64,000 nt of DNA from Malacoraja senta (taxonomy: Eukaryota). Where the stretch lies: NCBI GenBank assembly GCA_038087875.1, contig CM075993.1, positions 3,040,001 through 3,104,000 on the forward strand, read 5' to 3'. A program made the translations under genes and the position numbers. This document shows, piece after piece, positions 1 to 64,000 of this stretch; positions within the stretch are counted from its first letter, which is position 1; each line of letters begins with the position of its first letter. Under the pieces are notes generated by a model that had not been told where the DNA came from, did not search any database, and saw nothing but the letters and a program-made list of their open reading frames with translations.

Positions 1-51
1 AATCTGATGATCTGCGCACATTCAATGGACCAAAGTCCTTGGTTCCCTGGG

Positions 52-293
52 GTGGTCACGGTGGCGCAGCGGTAGAGTTGCTGCCTTACAGAGCTTGCAG
101 CGCGGGAGACCCGGGTTTAATCCTGACTACGGGTGCTGTCTGTACGGAGTTTGCACGTTCTCCCAGTGACCTGCGTGGGTTTTCTCCGAGATCTTCAGGT
201 TTCCTCCCACACTCCAAAGACGTGCAGGTTTGTAGGTTAATTGGCTTGGTGTAAGTGTAAACTCTCCCTAGTGTCGTGCAGTATCTCTAAAAA
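52..293 (+). mobile_element. tRNA-derived V-SINE (HE1-like), internally deleted near 3' end
   Basis: A box TGGCGCAGCGG, degenerate B box GGTTTAATCC, central V-domain (gagtttgcacgttctccc...ggtttcctcccacactccaaagacgt). Confidence 0.85.
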
Positions 294-425
294 AATCATA
301 GACATAGAATAATACAGCACAAGAACAGGCCCTTCAGCCCACAATCTCTGTGCTGACATGATGCAAGGACCGACTCTTATCTACCTAAGAATTGGTCTTC
401 ACATCATGTCATGTCCATTGTCATG

Positions 426-1205
426 AGCCTGTCCCACTTTGGCGATTTTTCAGCAGACTGCCGGCGACTGCCAAGTTGCCAGCAGTTGCCTGAAACACCG
501 ACAACTGGAACGGCGACTGTCAGAGTGGAACAAACACACACACACACACACATCGCTTCCTTCACCAGCCCGTTATGCAGGCGGGGGACAGGGCAAGCGG
601 GGGGAGCGCTGTCTGAGTGAAATTCCCACGGTGCAAAGCCAAGGTGATACAGACACACACCGCGATGAACAGGAAGGTTGGCGCTGTGATTAAGATGGCT
701 AAAGCACAGTGTATGGTAAGTCCTTTAAAAGAGGGGGGAGAGAAGGGGAGAGAGGGGGGGAGAAGGAGTGGAAACAACTTTTAGGAAGCCAGAGAAACAC
801 GGCTGTGAAGCTCGGCCGGACATTTGACATTACCGATCGGTTATCCTTGTTTCTGAAAACTACTGGTAACGTTTTTTTTCCCCAATGTGTCAATGAAATT
901 CACCGGTCAGCACCGGCTCCAACCTACGAGAACCTACGAGAACCTTCGACCTCCTGGCGACCCACTAGGACCTCCTGGCGACCCGCCTACGGCACGAGAA
1001 TTCTCGCTACGCTCCATGGCGGCTTCATTCTAGTCGCCGCTAACTTCTCAACATGTTGAAAAATTCACGGCGACCACAATGAGGCCGCGACCAGTTCCCA
1101 GAATGCGGGAACTCCTCGGGCCCGTGAAGGCGACTCCCCGGCAACCACCCGCGAACATGTGGCGACTGCACTGGCCTAAAAAGTTGCCTAAGTGGGACAT
1201 GCCCA
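426..1205. mobile_element. Harbinger-type MITE (degenerate termini)
   Basis: Termini gcctgtcccactt ... aagtgggacatgccc match the terminal motif shared by the other MITEs in the window; no transposase ORF. Confidence 0.65.
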
Positions 1206-1354
1206 TTGGTCAGGAGCATGTGAGAAGTGGTCAGATTTTAGACAATTCTGTTGGGTTCAGTGATAGAATATTATTTACATTGAAATCTGAATGAAGAGAT
1301 ATATGCAGGGTAAGTGTTTCACAGCGTGATGTGCAGGTCACAGCTTCTGAACTA

Positions 1355-1935
1355 AAGGATGTTTTTTGTTAGGAAGGAGATGAGGAGGAATTTCTTTAGT
1401 CAGAGGGTGGTGAATCTGTGGAATTCTTTGCCACAGAAGGCTGTGGAAGCCACGTCAGTGGATATATATATATATATATATTTTAATATTTTAATTTTAT
1501 TAGAAGTAAGTACAATTGTATACAATCATATTTTCATAATACCTTTTATGTACAGCTTCTTATTTTTTAAAATATTTTGTAATAAAGATGAAAAAGAAAA
1601 ATGTTAGATAATGAAAAATAGAAAAATGTGAGATATATAGTGTGTGAAAAAGAAAAATAGAGAGTGAAAAAAGAAAGTTGAGACATAGAAAATAGAAGAA
1701 AAAGAGTAAAAGAAGAAAAGAGAAGAAAAGAAAATAGAAGTAAGGAGATCATTTATAATCTTGACCATCCCCAGTCACGGATTAGCTTTTACGTCAGTGG
1801 ATATATTTAAGGTAGAGATAGATAGATTCTTGATTAGTACGGGTGTCAGAGGTTATGGGGAGAAGGCAGGAGAAGGCAGGAGAATGGGGTTAGGAGGGAG
1901 AGATAGATCAGCCATGATTGAGTGGCGGAGTAGAC
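1355..1935 (+). mobile_element. CR1-type LINE 3' fragment interrupted by an L1-type insertion
   Basis: RT C-terminal peptide RRNFFSQRVVNLWNSLPQKAVEA continuing as SVDIFKVEIDRFL after the insert. Confidence 0.85.
1468..1790 (-). mobile_element. L1/Tx1-type LINE 3' UTR fragment
   Basis: 16-bp direct repeat acgtcagtggatatat at 1452-1467 and 1791-1806; minus-strand end (tacaattg...cttctaataaaat) matches the end of the 4324-4774 insertion. Confidence 0.65.
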
Positions 1936-2279
1936 TTAGAGTTATAGAGTCATAGAGTGATACAGTGTGGAAACAGGCCCTTCGGCCCAACTTGCCCACA
2001 CCGGCCAACAGGTCCCAGCTACACTAGTCCCACCTGCTGTGCTTGGTCATATATCCCTCCAAACCTGTCCTATCCATGTACCTGTCCAACTGTTTATTAA
2101 ACGTTGGGAGGTAGACAAAAGTGCTGGAGAAACTCAGCGGGTGCGGCAGCATCTATGGAGCGAAGGAAATAGGCAACGTTTCGGGACGAAACCCTTCTTC
2201 AGACTGACGTAGGGTGGGGGGGGGGGCGGGTGGGAGAAGAAAGGAGAAAGGAAGAGGAGATAGTCCCGGCCTCAACTAC

Positions 2280-2479
2280 NNNNNNNNNNNNNNNNNNNNN
2301 NNNNNNNNNNNNNNNNNNNNNNNNNNNNNNNNNNNNNNNNNNNNNNNNNNNNNNNNNNNNNNNNNNNNNNNNNNNNNNNNNNNNNNNNNNNNNNNNNNNN
2401 NNNNNNNNNNNNNNNNNNNNNNNNNNNNNNNNNNNNNNNNNNNNNNNNNNNNNNNNNNNNNNNNNNNNNNNNNNNNNNN
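2280..2479. other. Assembly gap (200 N)
   Basis: Run of 200 N. Confidence 0.99.
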
Positions 2480-2673
2480 AGGCTGTGGAATTCATAAATA
2501 TTGAGCGGTATGAAACAGTCTCTCTAACTGAAAGGTGACTGGGGAGTAGGCTACTGCTGAAGTATGTCTAAGAAGAAATAGCAACGGTCTGGGGTAAATA
2601 TATATTATTTGAACGATTAAGGTATTGATGCCAAATCACTGTAAGGTAGTTAAGACAACAATTTTATTCAGTG

Positions 2674-3015
2674 TTAAAGAAGGAACTGCAGATGCTGGAA
2701 AATCGAAGGTGGACAAAAATGCTGGAGAAACTCAGCGGGTGCAGCAGCATCTATGGAGCGAAGGAAATAGGCAACGTTTCGGGCCGAAACCCTGAAGGAA
2801 ATAGGCAACGTTTCGGGACGAAACCCGGAAGGGTTTCGGGCCGAAACGTTGCCTATTTCCTTCGCTCCATAGATGCTGCCTCACCCGCTGAGTTTCTCCA
2901 TCACTTTTGTCTACCTTCGATTTTCCAGCTGCCTATTTCCTTCAAGGTTTCGACCTATTTCGACCTATTTCCTTCGCTCCATAGATGCTGCCTCACCCGC
3001 TGAGTTTCTCCACTA
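2674..3015. mobile_element. Palindromic Penelope-derived non-autonomous element
   Basis: Inverted arms of the Penelope terminal segment around a rearranged core; direct repeat ttattcagtg at 2664-2673 and 3016-3025. Confidence 0.75.
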
Positions 3016-3231
3016 TTATTCAGTGGGAAGGTTCAACAGGTTGAACCTGTGGAACGTGTCAGAATTAAAGGACGTTCTTTTCGGAAGGAGATGAGGAGGA
3101 ATTTCTTTAGTCAGAGGGTGGTGAATCTGTGGGATTGTACAAGATGTATTCGAGGGAGAGTTGAGTTAGATATAGCTCTGAGGGCTAACGGAATCAGGGG
3201 ATATGGGGAGAAAGCAGGAACGGGGTACTGA

Positions 3232-3570
3232 TTCAAGTGAGTTTATTGTCATGTGTCCCAGATAGGACAATGAAATTCTTGCTTTGCTTCAGCACAACAG
3301 AATATAGACGGCATGAATACAGAACAGATCAGTGTGTCCATATACCATTATATAAATATATACACGCATGGATAAATAAACTGATAAAGTGCAAATAACA
3401 GATAATTGGCAATTAATGTTCAGAGTTTTGTTTGAGTTGAGTTCAATAGCCTGATGGCTGTGGGGAAGTAGCTATTCCTGAACCTGGACGTTGCAGTCTT
3501 CAGGCTCCTGTACCTTCTACCTGAAGGTAGCGGGGAGATGAGTGTGTGGCCAGGATGGTGTGGGTCCTTG
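3232..3570 (-). mobile_element. Rex1/Babar-type LINE 3' fragment
   Basis: Same sequence family as 17097-17590 (GRRYRSLKTAT..RFRNSYFPTAIRLLN plus 3' UTR ending gacaataaac). Confidence 0.75.
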
Positions 3571-3574
3571 TGGT

Positions 3575-3800
3575 CACTAGCGCTATCCTACACACACTAG
3601 GGACAATTTACCACTTTTACCGAAGCCACTTTTACTTCAAACCTGTACGTCTCTGGAGTGCGGGGGGGAAACCGGAGCTCCTGGGGAAAACCCACGCAGG
3701 TCACGGGGAGAACGTACAAACTCCACACAGACAGCACCAGTAGTCAAGTTCGAACCCGGGTCTCTGGTGCTGTAAGGATGCAACTTACAGTGCCGCCCTA
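3575..3800 (-). mobile_element. V-SINE fragment
   Basis: Reverse complement of V-domain and B box. Confidence 0.75.
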
Positions 3801-4059
3801 TTGCGATGCACAAGGCAGTTAAAAGGTTAATCAAGACAGTAAAATGAAATGACAATATTTGTCAAGTTGACAAAGATATGGCAAGTAAAAGTGAAGTATT
3901 TATTTTTGTTCGTTTTCCAGCTATAAACAGTGCTTCTTCCCCATAAAACAGAATCATCATGGTACTTTTATGATCTTACTCGCAGCTGCAGACATTTTTC
4001 TCCCGTTTCATCAGGCTGCATTTTATTTGTCTGCTTTTAGTTTTTAGTTTCTTTTAGTT

Positions 4060-4833
4060 TTTAGTTTGTAGGGATGCAGCGCGGAAACAGGCCCTTCAGC
4101 CCACCGAGTCCGCGCCGACCAGCGATCCCCGCACGCTAACACTCCCCTACACACACACACCGGAGACAACTTACATTTACACCAAACCAATTAACCTGCA
4201 AACCTGTAGGACTTTGGGGCAAGGGGGGGAAACCGAAGATCTCGGAGAAAGGCGAGAAGCACGGGGGGAACGTACAAACTCCGTACAGACAAGCACCCGT
4301 AGTCAGGAGTGAACCTGGGTCTCACAGTCCCCACGGTGAAGATGTGGATTACGGATATGTCCGAGACGATACATTTGGAAAACATTAGGCTTGTCTTGGC
4401 GGAAAAAAACATCAATTTCTTAAGACATGGACACCATTTAATGAATTTCTGTAACAACAGAATGGTTAAACACAAATTTAAATTTAAATCCGACGCCAGG
4501 GATGGGTGGGGGGGTGGAACGGTATATGTCCATCTTTTCTTTTCTTATTTCTTTTCTTTTCTCTTGCACTTCTTTGGTAGCTTAGGGGTCTTTTTCCTGC
4601 TCTTTTGTATTTCACTTTTTTTCTTCATTCTTTCTATGTTTTCCTTCTTTTTTTGTTAATTTTTTTTTTGATTTAGGTTATAAGGTTAAAATTGAAGCTG
4701 TACAAAAATTGTATAACTGCTATGTCGATCGTCTTATCCTTGTACAATTGCTTCTAATAAAATAAAATTTAAAAGAACCTGGGTCTCTAGCGATGTGAGG
4801 CAGCAGCTCTACATGTTACGCCATCGTGCTGCC
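4060..4833 (-). mobile_element. V-SINE split by an L1-type insertion
   Basis: SINE tail and body 4060-4323, tRNA head resumes at 4775-4833. Confidence 0.8.
4324..4774 (+). mobile_element. L1/Tx1-type LINE 3' end (ORF2 C-terminus plus T-rich UTR)
   Basis: Peptide PTVKMWITDMSETIHLENIRLVL resembles fish L1 ORF2 C-termini; aataaa and A-rich end; 13-bp direct repeat gaacctgggtctc at 4311-4323 and 4775-4787. Confidence 0.7.
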
Positions 4834-4877
4834 CAAATTTAGTCGAGATGTCAGGAACATCTATTAAGAGGGGAAGG

Positions 4878-5104
4878 CAGATAAAAATGCTGGAGAAACT
4901 CAGCGGGTGAGGCAGCATCTATGGAGCGAAGGGCGAGGTGATGTTTCGGATCTAAACCCTTCTTCAGACTATCTGAGTTGGAAGAAGGGTCTCGACCCAA
5001 AACGTTGCCTATTCCTTCACTCCATAGATGCTGCCTCACCCGCTGAGTTTCTCCAGCATTTTTACCGGCCTTCGATTTTTCCAGCATCTGCGGTTCCTTC
5101 TTAA
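4878..5104. mobile_element. Inverted pair of Penelope terminal segments
   Basis: aaatgctggagaaactcagcggg... followed by its reverse complement ...cccgctgagtttctccagcattt. Confidence 0.7.
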
Positions 5105-5397
5105 AGATTAAGAAGGGAGAGTGAGAAACCAAAGCCCGTAACCTCTCAGTTATTTGGGGTATCTGGTGTTCTACATAATAGACACTGTCTCAGAATCCCA
5201 CCTTGGACTCTTTAGCTTCCAACTAGAAAAATGACACAAAGTGCTGGAGTAACTCAGAGTCTGATGGAGGATCCTAACACCATCATCACCTCCCCATGTT
5301 CTCCAGAGAAGCTGCCTCATCCGTCAGTGACTCCAACACCTTGTGCCTTTTCTGTAAACTAGCATCTGCAGTTCCCCAGATCACCCTTTGGCTTAAA

Positions 5398-6285
5398 ACT
5401 GGCAAAAGGTATAGAGGTGTGAAAACGCACACCTCCAGATTCAGGGACAGTTTCTTCCCAGCTGTAATCAGGCAAGTGAACCATCCTACCACAACCAGAG
5501 AGCGGTCCTGAACTACTATCTACCTCTTTGTTGACCCTTGGACGATCCTTGATCGGACTTTGCTGGCTTTACCTTGCACCAAAATGTATTCCCTTACCAT
5601 GTATCTGTAATCATGTATTGTCTCTCCGCTGACTACTTAAAGGCCTGTTTCACGAGTCTGCGGTCATTGGCGGCGAAACGGAAAGAATCTGCCGCCATAG
5701 ACCGCGCACTCGTGAGAACGTACAATTCCGGGGCCGTGCGGCGGTGTTCCCAATAAAATAAAACCGACAATGTCAAAAACTATATACTCACCGCACAGCC
5801 TCCACCAGTGATGCACGAGTGCGGCACGGCCGCCCGCACGGGACGCCGCCAGTTTGGCTCGAGCGCCGTGCGTCAAACCTCCACTGCCACAGCCTCCGCC
5901 AGTGAGGCACGTGTGCGGCACGGCCGCAGGCACAGCCACCGCTACAGCGCTGCGATCAGGACGGCCGCCGCCACAGCCGCCGCTGGTGAGTCACGTGCGG
6001 CGAGCCGACGTCATCGCAGTCGGCCCGCCCTTTTTTTACTTACCGCAAGCACGTGGGACCCGCCGTGTTTGAATTACTCGGCCCCCGTGCAGCATCCGTG
6101 TGGCGCTCCCGTGGATAGGCTCGGCGCTCTCACCGTTGCCGCGTGGTCCCCGCTACCGGCGACGCCGCGCTTCACCGCCGATGACCGCAAACAGGTTAGA
6201 CAGAGCCTTTAGCAGGCAACACAAAAGCTTTTCACTGTTCCTCGGTACACGTGACAATAAACTAAACTGAACTGAAGTGAACTCT
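5398..6285 (+). mobile_element. Rex1/Babar-type LINE 3' fragment (second subfamily) split by a MITE
   Basis: GKRYRGVKTHTSRFRDSFFPAVIRQ peptide; tail gacaataaactaaactgaactg resumes after 6211. Confidence 0.7.
5640..6208. mobile_element. GC-rich Harbinger-type MITE
   Basis: Imperfect TIRs (aaggcctg...tgcggtcattggcggcgaa / ttcaccgccgatgaccgca...cagagcct) flanked by TTA on both sides, interrupting a LINE tail. Confidence 0.7.
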
Positions 6286-7204
6286 GAACAACTCACGAGC
6301 TCCCTTTTACTTTAAGTCAGTACCCTCGATAAGAGAGGAGAAATACATCTGTGTCAACTGAACTGTTATTCAGTCTGAAGAAGGGCCTCGACCCTTCGCT
6401 CCACAGATGCTGCCTCACCCGCTGAGTTTCTCCAGCATTTTTGTCTCCATCTTTGTTATTCACAGAGAGTCTGTAATCATTGCACCCAGTGAAAGGTACA
6501 ACAACATAATGGATTATAAAGTGAAATTGTGAGGGCAGACATAGTGTCATACAGTTGTAGATTGAGATAGCATGGAAACAGGCCTTCGGCCCAACATGGC
6601 CACACCGGCCAACATGCCCCAGCTACACTAGTCCCACTTGCCCACGTTTGGTCCATATCCCTCCATGTACCTGTCTAACTGTTTCTTAAACGTTGGATAG
6701 TCCCAGCCTCAACTACCTCCTCCGGCAGCTTGTTCCATGCACCCACCACCCACCGTGTGGAAATGTGTTCAGGAATTTTTATAATGGTGTTCTATTTGCA
6801 TTTCGTCATTTTTTTTTTTTAACGTTAATGACCTTGGAGACTGGAGCAGATGATTTCAGGACCTGCCAACTGCTGCCTGCCTTGGCACAGTGCCCCGTTA
6901 TCTCATTCATCGCCAGGCCTTCACTGAAGCTCACCACTCATTCTCCACTGGAGTCAAGGGTAGAAGTTGCAGAGGCCCGGGTCGCTGTCTGTCTGCGATC
7001 CGTCCCGCAGTTGCATGGTAGCGGTCCCACTTTGTTTGAAGTCGCAGATGTTTAATCGGCCGTTCAGGGTCTCCTCGTTCGATGGTGACAGTTTCAATTG
7101 CGTTGCCCGCTTGGAATTTCTTTGTAGATTGGGCTGCACGACAGTCCCTTTTCTTCCATTGTCACGTTTGGCATCAGGGTCTTTGTAATCATCTATGGCA
7201 GCAG

Positions 7205-7932
7205 GGTGGCGCAGCGGTAGAGTTGCTGCCTTAAGGGCCTGTCCCACGGGCATGCGACTCCATGCGGCAAGCGCGACCTAACCGCAAGCGGGGGCCGTGC
7301 GGGGGCCGCGCGGAGGTCGTGGGGCCGGTCCCACTTCGATCGCGGGAGCCGCATGGAGTTGTGCGGAGCTGGTCCCGACATCGCGCGGGGCTCCGAAAAA
7401 CTGACACTGTTCAAAAATTCCGTAGTGGCAACGGCCTGCCGGCCCGCAGCCGCATCGAGGCCGTGCGCGCCGTACGCACCGTCTTGACGTCACTCGACCC
7501 TCCGCGCGCCCCCCGCTTCCAGTTTGGTAGCGCTTGCCGCATGCAGCCGCATGCTGGTGGGACCGGCCCTGTACGGGGATCACTCGACCTCCGCGCGGCC
7601 CCCGCTTGTGGCTAGGTCGCGCTTGCCGCATGGAGTCGCATGCCCGTGGGACAGGCCCTTTACAGAGCTTACAGCGCCAGAGACCCAGGTTTGATCCCGA
7701 CTACGGGTGCTGTCTGTACGGAGTTTGTACGTTCTCCCCGTGACCTGCGTGGGTTTTCTCCGAGATCTTCGGTTTCCTCCCACACTCCAAAGACGTACAG
7801 GTTTGTAGGTTAATTGGCTTGGTGTAAATGTAAAAAATTGCCTCTAGTTTGTGTAGGATAATGTGCGGGGATCGCTGGTCGGTGCGGACTCGGTGGGCCG
7901 AAGGGCCTGTTTCCGTGCTGTATCTCCAAACG
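7205..7932 (+). mobile_element. V-SINE split by a MITE
   Basis: A box at 7207, remainder resumes at 7660 through the tail gggccgaagggcctgtttccgtgctgtatctc. Confidence 0.85.
7234..7659. mobile_element. Harbinger-type MITE with long TIRs
   Basis: About 70-bp TIR starting agggcctgtcccacgggcatgcgactccatgcggcaagcgcgaccta; TTA at 7231-7233 and 7660-7662. Confidence 0.9.
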
Positions 7933-8049
7933 AAAATGTCTTTCTTGCTTCCAGTTCCTCCCCCTACAATCAGTCTGAAGAAGCGTCCCAACCCTAAACG
8001 TCACCTACCTATGTTCTCCAGACATGTTGCCTGACCCGCTGAGTTACTC

Positions 8050-8470
8050 CAGTTCAGTTTATTGCCACATGTACCGAGGTACAGTGAAAAGCTTTTGTTG
8101 CGTGCTAACCAGTCAGCAGAAAGACAATACATGATTACAATCGATCCATTTACAGTGTATAGATACATGATAAGGGAATAACGTTAGTGCAAGGTAAAGC
8201 CAGCAAAGTCCGATTAAGGATAGTCCGAGGGTCTCCAATGAAATACTGTAGATAGTAGTTGAGCACTGCTCTCCGGTTGTGGTAGGATGGTTCAGTTGCC
8301 TGATAACAGCTGGGAAGAAACTGTCCCTGAATCCGGAGGTGTGCGTTTCACACTTCTGTACCTTCTGCCCGATGGGAGAGGGAGAAGAGGGAGTGGCCGG
8401 GGTGCGACTTGTCCTTGATTATGCTGCTGGCCTTGCCGAGGCAGCGTGAGGTGTAGATGGAGTCAATGGA
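8050..8470 (-). mobile_element. Rex1/Babar-type LINE 3' fragment
   Basis: Reverse complement of the 5398 family coding end and UTR. Confidence 0.7.
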
Positions 8471-8473
8471 AAG

Positions 8474-8912
8474 GAGAAGGAATGGGTGACGTTTCGGGGC
8501 GAGACCCTTCTTCAGACTGAGTCACGGATAAGGAAGTGTAGGGTGTGAAAATTAGACAAAGGGGATGGAGAACAAGGAAGTTGTAGAGTATATCAATGTT
8601 AGCTGGGAGAAGGTGACAACAGAGCAAACAGGGATAAAATGTAATTGAGGACAGTCAGACTGGTCGGAGAATTGGGAAGGGGAGTGATGGAGAGGAGGAA
8701 AAGCAAGGGTTACTTGAAGATAGAGAAGTCAATGTTCATACCGCTGGGGTGTAAGCTACCCAAGCGAAATATGAGGTGCTGTTCCTCCAATTTGCGCTGT
8801 GCCTCACTCTGACCGTGGAGGAGGCCCAGGACTGAAAGGTCAGTGTGGGAATGGGAGGGGGAGTTGAAGTGCTTAGCAACCGGGAGTTCAGGCAGGTTTA
8901 GGCGGACTGAGA
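8474..8912 (-). mobile_element. Penelope-like element 3' fragment
   Basis: Reverse complement of the GIY-YIG C-terminus (KLEEQHLIFRLGSLHPSGMNIDFS) plus terminal ctgaaga...gaaacgtc segment. Confidence 0.8.
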
Positions 8913-9342
8913 CAGTATCTCACACGCTTGTCAACAATTATTTACGTTGAGAAACTTCGACTCAAACACTCAGCCTGTTTAATTGAGGTATTTCTTGACA
9001 CAACGGAAACCTGTTTCTAATTGAAACCAGATACCTCATGGAAAATTTGCAGACAATTGAATCTGTGGATTTTTTTCTTTCCACACAATACCTCGAAGGA
9101 CCTTTTGATTTATGATCTCATTTGGATTGTTACAGCACTGTCATTGCCACATGTGAACTAATATTTACTTATTAAGAGTATGGCACCAAACATCTGTCAG
9201 CCATATTCATATCTCGTCAGTTGCAGTATTATTTGTCAGAGAGCTGAGTGGAGTTTTGGAAGGGAAGGGGAGGCTGCTGGAGAAATGGCTCTAACTCCAC
9301 GGGGCTACGACTATCAGTAAATAACTGTACCCTTTAGTCATC

Positions 9343-9550
9343 TCTGCGTGGGTTTTCGCCAAGATCTTCGGTTTCCTCCCGCACTCCAAAGACGTACAGG
9401 TTTGTCGGTTAATTGGCTTGGTGTAAATGTAAAATTGCCCGAGTGGGCGTAGAATCAGTGGGGATCGCTGGTCGGCGTGGACTCGGTGGGCCGAAGGGCC
9501 TGTTTCCGTGCTGTATCTCTAAACTAAACTAAACTGAATTAAACTAAACA
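9343..9550 (+). mobile_element. 5'-truncated V-SINE
   Basis: V-domain 3' half and (ctaaa)n tail. Confidence 0.8.
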
Positions 9551-9917
9551 AAACTTAGCACAGAAGGCCAATCAGTCCAAGGTGCAAAGATTGACAGTCT
9601 GAAGAAGGGTCTCGACCCGAAACATCACCCATTCCTTCTCTCCAGAGATGCTGCCTGTCCCGCTGAGTTACTCCAGCATTTTGTGTCTATCTTCAGATTT
9701 CTTCACAATTTTCCATTACGAACCAGATCTCTTCTTATGAAGAATCTATCCAAATCCTTTGGTGAAGACTATTGTGTAATTCCCCACAGGAGCTGAGATT
9801 GTGCGTTTCCCAATAATCTGTAATGGGTAGTACCCTGGTCATTTAATCACTCCCTCTTAGACACACACACACATGCACAAGCACACGTGTACGCACACAT
9901 GCACATGCACTAACGTT

Positions 9918-10640
9918 TATTGGGTTGTGTATGTGTGGGGGGGGGAGTGAAACATGATTTTTGTCTCTTCTTTCGGGGGAATGCGACTTTTTCTTGTCGT
10001 ATCCCCCTTCTCTGCCTCCGTCTGCGCCGAGGCCAAAATGGCGGAGCTGCCGGCCTCCAACTCCAACTGCGACCGACCGACCTCGAGGCTCCGGAGGCAG
10101 AGCCAGGACTTACCAGCGCGGGGCTGGCCGGCTTCGGGGCTGCGGTGGCGTTCCGGCGGTGGCGACCGAGGACGCTGGTGGCGACCTGAATCCGGAGGCT
10201 CGGCCGCGGCTGGCCCAGTGGACGACATCGTCGGGAGCTCGCAGGTCACAGGTGGGTGACCTGTTTTTCTGGAGCTCCCGCAACTACAGCTGTGTCCGCT
10301 GGACTGGAGGGCGGCAGCTTCGGCCACCCCGGGCCGCGGAGTTTGAACCGGCCCGTCGCGGACGAAGCACGGATTCACCCGGCGGGGTCACAACGTCAGA
10401 AGCCCGGATCGCCTCAGCGCAGAGGGAGAACAAAGAGGGAAGAGACAGAGACTTTAAGACTTTTGCCTCCATCACAGTGAGGAGGTGCCTGGTGAACTCA
10501 CTGTGGTGGATGTTAATTTGTGTTTATTGTGTGTTTTGTTATTTATTATTATATGTATGACTGCAGGCAACGAAGTTTCGTTCAGACCGAAAGGTCTGAA
10601 TGACAAATAAAGGAATCTCTAATCTCTAATCTCTAATCTC
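9918..10640 (+). mobile_element. GC-rich non-autonomous retroelement (copy A)
   Basis: G-run leader, hairpins at 9975-10007 and 10468-10510, LINE-type tail aatgacaaataaagg followed by (aatctct)n. Confidence 0.65.
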
Positions 10641-10644
10641 TAAC

Positions 10645-10917
10645 GCACATACAAGGCACACAAACTCACACACAAACACACACACAAACTCACACACAAA
10701 CTCATACACAAACTCACACACAAACTCACACACAAACTCACACACAAACTCACACACAAACTCACACACAAACTCACACACAAACACATACAAACTCAAA
10801 CACACGCACGCACGCACACACACAAACTCAAACACGCGCACACAGACACAAACTGAAACATGCACACACAAACTCGCACACTCACACTCACACAAACTCA
10901 CAATCACTCTCACACTC
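10645..10917. repeat. CA-rich minisatellite (cacacaaactca)n
   Basis: Tandem 12-mer units visible 10657-10785, degenerate beyond. Confidence 0.9.
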
Positions 10918-11035
10918 TCGACCCGAAACGTCACCTATTCCTTCGCTCCATAGATGCTGCCTCACCCGCTGAGTTTCTCCAGCATTTTTGTCTACCTTCG
11001 ATTTTTCCAGCATCTGCAGTTCTTTCTTAAACATA

Positions 11036-11210
11036 CAAACCTTTACGTCTTTGGGAGTGGGGGAGGAAACCGGAGCACCCGGAGAAAACCCACGCAGGTC
11101 ACAGGGAGAACGTACACAAACTCCGTACAGACAGCACCCGTAGTCAGGATGGAACCCGGGTCTCTGGCGCTGTGAGGCAGCAACTCTACCGCTGCGCCAC
11201 CGTGCCGCCC
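11036..11210 (-). mobile_element. V-SINE 5' half
   Basis: Reverse complement of tRNA head and V-domain. Confidence 0.8.
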
Positions 11211-12319
11211 TGGCTTAGATAAAAGCGTGTGAGAAAGCAAATGGCAATCCCGGGATGCAGGATTATTGAGGGAATAAGGAAAGTTAAAAAGGGGGAAAGT
11301 TGCAGAAAAGTGCCTTTTGTGTTCGTCGATTCTCTTCAACTTCGGGGAAACTGGACAGATTGGGCCATATTCCCCACAGTCACTGAGTAATACCAATATT
11401 AAAAGGACTCTTATTTCTTGTTTGTTGAGACATTAGTGATGAAAAATACCATCTGGAGCAGAGTAATTATTCAGTACGGTAATCTACTTGGATACATTTA
11501 CAGAAATTGAAAAATTAGCTCTATACTCTCAGTAGTGCATAGTCCAAGCTGCTGCTGGTCGCCACATTCACCCGGGTAAATAAATCTAGTAAGAAGGGTC
11601 CGTTTACCTGCAATAAAATGATCGGGTATTTACATTTCCTCATTTTAACAACGGAATGGCTATTTGCTTTTTTTTAAATGATTGCAGCCTGCATGGTATC
11701 GGTTTATGTTCCTGCTTTCACTGTAAATGGATTGTTGATGGTTGGCACGGACTTGGTATTTATTGTAACCTGATGCTTGGGGAGTGGAGCGTTTAACTTT
11801 AGATTGTGTGACACTTTGCACTAGTACATGCAAACAAATGAATCGCTAATCTTAGAGGCATAGAGTCCTTGAGTCATAGTCTTAAAGTGATACAGCGTGG
11901 AAACAGGCCCTTCAGCCCGACTTGCCCACACCGGCCAACATGTTTAAGAAGGAACTGCAGATGCTGGAAAATCGAAGGTAGACAAAAATGCTGGAGAAAC
12001 TCAGCGGGTGAGGCAGCATCTATGGAGCGAAGGAAATAGGCAACGTTTCGGGTCGAAACCCTTCTTCACACAAAGGGTGGTGGGCATATGGAACGAGCTG
12101 CCAGAGGAGGTAGTTGAGGCAGGGACTATGTTTAATTGCCATTACACAGGTACATGGATAGGACAGGTTTGGAGGGGTATGGACCTAACACAGGCAGGTG
12201 GGACTAGTGTAGCATGGACATGTTGGCCGGTATGGGCAAGTTGGGCCGAAGGGCCTGTTTCTACAAATTATCACTCTATGACTATGACTCAAAGACTCTT
12301 TGTCTCTATGACTCTAACA

Positions 12320-12815
12320 GCTGAACACCTACACTCAGCCCGCCTGAACCAACCTGATCTCCCGGTTGCTAAACACTTTAATTCCCCTTCCCATTCCCAC
12401 ACTGACCTTTCTGTCCTCGGTCTCCTCCATTGTCAGAATGAGGCTAAACGCCAATTGGAGGAACAGCATCTCATATTTCGCTTGGCCAGCTTACAGCCCA
12501 GTGGTATGAATATTGATTTCTCTAACTTTAAGTAACCCCAGCATTCCCTCTCTCTCTATCCCTCCCCCACCCAAGTCGCACCAGCTTCTCATTTTCACCC
12601 AACAAACAGCTAACAACGGCCTGTTTCCTTTATCATCGTTACTTTTCTGCATATCTTTCATTCATTGTTCTTTATCTCCCTACATCACCGTCTATATCTC
12701 TCGTTTCCCTTAACCCCAACCAGCCTGAAGAAGGGTCTCGACCCGAAACGTCACCCATTCCTTCTCTCCAGAGATACTGCCTCTGAGTTACTCCGGCATT
12801 TTGTGTCTATCTACC
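12320..12815 (+). mobile_element. Penelope-like element 3' fragment
   Basis: EHLHSARLNQPDLPVAKHFNSPSH...EEQHLIFRLASLQPSGMNIDFSNFK then UTR and ctgaagaagggtctcgacccgaaacgtc. Confidence 0.85.
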
Positions 12816-13204
12816 ATACCCTGTGTAGGAAGGAACTGCAGATGCTGGTTTAAATCAAAGATAGACACACAAAGCTGGAGTAACTCAACGGGTCAGACAG
12901 CAGCTCTGGAGAGAAGGAATGGGTCCTTCCATTCCTTGACTATTCAATGCTTGTTAGTCTGAAAAGGACTTGTATATTTGTATCTGGTAATCAAATCTCA
13001 CCGTGTACTGGAATATTACCTTAATTCAATGTGAAGAAAGTTAATATTCGGGCCAAGCGCAGATGCTGCTTGGCCCCGCAGAGTTCCTCCAGCAGTTTGT
13101 GTTTGGCTTAACATTCCAGTTTCCACTGTTCATTGTTTCAAGTGCATGAAGGAACTGCAGATGCTGGTTTAAAGCGAAGATAGAGACAAAATGCTGGAGT
13201 AACT

Positions 13205-13460
13205 CTCACAGAGAGTGGTGAGTCGGTGGAATTCTCTGCCTCAGAGGGCGGTGGAGGCAGATTCTCTGGATGCTTTCAAGAGAGAGCTGGATAGGGCTCT
13301 TAAAAATAGCAGAGTCAGGGGATATGGGGAGAAGGCAGGAACGGGGTACTGATTGGGGATGATCAGCCATGATCACATTGAATGGTGGTGCTGGCTCGAA
13401 GGGCCAAATGGCCTACTCCTGCACCTATTGTCTATTGTCTATTGTCTATTGTCTATTGTC
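13205..13460 (+). mobile_element. CR1-type LINE 3' end
   Basis: WNSLPQRAVEA..DAFKRELDRAL coding end; tail (ctattgt)n. Confidence 0.85.
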
Positions 13461-14191
13461 TAACTCAGCGGGACAAACAGCATCTCTGGAGAGAAGGAAT
13501 GAGTGATGTTTCGGGTCGAGACCCTTCTTTGTGGTGTTATTTGTATCGACATGCTCTAACCTTGCTGACCAAGCCCCTCGATAGAATCTTATCACCAGCA
13601 TTGTGGATCTATGCTGAAGAAGGGTCTCGACCCGAAACGTCACCCATTCCTTCTCTCCAGAGATGCTGCCTGACCCGCTGAGTTACTCCAGCATTTTGTG
13701 TCTGTCTATGATCGAACCCTTTTCCTGCGGTGTTTTTGTATCTTGAAGGAACTAATAGGTTGTTTGTCACGCATTGCTTCTCTAAATGCTTTCCGTGGCT
13801 TGTTCTGTCCTCAATATACCCTTCAGTGTGATTTACAATCAACCACAAGTCAACCTACCACATATATTCTCAAAGAAATCCAATAAATGAGTCAAATTCA
13901 GTGCCCCCTTTCATAAATCCAAGTTGAACCTGCTCAAACCTATTATTATTTTCTGTGTGTCATGATGCCACATCCATCCTTTTCCCAATTACCAACGTCA
14001 GGCCAACTGTTCCCTAACTTCTCATCCTCTCCGAAATCTCGCTTCGTACCGGGTGATATACCGCTGCCCCACTGTGCCGCCCGATGTCACTTTCGCCCGT
14101 ATTGTTCCCCGGTTCCAACGCCAGGCTTCTCTGGAGCGACTGCACTCAGGAACACCAACATCTCGCCTCTTTTCCCTTTTCTGCCTGGCTT

Positions 14192-14515
14192 TTAGTTTGC
14201 TTTAGAGATACAGCGCGGAAACAGGCCCTTTCGGCCCACCGGGTCCGCGCCGACCAGCGATCCCCGCACGTTAACACCATCCTACACCCACAAGTGACCT
14301 TTTTTTTCACATTTACCGAGCCAATTCACCTACAAACCTGGACGTCTTTGGAGTGTGGGAGGAAAACGAAGGTCTCGGAGAAAACCCACCCAGGTCACGG
14401 GGAGAAGGTACAAACTCCGTACAGACAGCACCCGTAGTCGGGATCGAACCCGGGTCTCCAGCACTGCGTTCGCTGTAAGGCAGCGACTCTACCGCTGCGC
14501 CACCGTGACCGCCCT
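14192..14515 (-). mobile_element. V-SINE, full length
   Basis: tRNA head with A and B boxes, V-domain and tail on minus strand. Confidence 0.9.
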
Positions 14516-14961
14516 TGGAATATTTCATTCCCCGCTTTGGTGACATTGCAGTGACTGTATATTGAAGCAGCGACCATGAAATCCTACTCCTTAAATCATC
14601 TGTCTCTCTGTGAATGCAGCCTGCATTTAGATGTGGCCTTTTTAACATTCATCCATATTCCGACCCTATTTGTTCCCTGGCTTTCTGTGTCCGCTGCCTA
14701 TTTACTTTGCTTATTCTATTTCTCATTTCTGTTTCCAGTTTTATCTTTTCTTCCACCTCATTCCCCCACCCCCCCCCCCCCCCTTCAGATTTCCATCCCC
14801 CATCCAGACTAGTTTGAACTTCACACGCAAACATTATCACAATCATAAGATATTAGTCCTGATCCTGTTCAGATGTAACACATTCTGCTTGTAATCCACT
14901 GGAAATACAGTAGTCCTAAACATCTCAAATATCTGAAGCCTTCTTCAAACTTAGACTTTAA

Positions 14962-15250
14962 GGCGGCATGGTGGCACAGCGGTAGAGCTGCTGCCGTCCA
15001 GCGGCAGAGACCCGGGTTCGATCCTGACTATGGGCACTGTCTGTTCTCCCTACGATTGCATGGGTTTTATCTGATATCGTTGGTTCCCTCCCACACTCCA
15101 AAGACGTACAGGTTTGCAGGTGAATTGGCTTGATATTATAGTAAATTGTCCCTAGTGTGTGTAGGATAGTGTAAGTGTGCTGGGATCACTAGCTAGCGGG
15201 GACTCGTTGGGCCGATGAATGCTGTATGTCTAAATGAAACTAAACTAACC
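14962..15250 (+). mobile_element. V-SINE, diverged
   Basis: B box ggttcgatcc, V-domain, ctaaac tail. Confidence 0.8.
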
Positions 15251-16274
15251 ACTAATGCGCACCATGCGCGCGTCGTGCGTTGTGACGCGTAAATGATGTC
15301 GCGTAAATTACGCGCAAATGACGGCCAAGTGGGACAGGCCCTTTAGAGAAGTCAATGTCCATACCACTGGGGTGTAAGATGCTCAAGCGAAAAGATGAGG
15401 TGCTGTTCCTCCAATTTGCGTTGGGTCTCACTGATTTGAAACTTGCATTTGCAAATGGCATCCATGTGCTGCAGATTTCTGTGCACATAAGGCCGTATTA
15501 GTTCCTTAGTTGGCACGGTGACTGCACTCCGAGCAAGTACTCAGGCAAGTTTTCAGGCAACTGAATCATCCTACCACAACCAGAGAGCTGTGCTGAACTT
15601 CCATCTGCCTCGTTGGTGACCCTCGGACTATCCTTGATCGGACTTTGCTGGCTTTACCTTGCACTGAGCGTTATCCCCTTCATCATGGATCTACACACTG
15701 TGAATAGCTCGATTGTCAAGTCAAGGCAAGTTTATTCGTCACATACACACACGAGATGTGTAGTGAAATGAAAAGTGGCAATGCTCGCGGACTGTGCAAA
15801 AAAAACAAACAACCAAACTACAAACAGAATGGAACAGAATCACATATTTACATATTACATATTTGTGGGAGGGAAGAAAAAGAAAAAAAAACAGCAATTT
15901 TAAAAAGACACCCCACAACAGTAAAATGGTTCAGTAAAGTTAGTCCCTGGAGAGACAGGAGTTAACAGTCCTAATGGCCTCTGGGAAGAAACTCCTTCTC
16001 ATCCTCTCCGTTCTCATGATTGTAATCATGTATTTAGGTTAGTTTAACGTTAGAGCATGGAAACAGGCCCTTCGGCCCACCGGGTCAGCACCGACCAGCG
16101 ATCCCCGCATATTAACACAATCTTACACCCAGCAGGGATAATTTTAACATTTAATACAACAAATAAGCCACAAACTGTGTTGTCTTTCCGCTGACTGGAT
16201 AGCACGCAACAAAAGCTTTTCACTGTACCTCGGTACATGTGACAATAAACTAAACTGAAACTGAAACTACTAAA

Positions 16275-16520
16275 TACACCCCAGCGGTATGAACATTGAC
16301 CTCTCCAATTTCAGGTAGTCCCTGCTTTCTCCCTCCTTCCCCTCCCCTTCCCAGCTCTCCCACAGCCCACTGTCTCCGCCTCTTCCTTCCTTCATCCCGC
16401 CCCCTCTCCCCCCACCCCCACATCAGTCTGAAGAAGGGTCTCGACCCGAAACGTCGCCTATTTCCTTCGCTCCATAGATGCTGCCTCACCCGCGGAGTTT
16501 CTCCAGCATTGTTGTCTACT
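16275..16520 (+). mobile_element. Penelope-like 3' end with hammerhead-like motif
   Basis: PSGMNIDLSNFR end, pyrimidine-rich UTR, CTGAAGA-agggtctcgaccc-GAAA-cgtc at 16428-16455. Confidence 0.8.
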
Positions 16521-17096
16521 TATTCGGATGTAAGGTGCTTCAGAACATTTCGAGTCTCTCCGACGTTAGTGTCCCAAGGGCGAAAATCATCTGTTAGTGA
16601 CATTAATTAGCGGACATTCAGAAAGTTTGTTTACTGGCTAGTGTCCGCCTTCACTGTTGAGGGACGTGACCTATGTAAAATAAAGAGGTTAATGCCTGTA
16701 ATTAAATAACAGGCAGAGGAATGTCAAAATATTAGAGCTTTCTTTTGTATCGTTCGAGTCATTTCACTCTGTGCACCATAATCCTTTAAACCTGTCCACC
16801 ATGTTAATATTCAGCAGCTATTTTTTACTACAAAGGTGACTCTATCATCCTTGCTTACTTGTCCTGCTGGCTGGGGCGTTAGCATTACAGTGCTGCGGAC
16901 TTATCTGAATTCATTGTCACTGAGGTTGTCTTCAATGAATGGAGCAGTCTAATGTTTGTGTCAATTGCATTCTGAACCATTACCTCAGCCACATGAGTCT
17001 ACATTCTAACCATAGCTGAGGAGAAATTGAAATTCAAGGCAGTGAATGGAATGCAGATTATTTTCTTTGCAAAAATAAAAAGGACTTTTAGTAATA

Positions 17097-17590
17097 TCGT
17101 GGCTTGGTTCGGCAACTTGAGCGCCCAGGAGCGGAAAAGACTGCAAAAAGTAGTAAACACTGCCCAGTCCATCATCGGCTCTGACCTCCCTTCCATCGAG
17201 GGGATCTATCGCAGTCGCTGCCTCAAAAAGGCTGGCAGCATCATCAAGGGCCAACACCATCCTGGCCACACACTCATCTCCCCGCTACCTTCAGGTAGAA
17301 GGTACAGGAGCCTGAAGACTGCAACGACCAGGTTCAGGAATAGCTACTTCCCCACAGCCATCAGGCTATTAAACTCAACTCAAACAAAACTCTGATCATT
17401 AATAGCCCATTATCTGTTTATTTGCACTTTATCAGTTTATTTATTCATGTGTGTATATATTTATATAATGGTATATGGACACACTGATCTATTCTGTAGT
17501 CATGCCTACTATATTCTGTTGTGCTGAAGCAAAGCAAGAATTTCATTGTCATATCTGGGACACATGACAATAAACTCTCTTGAATCTTGA
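17097..17590 (+). mobile_element. Rex1/Babar-type LINE 3' fragment
   Basis: IVAWFGNLSAQERKRLQKVVNTAQSIIG...GRRYRSLKTATTRFRNSYFPTAIRLLN, typical of Rex1/Babar C-termini. Confidence 0.8.
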
Positions 17591-17894
17591 ATATAGCCTT
17601 TAGATTTTTGTAAAAGCCAACTTCATTTATTCACGCCCTTCAGATATGGGGAGAAGGCAGGAACGGGGTACTGATTGGGGATGATCAGCCATGATCACAT
17701 TGAATGGCGGCGCTGGCTCGAAGGGCCGAATGGCCTACTCCTGCACCTAATCCTTACCATCTGTTTAAGGGGGTGAGCCTGGCACTGGGGACTGGAGAGA
17801 ATCAGGCCTTGTCTACAAGGGTGGCACGCTGGTGCAGTGCCAGACACCCGGGTTCGATCCTGACTACAACAAAAACGAAACTAATACACTCAAT

Positions 17895-18490
17895 GGGCAG
17901 CACGGTGGCGCAGCGGTAGAGTTGCTGCCTTACAGCGCTTACAGCGCCAGAGACCTGGGTTCAATCCCGACTACTGGTGCTGTCTGTACGGAGTTTGAAC
18001 GTTCTCCCCGTGACCTGTGTGGGATTTCTCCAAGATCTTCGGTTTCCTCCCACACTCCAAAGACGCACAGGTTTGTAGGTTAATTAGACAATAGACAATA
18101 GGTGCAGGAGTAGGCCATTCGGCCCTTCGAGCCAGCACCGCCATTCAATGTGATCATGGCTGATCATCCCCAATCAGTATCCGGTTCCTGCCTTCTCCCC
18201 ATATCCCCTGACTCCGCTATCTTTAAGAGCCCTATCTAGCTCTCTCTTGAAAGTATCCGGGAGAACCGGCCTCCACCGCCCTCTGAGGCAGAGAATTCAC
18301 AGATTCACAACTCTCTGTGTGAGAAAGTGTTTCCTCGTCTCTGTTCTAAATGGCTTACTCCTTATTCTTAAACTGTGGCCCCTGGCTTGGGTATAAGTGT
18401 AAATTGTCCCTAGTGTGTATGTGGGGATCACTGGTCGGCGCGGACTCGGTGAGCCTGTTTCCGCGCTGTATCTCTAAACTAAACCAAACT
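17895..18490 (+). mobile_element. V-SINE interrupted by an antisense CR1 fragment (about 18085-18384)
   Basis: SINE breaks at ggttaatt and resumes at ggcttgggtataag. Confidence 0.8.
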
Positions 18491-20350
18491 AAGGAGGAAG
18501 GAACTATATGTAACTGTGATTGTTTTTTTTGCTGTCTCAGCACTGGGGCAATTAGGGATGTATGTTCAATGTTGGTCTTGCCAGAAGTGTCCAAATTCTG
18601 TGATCAAAATTAAAGAAAAAAGTCCCATGGAGTTTAATTAGGAAGACGTGCAAATATTCAAGCTTTGCACTGCTCCAGGCAGTTGGATGATGGGAAGCCT
18701 CAAAATAAATTGGGAATGAAGGTGTTCGAACGATGAACACAAAACTCCGGGCTTGCATTCGAATGGAATATAATGGTACATTGTCCGCAGACTGTTGCAA
18801 AATCATGTCTACTCCATGTGTAGGAAGGAACTGCTGAAGAAGGGCCTTGACCCGAAATGTCACCTATTCCTTCTCACTGGAGATGCTGTCTGACCCGCTG
18901 AGTTACTCCAGCTTTTTGTGTCTATCTTCAGTGTAAACCAGCATCTGCAGTTCCTTCCTGCACATCCAATTAGCCAGGATTGGGTCAAGTCACCTGCACT
19001 TCATCAACCCTAAACCGAGGCAGGTCCAGCCACTTAGAGGAAGTGGGTGAGAGGAACAGGAGATCTTCCCTCCCCTTTGAGGCCATGTCTGAGATGCTGG
19101 GACAAGCCTGAGATGGCCAGTGCCTTCGCTTTGAGGTTAAGCCCTAGACTGAGCAACCGGGACGAGCCTGAGACTGCCAGCTCCTCCTCACTGCCCACAG
19201 ACAATGAGGGAATGTGCCTCCGTCCCCCGGTCTGAAGAGTAAGACTGAGCTGCCGGGACAATCCTGAGACAGCCAGTTCATAAGTGATAGGAGCACAATT
19301 AGGCCATTCGGCCCATCAAGTCTACTCCGCCATTCAATCATAGCTGATCTATCTCTCCCTCTCAACCCCATTCTCCTGCCTTCTCCCCATGACCCCGTAC
19401 TAATCAACAATCTAGCAATCCCTGCCTCAAAAATATCCATCCACTTGGCCTCCACAGCCTTCTGTGGCAATGAATTCCACAGATTCACCGCCCTCTAACT
19501 AAAGAAATTCTTCCTCATCTCCAGGTGCGTTCTTTTATTCCGAAGCTGTGCCCTCAGCCATTCCTACGTCGGTGTCAAGCTGTGCAAATGTTGATTGCAT
19601 GGGTTTTTGAAAACACTGGGAAAAACATTTCTTTAAGTTTCTGTGAGTTTCCCAGGGTGACGACTGAATGAAAACAGGTTCAATGCCATTACCACAGCAA
19701 TATCCAGGCAAGTTATTAGAAGGAAAGAATTTCAATTTTTTTTAGATAATTGAACATGGATTTGCTGAATTAGTCCATAACAATAAAGGCATCTGAAGCC
19801 ACACACACTGTAAAAAGTGAAAAGAATAGGCAAGTACTTTGAGAAAGAAAAAAAGTCCGAAATGATGTCTGAAATAGTTTTAGCTTATTTTAAAATATTT
19901 GCGCATAATTTTATGTTAATTGGAAATGAGTTTCATAATTGAACTGCTGTAAATGCAGACGAAGATTTACCTAAATTACTTTCAATAGCAGGAAGTCTGC
20001 AATTTGCATGAGTAAATGATCTACTTTCATAAAGTGATGCTGACCAGAACTGATACAATCTCGTGGATAAGTGAAAAGGAACATGCTTATTAAAGCATCC
20101 CCATAACCAGGTTTGAATCTCGGCACTTGCAGTTAATGACATCAATTATTTCAACATGAAGCAATCTTCGAACTTCTGCCTCCCAACTTTTGTCTGAGAT
20201 TGGTTTTCTTCAAAGGTCTTAATTTGGAAAACGCTGGCTTTTATTGTTACAAAAGCTTACCAACAATTTGCAAACTGATTAGAAAATATAGCCTCATACA
20301 GCAGGCAAAGAATCTTCTCTCTCTAACTTGTCCATGCCCCATCCATGTAA

Positions 20351-20697
20351 AAGCCCTGTCCCACGGTACGAGTTCATTCCAAGAGCTCTCCCCCAATTTG
20401 CCCTGATTCGAACTCGGAGATTTACGGTAATGGCCACTCGTCGGTACTCGGGGCTCTCGTGGACATTTTTCATCATGTTGAAAAATCTTCACGATTCTTC
20501 CCGTGCTTTCCTGCCGTTAGCGAGTCTTCCAGAGTACCTGCCGTTAGCGAGTCTTTCCGAGTACCTGCTGTTAGCGCTAAGAGACGTCCCCTAGCTCCAC
20601 GTACCCGCTACGTTCATTCTCCGTGCTTACCATGAGTTTGATTTTTTTTAAACTCGGGAGAGCTCTTGGAATGAACTCGTACAGTGGGACAGGGCTA
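20351..20697. mobile_element. Harbinger-type MITE
   Basis: TIR aagccctgtcccacggtacgagttcattccaagagctctccc / gggagagctcttggaatgaactcgtacagtgggacagggct; TWA flanks. Confidence 0.85.
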
Positions 20698-20963
20698 TTA
20701 ATCACATTTTGCCTATGTTAGACCCATTTCCTCTCTGAACATTTCCGAATCATGTACCTGTCTAAATGTCCCTTAAATGTTGTTATTGTATCTATTAATA
20801 TACTACTCGTGTTGTCAATCTAACAGACTCAAGAAGGGTCTCGACCCGAAACACCACCTATTCCTTTTCTTCAGACCCTGACTGTCTGACCCGCTGAGTT
20901 ACTCCAGCTTTTTGTGTCTATCTTCACTATCAAACCATCGTACACACTGGAAGATGCCCACTT

Positions 20964-21232
20964 GGGCGGCACGGAGGCGCAGCGGTAGAGTTGCTGCCTT
21001 ACAGCGCCAGAGACACGGGTTCGATCCTGACTACGGGTGCTGTCTGTACGGAGTTTGTACGTTCTCCCCGTGACCTGCGTGGGTTTTCTCCGAGATCTTC
21101 GGTTTCCTCCCACACTCCAAAGACGTGCAGGTTTGTAGGTTAATTGGCTTGGTGTAAATGTAAATTGTCCCTAGTGTGTGTAGGTAGTGTTAGTGTGCGG
21201 GGATCGCTGGTCGGCGCGGACTCGGTGGGCCA
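20964..21232 (+). mobile_element. V-SINE
   Basis: tRNA head, B box ggttcgatcc, V-domain. Confidence 0.9.
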
Positions 21233-21632
21233 TCAGGCAACATGTGCGAATATTATGATCTTTGACCAATAATTCAGTCTCTCGCTCTCTCTCCACAGAA
21301 GCTGCCTGACTTGCTCTCTTTACCATTTCTGATTTGCCTTGTCTGGAAAAGTGGAGAGCTAACAAATAAAATAAAAGGTAAAAACCTTTGCTTCATTAAC
21401 CAGAGATGATTGTGTAACCATGACAAACAGTCTTCAGCTTGTTAACAAGTCAGATCATTACTGGAGCAATGGGAACTTCATCAGTGTCCAGTTACTGCTG
21501 ACTATCAGTGGGAGACAAGGCCCATTTTGTGTTCCAATATATTTATTTATTATGTATAGGAAGGGACTGCAGATGCTGGTTTAAACCGAAGATGGACTCA
21601 AAAAGCTGGAGTAACTCTGCGGGGGTAACTTA

Positions 21633-22043
21633 AGGGGCTGTCCCACTTGGGCGACCTACTCCACAAGTCCTGGTGAGTTTGCCCTTGACTCATACTTGCA
21701 GCATGGTCAACACAAGGTCCTAGGAGGTCTTTGTAACTCTCCTTCATGCTCGGGAGTAGTCCCCGTGTACTCGAGGCCTCAGCTAGGTAGTGGCGTATTT
21801 TTCAACACGCTGTAAAATGCCCGCGAATAAAAAAATGTCGCCATGGAAAAAATCGATATTTTTTTTACTCGTAGGTTTAGTCGAAGTAGGTCGTAGTAGG
21901 TCGGCATGTTAGTCGTAGGTAATCGAGGGTAGTCGAAGGTAGTCGTAGATAGTCTTCATCATAGTCAAAGGAGGTCTTCAACATGACATTTTTTCAAACT
22001 CTCCTAAACTCGCCAATTAGGTCGCCCAAGTGGGACAGCCCCT
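21633..22043. mobile_element. Harbinger-type MITE
   Basis: TIR aggggctgtcccacttgggcgaccta / taggtcgcccaagtgggacagcccct; TTA at 21630-21632 and 22044-22046. Confidence 0.9.
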
Positions 22044-22574
22044 TTAGGCAGAGGTTCACTTGCACCTCCTCCAATCTCATCTACTGCATCCATTGTTCAA
22101 GATGTGGACTCTTATACATCAGCGAGACCAAACGTAGACTAGGCGATCGTTTAACTGAACACCTACACTCAGCCCGTCTCAACCTACCTGATCTCCCGGT
22201 TGCTAAACACTTTAATTCCCCTTCCCATTCCCACACTGACCTTTCTGTCCTCGGTCTCCTCCATTGTCAGAGTGAGGCTAAAGGCAAATTGGAGGAACAG
22301 CATCTCATATTTTGCTTGTGCAGCTTACAGCCCAGTGGTATGAATATTGATTTCTCTAACTTCAGGTAGCCCCGGCATTCCCTCTCCTCTCTATCCCTCC
22401 CCCACCCAAGTCGCACCAGCTTCTCGTTCTCACCCTACAAACAGCTAACAATGGCCTGTATCCTTTATCATCGTTACCCTTTTGCATATCTTTCATCCAT
22501 TAGACAATCGACAATAGACAATAGGTGCAGGAGTAGGCCATTCGGCCCTTCGAGCCAGCACCGCCATTCAATGT

Positions 22575-23540
22575 TCTGGATGATGGTGTGGTAAATTGGA
22601 TTAGTAAGTATGCAGATGATACTAAGATAGGTGGGGCTGTGGATAATGAAGTAAATTTTCAAAGTCTACAGAGAAATTTATGCCGGTTGGAAGAGTGGGC
22701 TGAAAGATGGCAGATGGAGTTTAATGCTGATAAGTGTGAGGTGCTACATCTTGGCAGGACAAATCAAAATAGGACGTACATGGTAAATGGTAGGGAATTG
22801 AAGAATGCAGGTGAACAGAGGGATCTTGGAATAACTGTGCACAGTTCCCTGAAAGTGGAATCTCATGTAGATAGGGTGGTAAAGAAAGCTTTTGGTGTGC
22901 TGGCTTTTATAAATCAGAGCATTGAGTATAGAAGTTGGGATGTAATGTTAAAATTGTGCAAGGCATTGGTGAGGCCAATTCTGGAGTATGGTGTACAATT
23001 TTGGTTGCCTAATTATAGGAAGGATGTCAACAAAATAGAGAGAGTACAGAGGAGATTTACTAGAATGTTGCCTGGGTTTCAGCAACTAAGTTACAGAGAA
23101 AGGTTGAACAAGTTAGGTCTTTATTCTTTGGAGCGCAGAAGGTTAAGGGGGACTTGATAGAGGTCTTTAAAATGATGAGAGGGATAGACAGAGTTGACGT
23201 GGATAAGCTTTTCCCACTGAGAGTAGGGAAGATTCAAACAAGGGGACATGACTTGAGAATTAAGGGACAGAAGTTTAGGGGTAACATGAGGGGGAACTTC
23301 TTTACTCAGAAAGTGGTGGCTGTGTGGAATGAGCTTCCAGTGAAGGTGGTGGAGGCAGGTTAGTTTTTATCATTTAAAAATAAATTGGATAGTTATATGG
23401 ACGGGAAAGGAATGGAGGGTTATGGTCTGAGCGCAGGTATATGGGACATGGGGAGAATACGTGTTCGGCACGGACTAGAAGGGGTCGCGATGGCCTGTTT
23501 CCGTGCTGTAATTGTTATATTATATTATATATTATATTAT
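22575..23540 (+). mobile_element. CR1-type LINE reverse transcriptase C-terminal fragment (frameshifted near 23154)
   Basis: KYADDTKIGG catalytic motif, WQMEFNADKC, LVRPILEY, RGNFFTQKVVAVWNELP; (atatt)n tail. Confidence 0.92.
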
Positions 23541-23759
23541 AATGTGATCATGGCTGATCATCCCCAATCAGTACCCCGTTCCTGCCTTCTCCCCATATCC
23601 CCTGACTCCGTTATCTTTAAGAGCCCTATCTAGCTCTCTCTTGAAAGCATCCAGAGAACCTGCCTCCACCGCCCTCTGAGGCAGAGAAGTTCTTTGTTCT
23701 TTATCACTCCATATCACCGTCTATATCTCTCGTTTCCCTTTTCCCTAACCAGTCTGAAG

Positions 23760-23797
23760 CAAAGATCCTATAGCTGAGCTCCGCTACAGGATCTTTG
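23760..23797. mobile_element. 38-bp palindromic insertion with 8-bp target duplication (hAT-like micro-MITE)
   Basis: caaagatcctatagctgagctccgctacaggatctttg flanked by gtctgaag at 23752-23759 and 23798-23805. Confidence 0.75.
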
Positions 23798-24361
23798 GTC
23801 TGAAGAAGGGTATTGACACCCATTCCTCCTCTCCAGCGATGCTGCCTCACCCGCTGATTTACTCCAGCTTTCAATACTGCTCACAATACTCCAAATGTGG
23901 TCTGACCAGTGCCTTATAAATCCTCAGCAAATCCCACCCCCCCCCCCCCTCCCCACCTCAATTATTGTGAATGATTTAATTCAAAATTGACAGACACTTG
24001 AGTGGAGCACCAAGCATTGACACTGAATGAGTAGATGGTAGGCAATTGTCACACTTAATCGTTAGCTCATTGTTTACCACATTTATTCTGTAAAAACTAT
24101 ATACAGATAGAAGAAGGATAATCCATCAATGATCTGTAAATCTCAAAACTGTAAAGTGGGTCAATTCCATCTTCTCTGCTTCCTAAATATATCCTGTGTC
24201 TTACAAATATATGGTGTCTTACATGTCATGTCCTTACAAACAGTGTCATGTTAAAGATTTTAAATCAAAGTATGTCTGGACATCAGCAATGTCAAATATT
24301 GAAGCATTTTACTTTGATGTTGACAAGATTTGTATTTGACATTAATAGTCAAGAATGTGGA

Positions 24362-24680
24362 GTTTAGTGCAGTTTAGTTTTAGTTTAGAGATACAGCGCG
24401 GAAACAGGCCCTTGGGCCCACCGGGTCCGCGCCGACCAGCGATCCCCACACACTAACACTACCCTACACACACGAGGGACAATTTTTACATTTAAACCGA
24501 GCCAATTGAACCTACAACGCTGCGCGTCTTTGGAGTGCGGGAGGAAACCGAAGGTCGCGGAGAAAACCCACGCAGGTCACGGGGAGAACGTGCAAACTCC
24601 GTACAGACAGCACCCGTAGTCGGGATCGAACCCGGGTCTCTGGCGCTGTGAGGCGGCAACTCTACCGCTGCCCCACCTCC
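24362..24680 (-). mobile_element. V-SINE
   Basis: Near full-length reverse-complement copy. Confidence 0.88.
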
Positions 24681-24777
24681 TCAGTGGGCAAATGGAGGTG
24701 GGTCACCCACGAACTAATTGAACAGGGGATCGGGATCAAGGAACCAGGCAGTCTTTTACCATTGTGTTAAAGAAGGA

Positions 24778-25704
24778 GGAGCCGCCATCTTGGAGGAACG
24801 GCTGCTAAACAGCGGCCGTCCGTCAAATTCACTCTTTCTTTAGTTTAGCGTTTTTTATTTCTTTGTTTGTTTGGGGGATTTTTACTTTTAATGTGGCGGG
24901 GTAAGGGGGTAACTATTTCTGGGTCCCTACCTGGTCGGTGAGGCAGCTTTTTCTCCGGGCTGCCTCGTCGACCCGTCCTCGTGGCCTACCAGCGGGCATG
25001 GAGCGCCGTTTCCTGACGTGGACCGCCCAGCACCTTCAGCTTCGGTGGCGGCACAGCGCTGGAGCGCTAACGTGGAGCGATGCCTTGCCTGGATCGCCGC
25101 GCTGGATCGACGCGCTGGAGCTCCGGTGAGCTGGACCGCCGAGCTCAACACCTCCGGGCTGCAGGACTGCGGCGCCGACTCCAACATCGGGAGCCTCGTG
25201 GCTCCAAATCGGCGCGGCCCTGTCGGCTTCAGGTGCCATCGACTCCGCTGGGAAACCGGCCGTTCCAGCCGCTGCGAGGACTCTCCCGACGGCCAGGAAC
25301 ATCGGGCCTCCGTAGAGGCAACTGTGGCGGCCTCGATGGGCCTGACTCTGGGGAGAACTGGGTTGGGGACTGGACGTTGTGCCTTCCCCCACAGTGGTGG
25401 TCATTGTGGGGGGATGATTTCTGTGTGCTGTGCCTGTTAGTCTGTGTGCAAGATGGCGGTCGGAGGGGAGAGTGGACGCTGGCGCGAATTGGTCGCCGCT
25501 GCTCTCTCCTCAAATTGTGTTTCTTATTTTCTTTTTGTGCTCTTGAAATTGAATTCTGTCCTTGATTTGTGTACCGTGGTGTTTTTATATTTGATTTATT
25601 CCAATTATGTGTTTTGTATTTTTTTGTGATTCTATGTCTTGTAAGGTGTCCTTGGGTTTTAGAAAGGCGCCAGTAAATAAAATGAATTATTATTATTATT
25701 ATTA
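24778..25704 (+). mobile_element. GC-rich non-autonomous retroelement (copy B) with L2-type tail
   Basis: 11-bp direct repeat ttaaagaagga at 24767-24777 and 25705-25715; tail gtaaggtgtccttgggttttagaaaggcgcc...(att)n. Confidence 0.75.
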
Positions 25705-25949
25705 TTAAAGAAGGAACTGCAGATGCTGGAAAATCGAAGGTAGACAAAAATGCTGGAGAAACTCAGCGGGTGCGGCAGCATCTATGGAGCGAAGGAAATA
25801 GGCAACGTTTCGGGCCGAAACCCTTCCGGGTTTCGTCCCGAAACGTTGCCTATTTCCTTCAGGGTTTCGGCCCGAAACGTTGCCTATTTCCTTCGCTCCA
25901 TAGATGCTGCTGCACCCGCTGAGTTTCTCCAGCATTTTTGTGTACCTTT
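25705..25949. mobile_element. Palindromic Penelope-derived non-autonomous element (its first bases lie at 24764-24777)
   Basis: Core is the reverse complement of the 2674 core; near-perfect direct repeat agtcttt(t/c)accatt at 24750-24763 and 25950-25963. Confidence 0.75.
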
Positions 25950-26244
25950 AGTCTTTCACCATTCCTCTCTTCCCAGTCACATTCCGACTAATGTTATCCA
26001 AAGGCATTAACACTTGAAATATTAATACCGCACAGTGTGACAGCCAAGCAGTGTGCAGTGATTATCTGATTAGATGTGTTGACATTCTGCTGTGGTATTT
26101 TCTTACCTGAGGTTATTTGAGTTGGCAGCACTGTGGAACCAAACTTTGTCCTTGGCAGCCCACTCAACATGTTGACGTTGGAAATTGGAGGTGACTTCTG
26201 TCTGTCCCTCTTCATTACTGTTCTGTTTTTGTGCCTTAGTTCAT

Positions 26245-26782
26245 TTTAGTTTAGAGATACAGCATGGAAACAGGCCCTTTGGCCCACCGGGCCCACGCCG
26301 ACCAGCGATCCCCGCGCACTAACACCACCCTACACACAGTAGGGACAATTTGCAATTTTACCGAAGCTAATTAAAGGCCTGTCCCACTGTACGAGGCAAT
26401 TCAAGAGTTCTCCCGAGTTTCCCCTGATTGGAACTCGGAGAATTACGGTAATAGCCATTTCTAGGTACTCGGGGGCTCTCGCGGACATTTTGCACGGTGC
26501 TGAAAAAACGTCACGAGTTTCCGCGTTTCCTGAGTACCTGCCGTTAGCGTTATGAGCCGCTACGAGACATCCCCGAGCTCCGACGTACCCGCTACGTACA
26601 TTCTACGTACTTACCATGAATTTGATTTTTTTTAAACTCGGGAGAGCTCTTGAATCACCTCGTACAGTGGGACAGCCCCTTTAGTCTACAAACCCGCACG
26701 TCTTTGGATTGTGGGAGGAAACCGGAGCTACCGGAGAAAACCCACGCAGGTCACGGGGAGAACGTACAAACTCCACACAGAC
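26245..26782 (-). mobile_element. V-SINE split by a MITE
   Basis: SINE tail 26245-26373 and V-domain 26681-26782. Confidence 0.8.
26374..26680. mobile_element. Harbinger-type MITE
   Basis: TIR aaggcctgtcccactgtacgagg / cctcgtacagtgggacagcccct; TTA both sides. Confidence 0.88.
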
Positions 26783-26860
26783 TCTAAGACTACAAGATGA
26801 GGAGGATGATTGTTCTCAGATGTATGGTAGTGGCTGATCTTTCACTCAGGTGTTCAGTTT

Positions 26861-27548
26861 TCACAATCACAATCACAATAATACATTATTCGCCAAATAC
26901 GTTTTGCAACATACGAGGAATTTCATTTGCCAAGTCAGTCATACAATTAAAAAGCAACGGAACACGCAAAACACATTTTAACATAAACATCCACCACAGT
27001 GACTCCTCCACATTCCTCACTGTGATGGAAGGCGAAAAAAAAGTTCAAATCTCTTCCCTTTGCTCTCCCGCGGTCGGGGACCTCGAGCCCTCCGTTGACG
27101 GGAGGATCTTGACTCGGGCCCTCCGCGTCGAGGCAATCAGCTCCCGCATCGGGGGGGATGTCAGCTCCTCCGCGCCGGATGATCGAACCCCACGTCGGGG
27201 CTGGTCGAACGTTGGAGCTCCCGACATCCACGGCCTCTCCCGATGTAAAGACCGCAGGCCGCGGTTGGAGCGATCCCAGGCAAGGGATCAACTCCGATGT
27301 AAGTCCACGCCCCGCGATGGGGCCCAAGGTCAGTCCGAGGAGGCCTCCAGCTCCATCGATGGTCGGCCGCAGAGCGACCGGAGAATGCGATCCGAAAATT
27401 AATCGCATCTCCGGCAAGGTAGGAAACTGAAAAAAAGTGTTTCCCCTGACCCCCCCCCCCACATAAAACAAACCGGAGAACATTTACACAAACTTTTAAC
27501 ACACGCTAAAAACAAACAGCGGGGCTGCCAATCGAACGCCGCTCCTGG
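26861..27548 (-). mobile_element. GC-rich non-autonomous retroelement (copy C)
   Basis: Hairpins at 27380-27412 and 26990-27029, G-run leader, (gtgatt)n tail on minus strand. Confidence 0.65.
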
Positions 27549-28179
27549 ATGTACTGTGGCTACTGATTTCAAGAGAGAGTTCGATTTAGCTCTTAGGGCT
27601 AAAGGAATCAAGGGATGTGGGGAAAAAGCAGGAACGAGGTAGTGATTTAGGATTTAGACAAAAGTGCTGGAGAAACTCAGCGGGTGAGGCAGCATCTATG
27701 GAGCGAAGGAAATAGGCAACGTTTCGGGCCGAAACCCTTCTTCAGACTAGTGATTTGGAATGATCATATTGAATGGCGGTGCTGGCTCGAAGGGCCGAAT
27801 GGCCTTACTCCTGCACCTATTTTTCTCTGTTCTGCGTTTCTCTTCTGTCAGGATAATTGGAGAGCGAGCCGGCTGAGAGGGGAGCGTGACTGGACTGCCT
27901 CTCTTCCTTCGGGCCCCAGAACACTTCTCATGAACCTTTCTCCTGGAGGCGACTTGAAGGAACATCAGCAAAATGGAGCATCGTGGTAAATTAAATCATG
28001 TCAAATTGAATCTGACAGCCTGTGACAAGGGAGTCATGAGCAGATGGTACATGGTAGACAGTTGCTACAGGGAGGTCTGTGTCCTTCAGATGTTCTTCTG
28101 CCCAATGGACTTTACAGAACCATAATCACTAAACTATTTACTTTGAAGATGGAAGTTTATCTCCTAGGCAGCAGGTAGA

Positions 28180-28788
28180 AACATAGAATCATAGAATCAT
28201 AGATACATAGACAATAGGTGCAGGAGTAGGCCATTCGGCCCTTCGAGCCAGCACCGCCATTCAATATGATCATGGCTGATCATCCTAAATCAGTAAGTAG
28301 ACAAAAATGCTGGAGAAACTCAGTGGGACAGGCAGCATCTCTGGAGAGAAGGAATTGGTAGGAAGGAACTGCAGATGCTGGTTTAAATCGAAGATAGACA
28401 CAAAATGCTGGAGTATCTCAGCGGGGCGAGATCCTTCTTAAAAACTTTTGTTACGTTGGTGAAAGGACAATATTTATCTTCCAGTCTGAAGACGGGTTTC
28501 GGCCCGAAACGTTGCCTATTTCCTTCGCTCCATAGATGCTGCTGCACCCGCTGAGTTTCTCCAGCATTTTTGTCTACCTTCGATTTTCCAGCATCTGCAG
28601 TTCCTTCTTAAATCCTAAATCAGTACCCCGTTCCCGCTTTCCCCCACCATATCCCTTGATTCCTTTAGCCCTAAGAGCTGTATCTAACTCTCTCTTGAAA
28701 ACATCCAGTGAATTGGCCTCCCCTGCCTTCTGTGGCAGAGAATTCCACCGATTCACAACTCTCTGGGTGAAAAAGTTGTTCCTCATTA
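28180..28788 (-). mobile_element. CR1 3' end interrupted by Penelope segments (28296-28611)
   Basis: 14-bp direct repeat atcctaaatcagta at 28282-28295 and 28612-28625. Confidence 0.8.
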
Positions 28789-28924
28789 GTTTATTGCCAC
28801 GAGTACTGAGGTACAGTGAAAAGCTTTATATGGCTCGATTCTTATATGGAAATTGAAATTAATCTCCTATAATATGGGGCAAATGCAGGCAAATGGGACT
28901 AGTGTAGATGGGACATGTTGGTTT

Positions 28925-29238
28925 TAATTTTAGTTTAGCTTAGAGATACAACGTGGAAACCGGCCCCTCAGCCCACTGAGTCCACGCCAACCAGCGATCC
29001 CCACACACTAACACTATCCTACACACACACTAGGGTCAATTGTCACTTATACCAAGCCAATTAAACTACAAACCTGTACGTCTTTGGAGTGTGGGAGGAA
29101 ACAGAAGATCTCGGAGTAAACCCACGCGGTCACGGGGAGAACGTACAAACTCCGTACAGACAGCACCCGTAGTCGGGATCGAACCCGGGTCTCTGGCGCT
29201 GTAAGGCAGCAGCGTTACCGCTGCGCCACCGTGCCGTC
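28925..29238 (-). mobile_element. V-SINE, full length
   Basis: A and B boxes, V-domain, tail on minus strand. Confidence 0.9.
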
Positions 29239-29749
29239 CCGCTGGTCGGTATGGGCACGTTGGGCCGAAGGGCCAGTATGACTTTACGACTCCATGTTGA
29301 TCTCATCATTCTTCCCACATCACTCTCAAAATAATAACACTTTATTATGGAGTTAAACACGAATCTTGAAGGCAGTTGATACTGTAAGCCGGCGTTGAGT
29401 ACAGCGAAGAAGTCCCCTGACACATGAGGAAATGATATCCTTTTCCAGCTGAGAGTCTCAGTTTGAAATCGTGGATAGACAGCGCTCCAAAAGTTCAGCA
29501 TCTCCCTTGGGACCCAGACATGTGTCTTGTGCTCTAATCTCTAGTGTGATACTCCAACCACCATCTCCTGACTTGAGGTGCTGGTGAGATCTACACTGTG
29601 AGGGGAATCGCACATTAGTCGAGCGCAGTGCTCTCCGAGGTGAGATTAGCTCCAGATTTAGTCTAGTTTAGTTTAGTTTAGAGATGCAGCACGGAAACAG
29701 GCCCTTCAGCCCACCGAGTCCACACTGACCAGCGATCCCCGCACATAGA

Positions 29750-30051
29750 AGGGCCTGTCCCATTTTCATGACCTAACTCACGACCTTTGCCCTTGACTCA
29801 TACTCGCAGCATGGTCGTCATGAGGTCGTAGGAGGTCGTAGGAGGTCGTAGGTAGGTTGTAGGTAGGCCGTGATGCTAGTCGTAGGTACTCGTGGCATCA
29901 AGTAGGTTGGGGCGTTTTTCTAGCCTGGCGAAAAATGTCCACGAGTAAAAAAATACTCGTGACGAAAAAAATGGTTACTTTTTACCCGCTACGTACATTA
30001 CACGGATCAGGGGAGAAGTCTTGAATTACCTCATACAGTGGGGCAGGCCCT
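29750..30051. mobile_element. Harbinger-type MITE, apparently chimeric
   Basis: Termini agggcctgtccca / tggggcaggccct; left body resembles the 21633 family, right end the 26374 family. Confidence 0.7.
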
Positions 30052-30397
30052 TAACTGCAGCTATTTGGTTCCACCTTCACTAAAGTAGATTAATTGGCCA
30101 TTTATTGCATTGCATCGGTTTGAAGGTATTTGCTGTGGAAAATACATTACGAGATGGTCATAATTCAAGAACACTTTGACCACACATTAAGTTTTGAAAA
30201 TAAATCTTCACCAACTAACCTCTAATTCTATCAATTTAATCTTATAATAACACAGAAGGACTTTCCTGGGCTTTATCGTGCACTAAATGTTATTCCTTTT
30301 ATCCTGTATCTGTGCACTTTGGACACCTCGAATGTGATCGTGTATAGTCTTTCCATTGGCTGGTTGGTACGCAATAAAAAGTCACAGTGTCACAGTG

Positions 30398-30602
30398 TCA
30401 CGGTGGCGCAGCGGTAGAGTTGCTGCCTCACAGCGAATGTCAGCGCCGGAGACCCCGGTTCGATCCCGACTACGGGTGCTATCTGTACGGAGTTTGTACC
30501 TTCTCCCCGTGATCTGCGTGGGTTTTCTCCGAGATCTTCGGTTTCATCCCACACTCCAAAGACGTACAGGTCTGTAGGTTAATTGGCTTGGTGTAAATGT
30601 AA
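30398..30602 (+). mobile_element. V-SINE 5' part
   Basis: A and B boxes, V-domain. Confidence 0.85.
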
Positions 30603-31005
30603 GCAACAGGCAAATGCTTAGTCCGCCCTCATTTTGTATGCCAGGCATGGCTTGTATTATTCTAGCGCTCGTCAAGAGTGGTGATCCTTGTTGCGGGGCC
30701 ACAGAATGCTTAATTAACACACATCTAGAGGTCGACTTACAAGTTAATTGCTGCTGCAAAGGGTGCTCTTCACTTTTGGGGAGATGCTTGTAAACCTCTG
30801 ACACCAGCCAGAAGGAAACAGCAGCACATTAAAGGTTGTTTTCGCTAATTCCTGTTCTTTATTAGCTTCTCCTAAGTGCAGTCTGGTTAAACTGTGCCCG
30901 ACAACGGAAGATGAGTAACAGAAGCCAGGAAAACGGGTTTGGGGTGAAAGGGAGAAAATTTTACATTTACACCTCGTCTTCACGAAAGCCCGTGAGGAGA
31001 TCCAA

Positions 31006-31277
31006 GGTGGCGCAGCGGTAGAGTTGCCGCCTTACAGCGCTTGCAGCGCCAGGGACCCGGGTTCGATCCCGACTACGGGTGCTGTCTGTACGGAGTTTGT
31101 ACGTTCTCCCCGTGACCTGCGTGGGTTTTCTCCGAGATCTTCAGTTTCCTCCCGCACTCCAAAGACGTACAGGTTTGTAGGTTAATTGGCTTGGTGTGTG
31201 TTGAATAGTGTCAGTGTGCGGGGATCGCTGGTCGGCACGGACTCAGTGGGCCGAAGGGCCTGTTTACGTGCTGTATA
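31006..31277 (+). mobile_element. V-SINE
   Basis: A and B boxes, V-domain, tail. Confidence 0.88.
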
Positions 31278-31509
31278 GATTGACACAAAAGGCTGGCTCC
31301 AGCATCTCTGGAGAAAATAGATGGGTGACGTTTCAGGTCGAGACCCTTCTTCAGACCTTCTGCAGGTAGACAAGATTAGTTTAACTTGCACGGACATTGT
31401 GGGCCGAAGGGCCTGTTCCTGTGCTGTACTGTCATATGTTCTAATAAGATAGGATTGGTAAACGGGCACACAAGCGTGGCAGGCCGTAGGACCCGTTTCT
31501 ATGCTGTGT

Positions 31510-31785
31510 CATACAGCGTGAAAACAGGCCCTTCAGCCCAACTTGCCCACATTGACCAACATGCCCCATCTACACCAGTCCCACTTGCCTGCATTTGGCC
31601 CATATCCCTCTAAACCTATCCTATCCATGTACCTGTCTAACTGTTTCTTAAACGTTGGGATAGTCCCAGCCTCAACTACCTCCTCTGGCAGCTTGCTCCA
31701 TGCACCCACCACCCTTTGTGTGAAAAAGCTACCCCTCAGATTCCTATTAAATCTTTTCCTCTTCACCTTGAACCTATGTCCTCTA
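31510..31785 (-). mobile_element. CR1-type LINE 3' end
   Basis: RFNRNLRGSFFTQRVVGAWSKLPEEVVEAG; 3' tail gggctgaagggcctgttt shared with the SINE. Confidence 0.85.
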
Positions 31786-31789
31786 TTGA

Positions 31790-32422
31790 CCTACTTCTAC
31801 AGATGCGGAGAGTGATTGGCATCTGTTGGCTGTGAGAACAGACCAGAGGCTGCTTCACAGAACACCTCCGCTCAGTCCGCCTAAACCTACCTGATCACCA
31901 CTTCAACTCCCCCTCCCATTCCCACACTGACCTTTCTGTCCTGGGCCTCCTCCATTCTCAGAGTCAGGCCCAAGGCAAATTGGAGGAACAGCACCTCATA
32001 TTCCACTTGGGCAACTTACACCCCAGCGATATGAACGTTGACTTGTCTAACTTCAAGTAACCCTCTCTCTGTCCCTCCCCCTTCCCAGTTCTCCGACCAG
32101 TCTGACTGTCACTGACTACATTTTATCTCTGTTTACTTTGTTGTCACCTTCTCCCAGCTAACAACGATCTCTTCGACATTGTCTTTGAACTCCATCCCCT
32201 TTGTCCCGTGTTCACACCTTACACTTCCTTATCTATGAATCTCCCTCTCCCCTGACATCAGTCTGAAGAAGGGTCTCGACACGAAACATCACCCATTCCA
32301 TCCCTCAAGAGATGTGCTATTGTCCTATCTGTGACACATGATAATAAACTCGCTTGACTTGACTTGGCTTGGCTCTTGATGCTGCCTATCCCGCTGAGTT
32401 ACTCCATCATTTTGTGTCTACC
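31790..32422 (+). mobile_element. Penelope-like element 3' fragment
   Basis: Degenerate GIY-YIG coding remnant, UTR and ctgaagaagggtctcgacacgaaacatc. Confidence 0.75.
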
Positions 32423-32735
32423 TTGCGTGCTTGAAGGTCCATTAACTTCTGTGGCTGATTAGAATTCCAGGCAGCAAAATGAGCCATGCCTCTTCTGACT
32501 GTACAGAACATCCCATCTCGTAATTATGATTTTTTAATCTTGTACCTTTAATTTATCTTTGTGGTGATCGTGTCTCCTTCTTCAGAACGTCCCGCCTCCA
32601 ATGTCATCCATTACTTCATCCTCACCGACTCGGTCTCCTTCAGGTTTATTCATTTCTTTCAGGTTCCTTTCTGTCAGAGCTGAGCCTCGACTAAACCCTG
32701 GCACATTTATATTACAAACGGCAGATCATATTCCT

Positions 32736-32934
32736 TGGTACACAAAAATGCTGGAGAAACTCAGCGGGTGCAGCAGCATCTATGGAGCGAAGGAAATAGG
32801 CAACGTTTCGGGCCGAAACCCTTCTTCAGAAACGTTGCCTATTTCCTTCGCTCCATAGATGCTGCTTCACCCGCTGAGTTTCTCCAGCATTTTTGTCAAC
32901 CTTCGGTTTTCCAGCATCTGCAGTTCCTTCTTAA
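32736..32934. mobile_element. Inverted pair of Penelope terminal segments
   Basis: About 70-bp arms forming a fold-back around gggccgaaacccttcttca. Confidence 0.75.
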
Positions 32935-34097
32935 ACCAAAGGAATAGTTAGATCTCAAGCCGGGTGTTGAGCAGCCAGGTTGTTGTCTCTGTTGGCGTCA
33001 ATGTCTGCCAGGCCCTGAGCTCCATTGGTAGAGCGGGCACCCAGAGATGACATCGATAACACGAATTCAAACCAAGGATAGGAGAAAGACCAAGTGTCGC
33101 AGCCTTGAGCCAAGCTTCGCCCTCTAATTTCGGAGCGGGCGGCAGCTGCCGTCAAAGGCAGGGATGCTGGGATACAACAGCTGAATGTTGAAGATCTCAC
33201 CAGCTGCTGCCATCATATTCCTTGAAAGCATCTTGCTGAGGTACAGGCCGACAAAAAACGCTGGAGTAACAGGCAGCATCTCTGCAGAGAAGGAATGGGT
33301 GGTGTTACAGGTCAAGATCTTACGGGTCGAGATCAGGACCGCTCTCTGGTTGTGGTAGGATGATTCAGTTGCCCGATAACAGCTGGGAAACCTGTTCACA
33401 AGCAAAACAACAGACAGGCGAAGTTACTGAATCTGGGGGATAATTTCCGTGGGCTAAGTTTCTGCATTTGCTTTTCCAGTTAGCACCCAAACATTTCACT
33501 GTTCCATGAACCCATAACAAAGTGAAACTCGATTAGAAATTTGAAATAAAGCATTAAAAAATGCATTCTTATTGGAGAAAATCAGCTCAGGTTTTCATAA
33601 GCATTCTTCGATGAGCAACGTCTCGAATCTATCTTCACAATAGCGGAATTCTAAAGGATTAAGGAATTGTGAAACTATCTAGAGAAGTTAATTGATGTCA
33701 ATGTGCTCTGAGATATGGATAAATACAGGAGCCCACAATGTTTTGAGTGTTGCAATGTTTAGAGCTATTATTTCTGAGTTGAATAACATAGGAGTTCTTT
33801 TCAACTCTTGTTCAATTTGCAGCAGAGCATTTTAAACAAGTGAATGGGTCGACCTTTGTACAGTGCCAGCTTCCTCCAGCAGAATTTCATCTGCATTCGA
33901 ACAAACCCTTTGTTGGGAGTTTTTTTAAGATATTATTAGTTTTGTTCTGCATTTACAAGTTCATTATTAGCTTCTCTGATTTGTTCTATGCTGAGGTAAA
34001 GCATCTTGCCTGGACTGTTGGTTACAGGACTATTGGCTTCCACTTACTGAATAAGTAATCAGACCTTTTAAAGAGTACTTAGTTATAATTTTACTTC

Positions 34098-34365
34098 TTA
34101 GAGATACAGCGCGGAAACAGGCCCTTCGGCCCACCGACCAGCTAACACTATCCTACACACACTAGGGACAATTTACGCTTATACCAAGCCAAGTAACCTA
34201 CAAATCTGAACGTCTTTGGAGTGTGGGAGGAAACCGAAGATCTCGGAGAAAACCCACGCAGGTCACGGGGAGAATCTGTGTAGACAAGCACCCGTAGTCG
34301 GGATCGAACCTGGGTCTCTGGCGCTGTAAGGCAGGAGCTCTACCCGCTGTGCCACCGGGCCGCCC
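34098..34365 (-). mobile_element. V-SINE
   Basis: Reverse-complement copy with small deletions. Confidence 0.8.
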
Positions 34366-34546
34366 TTACAAGGAGATCTGTAACTGACTTTGTAAGCAAA
34401 TATCAACGATATCCCACCATCATCAGACTGGCATTACAGTCGTACAGCACCGAAGCAGGCCATTCGGCCCGACTCGACCATGCCGGCAAAGAGGGCACAT
34501 CTAAGCCAGTCCCATTTGCTTGTGTTGGCCCATGTCCTTCTAAACG

Positions 34547-35025
34547 TAGAAACATAGAAATAGGTGCAGGAGTAGGCCATTCGGCCCTTCGAGCCAGCAC
34601 CGCCATTCAATATGATCATGGCTGATCATTCAAAATCAGTACCCCGTTCCTGCTTTCTCCTCATATCCCTTGATTCCGTTAGCCCTAAGAGCTAAATCTA
34701 ACTCTCTCTTGAATACATCCAGTGAATCGGCCTCCACTGCCTTCTGTGGCAGAGAATTCCACAGATTCACAACACTCTGGGTGAAAAGGTTTTTCCTCAT
34801 CTCAGTCCAAAATGGCCGACCCCTTATTCCTAAACTGTGTAACCCCTGGTTCTGGACTCCCCCACCATCGGGAACATTTTCCCTGCATCTAGCCTGTCCA
34901 ATCCTTTAAGAATTGTATATGTTTCTATGAGATCTCCTCTCATCCTTCTAAATTCTAAAGTGAATACAAGCCCAGTCGAACCATTCTTTCATCATATGTC
35001 AGACCCGCCATCCTGGGCATTAACC
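34547..35025 (-). mobile_element. CR1-type LINE 3' fragment
   Basis: Reverse complement of CR1 RT C-terminus and tail ttctatgtttcta. Confidence 0.8.
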
Positions 35026-35309
35026 ATTCCTATCCATGTACCGGTCCAAGAATCTTTCAAATTCTGTTATAGCATCTGCCTCAGCTACCTCCTCTGGCAG
35101 CTCGTTCCATGGACCTACAGAAAAGTTGCCCCTCGTGTCCCCTATTCAACTTGTCCCTCTCTCGTTATGACCTCTAGTTCTTGACCCTGTGAAAAATAAG
35201 ACAATAGGGCAGCGTATCGACACAGCTTATAGACCAGCGGATGCACCAGGGATCAATCCCGACCTCGGCCGCTCCCTCTGTGGAGTTTGCGTGCACTCTG
35301 TGCCCACAT

Positions 35310-35594
35310 CACGGTGGCCCAGCGGTAGAGTTGCTGCCTCACAGCGCCAGTGACCCGCCAGTTCGATCCTGACCACAGGTGCCGCCTGTACGGAGTGTGC
35401 ACGTTCTCGCCGTGACCCGCGTGGGTTTTCTCCGGGTGCTCTGGTTTCCTCCCACACTGCAAAGACGCGCAGGTTTGAGGGTTAATTGGCTTCTGTAAAT
35501 GGCCCCGATGGTGTAGAATAGAACTAGTGTACAGGTGATCGATGGCCAGCATGGACTCAGTGGGATGAAGGGCCTTCTCGAAAACTAAAACTAA
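35310..35594 (+). mobile_element. V-SINE, diverged subfamily
   Basis: A box, B box gttcgatcc, V-domain. Confidence 0.8.
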
Positions 35595-36187
35595 GATGCT
35601 GCCTAATCCGCTGTGCGTTTTCCTGCTTTTATTTCAGACACCGTGTTCTGTTTTTATTTCAGATTTCCAGCATCTGCAGTTTCTTTTTTTGATTTGTTGA
35701 CAGCCCATAATTAACGATATCCAAATGGAATCTAATAATCAGGATTCCATTCATGGCAGTATTTCAATCTTTCTTGTCAACATCTCTCAATGTCGAAGAA
35801 TTTTACCACCGAATTTTACAACTTCTCATTAGTTTATTGAACGATATTGAATATGTTATCAATGAGCCTTATTCTTTGTGGCTTTTTTAAGCAAACCGGT
35901 TGCCTTGTGATCTCGGTAGATGCTGGTTTATCAAGGAGAGGTACAAAATACTGGAGTACACAATGGGTCAGGCAGCATCCCCGGAGAACATGGATAGGTG
36001 ACGTTTCGGGTCGATACTCTTTTTCGGACGGATTGCAGTGGGGGGGAGGGAGAAGGCTGGTAGAGAGGTGGGTGCAGGACAAAGCCAGGCTAGTGATAAA
36101 ACAAGGAACTGCAGATGCTGGTTTATCAAAGAAAGACGCAAAATGCTGGAGTAACTCAGCGGGTCGAGCTGCATCTCTGGAGAATAT

Positions 36188-36712
36188 GATTCAAGATTCA
36201 CGATTCAAGAGAGTTTATTGTCATGTGTCCCAGATAGGACAATGAAATTCTTGCTTTGCTTCAGCACAACAGAACATAGACGGCATGAATACAGGACAGA
36301 TCAGTGTGTCCATGTACCATTATATAAATATATACACATATGAATAAATAAAACAGATGAAGTGCAAATAAACAGATAATGGGCTATTAATGTTCAGAGT
36401 TTTGTATGAGTTGAGTTTAATAGCCTGATGGCTGTGGGGAAGTAGCTATTCCTGAACCTGGTCGTTGCAGTCTTCAGGCTCCTGTACCTTCTACCTGAAC
36501 GTAGTAGGGAGATGAGTGTGTGGCCAGGATGGTGTGGGTCCTTGATGATACTGCCAGCCTTTTTGAGACAGCGACTGCGATAGATCCCCTCGATGGTAGG
36601 GAGGTCAGAGCCAATGATGGACTGGGCAGTGTTTACTACTTTTTGCAGTCTTTTCCGCTCCTGGGCGCTCAAGTTGCCGAACCAAGCCACGATGCAACTG
36701 GTCAGCATGCTC
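36188..36712 (-). mobile_element. Rex1/Babar-type LINE 3' fragment
   Basis: ORF 36394-36708 SCIVAWFGN...FPTAIRLLN; (tgaatct)n-like tail. Confidence 0.82.
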
Positions 36713-37369
36713 TCTTAAGGATAAGTAAAGTGTAGGAAGGAATGCAGGTGCTGGTTTACACCGAAGATAGACACAACATTTTGGAGTAACTCAACGGGAC
36801 AGGCAGCATCACTGGAAAGAAGGAATGGGTGATGTTTCAGGTCGAGACCCTTCTTCAGATTTGAGTCAGGAGGGAGGGTCCCAATACGAAACATCAACAA
36901 ACCATGTTCTCCAGAACTGCTGCCTGTCCCGATGAATTACTCCAGCATTTTGTATCTTGTCTTGGGACCTTATTGTCCACTTCCACTTTATAACAAGAAC
37001 AGCCCATCGGTGCTTTGGCACGGAATATCTTCATTAGTAATGGACAACCCAGTAATCTTGTATCTTAAGGTTCATTATCAATGCTCTTGGGAAGAAATCA
37101 CGTGCGTTATATTTTACTGTCTCTTCAAAAATCACAATGAAGAAATGTTGGAGTTCAATTAGCATTTTGCTTGTGAAAGCAGACATGTAGTGAAGATTAA
37201 GGCGTTTGCGAGAACATGGAATATTTCAGCCTGCTTTCAAAGACCGTGAAACAAAGTCCTCCAACCCACTGTTTATGTTAATAGTGACTTTAGGGTGAGA
37301 GAGGAGGCAACTTTAAAGAAATCTGGAATAGGATTTTTGTTTGATCTTCGTGAAGATTTGCCATCTACA

Positions 37370-37825
37370 CCTCACGCTGCCTCGGCAAGGCCACCAGCAT
37401 TACCAGGGACCTCTCACCCTCTTCTCCTCTCTCCCATCAGGCAAGAGGTACAGAAGTTTGGAAACGCACACCTCCAGATTCAGGGACTGTTTATTCCCGG
37501 CTGCTATCAGGCAACAGAACCATCCTCTCACCAACTAGAGAGTGGTCCTGACCTCCCATCTACTCCATTGGAGATCTACGAACTGTCTTTAATCAGACTA
37601 CTGGACTTTATCTTGCACTAAATGTTGTATCCTCTATCCTTCATGTGTACACTGTGGGCAGCTTGATTGCAATCGTGTGCTGTCTTTGCTTTGACTGGAT
37701 AGCACACAACAAAAAAGCTTTTCACTGTACCTCAGTACACTGACAATAATAATAACCTAACCTAAACTAGACTAAACTAGAACTAGATTTAAACTAGACT
37801 AACCTAAACAAAACGAGAACTAAAT
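37370..37825 (+). mobile_element. Rex1/Babar-type LINE 3' fragment
   Basis: LPSGKRYRSLETHTSRFRDCLFPAAIRQ and UTR ending gacaataa. Confidence 0.7.
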
Positions 37826-39014
37826 TCTTCACAAGATCCAACAGATTTAATGATGGTGGAATAAAGGGGAGATTAGGAAAAGACTATTTAACCAGGACAT
37901 TAGCAACACTTGAGGCAATTCTCTCCTTGTAAAAGGTCGGGACACTTCCCTTCCTTCCACTACACCCAGCTCACCCCCTCTACGTCCCCGCACACAGTGC
38001 AGACGCCTCCCCGCACGGTGAGGAAGAAGGGGGAAAAAAGGAAGACAAATTAGGCGCAGGCGCTTCAAGTGGTAAGAGGGATTTAAGATAACGTTCTGTA
38101 CCCACTGGACTCTGAAATGAGCATTTTAGCCACTACATGTCTTCAATTCCAGATTAATTTTTAATGGGCTTGTTAAGCAAAAGTCTGTCACTGCCTTCCC
38201 CATGCATCGCTGGTATCTCTGTTAATAATTTAAGCATTGTGGCTCTGTTTCTTGTGTTGGGATTAACACACAATTCTGCAAAGGACAAGGCAAAACCGTG
38301 CTGTTATATTATTGCTCACCAATCCTGGCTGAATTATGTCATCCGATTAACCCTCTGAGGGTTGAACCAAACTTTCACGGCAAGACCAAATGTTATTTCA
38401 CAAAGCAGCATAACTCCGATGGGCCAAAGGGCCTGTTCGCTTGCTATTCTGCTCTGCATTCTATTGCCAGTTACAAACATAGAAAATAGGTGCAGGAGTA
38501 GGCCATTCGGCCCTTCGAGCCAGCACTGCAGTTCGATAGGATCATGGCTGATCATCCAGAATCAGTATGAGAAAGAACTGCAGATGCTGGATAAAATCGA
38601 AGGTAGACACAAAATGCTGGAGTAACTCAGCGGGTGAGGCAGCATCTGTGGAGAGCAGGAATGGGTGACGTTTCAGGTCGAGACCCTTCTTCAGACTGAG
38701 AGTCAGGGGGAAAGGCAAAGAAGAGATATAGACGCCGATGTGGAGAGATATAGAACAAATGAATGAAAGATATGCAAAAAAGTGATGGAGTCACTTATGG
38801 CCATATCCTTCTAAATTCAAAAAGTACAGCAAGTTATTGAGGTTGCAATGTCAGTTATTAATAGTTGTCTTGTCCATATAAAATATTTAATGAGATTAAT
38901 CCACCATGGGATTGCAAACCATCTGTTATTCACTTTGGCATAAGTCTCACACTTATAACATTCTTATGAAACATGTGCTAATGTTAGTAGTTGTCAGTAG
39001 TAGCTGCACGGAGT

Positions 39015-39322
39015 TTCTTGCCCAGAGTAGGTGAATCGAGGGCCAGAGGACATAGGCTTCAGGTGAAGGGGAAAAGATTTAATAGGAATCTGAGGGGCAA
39101 CTTTTTCACACAAAGGGTGGTGGGTGTATGGAACGAGCTGCCGGAGGAGGTAGTTGAGGCGGGGACTATCCCAACGTTTAAGAAACAGTTAGACGGGTAC
39201 ATGGATAGGACAGGTTTGGAGGGGTATGGACCAAACGCGGGTAGGTGGGACGTGTAGCTGGGACATGTTGACTGGTGTGGGCAAGTTCGGCCTGTTCCCA
39301 CACTGTCTCACTCCACGACTCT
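39015..39322 (+). mobile_element. CR1-type LINE 3' end
   Basis: RGHRLQVKGKRFNRNLRGNFFTQRVVGVWNELP. Confidence 0.85.
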
Positions 39323-39524
39323 ATCAGAGAAAGCCCCTAAATTTGTTTTATTACCCTGGTAATAATGTGTTTGGCCAACTAAATGATGTCTTGGAAACAA
39401 TTAGGAGAGATTGGAGCTTTAAGGTGATGTATGTACATGGATTTAGTGTCAATACTAGCAGGCCGCAGCTTCGAGTCACCACCAAATGCATGGAAGCAGC
39501 TTGTACAACCTTAATGCCATATTG

Positions 39525-39842
39525 GGCGGAACGGTGACGCAGCGGTAGAGTTACTGCCTTACAGCGTTTGCAGCGCCAGAGACCCGGGTTCTGTCCTGAC
39601 AACGTGTGCTGTCTGTACGGAGTTTGTACGTTCTCCCCATGACCTGCGTGGGTTTTCTCCGAGATCTTCGGTTTCCCCCCACACTCTAAAGACGTGCAGG
39701 TTTGTAGGTTAATTGGCTTGGTGTAAATGTAAATTGTGCTGAGTGTGTGTGTGCGTGTGGGATAGTGTTAATTTGCGGGGATCGCTGCCCGGTGCGGACT
39801 CGGTGGGATGAAGGGCCTGTTTCTCTAAAGTCTAAAGTCTAG
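39525..39842 (+). mobile_element. V-SINE
   Basis: tRNA head, V-domain, (ctaaagt)n tail. Confidence 0.85.
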
Positions 39843-41029
39843 ATGTGAATCACGACTTCTGTAATTCTGAGAAGTTTGTTGTCCCTGTAGTTTGAGCTCT
39901 GTAATGCATTCTCAGGTTAGTTAGGGCAAACACAATGTGGGAAAAAAAAAACAGAAGGCAAGATATTTTAGTGGGCATTTACTGGCACCGGCCAGAGAGA
40001 TGTTTATTCAATCTCTTTCTGGTTGGTTAAGTTGCACATAAGCTGGATGTTCAATTGCCTGAGGATCCCGCAAATGTGCCAGCTTATCCTTTCTGTTCGT
40101 CTCTCAGTAGAATAATTAACAAATTTCATTCTGTTTCCCCGAATTTACTTGGACACCAGCAGAATTCATCATCATGTGCTGTTTCTATTTATCTGTGCTT
40201 TGCATCCTAAACAGAGAAAAACACTGGAGTAAAGCCCCTGTCCCACTTAGGAGACCCAAACAGCAACCTCTGGTGACCTTGCCCGCCACTCAAAAAAAAA
40301 ATCAAGGTCGAGGTGACCTGCAACCTCCTACCACCTCCCACGCATATGTTGAAAACCTTCCTCGACTATGAAGAAAACCTGCGACTAAAAAATAATCGAT
40401 TTTTAAAACGGCAACCTATTTTTAGTCGAGACAATGTGATTGCTCTAACTCCAAATAATCACGTTTTATTGTTATCGGGAAAATAGAAATCGGAAACCCT
40501 TGTAGTTTTGCGTTGTTTTGGTTTTGAATATTTGAGTTGTCCAATCAATGTTCATTTATAATTATGTTCTCTAACCAGCAGATATTTTAATATATATATT
40601 TTTGTTATGTGGGAATAATGAGAAGGCTTTTCAACTGCACCAGTCCCATGTAATGGAAGAAATATTGACACAAACCTAAACTGGTTCTATTTCTGTGCTT
40701 ATAAAATATTAAAAGCATGGAATATAAATTAAAACAAGCAGAGGAGCAATGAAATATTTAGTCCAATATTCAGACTACCACAGGACATGTTTACTACCAT
40801 TTTGTTCCACTAAGATTCTAGATTCAAATCCATTCTTTCTTTGGACTAGATGAAGATAGCATCTAATCTCTCTTAAAATAGTTACTGTATAGAATGCTAA
40901 GATGGTCTCTTTTATCTCCAAATTTATTTGGACACGACTCAAATCCACCATGAGATGGTTTGAAGAATGGTTTCGACCCGAAACGTCACGCATTCCTTCT
41001 CTCCAGAGATGCTGACTCTCTGGGTAACA

Positions 41030-41740
41030 GGCCCAGTGCCGACAAACGTTCATCGTAGGTTAACCCACTCATTCCTGGGATCATTCTTGTAAATCTCCTC
41101 CGGACCCTCTCCAGAGCCAGCACATCCTTCCTCAGAAATGGTCCCCAAAATTGCTCACAATATTCCAAATGTGGCCTGACCAGTGCCTTATAGAGCATTA
41201 CATCCCTGTTTTTGTATTCCAGCCATCCTGAAATACAAGATTCAAGATCCAAGAGAGTTTATTGTCATGTGTCCCAGATAGGACAATGAAATTCTTGCTT
41301 TGCTTCAGCACAACAGAACATAGTAGGCATGAATACAAAACCGATCAGTGTGTCCATATACCATTATATAAATATATACACACATGAATAAATAAACTGA
41401 TAAAGTGCAAATAATGGGCTATTAATGTTCAGAGTTTTGTCCGAGCCAAGTTTAATAGCCTGATGGCTGTGGGGAAGTAGCTATTCCTGAACCTGGTCGT
41501 TGCAGTCTTCAGGCTCCTGTACCTTCTACCTGAAGGTAGCGGGGAGATGAGTGTGTGGCCAGGATGGTGTGGGTCCTTGATGATACTGCCAGCCTTTTTG
41601 AGGCAGCGACTGCGATAGATCCCCTCGATGGAAGGGAGGTCAGAGACGATGATGGACTGGGCAGTGTTTACTACTTTTTGTAGTCTTTTCCTCTCCAGGG
41701 CACTCAAGTTGCCGAAATAAATGCTAGCATTGAGTTTGCT
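41030..41740 (-). mobile_element. CR1 RT fragment interrupted by a Rex1/Babar 3' fragment (about 41237-41716)
   Basis: LYKALVRPHLEYCEQFW (CR1) and RKRLQKVVNTAQSII...AIRLLN (Rex1/Babar). Confidence 0.8.
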
Positions 41741-42004
41741 TTCTTTACTACCGATTCGACTTGCAGATTATAATTTTGGGAATCCTGCACCAGCACTCCC
41801 CAGTCCCTTTGCACCTCCGATTTCTGGATTCTCTCCCCATTTCGAAAATAGAGATCAGGATCTTAATTCAGTACGCCCTCCTAAAAGAGCAGTCCTGCAC
41901 CTCAGAGATTTGGCACGAACAACTCACTAATCTGGGCCTCCAGTTCAATTTATCCCACTCTCTCAGTGAGGGGAAACTCTGGAGGAAACCCACATGGTCA
42001 CACT

Positions 42005-42452
42005 AGACAATAGACAATAGACAATAGGTGCAGGAGTAGGCCATTCGGCCCTTCGAGCCAGCACCGCCATTCAATGTGATCATGGCTGATCATCCCCAAT
42101 CAGTACCCCGTTCCTGCCTTCTCCCCATATCCCCTGACTCCGCTATCTTTAAGAGCCCTATCTAGCTCTCTCTTGAAAGCATCCAGTGAACCGGCCTCCA
42201 CTGCCCTCTGAGGCAGAGAATTCCACAGACTCACCACTCTCTGTGAGAAAAAGTGTTTCATCATCTCCATTCGAAATGGCTTACCCCTTATCCTTAAACT
42301 GTGGCCCCCGGTTCTGGACTCCCCCAACATCGGGAACATGTTTCCTGCCTCCAGCGTGTCCCTTAACCCTTAACAATCTTATATGTTTCAAAAAGATCCC
42401 CTCTCATCCTTCTAAACCCTAGAGTGTACAAGCCCAGCCGCTCCATTCTCTC
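42005..42452 (-). mobile_element. CR1-type LINE 3' fragment inside a V-SINE
   Basis: MFPMLGESRTGGHSLRIRGKPF...WNSLPQRAVEAG; (tagacaa)n tail. Confidence 0.85.
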
Positions 42453-44510
42453 TTCACAGGGAAGAACATGCAAACTCCACACGGACAGCACCGGAGGTCA
42501 GCACCGAGCCGGGATCCCTGGCGCTACGAGGCACCACTGAGTTACTCCAGCACTTTGTGGTTCTCTCCAAATCCTAGCAGCTGCAGTTCCCAGTCTCTCT
42601 GTACAAGATTCTATTTTCTCAGCCACAGCTAGACTTTCCAGCTTCGAAGTAATTCTCCGAACACTGCCCATGTATTCTGTCAACAATGCTACCGAGAACC
42701 ATTTAGATTTAATTTTTCCACTTGTCGAGTAAGAAACTTCATTATCTCTGATAATCTAAAAATTGGCAAATGTAATCTTTGAATGTGCTAAAAGCTATCA
42801 TATTGTTTATTTGTGAAAAGGAAATGTAACAGTTCAATGTAATAGCCAAGCTGAAGTATATGTTATGGTTAATAACCAAGTGACAAAATTCTATTTTGTG
42901 ACTCAAAGGCTGAAAACTAATTTGACTTTCATTTAAAAACTAATTTAGCTTAGTAGCCCACATTTATACACTAATTGTGTTCCTTCTAATGTAAAATAAA
43001 TATCAACGCTTGGCTGGCTCCACTGTTAATCTGAGTTCTCCGACACTTTCTTAATAAGGTATTGTTAGGCGAAGGTGTTTTGAAATTCGGACGGGATTGG
43101 TCACTGTGCAATTAAATGCTGATTAAAAATACTGCTCTTCGACAGTTGAAGTGTGTCGCAGTGGCGCAGCGGGTGGAGCTGCTGCCTCCCGGCGCCAGAG
43201 ACCCGGATTTGATCCTGTCCTCGGGTGCTGCCTGTGCGGAGTTTGCACGTTCTCTCCGTGACCGCGTGAGTTTCCTTCGGGTGCTGGGGGTTTCCGTCAG
43301 GTCGGAGGGAAGAGGAGTAGAATTAGGCCATTCGGCCCATCAAGTGTACTCCGCCATTCAATCACGGCTGATCTATCTCTCCCTCCTAACCCCATTCTCC
43401 TGCCTTCTCCGCATATCCCAAAGACGTGTGGGTTTGCAGGTTGATTGGCGGCCTAGCGTGTAGGGAGTGGATGAGAGAGTGGGATAAGATAGAACAAGTG
43501 TGAGCAGGTGATCGATCATCGGCATTGACTTGGTTTCCATCTGTATCCCTAAACTAAATTGTCGACCGATGGAAGCATATTGGGCGGCACAGTGGCGCAG
43601 TGGTAGAGTTGCTGCCTTACAGCACCAGAGGAGGTAGTTGAGGCTGGGACTGTCCCAACATTTAAGAAACAGTTAGACAGGTACATGGATAGGACAGGTT
43701 TGGAGGGATACGGGACAAACGTGGTACAGGTGGGACTAGTGTAGATGGGACATGTTGGCCGGTGTGGGCAAGTTGGGCCGGAGGACCTATTCCCATGCTG
43801 TATCACTCTATGATTCTGTCTAAAATCAGCCTGATTAATTCCCACACATCGTCTGTGGACTTTCTGCCTCAGAGGGCGGTGGAGGCCGGTTCTCTGGATA
43901 TTTTCAAGAGAGAGCTAGATATGGCCCTTAAAGATAGCGGAGTCAGGGGATATGGGGAGAAGGCAGGAATGGGGTACTGATTGGGGATGATCAGCCATGA
44001 TCACATTGAATGGGCCGAATGTCCTACTCCTGCAATTATTGTCTATTGTCTAAACTTATGGTGAAACCAATATATCTCTAATGAGTTCAAATATGCGCCA
44101 ACATTTTCTTAGTCTTCCTTTTCCTCTTAAACGAGTTCCTCCTTCTCCCATTGCTTTCGGTGGCTGTTGTTACGGCTAATATCTAATTCAGTAACCCCTC
44201 TTGAGAGAGCAGTTCTGCACCACGATTCTTAAAAGCATCGCTGCTAACAACTGACTAATCTGGATGCGTCGGCTTATATAATTTGCTGATGGAAAGTTAA
44301 AAACAAGCTCCAGTTTTAATTCCGAGCGCTAGAAGTTGAAATGGAGCGAGGGAGCTTATATAGGGCGTCCCAGAGGTGCCACTCGTGAATTCTCATTTCC
44401 ATCTGCTAATTAGTCCCTTCGTTTGCAACTTGAGTCGAGGACTGGATCGACGGGAATCTGCGCGGAGAACTCCAGGAGCTGTGTGGGTTGTGAGAACGAG
44501 GGGAAGAATC

Positions 44511-44822
44511 GGGCGGCCACCGTGGCGCAGCGGTAGAGTCACTGCCTCACAGCGAATGCAGCACCGGAGACACGGGTTCGATCCCGACCACGGGTGCTGT
44601 CTGTACGGAGTTTGCACGTTCTCCCCGTGACCTGCGTGGCTTTTTCTCCGAGATCTTCGGATTCCTCCCACACTCCAAAGACGTGCAGGTTTGTAGGTTA
44701 ATTGCCTTGGTAAATGTAAACAATGTCCCTGGTGTGTGTAGGATGGTGTTAATGTGCGGGGATCGCTGGTCGGCGCAGAGGCGGTGGGCCGAAGGGCCTG
44801 TTACCGCGCTGTAAACTAAACA
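44511..44822 (+). mobile_element. V-SINE, full length
   Basis: A and B boxes, V-domain, tail. Confidence 0.9.
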
Positions 44823-45624
44823 AAAAAAAAGATTGGAATAGAAGGATCTCCTGTGGCGTTCTGTGCTGCATCTTGGTGGGACCATTCTGTAGCTGAAGTT
44901 GCTCCTCAAGCTGCCAGAGGAGATAATTGAGGCAGGGACTATTCCAATATTAAATAAAGTTAGGACAGGTTTGGAGGGATATGGACCAAGCGCAGGCAGG
45001 TGGGACTAGTGTAGCTGGGACATGTTGGCCGGTGTTGGCAAGTTGGGCCGAAGGGCCTTTTTCCACACTGTATCAGTCCATGACTGTGTCTGCCTTGTAA
45101 AAGTCTGCATTTGAGCATAATTTTTGCAGATGTGAAATGTGTACACAAGGTTGTGAAATGATGCCAAATTTCAACACTGTGGATCAGTAAAACCTTCTTA
45201 ATTATGAATAAGCCTCTCTCAATATTCGTACTTTTTTTTTCAGAGTTGCCTCGAAAGACTAATTAATCACAAGTATATAGGAGCTTAAAACTGCAAGACA
45301 TGCAAACGTCACAGAGTGTTGTTTTAGAATGAGTGATGTTGTGGTGGTGTTTGCAGACTATTTAATGGATGCAACATTTCACAGGGATATGAAGGCTTCC
45401 TATTATTCTTGAGTTACAAGGCAGCATGGAGTGTTGCTGGCTGCACAATGGGCTACTTAGTGTAAGGTGCAAGTTCAAATCCCACCACGGCAGCAAAAGA
45501 TTTTAAAATAGATTAGTTGAATCATTTTTGTGAAAATAGATGATATATCAGTGATGGTGAATAATTTTTCAAAACAGGGCTGAACTGGTTCATTAGGGAA
45601 GCTAATGGCACAACCCAATAGTCA

Positions 45625-46068
45625 ATAGACAATAGAGAATAGACAATCGGTGCAGGAGTAGGCTATTTGGCCCTTCGAGCCAGCACCGCCATTCAATGTG
45701 ATCATGGCTGATCAATCCCCAATCCCCAATGAGTCTGAAGAAGGGTTTCGGCCTGAAACGTTGCCTATTTCCTTCGCTCCATAGATGCTGCTGCACCCGC
45801 TGAGTTTCTCCAGCATTTTTGTGTACCATCCCCAATCAGTACCCTGTTCCTGCCTTCTCCCCATATCCCCTGACTCCGCTATTTTTAAGAGCCCTATCTG
45901 GCTCTCTCTTGAAAGCATCCAGAGAACCTGCCTCCACCGCCCTCTGAGGCAGAGAATTCCACAGACTCACCACTCTCTGTGAGAAAAAGTGTTTCTTCGT
46001 CTCCGTTCTAAATGGCTTACTCCTTATTCTTAAACTGTGGCCCCTGGTTCTGGACTCCCCCAACATCG
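45625..46068 (-). mobile_element. CR1 3' end interrupted by a Penelope terminal segment (about 45730-45827)
   Basis: CR1 peptide GESRTRGHSLRIR; atccccaat duplicated around the insert. Confidence 0.8.
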
Positions 46069-46369
46069 ATCACATCTTGTGTGGGAAAGGACTCTCAGGG
46101 GAGAAGGAATGGGTGACGTTTCGGGATACTAGGCGAACTGAGAACGGGTCTCGACCTGAAACGTCACGCATTCCTTCTATCCAAACTGCCGTACAGGTTT
46201 GTTGGTTAACGGACTTTGTATAAATGTAGGATAGTGTAAGTGTGCGGGGATCGCTGGTCGGCGCGGACTCAGTGGGCCAAAGTGCCTGTTTCCGCGCTGT
46301 ATCTCGAAACTAGACGGAACAAAACTAAACTAAACACCTCATCATTTCTAAGGGGAGTTCCTTCTTTCA

Positions 46370-46772
46370 GAGGAACGCCCTCTCATATTTCGCTTGGGCA
46401 GGTTACAACCCAGGGATATGAATATTGGTTTCTTCAACTTCAAGTAGCCCCGGCATTCCCTCTCTCCATCCCTCCCCCACCCAAGTCACACCAGCTTCTC
46501 GTTCTCACCCAGCAAACAGCTAACAATGGCTTCATGGTTTCCTTTATCATCATTACCTTTTTGCAAATCTTTCATTCATTTGTTCCACGTCTCTCTACAT
46601 CATCGTCTATATCTCTCGTCTCACTTTCCCTTGACTTTCTGTCTGAAGAAGGGTCTCGACCCAAAACGTCACCCATTCCTTCTGTCCAGAGATGCTGCCT
46701 GTCCCGCTGAGTTACACCAGCATTTTCTGTGTATCATCAGTTTAAACCAGCATCTGCAGTTCCTTCCTACAC
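46370..46772 (+). mobile_element. Penelope-like element 3' end
   Basis: Degenerate LIFRLG..QP.GMNI end, UTR and ctgaagaagggtctcgaccc motif. Confidence 0.75.
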
Positions 46773-46809
46773 AATTCTTTTCGTTACTGCTTTCTGGTAA
46801 CAAAACATA

Positions 46810-48418
46810 CAGTATTCATACCCCTTGAACTTTTCCACATTTTGTCACGTTACAACCACAAACGTAAATGTATTTTATTGGGATTTTATGTGATAGACCA
46901 ACACAAAGTGGCGCATAATTGTGAAGTGGAAGGAAAATGATACATGGTTTTCAAATTTTTTTACAAATAAAAAACTGAAAAGTGTGGCGTGCAAAAGTAT
47001 TCAGCCCCCTTTACTCTGATACCCCCTAAATAAAATCCAGTGCAACCAATTGCCTTCAGAAGTCACCTAATTAGTAAATAGAGTCCACTTGTGTGTAATC
47101 TAATCTCAGTATAAATACAGCTGTTCTGTGAAGGCTCAGAGGTTTGTTAGAGAACATTAGTGAAAAAACAGCATCATAAAGCCAAAGGAACACACCAGAC
47201 AGGTCAGGGATAAAGTTGTGGAGAAGTTTAAAGCAGGGTTAGGTTATAAACAAATATCCCAAGCTTTGAACATCTCACGGAGCACTGTTCAATCCATCAT
47301 CCGAAAATGGAAAAGAGTATGGCACAACTGCAAACCTACCAAGACATGGCCGTCCACCTAAACTGACAGGCCGGGCAAGGAGAAGCATTGATCAGAGAAG
47401 CAGCCAAGAGGCCCATGTAACTCTGGAGGAGCTGCAGAGATCCACAGCTCAGGTGGGAGAATCTGTCCACAGGACAACTATTAGTCGTGCACTCCACAAA
47501 TCGGGCCTTTATGGAAGAGTGGCAAGAAGAAAGCCATTGTTGAGAAAAAAGCCATAAGAAGTCCCGTTTGCAGTTTGCCACAAGCCATGTGGGGACACAG
47601 CAAACATGTGGAGTAAGGTGCTCTGGTCAGATGAGACCAAAATTGAAGTTTTTGGCCTAAATGCAAAACGCTATGTGTGGCGGAACCTAACACTGCACAT
47701 CACCCTGAACACACCATCCCCACTGTGAAACATGGTGTGGTGGCTAGCATCATGCTGTGGGGATGCTTTTCTTCAGCAGGGACAGGGAAGCTGGTCAGAG
47801 TTGATGGGAAGATGGAATGGAGCTCAAATACAGGGCAATCTTGGAAGCAAACCTGTTAGAGTCTGCAAAAGACTTGAGACTGGGGCGGAGGTTCACCTTC
47901 CAGCAGGACAACGACCCTAAACATACAGCAGAGCTACAATGGAATGGTTTAGATCAAAGCATATTCATGTGTTAGAATGGCCCAGTCAAAGTCCAGACCT
48001 AAATCCAATTGAGAATCTCTGGCAAGACTTGAAAATTGCTGTTCACAGACGCTCTCCATCCAATCTGACTGAGCTTGAGCTATTTTGCAAAGAAGAATGG
48101 GCAAAAATTTCAGTCCCTAGATGTGCAAAGCTGGTAGAGACATACCCCAAAAGACTTGCAGCTGTAATTGCAGCGAAAGGTGGTTCTACAAAGTATTGAC
48201 TCAGGGGGGCTGAATACCTTTGCACGTGGCACTTTTCAGTTTTTTATTTGTAAAAAAATTTGAAAACCATGTATCATTTTCCTTCCACTTCACAATTATG
48301 CGCCACTTTGTGTTGGTCTATCACATAAAATCCAACTAAAAATACATTTACGTTTGTGGTTGTAACGTGACAAAATGTGGAAAAGTTCAAGGGGTATGAA
48401 TACTTTTGCAAGCCACTG
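46810..48418 (+). mobile_element. Tc1/mariner transposon, Passport-like, near full length
   Basis: About 200-bp inverted repeats with internal direct repeats, TA at 46808-46809 and 48419-48420; left TIR lacks about 13 bp near its start. Confidence 0.93.
47176..48199 (+). pseudogene. Tc1 DDE transposase, frameshifted, start codon ATA
   Basis: Motifs [33 protein letters not shown] and C-terminus [12 protein letters not shown] across several frames. Confidence 0.92.
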
Positions 48419-49011
48419 TATATAATAAAAAATCCTGATGTGTCAAAATTGGTGCAGTTTCAATTCAACTCGTGATCTTATTAATTATTTATTTGTATTC
48501 ATTTTAAGATTCTGTTTTGTGTCTAATTCTCTCCTGTTCCCTTGTATGGTGCATTATATTAGTGCAGAATTTCCCACAGATGTATTTTAAAGAGAAAGAT
48601 CATGAGATGTGGTCAAAATTGCAAATTATTCTTCAATCATTCAAAAATCTCATTCATTCAGTTTCTATATAAAATTGTTCGTCTCATGCTACCACTTATT
48701 GTTCACCTTCAATTGTCGCTTGAACTGAATGGATTTCGATGGCATAGCCTTGTGCAGGAGGTCTGGAGTCATCGCAGTCTTCGATAGACAATGTTCATTA
48801 CTACTGATCATGCATCATCAGACTCGATGTCCTACACTACAGCAGTCCTTCTTGTCTACTGGCGTGGCCCCGATGGGCCGAAGGGCCCGCTTACCCTCTA
48901 TCCCTAAACTAAACCAAACTATCTACTGAGCCCACCATCGGCTGAGTGTCTCCATCTTGTAGCCCTGGCCATGGGATGGAGTCAACCTAAATGGGGCCAA
49001 GGCCTCCTAGG

Positions 49012-49297
49012 AGCGGCACAGTGGCGCAGCGGTAGAGTTGCTGCCTCACAGCGCCAGGGACCAGGAGTTCGATCCCGACTACGGGCGCTGTCGGTTATTC
49101 TCCGGGTGCTCCGGTTTCCTCCCACACTCCAGCGACGTGCAGGTTTGTAGGTTAATTGGCTTCTGTAAAAACTGTCCCTAGTGTGTAGGATCGTGTTAGT
49201 GTGCGGGGATCGCTGGTTGGCGAGGACTCGGTGGGCCGAAGGGCCTGTTTCCATGCTGCACAGTATCTCTAAACTAAGCTAAACTAAACTAAACTAG
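49012..49297 (+). mobile_element. V-SINE with internal deletion
   Basis: A and B boxes, (ctaaa)n tail. Confidence 0.85.
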
Positions 49298-49444
49298 ACC
49301 TTAGGTGACAGAGAGACACAAAATACTGGAGTAAACTCAGCGGGTCAGGAATAATCTATCCATGTTCCCCAGAGATGCTGCTTGACCCGCTGAGTTGCTC
49401 CAGCATTTTGTGTCTATCTTTGATATAAACCAGCATCTGCAGTT

Positions 49445-49868
49445 TCTCCCTCTCCCTCTCCTCTCCACCCTTTCCCTCTCCCTCTCCCTCTCCCTCTCTC
49501 ACTCCCTCTCCCTCTCCCTCTCCCTCTATCCCCCTCTCCCTCTATCCCCCTCTTTCCCTCTCCCTCTCATCCCTCTTATCCCCCTCTCCTCTCTCCTCTC
49601 CTCTTCCCCTCTCCTCTATCCCCCTCTCCCTCTCCCCCCTTGTCCCTCTTCCTCTCTCTCTCCCTCACTCCCTTTTCCCTCCCTCTCCCTCTCCCTCTCC
49701 TCTCCCTCTCTCTCTCTCTCCCTCACCCTCTCCCCTCTATCCCCTTCTCCCCCTCTCCCTCTCCCTCTCCCTCTCCCTCTCCCTCTCCCTCTCCTCTCTC
49801 TCTCCCTCCCCCCCCCTCTCTTTCTCTCTCCTCTCCCTTTCCCTCTTTCCCTCCCTCTTCCACTTCCC
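49445..49868. repeat. Polypyrimidine low-complexity tract, (ccctct)n-like
   Basis: About 420 bp almost entirely C/T. Confidence 0.95.
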
Positions 49869-50227
49869 ATCACTGTGCTTGCATTGTTCCGTTGCCAGGG
49901 AGTCAAACAGGAACTTAATCCGCCAGGGAGCACAAACAATTGATGTGAGCCTTGTGCAGAGCATAAAACCCAGTGTGGGTCTGATGAACTCATGCCTGTG
50001 TCTGCAGTGAATACTACAAGGTATTAAGAGATTGGATTTTGAATAAAATGTCCTTTGCATATTAACAGGAGATAACACTGGCCTGCAGCGGGACTAGTCG
50101 ACGTTAATGTTGGATGACTTTTCAACATCCACGCTATTATTAAGTGGGACAACAAATTAAATAATTCGATGAGAATATGGAGCATAAAAATAGCTGGCAA
50201 AGTTCAAGGGACACAATTGAAAGTTAC

Positions 50228-50955
50228 AATAGACAACAGACAATAGGTGCAGGAGTAGGACATTTGGCCCTTCGAGCCAGCACCGCCATTCAATGTGGTC
50301 ATGGCTGATCATCCCCAATCAGTACCCCGTTCCTGCCTTCTCCCCATATCCCCTGACTCCGCTATCTTTAAGAGCCCTATCCAGCTCTCGCTTGAAAGCA
50401 TCCAGAGAACCTGCCTCCACCGCCCTCTGAGGCAGAGAATTCCACACACTCACAACTCTCTGTGAGAAAAAGTATTTTACCAAATGATGAAAGGCTTGGA
50501 TAGAGTGGATGTGGAGAAAATAACATGACAAGCGTTTGTCGGCACTGGGCCTGTATTCGTTGGAGTTTAGAAGGACGAAGGGGGTACCTCATTGAAACTG
50601 ACCGAATAGTGAAAGGCTTGGATGTGGAGAGGATTTTTCCACTCGTGGGAGAGTCTAGGACTAGAAGCCACAGCCTCAGGATTAAAGGACGTTCCTTTAA
50701 GAAGATGAGGAGGAATTTCTTTAGTCAGTGGGTGGTGAATCTGTGGAATTCATTCCCACAGAAAGCTGTGGAGGCCAAGTCAATGGATGTATTTAAGGCA
50801 GAGATAGATAGATTCTTGATTAGTACGGGTGTCAGGGTTATGGGCAGAAGGCAGGAGAATGGGGTTAGGAGGGAGAGGTAGATCAGCCATGATTGAATGG
50901 CAGAGTGGACTTGATGGGCCGAATGTCCTAATTCTACTCCTATTCCTTATGACCT
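50228..50955. mobile_element. Two opposed CR1 3' fragments
   Basis: Minus-strand copy 50228-50472 and plus-strand copy 50485-50955 with RRNFFSQWVVNLWNSFP. Confidence 0.8.
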
Positions 50956-51009
50956 ATCACTCTGTCTCCTCATTGGTACCATAGCAACATTTAATAGACA
51001 AAATGTTTT

Positions 51010-51377
51010 GAGAAGGAACTGCAGATGCTGGAAAATCGAAGGTAGACAAAAATGCTGGAGAAACTCAGCGGGTGCAGCAGCATCTATGGAGCGAAGGAGA
51101 TAGGCTGGGTCAAGATTAGAAAATTGTACTTGGCAATTAGCTCGGAGCTGAGAAATTCACCAGCCTGTGTTATGTGGTTCCTTTGTCAATCAGTGGCTAG
51201 GAAATCTATCTGGAGAAACTCAGCGGGTGCAGCAGCATCTATGGAGCGAAGGAAATAGGCAACGTTTCGGGTCGAAACCCTTCTGATGGGGTGCGAGAGA
51301 TATTTATTGTTGCCTATTTCCTTCGCTCCATAGATGCTGGCTCACCCGCTGAGTTTCTCCAGCATTTTTGTCTACCT
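51010..51377. mobile_element. Penelope-derived composite carrying a copy of 56058-56167
   Basis: 51101-51210 is the reverse complement of the flank of the 55840 element. Confidence 0.8.
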
Positions 51378-51768
51378 GACATTTATAGAAATTGAACATA
51401 GACATGGATAGGAACGGTTCAGTGGGATTTGGGTCAAACGTGGGCCAGGTGGGATTAGAATTTGTGTGAAGGGATGGTTGATGGTTGGCACGGACTCAGT
51501 GGGCTGAAAGGCCCGGTTATCCTGCTGTATCCCTAAATGTATAAAATATTCAACTTCATTGGAGTATTATTTCTCCCGTGTTCAGTCAATAAATCGACTC
51601 CAGTGTTGGTGGTGGGAGGAAATGCTGGCAATCACTTTAAATCACCAAACACAGATATCCCACAGAATAACTTCAGGACAGGATGTTCTGTGAAATTAAT
51701 AAGTTTACAATCTTCCTAATATATAATACTCTCTACATATTTGGCATTGTGCGTTTGCTCAGGGTAAT

Positions 51769-52024
51769 GGCCCTGTCCCACTGTACGAGCTAATTCAAGA
51801 GTTCTCCCGAGTTTGCCCTGATTGATCGACTCGGAGAATTACGGTAATGGCCGCTCGTCGGTACTCGGGCTCTCGTGGACATTTTTCAACGACTTCACGA
51901 GTCTTCACGAGCTTACCGCGGTTTCCCGAGTACCTGCCGTTAGCGTTGCGAGCCGCTAAGAGACGTCCCGAGCTCCGACGTACCCGCTACGTACATTCTA
52001 CGTGCTTCCACGAGTTTGATTTTA
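51769..52024. mobile_element. Harbinger-type MITE, right end truncated by CR1 sequence
   Basis: Left terminus ggccctgtcccactgtacgag; body matches the 26374 family. Confidence 0.75.
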
Positions 52025-53595
52025 CCACAGGGGCCACAGTTTAAGAATAAGGGGGTAACCCATTTAGAACGGAGATGAGGAAAAACTTTTTCCAAAGAGA
52101 GTTGTGAGTCTGTGGAATTCTGTGCCTCAGAGGGCGGTGGAGGCAGGTTCTCTGGATGCTTTCAAGAGAGAGCTAGATAGGGCTCTTAAAAATAGCGGAG
52201 TCAGGGATTATGGGGAGAAGCAGGAACGGGGTACTGATTGGGGATGATCAGCCATGATCAATTGATGGCGGTGCTGGCTCGAGGGGTCGAACGGCCTACT
52301 CCTGCACCTATTCTCTATTGTCTATTAGTAAGATCCCATAAACAGGAATATGATACAGGTTGCAATTAATTGCTGGATAAACATTTGGCAGGGAACATGG
52401 GTAACTTTCCCTTAGAAAGACACAAAAAGCTGGAGTAACTCAGCAGGTCAGACAACTTCTCTGGAGAAAGGAATAGGTGGCGTTTGGGGTCGAGACCCTT
52501 CTATCTTCAGTTTGAACCAGCATCTGCAGTTCCTTCCTACACATTAGTTCCCTGCTGTTTTTACAATGGAGTTTTTGAATCATGTATTGTCTCTCCGCTG
52601 ACCGGTGAGCACGCAACAAAAGCTTTTCACTGTACCTCGGTACGTACAGTAAACTAGTGTTGGGTCACAGACAGCCTGACTGTCTTATGACGTCTCTAGA
52701 CTCTCTTTCTACACAGTACGATCACGCAACCTAATCTCTCTCGACTATTAACCTCTACATACTCTATTAGGACTCTGAAGTCCTTCTAGTCTCTACCTTG
52801 ACTCTCTACATCTATCTGAGCATAGGTTATTTAATTAGCAGGAATTAAATTCAGCAGTTGCCTGGCGGGATTTGAACCGGGATCTCTGGTCTAGACTCGG
52901 GATTACTTGTCCAGTGATATTACTACTCTGCTGCAGAAGGAGATAAGGACTTGGGCATGCCATCCAGGAGAAGCAATTGAATAATTACTTAAATGTACTT
53001 GCGATTCTCTTGTTCTTACTGCTATTCTCCTCAGTAGTTTTCAGCTGCTGGCTCTGGAAGGTGTTATATCTGCTGACAGGTGACACCTCTTATCTGAAAT
53101 TACTCATTTGCAGTTCACAAACCTGCTTGATTTCAGCTTGCACAAAGTCACGGGCTAATTTGAAGGTGTTATTTTAGGCTATTACTGCAGTTCCCCAGCC
53201 GTCGATTAACATGTGGGCAACATGCAATTTTGGAAAGTAATTATACGCTGTGTATCTGTCTGTGGACGGTACAAACCAAAAGGAGTCCTTTTAAAAAAAA
53301 CAAAAACGAACAGGTTTCTCTTGAGCGGGAGTGGTCAATGAGAGGGCGGGAATCCCATTAGTTTAAGAAGGAACTGCAGATGCTGGAAAATCGAAGGTAG
53401 ACAAAAATGCTGGAGAAACTCAGCGGGTGAGGCAGCATCTATGGAGCGAAGGAAATAGGTGACGTTTCGGGTCGAAAAGTCCTGATACGAAATGTCACCT
53501 GGTTTAGTTTTAGAGATACAATGTGGAAACAGCCATTCAGCCATCAAGTCCATGCTGACCATCGATCATTCTATGTTACCCCCCTTTTTGGATCT

Positions 53596-54295
53596 AGAAA
53601 CATAGAAACATAGAAACATAGAAATTAGGTGCAGGAGTAGGCCATTCGGCCCTCGAGCCTACACCGCCATTCAATATGATCATGGCTGATCATCCAACTC
53701 AGTATCCCGTACCTGCCTTCTCTCCATACCCCCTGATCCCTTTAGCCACAAGGGCCACATCTAACTCCCTCTTAAATATAGCCAAAGAGCTGGCCTCGAC
53801 TACCCTCTGTGGCAGAGAGTTCCAGAGATTCACACTCTCTGTGTGTGAAAAAAGTTCTTCTCATCTCGGTTTAAAGGATTTCCCCCTTATCCTTAAGCTG
53901 TGACCCCTTGTCCTGGACTTCCCAACATCGGGAGCAATCTTCCTGCATCTAGCTGTCCAACCCCTTAAGAATTTTGTAAGTTTCTATAAGATTCCCTCTC
54001 AATCTCCTAAATTCTAGAGAGTATAAACCAAGTCTATCCAGTCTTTCTTCATAAGACAGTCCTGACATCCAGGAATCAGTCTGGTGAACCAGGTGTGGTC
54101 TCACCAAGACCCTGTACAACTGCAGTAGAACCTCCCTGCTCCTATACTCAAATCCTTTTGCTATGAAAGCTAACATACCATTCGCTTTCTTCACTGCCTG
54201 CTGCACCTGCATGCCTATTTTCAATGACTGGTGTACCATGACACCCAGGTCTCGCTGCATCTCCCCTTTTCCTAGTCGGCCACCATTTAGATAAT
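53596..54295 (-). mobile_element. CR1-type LINE RT fragment with internal deletion
   Basis: QRDLGVMVHQSLK...KANGMLAFI...LYRVLVRPHL; (tagaaaca)n tail. Confidence 0.85.
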
Positions 54296-55307
54296 TTACA
54301 CACTTTGGGCAATTTTTACAGAAGCCAATTAACCTACAAATCTGCAGAGGGTTTCGGCCCGAAACGTTGCCTATTTCCTTCGCTCCATAGATGCTGCCTC
54401 ACCCAGCTGAGTTTCTCCAGCATTTTTGTCTACCTACAAATCCAGGCGTCTTTCGAATGAGGGAGGATACCGGGACAATGGGAAAAAGCAGGTCACGGGT
54501 GAGAACGTACAAACTGCGTACAGACAAGCACCCGCAGTCAGGATCGAACCTGGGTCTCTGGCGTTGCAAGCAGCAACTCTACCGTTGCGCCACCGTGCCG
54601 CCCTACCTCTGCGTCACGTACACTGACCTAACTCAGGCATACATCATGAGATTCTGAGAATCATGAGGAAAAATAGCTCTTCGTGCTAACGGAATCAAGG
54701 GATATGGGGAGTAAGCAGGAACGGGGTGATCAGCCATGATGGTGGTGCTGGCTCGAAGGGCTGAATGGCCTACTCCTGTACCTATGTTTCGAAAATGGGA
54801 GATCCTATTCCCTGATAAACATTGACAGACATCCGGAGTTTTGTAGCTGTCTGGTAATTCCAGCGTCAATGATGATAGTTTTTAATTCCAGATTTATTTA
54901 ATTGAATTTAAATGGCCCACCACTGCCAATGGTGGGATTGAAGCTTAAATCTTCAGATCATCGGTCTGGCTTTCTCCCTTCCTAATCCCCTAACATACAC
55001 CACCAGGCTACCAGCATCCCTCGTGTCTGACATGATGGAGGATTGGCTTTTCACTTTCTTCATTTTAATAGTTTTAAGTGCTTTAAAATTAATTAAGATT
55101 AGTTCATGAGCCACATTGTATTAATTTTAATTTCTGCAAGAAATTAATGCAAGATCCCCTGCGTTCCAACATGAGGCCAGAGGATTTAATGGAACACGCT
55201 GAAAGAGCTACATAAACATATGGAGATTGGAATTACAAGACCCTTTCGTGAACCATCTTAAGAATCTTTGGGGGGTCACGGATTTTGATTGCAGGGGCCG
55301 AGAGTTA

Positions 55308-55705
55308 AGCCCCTGTCCCACTGCGGCGACCTAATTGGCGAGTTTAGACGAGTTTGCCCTCGACTCATACTCGCAGCATGAGGTCCGAGGAGGTCTTTGT
55401 AACTCTCCTGCATGCTCGAGAGTAGTCCCCGCGTACTCGAGGCCTCAACTAGGTTGCGCCGTATTTTGCAAAATGCCCGCGAGTAAAAAAATGTCGCCAT
55501 GGAAAAAATCGATACTTTTTTTACTCGTAGGTTTAGTAGGTCGGCATGTTGGTCGTAGGTAATCGAGGGGAGTCGAAGGTAGTCGTAGATAGTCTTCATC
55601 ATAGTCGAAGGGAGGTCGAAGGAGGTCGTCTTCACTCTCCTCTATTCGGTGTCCAATTTTCCCCCGAAGTTAGTGGAAGGAAGTCTTCAACATGACACTT
55701 TTTCA
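55308..55705. mobile_element. Harbinger-type MITE, right end missing
   Basis: Left terminus agcccctgtcccactgcggcgaccta after TTA; body matches the 21633 family. Confidence 0.75.
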
Positions 55706-55839
55706 GTTCAGTTGCCTGATAACAGCTGGGAAGAAACTGTCTTGGTTGTTATCAGGCAACTGAATCATCCTACCACAACCAGAGACAGTTGGGAGTGAGA
55801 AAATGACATGAAACCAGTGCAGATCAGATAGATTTTCTA

Positions 55840-56055
55840 CGTTTGCAGATGCTGGAAAATCGAAGGAAGACAATAATGCTGGAGAAACTCAGCGGGTGCA
55901 GCAGCATCTATGGAGCGAAGGAGATAGGCAACGTTTCGGGACGAAACCCTGAAGGAAATAGGCAACGTTTCGGGACGAAACCCGGAAGGGTTTCGTCCCG
56001 AAACGTTGCCTATTTCCTTCGCTCCATAGATGCTGCTGCACCCGCTGAGTTTCTC
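55840..56055. mobile_element. Palindromic Penelope-derived non-autonomous element
   Basis: Same core junction as 2674; exact 15-bp direct repeat cagatagattttcta at 55825-55839 and 56056-56070. Confidence 0.8.
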
Positions 56056-56384
56056 CAGATAGATTTTCTAGCCCTGATTGACAAAGGAACCACATAACAC
56101 AGGCTGGTGAATTTCTCAGCTCCGAGCTAATTGCCAAGTAACAATTTTCTAATCTTGACCCAGCCTAATGACAAATCTTTAAAATAACTCAACCATTCCC
56201 TACCACGCAGTCAGTAGCATTGCTTACTTAATGGAAACTGTTTTGCGGAATGCCATAATTCATTATGTGCTTGTAGAAAGCTGTGTACACCCACTCTCCA
56301 CACTGAAAGAGACACTAATGCGCGCAGGGAGGCAGCATTAATGATCGCTCTCTTGTTATCGCGAGTAAATTTATGTCACAGTTA

Positions 56385-56705
56385 AACCCCTGTCCCACGG
56401 CACGAGTTCATTCCAAGAGCACTCCCGAGTTTGCCCTGATTCGAACTCGGAGATTTACGGCAATGGCCGCTCGTCGGTACTCGGGGCTCTCGTGGACATT
56501 TTTCATCATGTTGAAAAATCTTCACGAGTCTTCCCGTGCTTACCTGCCGTTAGCGAGTCTTCCCGAGTACCTGCCGTTAGCGCTAAGAGACGTCCCCGAG
56601 CTCCGACGTACCCGCTACGTTCATTCTCCGTGCTTACCACGAGTTTGATTTTTTTTAAACTCGGGAGAGCTCTTGGAATGAACTCGTACAAGTGGGACAG
56701 GGTGT
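56385..56705. mobile_element. Harbinger-type MITE
   Basis: Same family as 20351; TTA on both sides. Confidence 0.85.
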
Positions 56706-57161
56706 TTAGTGATGCAAGAGCGGCCATGCGACATAGGACTTTGGCAACTGAATGGCAGATCACCTCATTCTGCAGTTTAAAGCAAGGCTAATCTTGGCAC
56801 TAGATTGCTGGAGTAACCCAGCGGGACAGGCAGCGTCTCTGGAGAGAAGGAATAGGTGACGGTTCGGGTCGGGACCTTTCTCCAGACTGAAACGTCAACC
56901 GTTCCTTCTCTCCAGAGATGCTGCCTGTCCCGCTGAGTTACTCCAGCATTTTCTGTCTATCTTCGATTCAAACCAGCATCTGCAGTTATTTCCTACACAT
57001 CTAATATCGGCACGGTGACGCAGCAGTAGATTGTGGGACGAGAGCACAACACAGTAGATATTGGGACGGTAGCTCAGCGCAGCTATGGTCTGGAGACCCA
57101 GGTTCAATCCTGACTACGGGCGCTGTCTGTACGGAATTGTTAATTCTCCCTGTGACCACGT

Positions 57162-57192
<31 letters not shown>

Positions 57193-57789
57193 ACATTCCA
57201 AAGACGTGCAGGTTTGTATGGTTCTGTAAATTGTCCCTACAATGTCCGATAGAACTAGTGTATAGCCTGGTTGTTGGCAGGTGCAGACTAGATGGGCCGA
57301 AGGGCCTGATCCCATGATGTATATTCCACAACTGTACATCTCCTCCACCTTCTGTCGTGGGGTATTGGGACTCCGCAATCTTTAAACATCCCCAATCCTT
57401 TCCACTCCCCATTTTAATTTCATGTTTCATGTATTTTGTGTTTTTATGAGTTTATCCCTCCTAGGATAAATAAAGTTCTATCCTATCACTTTGTATCGTA
57501 TTGTATCATATCTCTAAGCTAAACTAAACTAAACTTATAAGGACACTTTTCACCTCCTTATCAGATCATCAAGGAGACAAAAAATGCTGGAGAAACTCAG
57601 CGGGTGAGGCAGCATCTATGGAGAGAAGGAATTGGCGACGTTTCGGGTCGACACCCTTCTTCAGTCTGAAGATAGAGCATGCAAACAGGCCCTTCGGCCC
57701 ACCTAGTCCACTCCGACCAGCGATCACCCGCTCATACTAGTTCCAAGTTATCCCACTTCCGTATACACTCCCTATTCGGGGCAATGAAC

Positions 57790-58636
57790 ACAACACAATA
57801 CCGTTTATTATCATTTGGACCTCAAATGAAGTTCAAACAAAATTTGGTTTCTACAGTCATACAACAAGAAAAGAACCAAGACACAACACAATTTACACAA
57901 ACATCCATCACAGTGAATCTCCTCCTCGCTGTGATGGAAGGCAAAGTCTTGTCTCTCCCCTGCACTCCCCATTCTCCTCCCGATGTCAAAGTCAAAGCCC
58001 CCGACGGGCGATGGTAAGTAAGTCCTGCGGCCATTAAAGCCGCGCCGGGCGATGCAAGGCCGTGCTCCGGGTCTTGATGTTGGAGTACCCGGCGGGCGCT
58101 AGCAAGTCCCGCGGCCATTAAAGCCGCGCCGGGCGATGTAAGACCCCGCTCCAGGTCATCTTCAACCCCGCAACTCGGGCGGGAGTAGCTGCCGTTGCGG
58201 GAGCTCCGAAAAGCGGTCTCCCACCAGGGACCCGCGAGCTCCCGATGTCAACGTCCACCAGACCTGCGGCCGGAGCCTCCGAATCTCCGGGGGCCGGGTC
58301 GAAGCCGCGCGCCACCACAGCTCTCCACGCTCCGAACTCGGCCAGCTCCACGATGGTGAGTAAGTCCGCAGGCTCCGCGACTGGAGCCCCAGGTCGTTCC
58401 GGTTTTGAGGCCTCTCCACGGTGCTAGGCCCCAACGACAACGGAGACCCGACAGAGAAAGGTCGGGTCCTCCACACAGGGAAAAGATTTTATAAGTTTCC
58501 CCACCCACCCCCCACACATACCCAGTTAAAAAAAAACACTATACACTACACACTACACTCAAACGAGACAAAAAAAATTTAAAAAGACAGACGGTCTGCA
58601 GAGGCCGCTGCCACGTGGGTCGTGCCGCCTACCGGA
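57790..58636 (-). mobile_element. GC-rich non-autonomous retroelement (copy D) inside a V-SINE
   Basis: Hairpins at 58442-58472 and 57904-57938; tail aatgataataaacggtattg; internal ~40-bp duplication. Confidence 0.65.
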
Positions 58637-59081
58637 CATGAGGCCAAGTAACCTACAACAGAGGCCAAGTAACCTACAAAACCGCACGTCTTTGGGATGT
58701 GGGGGGGAAACCGGAGCACCAGGAGGCAACCCACACGGTCACAGGGAGAACGTGCAAACTCCACAAGGTCATCACCGGAGGTCAGGATCGAACCTGACGT
58801 TGTGAGGCAGCAACTCTACCGCTGCGGGCGGCTCAGTGTCATTGATCCAAGAACACTCAACATCATAGCGTTACTGACCAAGCCAACACCCAAGCCCACT
58901 CTTTGATTTTCAAATCTACTCCAGATCTTTTGAGGCTAAATCATCTGATGGCAGGCTCAACTTTTGATAATTAGTTTAATTGATTTACTAATTATGCACC
59001 AATACAACCGTGCTTTGTTTAATTTGCTGCAGAAATTACGAGTTTGTAGCAATTACAGTCAAATAAGATTCGCCCAAATAA

Positions 59082-59375
59082 CACGGTGGCGCAGCGGTAG
59101 AGTTGCTGCCTTACAGCGTCGGAGACCCGAGTTCGATCCCGACTACGGGTGCTGCCTGTACGGAGTTTGTACTTTCTCCCCGTGACCTGCGTGGGTTTTC
59201 TCCGAGATCTTCGGTTTCCTCCCACACTCCAAAGACGTACAGGTTTGTAGGTTAATTGGCTTGGTATAAGTGTAAATTGTCCCCATTGTGTGTAGGGTAG
59301 TGTTAGTGTGCGGGGATCGCTGGTCGGTGCAGACTCAGTGGGGCGACTGTATTTCTAAAGTAACCTAAACTAAAC
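59082..59375 (+). mobile_element. V-SINE, full length
   Basis: A and B boxes, V-domain, tail. Confidence 0.9.
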
Positions 59376-59900
59376 AACTCTGAATAAAACAAATTATTTT
59401 CAGTATTTCTTTAGGATTTATCTCAATCTTCCCAAACTTGGAGCTACGACAAATTTAACAGCATCGCGCCAGTTACAATATTGTTTCCTGCGTTTCTCAT
59501 CCAGTTAGTTAGTTATTATTGTCCTGTGTTCAATGAAAATCTACTGTTTGCGTGCTATCCGCTCGAAGGAAAGACTATACATGATTCCAATCAAGCCGTC
59601 CACAGTGGACAGATAATGGATAAAGTTTACAACATTTAGTGCAAGATAAAGTCTGATTAAAGATAATAGTTATTCTCATGGACTGGATATCCCAGATGTA
59701 GAAATTCAAAAGATTTTTAACGCTCAGTGTAATGTTATTATTTTTTGCATCTTTCCCAAATATAATGTACGCTGTACATAGACTTCACTTATCAAGGTGC
59801 TGTCTGTACGGAGTTTGTACGTTCTCCCGCTGTAAGACAGCAGCTCTACCACTGCGCCACCATGCCAAGTTACTCCAGCAATTTGTGTCTATCTGCGGTG

Positions 59901-60324
59901 TCTTCTTCTTAGGCCCCCTTTGGTCGTGGCTGCCCATGGGTGTCTCCAGGGTTGGAGGATGCCTGTGCATGACTTTGTTTAACGTGGGGAGACTGGTGCA
60001 CAGACAGCCACCCCATGGTCCTTGACAGATCTGGGTCAGGATCCAGTGGCATGGAGTCCAAGACCACCGGAGACCCTTTTCTGCTGCAGCCTTCGTCCGC
60101 CTTCCCAGCCGTTGTGATGCTCCACTAAGGTCAGCCATCGTCCTCCGCCTGTTCCACCGTTGAGGTCTTGGTTGGATTGGCTCTTTGTCAGAGACCAGAC
60201 CTCCCCCTCGACCTTACCGCCATGGGTGGCCCTACCAGGAGCATGGCTCCAGACGGCATCGCTCTCAGGATCTCAGGACCACACAAGCTTCTCCACCACG
60301 ACAAGGTGACAATCCACGGAGAAG
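59901..60324 (-). mobile_element. RTE-derived non-autonomous element (5' UTR plus short 3' tail)
   Basis: Minus-strand start caccttgtcgtggtgg...agggccaccca resembles RTE/BovB 5' leaders; (aag)n tail; splits a Penelope segment. Confidence 0.65.
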
Positions 60325-60553
60325 TAAACCAGCATAAACCAGCGAAACAGACAGCAGTACTACCTGCCGAATCACCGAGACTCACAACAGGAACATGCGC
60401 CTTTGAATTTAATTTCTACCTGGGCTCCAGTGCACAAGAACTGATGCAATTTAATTTATTTTCCTTCTGGAGCAGAAGAGTCTCGGCAATGACATCAATT
60501 AATCACTGAAGCTCTAATTACAATCCAATTAGCTCTTGCCGCATGTCGGTAAT

Positions 60554-63930
<3,377 letters not shown>

Positions 63931-64000
63931 ATGACTACCTTTCCTCTCTTCTGATTCTCTAATCTTGGATTAGTTTACCTGATTAGCCCAAGGGTCACCT

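What the first reader, a model, noticed from the sequence alone, without database searches (positions are those of the whole stretch)
2674..56055. Palindromic Penelope-derived mini-element that seems to move as a unit, with an invertible core
Seen: copies at 2674-3015, 25705-25949 and 55840-56055 have inverted arms around the same rearranged core (gaaaccctgaaggaaataggcaacgtttcgggacgaaacccggaagggtttcg), and each has its own 10-15 bp direct repeat. In the 25.7 kb copy the core is reversed while the long arm is still on the left. Known: Penelope insertions often have an inverted 5' segment, but those junctions should be copy-specific. Inference: a fold-back non-autonomous family mobilised in trans, with core flipping through the inverted arms. 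Simpler fold-backs occur at 4878, 28296 and 32736.
Basis: partly seen in the sequence, partly recalled or inferred. Interest (0 to 1): 0.7.

Follow-up and report, generated by a model that had tools for sequence, protein, structure and literature searches.

The report
Re-copied Penelope hairpin insertions, locally clustered
Three small hairpin-shaped leftovers of a Penelope jumping gene share one accidental junction, so one dead insertion was copied again, probably from neighbouring DNA or RNA; the core's apparent flipping is better explained by how each copy was inserted than by later inversion.

Summary
The three copies are real and descend from one event: an identical 54-nt run (34-nt tandem duplication, one fold-back joint, a private base change) occurs 3 times in 64 kb, none expected by chance; the other 9 of 12 head-to-head pairs have different joints. 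Flanks are unrelated, so not segmental duplication. Target duplications hold for A (10 bp) and C (15 bp) but not B. The parent is a GIY-YIG Penelope element whose normal 3' repeat lacks the core. The 'long arm' is the known optional 30-nt Penelope tail (19 of 24 young arms end at one of two sites), so the core's reversal in B needs only priming on the other arm; A carries the junction in both orientations inside one insertion. Public contigs show related junctions beyond these copies and that C predates a species split, but junction depth is at most 1.2-1.6% of arm depth against 3 of 24 arms here, which suggests a low-copy, locally clustered lineage (rough). A fourth insertion 4.7 kb from C captured C's arm plus 110 nt of its flank, showing local templating. 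Verdict: new variant of known Penelope behaviour; invertible core not supported.

The parts
2664..2673 (+). Left target duplication of copy A (10 bp; repeated at 3016-3025)
2675..2793 (-). Copy A left arm: Penelope terminal repeat including the 30-nt tail (reference positions 6-124)
2794..2827 (-). Copy A core: 34-nt tandem duplicate with private base change and the fold-back joint
2828..2929 (+). Copy A right arm (to reference position 105)
2930..2953 (+). Reversed remnant of the duplication joint inside copy A (22 of 23 identical to the core, opposite strand)
2964..3012 (+). Second, shorter right arm of copy A
25706..25826 (-). Copy B long arm with tail; in core orientation it corresponds to the right arm of A and C
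25827..25860 (+). Copy B core, reversed relative to A and C, identical in sequence
25861..25949 (+). Copy B short arm, ending at the tail-less site (reference position 93); no target duplication of 6 bp or more
55825..55839 (+). Left target duplication of copy C (15 bp; repeated at 56056-56070)
55844..55950 (-). Copy C left arm (to reference position 112)
55951..55984 (-). Copy C core
55985..56058 (+). Copy C right arm (to position 77, 3-nt overlap with the target duplication); junction also present in organism B
51011..51377 (-). Separate Penelope insertion (x51) that captured C's right arm and about 110 nt of C's right flank (51101-51209 = 56059-56167, inverted), 180 of 184 identical
4873..5105 (.). 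Fold-back insertion with its own, different joint
28287..28611 (.). Composite fold-back insertion with filler, 13-bp target duplication, different joint
32737..32936 (.). Fold-back insertion with its own joint; one arm tail-less, one with tail
8515..8911 (-). Older relative of the parent element: end of the GIY-YIG frame, 3' untranslated part, then the terminal repeat with the hammerhead motif and no core
22052..22369 (+). 105-aa GIY-YIG endonuclease remnant of the same Penelope lineage
16275..16519 (+). Young-type copy in which the last codons of the frame run through the 3' part into a plain terminal repeat, no core

Best explanation
One ordinary head-to-head Penelope insertion acquired a 34-nt duplication at its joint and lost the first half of the hammerhead core. 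Later, Penelope protein made elsewhere copied this hairpin again from read-through RNA (or nearby DNA) of an existing copy. Because the element is a palindrome, either arm can present the internal priming site; the protein cuts and extends both target strands, starting at the tail-less or the tail-bearing site, and the two cDNAs can meet within the arms. The centre is therefore inherited, while the ends, the outer-arm variants and the orientation of the core relative to the tail are reset at each insertion. The lineage is low-copy and enriched in this neighbourhood because templates near the insertion site are used. Shown: common descent, separate insertions, Penelope parent, two modal ends, one local capture. 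Inferred: RNA template, trans action, two-ended priming, local enrichment.
For: Identical 54-nt centre in 3 copies; 9 of 12 head-to-head pairs have other joints. Distinct target duplications in 2 of 3, unrelated flanks in 3 of 3. 19 of 24 young arms end at reference 88-94 or 120-124, matching the two initiation sites and optional 30-40-nt tail, both-strand cutting and ATT preference reported for a Poseidon element (PMC11167929). The two-base arm marker beside the core is the same on the core-left arm in 3 of 3 copies, while the other arm shows three different variants, each also seen in core-less copies; B's short arm has an outer variant shared with 2 core-less copies but not with A or C. A holds the joint in both orientations within one target duplication. 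x51 copied C's arm, target junction and flank from 4.7 kb away; it is the only two-copy, otherwise unique segment of the window apart from a pair of long terminal inverted repeats, and it shares a 1-nt deletion with organism B's orthologous flank, so it is old and not an assembly slip. Total contig depth at the first base after the fold-back joint is 1.2%, 1.6%, 1.2% and 0.07% of peak arm depth in 4 of 4 runs, against 3 cores per 24 arms here.
Against: No RNA evidence. Contig depth is, by the tool's own warning, not a copy number; if junction contigs are merged the ceiling rises from about 500 to about 15,000 copies, and this window was picked because it shows three copies. 10 of 32 listed contig pieces cross one of the joints and are not A, B or C, in organisms A, B and E, so the junction or look-alikes exist elsewhere. 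Arm markers are few and one sits at a CpG. x51 stops just short of the core, so it shows local capture, not local capture of the core. Three perfectly identical cores would be unlikely (about 0.7%) if all were as old as C's flank divergence implies; for C alone it is 19%, so A and B are probably younger or arms were homogenised.
Confidence: 0.55

Rival explanations
1. The core is the 5' inverted end of an autonomous master copy. Since reverse transcription starts inside the RNA, just past the 5' terminal repeat, read-through transcripts of that master yield these mini-copies in cis, scattered over the genome.
For: Internal initiation copies whatever lies upstream (PMC11167929); inverted 5' copies are typical of full-length elements (PMC8557442). 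Junction-crossing contigs other than A, B, C exist.
Against: No arm runs on past the tail into shared sequence in 15 of 15 ends read; copies linked to the frame have no core, though these are 3' repeats. Does not explain three copies in 53 kb if the core is rare.
Confidence: 0.15
2. An abundant genome-wide non-autonomous family (thousands of copies) that moves as a unit; three copies in 64 kb simply reflect its density.
For: 3 of 12 head-to-head pairs carry it. One contig of run X1 crosses both joints with 4 differences from C where A and B have 1; three duplication-joint contigs in organism B have depth 45-99 against 35 for the flank.
Against: Depth ceiling of 1.2-1.6% of arm depth versus 12.5% here; binomial chance of 3 or more of 24 is 0.003-0.006 at those rates (before allowing for selection of the window). 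Ends are not fixed. Most other joints listed sit near single-copy depth.
Confidence: 0.15
3. DNA-level capture: new Penelope insertions, or a repair polymerase at the cut, copied the core from a neighbouring genomic copy; no transcript of the hairpin is needed.
For: x51 joins C's flank to a terminal repeat through a 4-nt microhomology; A shows several short slips and switches. Templated and inverted inserts at breaks are known (search listing only, PMC11724301).
Against: Outer ends of A and B fall on the reverse-transcription start sites; A to B and B to C are 23 and 30 kb apart. Not separable from an RNA template by sequence alone.
Confidence: 0.1
4. After insertion the core inverts by recombination between the inverted arms.
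For: Arms of 83-102 bp at 92-94% complementarity are present; crossovers outside the markers would carry them along with the core; C's three units share one variant, which hints at exchange within the hairpin.
Against: Not needed: the tail can land on either arm at insertion; tail-on-one-side also occurs in core-less fold-backs (32737, 4873); no locus was seen in two orientations.
Confidence: 0.05

Closest known systems
Inverted-pLTR insertions of endonuclease-bearing Penelope-like elements (Penelope/Poseidon, Neptune; Pen2a_Av type)
   Same: Head-to-head terminal repeats, optional 30-40-nt tail on one end, 9-10-bp-scale target duplications or none, palindromic joints, trans mobilisation of sequence between solo repeats (PMC3846280 passages; PMC8557442 passages).
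   Different: Here no coding part at all, and one joint is inherited by several insertions instead of being made anew.
Poseidon of Anolis carolinensis (PAc), in vitro mechanism
   Same: Two internal start sites that delimit the tail, cutting and extension of both strands, ATT preference, ribozyme cleavage dispensable for insertion (PMC11167929).
   Different: That work did not test hairpin templates, trans mobilisation or local capture; the clade of this element was not determined.
Non-autonomous Penelope derivatives: Chlamys-N / MRC1 and animal non-LTR retrozymes
   Same: Short non-coding sequences that depend on Penelope protein (PMC8557442, PMC9977147 passages; bioRxiv 10.64898/2026.07.22.740005 part 1 and passages).
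   Different: Those are head-to-tail repeats, retrozymes with a hammerhead in each unit; these copies are head-to-head and lack the hammerhead's first box.
L1 twin priming and co-insertion of nearby pre-mRNA
   Same: Inversion fixed during insertion, fold-back of flanks, and capture of RNA transcribed near the target (PMC10191854 passage; bioRxiv 10.1101/2024.12.14.628481 passages).
   Different: Different enzyme class; for L1 the captured piece is not shown to found a lineage of further copies.

Membership tests
Penelope-like element (endonuclease-bearing) derivative | Terminal repeat continuous with a frame ending in a GIY-YIG endonuclease | tested here: met
   Copies at 8515-8911, 31871-32263, 12334-12725 and 16275-16428 lead from the frame's end into the repeat; 105-aa remnant scores GIY-YIG weakly in Pfam (E 0.03, below cut-off) and 0.95 to eukaryotic GIY-YIG clusters.
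Penelope-like element (endonuclease-bearing) derivative | Telomerase-like reverse transcriptase in the parent | tested here: inconclusive
   No such frame in the window; 1 of 56 frames scanned hit RVT_1 (22537-23154), and it is not linked to the repeat.
Penelope-like element (endonuclease-bearing) derivative | Optional 30-40-nt tail (two 3' end positions) | tested here: met
   10 of 24 young arms end at 88-94 and 9 of 24 at 120-124; sequence after the tail is host-specific.
Penelope-like element (endonuclease-bearing) derivative | Minimal hammerhead motif in the parent repeat | tested here: inconclusive
   19 exact copies of the first box; by eye the motif has the features listed in PMC4209133. 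Rfam finds no hammerhead and monomer folding does not give the shape.
Non-autonomous family that moves as a unit | Shared internal structure in independent insertions | tested here: met
Non-autonomous family that moves as a unit | Fixed termini | tested here: not met
   Left ends 124, 93, 112; right ends 105/77-84, 124, 77 in core orientation.
Non-autonomous family that moves as a unit | Dispersed, multi-copy in the genome | tested here: inconclusive
   No genome held; contigs show other junction-crossing pieces but a low depth ceiling.
Non-LTR retrozyme | Head-to-tail units, each with a complete hammerhead | tested here: not met
   Head-to-head; no match to the first box with up to 2 mismatches inside A, B or C on either strand.
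MITE (DNA transposon derivative) | Fixed terminal inverted repeats and fixed-length target duplication | tested here: not met
   Ends vary; duplications 10, 15 and under 6 bp.
Invertible DNA segment | One locus found in both orientations | not testable with these tools
   Only half of copy C was laid on contigs; no allele comparison possible.

The most novel reading that the evidence does not exclude
Penelope protein preferentially re-copies hairpin insertions lying near its target, using nascent RNA or DNA of the same locus, so that a dead, ribozyme-less fold-back founds a lineage that creeps along one chromosome region; two-ended priming swaps the outer arms and flips the core at each round. 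Inherited joints would then be natural lineage tags that record the order, distance and strand of Penelope template use.
Probability: 0.3. Interest if true: 0.6.

Novelty: new variant of a known kind. Interest (0 to 1): 0.35.

Why it matters
How Penelope elements make their inverted ends and which templates they use in vivo is still open (PMC8557442, PMC11167929). An inherited, uniquely marked joint lets one test this from genomes alone: whether copies cluster, which strand served as template, and whether outer arms are exchanged at each insertion. It also warns annotators that such hairpins can pass for MITEs or microRNA precursors (Rfam gave sub-threshold microRNA-hairpin scores). If the junction is just one of many small lineages, the finding is a curiosity of ordinary Penelope biology.

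Tried and rejected
No genome is held for the window, so the genome-wide count could not be made. Pattern scans found 0 matches for the core in metagenome contigs and 0 for the plain arm in metagenome, viral and prokaryote genome contigs: the host is simply not in these collections. Rfam: 0 families at gathering score over the window; no hammerhead at relaxed thresholds. No RNA holder listed among 24 runs; this is no evidence on expression, and no RNA run was laid. Organism E (X8) gave no cover of C's flank, which shows nothing about presence. Segmental duplication rejected: A, B, C flanks match only dispersed repeats, not each other. Independent origin of the three cores rejected: two joints plus a private base change coincide, although the duplication joint alone may recur, since it links the two sides of a natural stem in the repeat (inference). 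A first screen for other local captures missed the known positive x51 and was discarded; the replacement recovered it and found no other among 10 chains. Fillers of 14 junction stretches had no distinctive local source apart from the repeat itself. Earlier scan notes: nothing by sequence, place or relatives. Nine literature searches found no paper on an inherited fold-back joint in Penelope mini-copies; the library lacks most subscription journals, Dfam and Repbase were not available, and no supplements were opened, so a matching consensus may exist there.
Full report
Setting. The window is repeat-rich animal DNA; from the repeat content I recall it as typical of a ray or skate, but no call names the organism and no genome is held. 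A 124-nt reference taken from copy B's long arm has 59 hits in the window.

Observation. Copies A (2674-3015), B (25706-25949) and C (55840-56055) are hairpins with arms of 100, 102 and 83 nt; B folds at about -180 kcal/mol on either strand, z below -21, as any such palindrome would. The core is a 34-nt tandem duplication beside one fold-back joint. A 44-nt pattern across both joints matches 3 times exactly, 0 in 100 shuffles; the identical run is 54 nt and includes a base change that the adjoining arms of A and B lack. Of 12 head-to-head pairs in the window, 3 have this centre and 9 have different ones (one of the 9, at 52418-52536, is not a clean fold-back). A has a 10-bp and C a 15-bp target duplication; B has none of 6 bp or more within 40 nt. 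B abuts a (TTA)n tail; a 7-bp repeat at 25437-25443 and 25948-25954 (read) brackets B and the 260 nt before it and more likely belongs to that older insert. Flanks of A, B and C do not match one another. So the junction is inherited and the insertions are separate, but the claim of three 10-15-bp duplications holds for 2 of 3.

Parent. Longer copies run upstream through a pyrimidine-rich stretch into the end of a reading frame. A 105-aa remnant scores GIY-YIG weakly in Pfam (E 0.03) and 0.95 against eukaryotic GIY-YIG clusters, in which 17-42% of members carry that family. A young-type copy at 16275-16519 has the frame's last codons leading into a plain repeat. The repeat carries a minimal hammerhead motif by eye (19 exact first boxes; features as in PMC4209133, parts 1-2 of 4 read); Rfam and folding did not confirm it. 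The first box is absent from A, B and C on both strands. The core is therefore not part of the normal 3' repeat; the 5' end of an autonomous copy could not be checked.

What the long arm is. Of 24 arms at 90% or more identity and 50 nt or more, 10 end at reference 88-94 and 9 at 120-124, and sequence beyond the tail is host-specific in 15 of 15 ends read. This is the optional 30-40-nt tail of Penelope elements (PMC8557442 passages; PMC3846280 passages), which lies between two internal start sites of reverse transcription; the same work shows cutting and extension of both strands, an ATT preference, and no need for ribozyme cleavage (PMC11167929, parts 1-2 of 4 read). Arm length is thus set anew at each insertion. 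Turned to core orientation, B aligns with A and C end to end; the arm marker on the core-left arm is the same in 3 of 3, the core-right arm has three variants, each also found in core-less copies, and B's short arm has an outer variant shared with the core-less copies at 32737 and 45735 but not with A or C. A contains a second, reversed piece of the duplication joint (2930-2953, 22 of 23 identical) inside its single target duplication, so both strands were available as templates within one event. Inference: orientation is fixed during insertion, by use of either strand or by two cDNAs meeting in the arms, much like L1 twin priming (PMC10191854 passage). Later inversion is not excluded but is not needed.

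Local capture. The insertion at 51011-51377 holds, inverted, C's right arm, its target junction and about 110 nt of C's flank, 180 of 184 identical, joined to another repeat through a 4-nt microhomology. A 20-mer screen found 10 two-copy chains; this and one pair of long terminal inverted repeats are the only ones made of otherwise unique sequence. It shares a 1-nt deletion at 56140 with organism B's contig and a change at 56067 with organism A's contigs, so it is a real, old copy. It ends exactly where the core begins and does not contain it.

Beyond the window. Twenty-four runs were listed, all kept as contigs; 4 of them were laid on the right half of C with its flank. Organism A (X1, X2) matches the flank almost perfectly. 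Organism B (X3) has a contig joining C's arm to the flank with 21 differences and 2 gaps in 333 nt, so C predates that split. Of 32 pieces shown (118,445 not shown), 10 cross one of the joints; plain copies would need 16 or more mismatches to do so, and 9 of the 10 differ from C more than A or B do. Only one (X1 record 1) crosses both joints, the second by 6 nt, and letters are not shown, so the others may be mutated descendants or independent look-alikes. Of 15 joints shown (14 not shown), which I read as other fold-back or slip joints, 14 have depth under 100, near single-copy level, and one reaches 430 in X3 and recurs in X8: most joints are copy-specific, a few are shared. Total depth at 55985, a ceiling for contigs crossing the fold-back joint, is 1.2%, 1.6%, 1.2% and 0.07% of peak arm depth, against 3 cores per 24 arms here. 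The tool warns that depth is no copy number; the ceiling is about 500 copies if junction words are fragmented and about 15,000 if merged, and the window was chosen for this feature. Local enrichment is therefore a lean, not a result.

Mechanism. Shown: common descent, separate insertions, Penelope parent, two end positions, one capture of a neighbour. Inferred: a fold-back with a small duplication arose once; loss of the hammerhead box and full pairing may keep its transcript in one piece; Penelope protein in trans copied it from read-through RNA or nearby DNA; the centre is inherited while ends, outer arms and orientation are reset. Confidence 0.55. Rivals: cis copying from the 5' end of a master (0.15), an abundant dispersed family (0.15), DNA-templated capture (0.10), later inversion (0.05).

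Comparison. It works like known inverted-repeat Penelope insertions and trans-mobilised solo-repeat structures (PMC3846280). It fails the tests for retrozymes (bioRxiv 10.64898/2026.07.22.740005, part 1 of 5 and passages) and MITEs, and lacks fixed termini. Non-autonomous Penelope partners are known but head-to-tail (PMC8557442, PMC9977147 passages). Other papers seen as passages: PMC8969392, PMC3681739, bioRxiv 10.1101/2024.12.14.628481. Nine searches found no account of an inherited fold-back joint; Dfam, Repbase and supplements were not seen. Earlier AI notes of this scan describe two-template head-to-head insertions, a local filler capture and a small fold-back in other genomes; they are leads only.

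Verdict. Observation partly confirmed; interpretation partly supported. New variant of a known kind, interest 0.35; the local-lineage reading has probability 0.3 and would deserve 0.6.

Noticed in passing
window 51011-51377 and 55985-56167: A Penelope insertion captured copy C's right arm, target junction and about 110 nt of flank from 4.7 kb away, and keeps a 1-nt deletion also seen in organism B.
   Followed up: yes
window 32723-32736 and 32937-32955: The two host flanks of this fold-back look like imperfect inverted copies of each other (8-bp exact inverted match, no direct duplication), as if the target itself was folded back.
   Followed up: partly
contigs of X3 and X8 laid on window 55973 > 56008: Another fold-back joint with depth 430 in X3 (flank 35) that also occurs in X8: a second shared-joint lineage or a recurrent joint.
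   Followed up: no
window 46811-48404: About 1.6-kb element with 200-bp terminal inverted repeats at 96% identity, probably a Tc1/mariner-type DNA transposon (label recalled, not tested).
   Followed up: no
window 60557-63929: A perfect (CA)n run of 3.4 kb (1,686 units); unusually long and possibly an assembly artefact.
   Followed up: no
window 25437-25705: A 260-nt insert ending in (TTA)n, single in the window, bracketed together with copy B by a 7-bp direct repeat; B sits in its tail.
   Followed up: partly
window 22537-23154: Reverse-transcriptase remnant (Pfam RVT_1, E 0.0002), not linked to the Penelope repeat; likely a LINE fragment.
   Followed up: no
window 12730-12919: Two older Penelope repeats arranged tail to tail (sense then antisense), the rarer arrangement.
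   Followed up: no

Follow-up and report, generated by a model that had tools for sequence, protein, structure and literature searches.

Are four GC-rich sequences lying within 64,000 nt of the Malacoraja senta genome (the whole stretch analysed, here called the window) copies of one mobile element, and how would such an element be built and moved? A sequence-only reading had proposed a structure-conserved non-autonomous family that switched its partner LINEs. Of this proposal, the homology, the non-coding nature, the structured core and the differing tails are upheld, while the partner LINEs are identified in part. Based on the observations below, we favor, at a probability of about two in three, a Pol II-transcribed, LINE-headed superfamily of non-autonomous retroposons of a cartilaginous fish, with diverged subfamilies, whose structured core is conserved and whose tails have been exchanged.

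The copies A, B, C, and D, their hairpins, G-runs, gcct(t) motifs, and tails, and the 11-bp TSD of B are all present where they had been placed (Table 1). They are homologous copies of 0.7–0.9 kb each. The remark that they align poorly applies to B, which gave no BLAST match to the others at E 0.01 and needed a profile or shuffle test; it does not apply to A, C, and D, whose best pieces match by BLAST at E values of 1e-9 to 1e-14. A profile built from A, C, and D retrieves B collinearly over 24810–25435 (E 2.7e-8), with the B tail outside the match, and leave-one-out profiles recover each of the four copies from the others. In shuffle tests, the 5′ domains of B and C are similar at z 10 (0/500 shuffles) and the hairpin-2 domain at z 6.5 for B–C and z 6.0 for B–D, with weak A–B similarity (z 2.6, 0.8, and 1.5). 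Additionally, relatives of B share GGGGGAAAC with C and D. Profile searches found no fifth copy within the window, and the core was not found in 18 fish-like loci (L002–L019, ~45 kb in total), a sample too small to bear on other fish. The CpG o/e of the copies is 0.95–1.07 versus 0.64 for the window. The word CATCG is over-represented in B (3 copies; 5/500 shuffles reach this number), C (4; 2/500), and D (6; 0/500) and not in A. Copy D contains an internal duplication of 57–74 nt.

Table 1. Positions of the copies and of their observed and predicted parts in the window.
Feature	Position	Strand	Remark
Copy A	9916–10639	+	5′-truncated, without head; Rex1-type tail architecture
A left TSD, 6 bp	9910–9915	+	right copy 10640–10645, partly overlapping the tail repeat unit
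A G-run	9935–9945	+	
A predicted long-range helix, 5′ strand, 17 bp	9958–9974	+	partner 10435–10451; pair probabilities 0.82–1.0
A hairpin 1	9975–10007	+	pyrimidine loop
A purine tract	10435–10451	+	3′ strand of the predicted long-range helix
A hairpin 2	10468–10510	+	
A tail	10557–10639	+	stem-loop 10578–10603, AATAAA, 7-nt repeat
Copy B	24778–25704	+	full length; insertion site is the end of a different SINE-like repeat
B left TSD, 11 bp	24767–24777	+	right copy 25705–25715
B inverted AAGATGGCGG motif	24782–24792	−	LINE-start-like; complementary to 25449–25459; paired at p 0.95–1.0
B 5′ hairpin	24795–24830	+	with CAGCGGC, then a T-rich tract
B predicted long-range helix, 5′ strand	24918–24932	+	partner ~25360–25374; p 0.4–0.99, central pairs at least 0.9
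B hairpin 1	24933–24973	+	
B hairpin 2	25386–25412	+	
B internal second head	25449–25530	+	CAAGATGGCG, GC hairpin, T-rich tract; resembles skate Rex1/L2 5′ ends
B tail	25641–25704	+	stem-loop, AATAAA, (ATT)n
Copy C	26861–27548	−	apparently full length; no TSD seen
C head	~27548–27510	−	
C G-run	from 27462	−	
C hairpin 1	27377–27415	−	
C hairpin 2	26990–27029	−	
C tail	from 26942	−	
Copy D	57787–58636	−	apparently full length; inside a tRNA-headed SINE; no TSD seen
D Rex1-type start motif	58604–58629	−	GGCGGC-N12-GCAGCGGC, then a T/GT tract
D possible long-range helix, 5′ strand, 12 bp	58475–58486	−	partner 57952–57963; outside the whole-element MFE
D hairpin 1	58442–58472	−	
D hairpin 2	57904–57938	−	
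D Rex1-type tail	57787–57860	−	z 5.1–6.4 versus three RT-linked Rex1 tails in the window

Two of the four copies, A and B, are flanked by TSDs; the truncation of A and its own TSD are additions to the sequence-only reading. The right TSD of B runs on into a repeat end found at five other sites of the window. All four copies end in tandem repeats, preceded by AATAAA in A, B, and D and by a variant in C. As had been claimed, none has a credible ORF or a tRNA head. The six open frames across A–D contain no Pfam family, and the protein homologue search, which covered one B frame at near lengths, returned nothing; a coding origin was ruled out on these two results. ARAGORN and Rfam found no tRNA-, 5S-, or 7SL-derived head in any copy, and the copies lack a match in Pfam, Rfam, and the protein search. 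The Rfam matches in the window are sub-threshold miRNA hits, all outside the copies. Moreover, no head contains an A box and then a B box at tRNA spacing, and every copy has T runs of 4–9 within its first 150 nt. None of them combines a small-RNA head and A/B boxes with freedom from an early T4+ terminator, as a strict Pol III SINE would, and none carries the ORF with endonuclease and RT of an autonomous LINE. Nothing points to a host function for the family.

The two hairpins had been described as covarying, which stands for hairpin 1 among A, C, and D and fails for hairpin 2. In hairpin 1, 4/11 pairs show double-sided changes in these three copies and none is broken. Hairpin 2 is mostly plainly conserved: 47/48 cells pair, a double-sided change occurs in one of 12 pairs, and 92/500 shuffles reach its score. 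In 60-nt windows, hairpin 1 is more stable than expected in every copy (z −6.0, −3.7, −5.0, and −3.9 for A, B, C, and D), as is hairpin 2 in A, C, and D (z −4.2, −2.6, and −3.7), with no 60-nt window over hairpin 2 of B beyond the cut-off of −2.3. Among the variants listed, relatives of B in two other organisms carry A at 68–98% of depth at 24964, in the 3′ strand of hairpin 1. In the loose-end consensus, the opposing 5′ strand shows no change, which implies a G·A mismatch. At 25401, the loop-closing G·U of hairpin 2 has become G–C in B relatives. An alternative register for hairpin 1 of B was dropped, since the longer stem is the MFE and aligns with C. An H-type pseudoknot in B (linker too short) and loop–loop kissing (not general across copies) were dropped by eye. 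The hairpin-2 pattern matched no locus in viral or metagenome contigs; its single match in prokaryote genomes was treated as chance (L001).

A long-range helix that encloses the GC-rich body is predicted for A and B and possibly for D, and not for C. The MFE structures of C and D lack it. A first, broad test of cognate against non-cognate duplexes favored the cognate pair in A only and failed for B, C, and D; a narrower test, picked post hoc, favored it in A and B only. The strands of the helix in A and B are unrelated in sequence. This helix, the LINE-type 5′ heads, and the internal second head of B had been overlooked in the earlier picture of a headless element, and together they shift the model to a LINE-headed one.

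The likeness of the heads to LINEs is at motif level for the head of D and the internal head of B, and by eye only for the outer heads of B and C. The D start motif matches once in the window and in 0 of 100 shuffles, and GGCGGC-N10-GCAGCGGC occurs in 5/19 skate Rex1 consensus heads. Similarly, the layout of AAGATGGCG, a GC hairpin, and a T tract is common to skate Rex1 and L2 heads. In our library comparison, which took in the initial 400 nt of every published consensus, exact 9–12-nt words from the heads and the core motifs both gave 0 exact matches. The inverted AAGATGGCGG motif of B is one that we take to be YY1-like.

The tails had been assigned to L2 in B and to Rex1 in the other copies. 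For D, this agrees with its similarity to RT-linked Rex1 tails; the start of D is likewise of Rex1 type at motif level. The tail of A is weakly similar to L012 (z 2.9), that of C to 0/6 tails, and neither resembles the RT-linked Rex1 tails of the window significantly. A pattern from the A tail matched 18 loci, one of them with RT directly upstream. For the tail of B, presumably L2-type, there is no match to the A/C/D profile or to the RT-linked Rex1 tails, which supports tail exchange. Variants of it were found in two other organisms, and no L2 3′ end is present in the window or the loci. The last 255 nt of B resemble a bipartite ORF-less LINE unit. Neither the B-tail patterns nor the Rex1-tail pattern matched a locus in viral contigs. 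Judged by the library comparison, the copies appear to contain more than the 5′ part and the 3′ part of a single LINE, the core being without a match in library heads and joined to unrelated tails.

Reads were mapped to B only, and the following figures refer to the B type. Three organisms contain B-like sequence at high copy number. Depth for the B family begins near the left TSD and extends to the tail; in X7 and X4, that of the core exceeds the flank contig by 3–4 orders. In polyA RNA, 9,845/7,335,232 reads are of B type, with a strand bias of 13–27:1 (first mates on the minus strand, 3227 versus 251 at hairpin 1 and 1707 versus 63 at the internal head); the sense of this bias assumes the library orientation. 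The bias toward sense could stem from host transcripts ending at the AATAAA of the element. No RNA start site was seen in these reads. The RNA joints listed lack GT–AG ends, which argues against splicing.

In the model that we favor, a short Rex1/L2-type LINE 5′ head would be followed by a T/GT tract, the core, and a LINE 3′ tail. The core would run from a G-run with GAAAC through hairpin 1, a variable CpG-rich body, and a purine tract to hairpin 2, and the tail from a stem-loop through AATAAA to a microsatellite. Internal Pol II promoter activity would reside in the head together with the CpG-rich body, the RNA would be polyadenylated at the tail, and the ORF2 protein of the partner LINE would bind the tail stem-loop and insert the RNA by target-primed reverse transcription. 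In the available text of PMC4176376, stem-loop recognition by L2 ORF2 is demonstrated. Tails may have been swapped by template switching; in B, the same process may have placed a second LINE, reduced to a complete minimal unit of head plus tail, after hairpin 2. As for the core, its role is most likely that of an RNA: the long-range helix would loop out the fast-evolving body and bring the two hairpins next to each other, and the resulting compact, stable molecule would compete for ORF2 protein. A bolder claim, which we offer tentatively and regard as rather doubtful, is that these elements form an undescribed vertebrate Pol II superfamily of tens of thousands of copies and ~0.1% of polyA reads, whose structured core (hairpin 1, closing helix, and hairpin 2) is a portable device for capturing the ORF2 protein of both Rex1 and L2.

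The same family and mobilization might instead go with a core kept as a DNA promoter (CpG island, CATCG words, and G-run), its hairpins inherited or incidental and its RNA inert. The CpG o/e near 1, the CATCG words of B, C, and D (not A), the non-significant covariation of hairpin 2, the probably uncompensated hairpin-1 change dominating in two organisms, and the failure of the long-range helix in C would all suit a promoter. However, the compensated, unbroken hairpin 1 of A, C, and D, the formation of the helix in A and B from unrelated sequences, and the G–C pair restored in hairpin 2 of B relatives speak for RNA, and we consider an RNA-inert core unlikely.

Quite improbable, in our estimate, is a derivation of the copies from ordinary autonomous Rex1 or L2 elements by truncation or internal deletion, the core being the long structured 3′ (or 5′) UTR of those elements. 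B, C, and D begin with head-like sequence, and the distance from there to the downstream G-run is comparable in the three, B sits between TSDs and its family depth starts at the same point, the three RT-linked Rex1 3′ ends of the window and L012 lack the core, its motifs have no exact match in the library heads, and one core is attached to unrelated tails. On the other side, the library comparison spanned the starts of the consensuses and hence not 3′ UTRs, the joins of the B family are known among the loose ends listed, with 752 more existing, and rays have the highest Rex1 coverage in the available text of PMC13343379. Finally, if B were unrelated to A, C, and D and its hairpins convergent, no tail switch would be needed; the failed BLAST search and the weak A–B scores would be expected. 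The B–C and B–D similarities (z 10 in the 5′ domain for B–C, at least 6 in the hairpin-2 domain for both pairs), the collinear leave-one-out match, and the shared GGGGGAAAC have already largely refuted this, leaving it a very slim chance.

The new findings here are the Rex1 start motif at the 5′ end of D, the second Rex1/L2-type start right before the tail of B, and the predicted long-range helix. For a genomic parasite, it is unusual to be built of a core set between pieces seemingly borrowed from different autonomous retrotransposons. Across the subfamilies, which differ in their LINE tails and lack a Pol III head, it is chiefly the structure of the core that would persist. These elements occur in abundance, are expressed, and resemble CpG islands; annotations of ray and skate genomes probably list them as Rex1, L2, or unknown, and they may inflate the LINE counts there. 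The role and origin of conserved SINE bodies are an open question in the available text of PMC5786205; if true, the portable capture device would provide a testable case of what such bodies do and add the CR1 group to the LINE groups with ORF-less derivatives.

The comparisons with known systems follow the available text of each source. Similar to the bipartite ORF-less LINEs RIME, NARTc, Bov-A, and the Vingi derivatives (PMC5786205), the present elements have LINE-type 5′ and 3′ ends, no ORF, and probably Pol II transcription; in contrast, they carry a core of 500–600 nt between or before the LINE parts. That text reports bipartite elements for RTE, Ingi, Vingi, and R2 only and not for Rex1 or L2, and a Rex1/L2-based case would broaden the group. 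CORE, V, Deu, Ceph, and Meta SINEs (PMC5786205, PMC7245038) likewise join one core to different LINE tails in different families, whereas their tRNA, 5S, or 7SL heads with Pol III promoters were not found here. By description only, the coelacanth CoeG-SINE (1.0–1.4 kb) is of similar length and is classed as a tRNA-SINE (PMC4255032), unlike the present copies without a tRNA head. Bird SINEs (PMC7245038), also compared by description only, have GC-rich sequence of unknown origin ahead of a bipartite LINE unit, as in B, but use RTE. The mollusc LP-SINEs (PMC4758252) differ in their ~70-bp Nimb/RTE-type heads from the Rex1/L2-type heads seen here, and the present elements differ from them in their vertebrate host, their length of 0.7–0.9 kb, and a CpG-rich multi-hairpin core that, as far as tested, does not come from a tRNA-SINE domain. 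Both nevertheless have, in place of a small-RNA head, a 5′ head that is LINE-derived in LP-SINEs and LINE-like at motif level here, followed by a body, as well as TSDs (here in A and B), a polyA signal ahead of tandem repeats in the tail, module exchange by template switching (here proposed), and presumed Pol II transcription.

The four non-coding copies A-D share a layout of head (missing in the truncated A), T/GT tract, core (G-run, hairpin 1, GC-rich body, purine tract and hairpin 2) and tail, and all lie where the sequence-only reading had placed them. That reading described them as aligning poorly, which holds for B but not for A, C and D: BLAST joins the latter three, with best pieces at E 1e-9 to 1e-14, and gives B no link to any of them. 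In shuffle-controlled local alignments, the 5' domain of B resembles that of C (z 10.0, 0/500 shuffles), and its hairpin-2 domain resembles those of C (z 6.5, 0/500) and D (z 6.0, 1/500). A-B likeness is weak (12/500, 122/500 and 46/500 shuffles for three domains), and among the six body comparisons A-D alone is strong (z 18.9). Moreover, leave-one-out profiles recovered every copy. The A/C/D profile matches B collinearly over 24810-25435 (E 2.7e-8), ending before the B tail, and profile search found no fifth copy in the window. Collectively, BLAST, shuffle-tested alignments and leave-one-out profiles indicate that the copies are homologous and that B departs from the others 3' of hairpin 2. 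In every copy hairpin 2 is followed by an ATG (10508-10510 in A, 25413-25415 in B, matching places in C and D), without a credible frame.

A tRNA head and a credible open reading frame had both been denied, and rightly. No tRNA or Rfam match falls within any copy, no copy head has an A-B box pair at tRNA spacing, and T4+ runs occur within the first 150 nt of all four; on these grounds the copies fail as strict SINEs. Six open frames across A-D matched no Pfam family, and one B frame had no homologue among 317 candidates. GC content of the bodies is 64-68%, and their CpG o/e is close to 1. Judged by sequence, the copies are neither coding nor Pol III elements.

Against shuffles, hairpin 1 is conspicuous in every copy (z -3.7 to -6.0) and hairpin 2 in A, C and D, with hairpin 2 of B below the print cut-off in the same comparison. 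Both hairpins had been thought to covary; this stands for hairpin 1 in A, C and D but not for hairpin 2. In hairpin 1, 4 of 11 pairs change on both sides and none is broken, a count from three sequences stacked from the loop in an author-set register, without a significance test; the bulge differs in position in each of the three. For hairpin 2, 47 of 48 cells are paired, 7 of 12 pairs are invariant and one is changed on both sides, and 92/500 shuffles reached its covariation score. Among the variants listed for relatives of B in organisms C and D (sources of sequencing reads, their letters unrelated to the copies), with 91 further ones besides, 24964 is A in 68-98% of depth. This creates a G.A mismatch in B hairpin 1 unless another change compensates, and counts against conservation of hairpin 1. 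Position 25401 is C in 35-95% in B relatives, turning a G.U pair into G-C, which counts for hairpin 2.

A long-range helix, new here, may close the body: pairing is possible between the pyrimidine tract 5' of hairpin 1 and the purine tract 5' of hairpin 2. Whole-element folds place it in A (17 pairs, p 0.82-1.0) and, with unrelated sequences, in B (about 15 pairs, central ones p at least 0.9), and it is missing from those of C and D. In a 48-nt duplex test of cognate against non-cognate tracts, the cognate pair was best in A only. A narrower, post hoc test preferred it in A (-22.2 vs -15.0) and B (-21.1 vs -14.1), gave D a 12-bp helix, second best of its row, and failed for C. This predicted helix is a lead, not a result.

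The 11-bp target-site duplication (TSD) of B was confirmed. Its right-hand unit continues into a repeat end also present at five other window sites, which makes the end of that repeat the place where B inserted. A pattern from the A tail found 18 fish-like loci, with a reverse transcriptase (RT) upstream in one (L012) alone; most of the other 17 are short truncated tails or stop at a contig edge. L012 has RVT_1 and PF09004, which we take to mark Rex1. Three Rex1-type 3' ends of the window match its RT frame. Its N-terminal frame resembles, by eye, a skate Rex1 consensus (PMC13343379 supplement). Of the Rex1-like tails ascribed to A, C and D, that of D is borne out by shuffle-controlled alignment with window Rex1 tails (z 5.1-6.4), that of A resembles L012 weakly (8/500 shuffles), and that of C is like none of the six tails compared. 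Tail-tail signal among the four copies appears only in A-D (7/500 shuffles) and B-C (16/500, both AT-rich repeats). The B tail, with a stem-loop, AATAAA and (ATT)n, is presumably L2-type.

The window is animal DNA rich in repeats, among them tRNA-headed SINEs, fragments of CR1 and Rex1, and a CA run of 3.4 kb. Its commonest SINEs are, we assume, those of rays and skates. The CTGAAGA...CGAAAC of an abundant SINE-like repeat resembles the core of the hammerhead carried by Penelope-type elements; the only Rfam matches there were to miRNAs and fell below threshold.

Positions of the four copies and of other features in the window
Feature	Position	Strand	Remark
Copy A	9916-10639	+	5'-truncated; 6-bp TSD
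Copy B	24778-25704	+	
Copy C	26861-27548	-	no TSD seen
Copy D	57787-58636	-	no TSD seen
Rex1-type 3' end	17000-17580	+	5'-truncated; one family with the next two, near-identical tails
Rex1-type 3' end	36210-36710	-	5'-truncated
Rex1-type 3' end	41255-41720	-	5'-truncated
SINE-like repeat with CTGAAGA...CGAAAC	25706-25947, 27660-27745, 57580-57660, 56900-57000, others		abundant
Palindromic MITE-like elements	7232-7660, 26376-26680		GGCCTGTCCCAC-type ends; within tRNA-headed SINE copies
Head of SINE copy	14965-15035		ARAGORN tRNA-Trp, rejected as separate tRNA gene; SINE presumably HE1/V-SINE-like
Insert, 570 nt	5640-6210		GC-rich, CpG-rich; interrupts a Rex1-type 3' end whose tail continues from ~6210; not related to copies A-D
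Tandem duplication, 19 nt	58640-58679		in host SINE directly 5' of D; perhaps insertion-made
Short-tailed segment	59930-60315	-	presumably like RTE/BovB-type 5' UTR; possibly bipartite RTE derivative
Pure CA run, 3.4 kb	60550-63950		possible assembly artefact or gap
Run of N	~2280-2490		possible assembly artefact or gap

Heads were compared with the first 400 nt of each CR1-group consensus in the PMC13343379 supplement. Among its skate Rex1 heads, 11 of 19 start with ATGGCG and 5 of 19 have GGCGGC-N10-GCAGCGGC and then a T/GT tract; 2 of 5 skate L2 entries start with CCAAGATGGCG. Copy D starts with GGCGGC-N12-GCAGCGGC and then a T tract (one match in the window, none in 100 shuffles), and B has CAGCGGC within its 5' hairpin, upstream of its T tract. 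Furthermore, AAGATGGCGG occurs twice in B, once inverted at the 5' end and once forward, at 25450; the window has no other, and 0.10 would be expected. A GC hairpin and T tract start from the forward motif, so that the final 255 nt of B resemble a LINE head-plus-tail unit in minimal form, added on to the core. Exact head and core words had no match in these library heads, except the generic 8-mer GGGGAAAC; the likeness to skate Rex1 and L2, by which the heads of B and D seem akin to LINE 5' ends, is therefore at motif level.

The read search used copy B only and covered 4 of 21 runs. In organism A, summed contig depth is 0.2-1.4 million over most of B, beginning near the left TSD and reaching the tail. 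Core depth reaches 5e5 in organism D and 9e4 in organism C, where the flank contig has 24 and 39, and therefore suggests roughly 1e3-1e4 B-type core copies, a crude estimate of a kind that the depth tool advises against. In both organisms the head and tail bins lie far below the core, which may reflect divergence or other tails, and short contigs cannot separate these. Of 7,335,232 polyA RNA reads from organism D, 9,845 match B; 7,148 of these are less than 90% alike and therefore come from relatives, not from copy B itself. First mates on the minus strand are 13-27 times commoner (hairpin 1 and internal head bins), which, for a library of the usual type, points to sense RNA. The same bias could come from host transcripts that end at the tail AATAAA, and no RNA start site was called in these reads on B.

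Most likely, a Pol II transcript would start from the LINE-type head and CpG-rich body and be polyadenylated at the tail; the ORF2 protein of a partner would bind the tail stem-loop, as shown for zebrafish L2 (PMC4176376), the element would insert by target-primed reverse transcription, and tails would be exchanged via template switching. The core would loop out the variable body, and probably works as a folded RNA. Within this scheme, we infer Pol II transcription, partner identity and core function.

The proposal of a structured, non-autonomous family with switched LINE partners thus survives in part: the copies are homologous and non-coding and the B tail differs, but a Rex1 partner tail holds for D only. 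The abundant, expressed and structurally unusual selfish element is real, and a core acting as a portable RNA device, if true, would raise the importance of the family. In the literature searched, with most subscription papers, Repbase and Dfam lying outside it, no family of this kind is described for cartilaginous fish; an unnamed or mislabelled library entry quite likely exists. The copies would work like mollusc LP-SINEs (PMC4758252). They would also work like bipartite non-autonomous LINEs, yet they fail the strict bipartite test, and PMC5786205 lists such LINEs for RTE, Ingi, Vingi and R2 only. Although not strict SINEs, the four copies show tail exchange as SINE superfamilies do.
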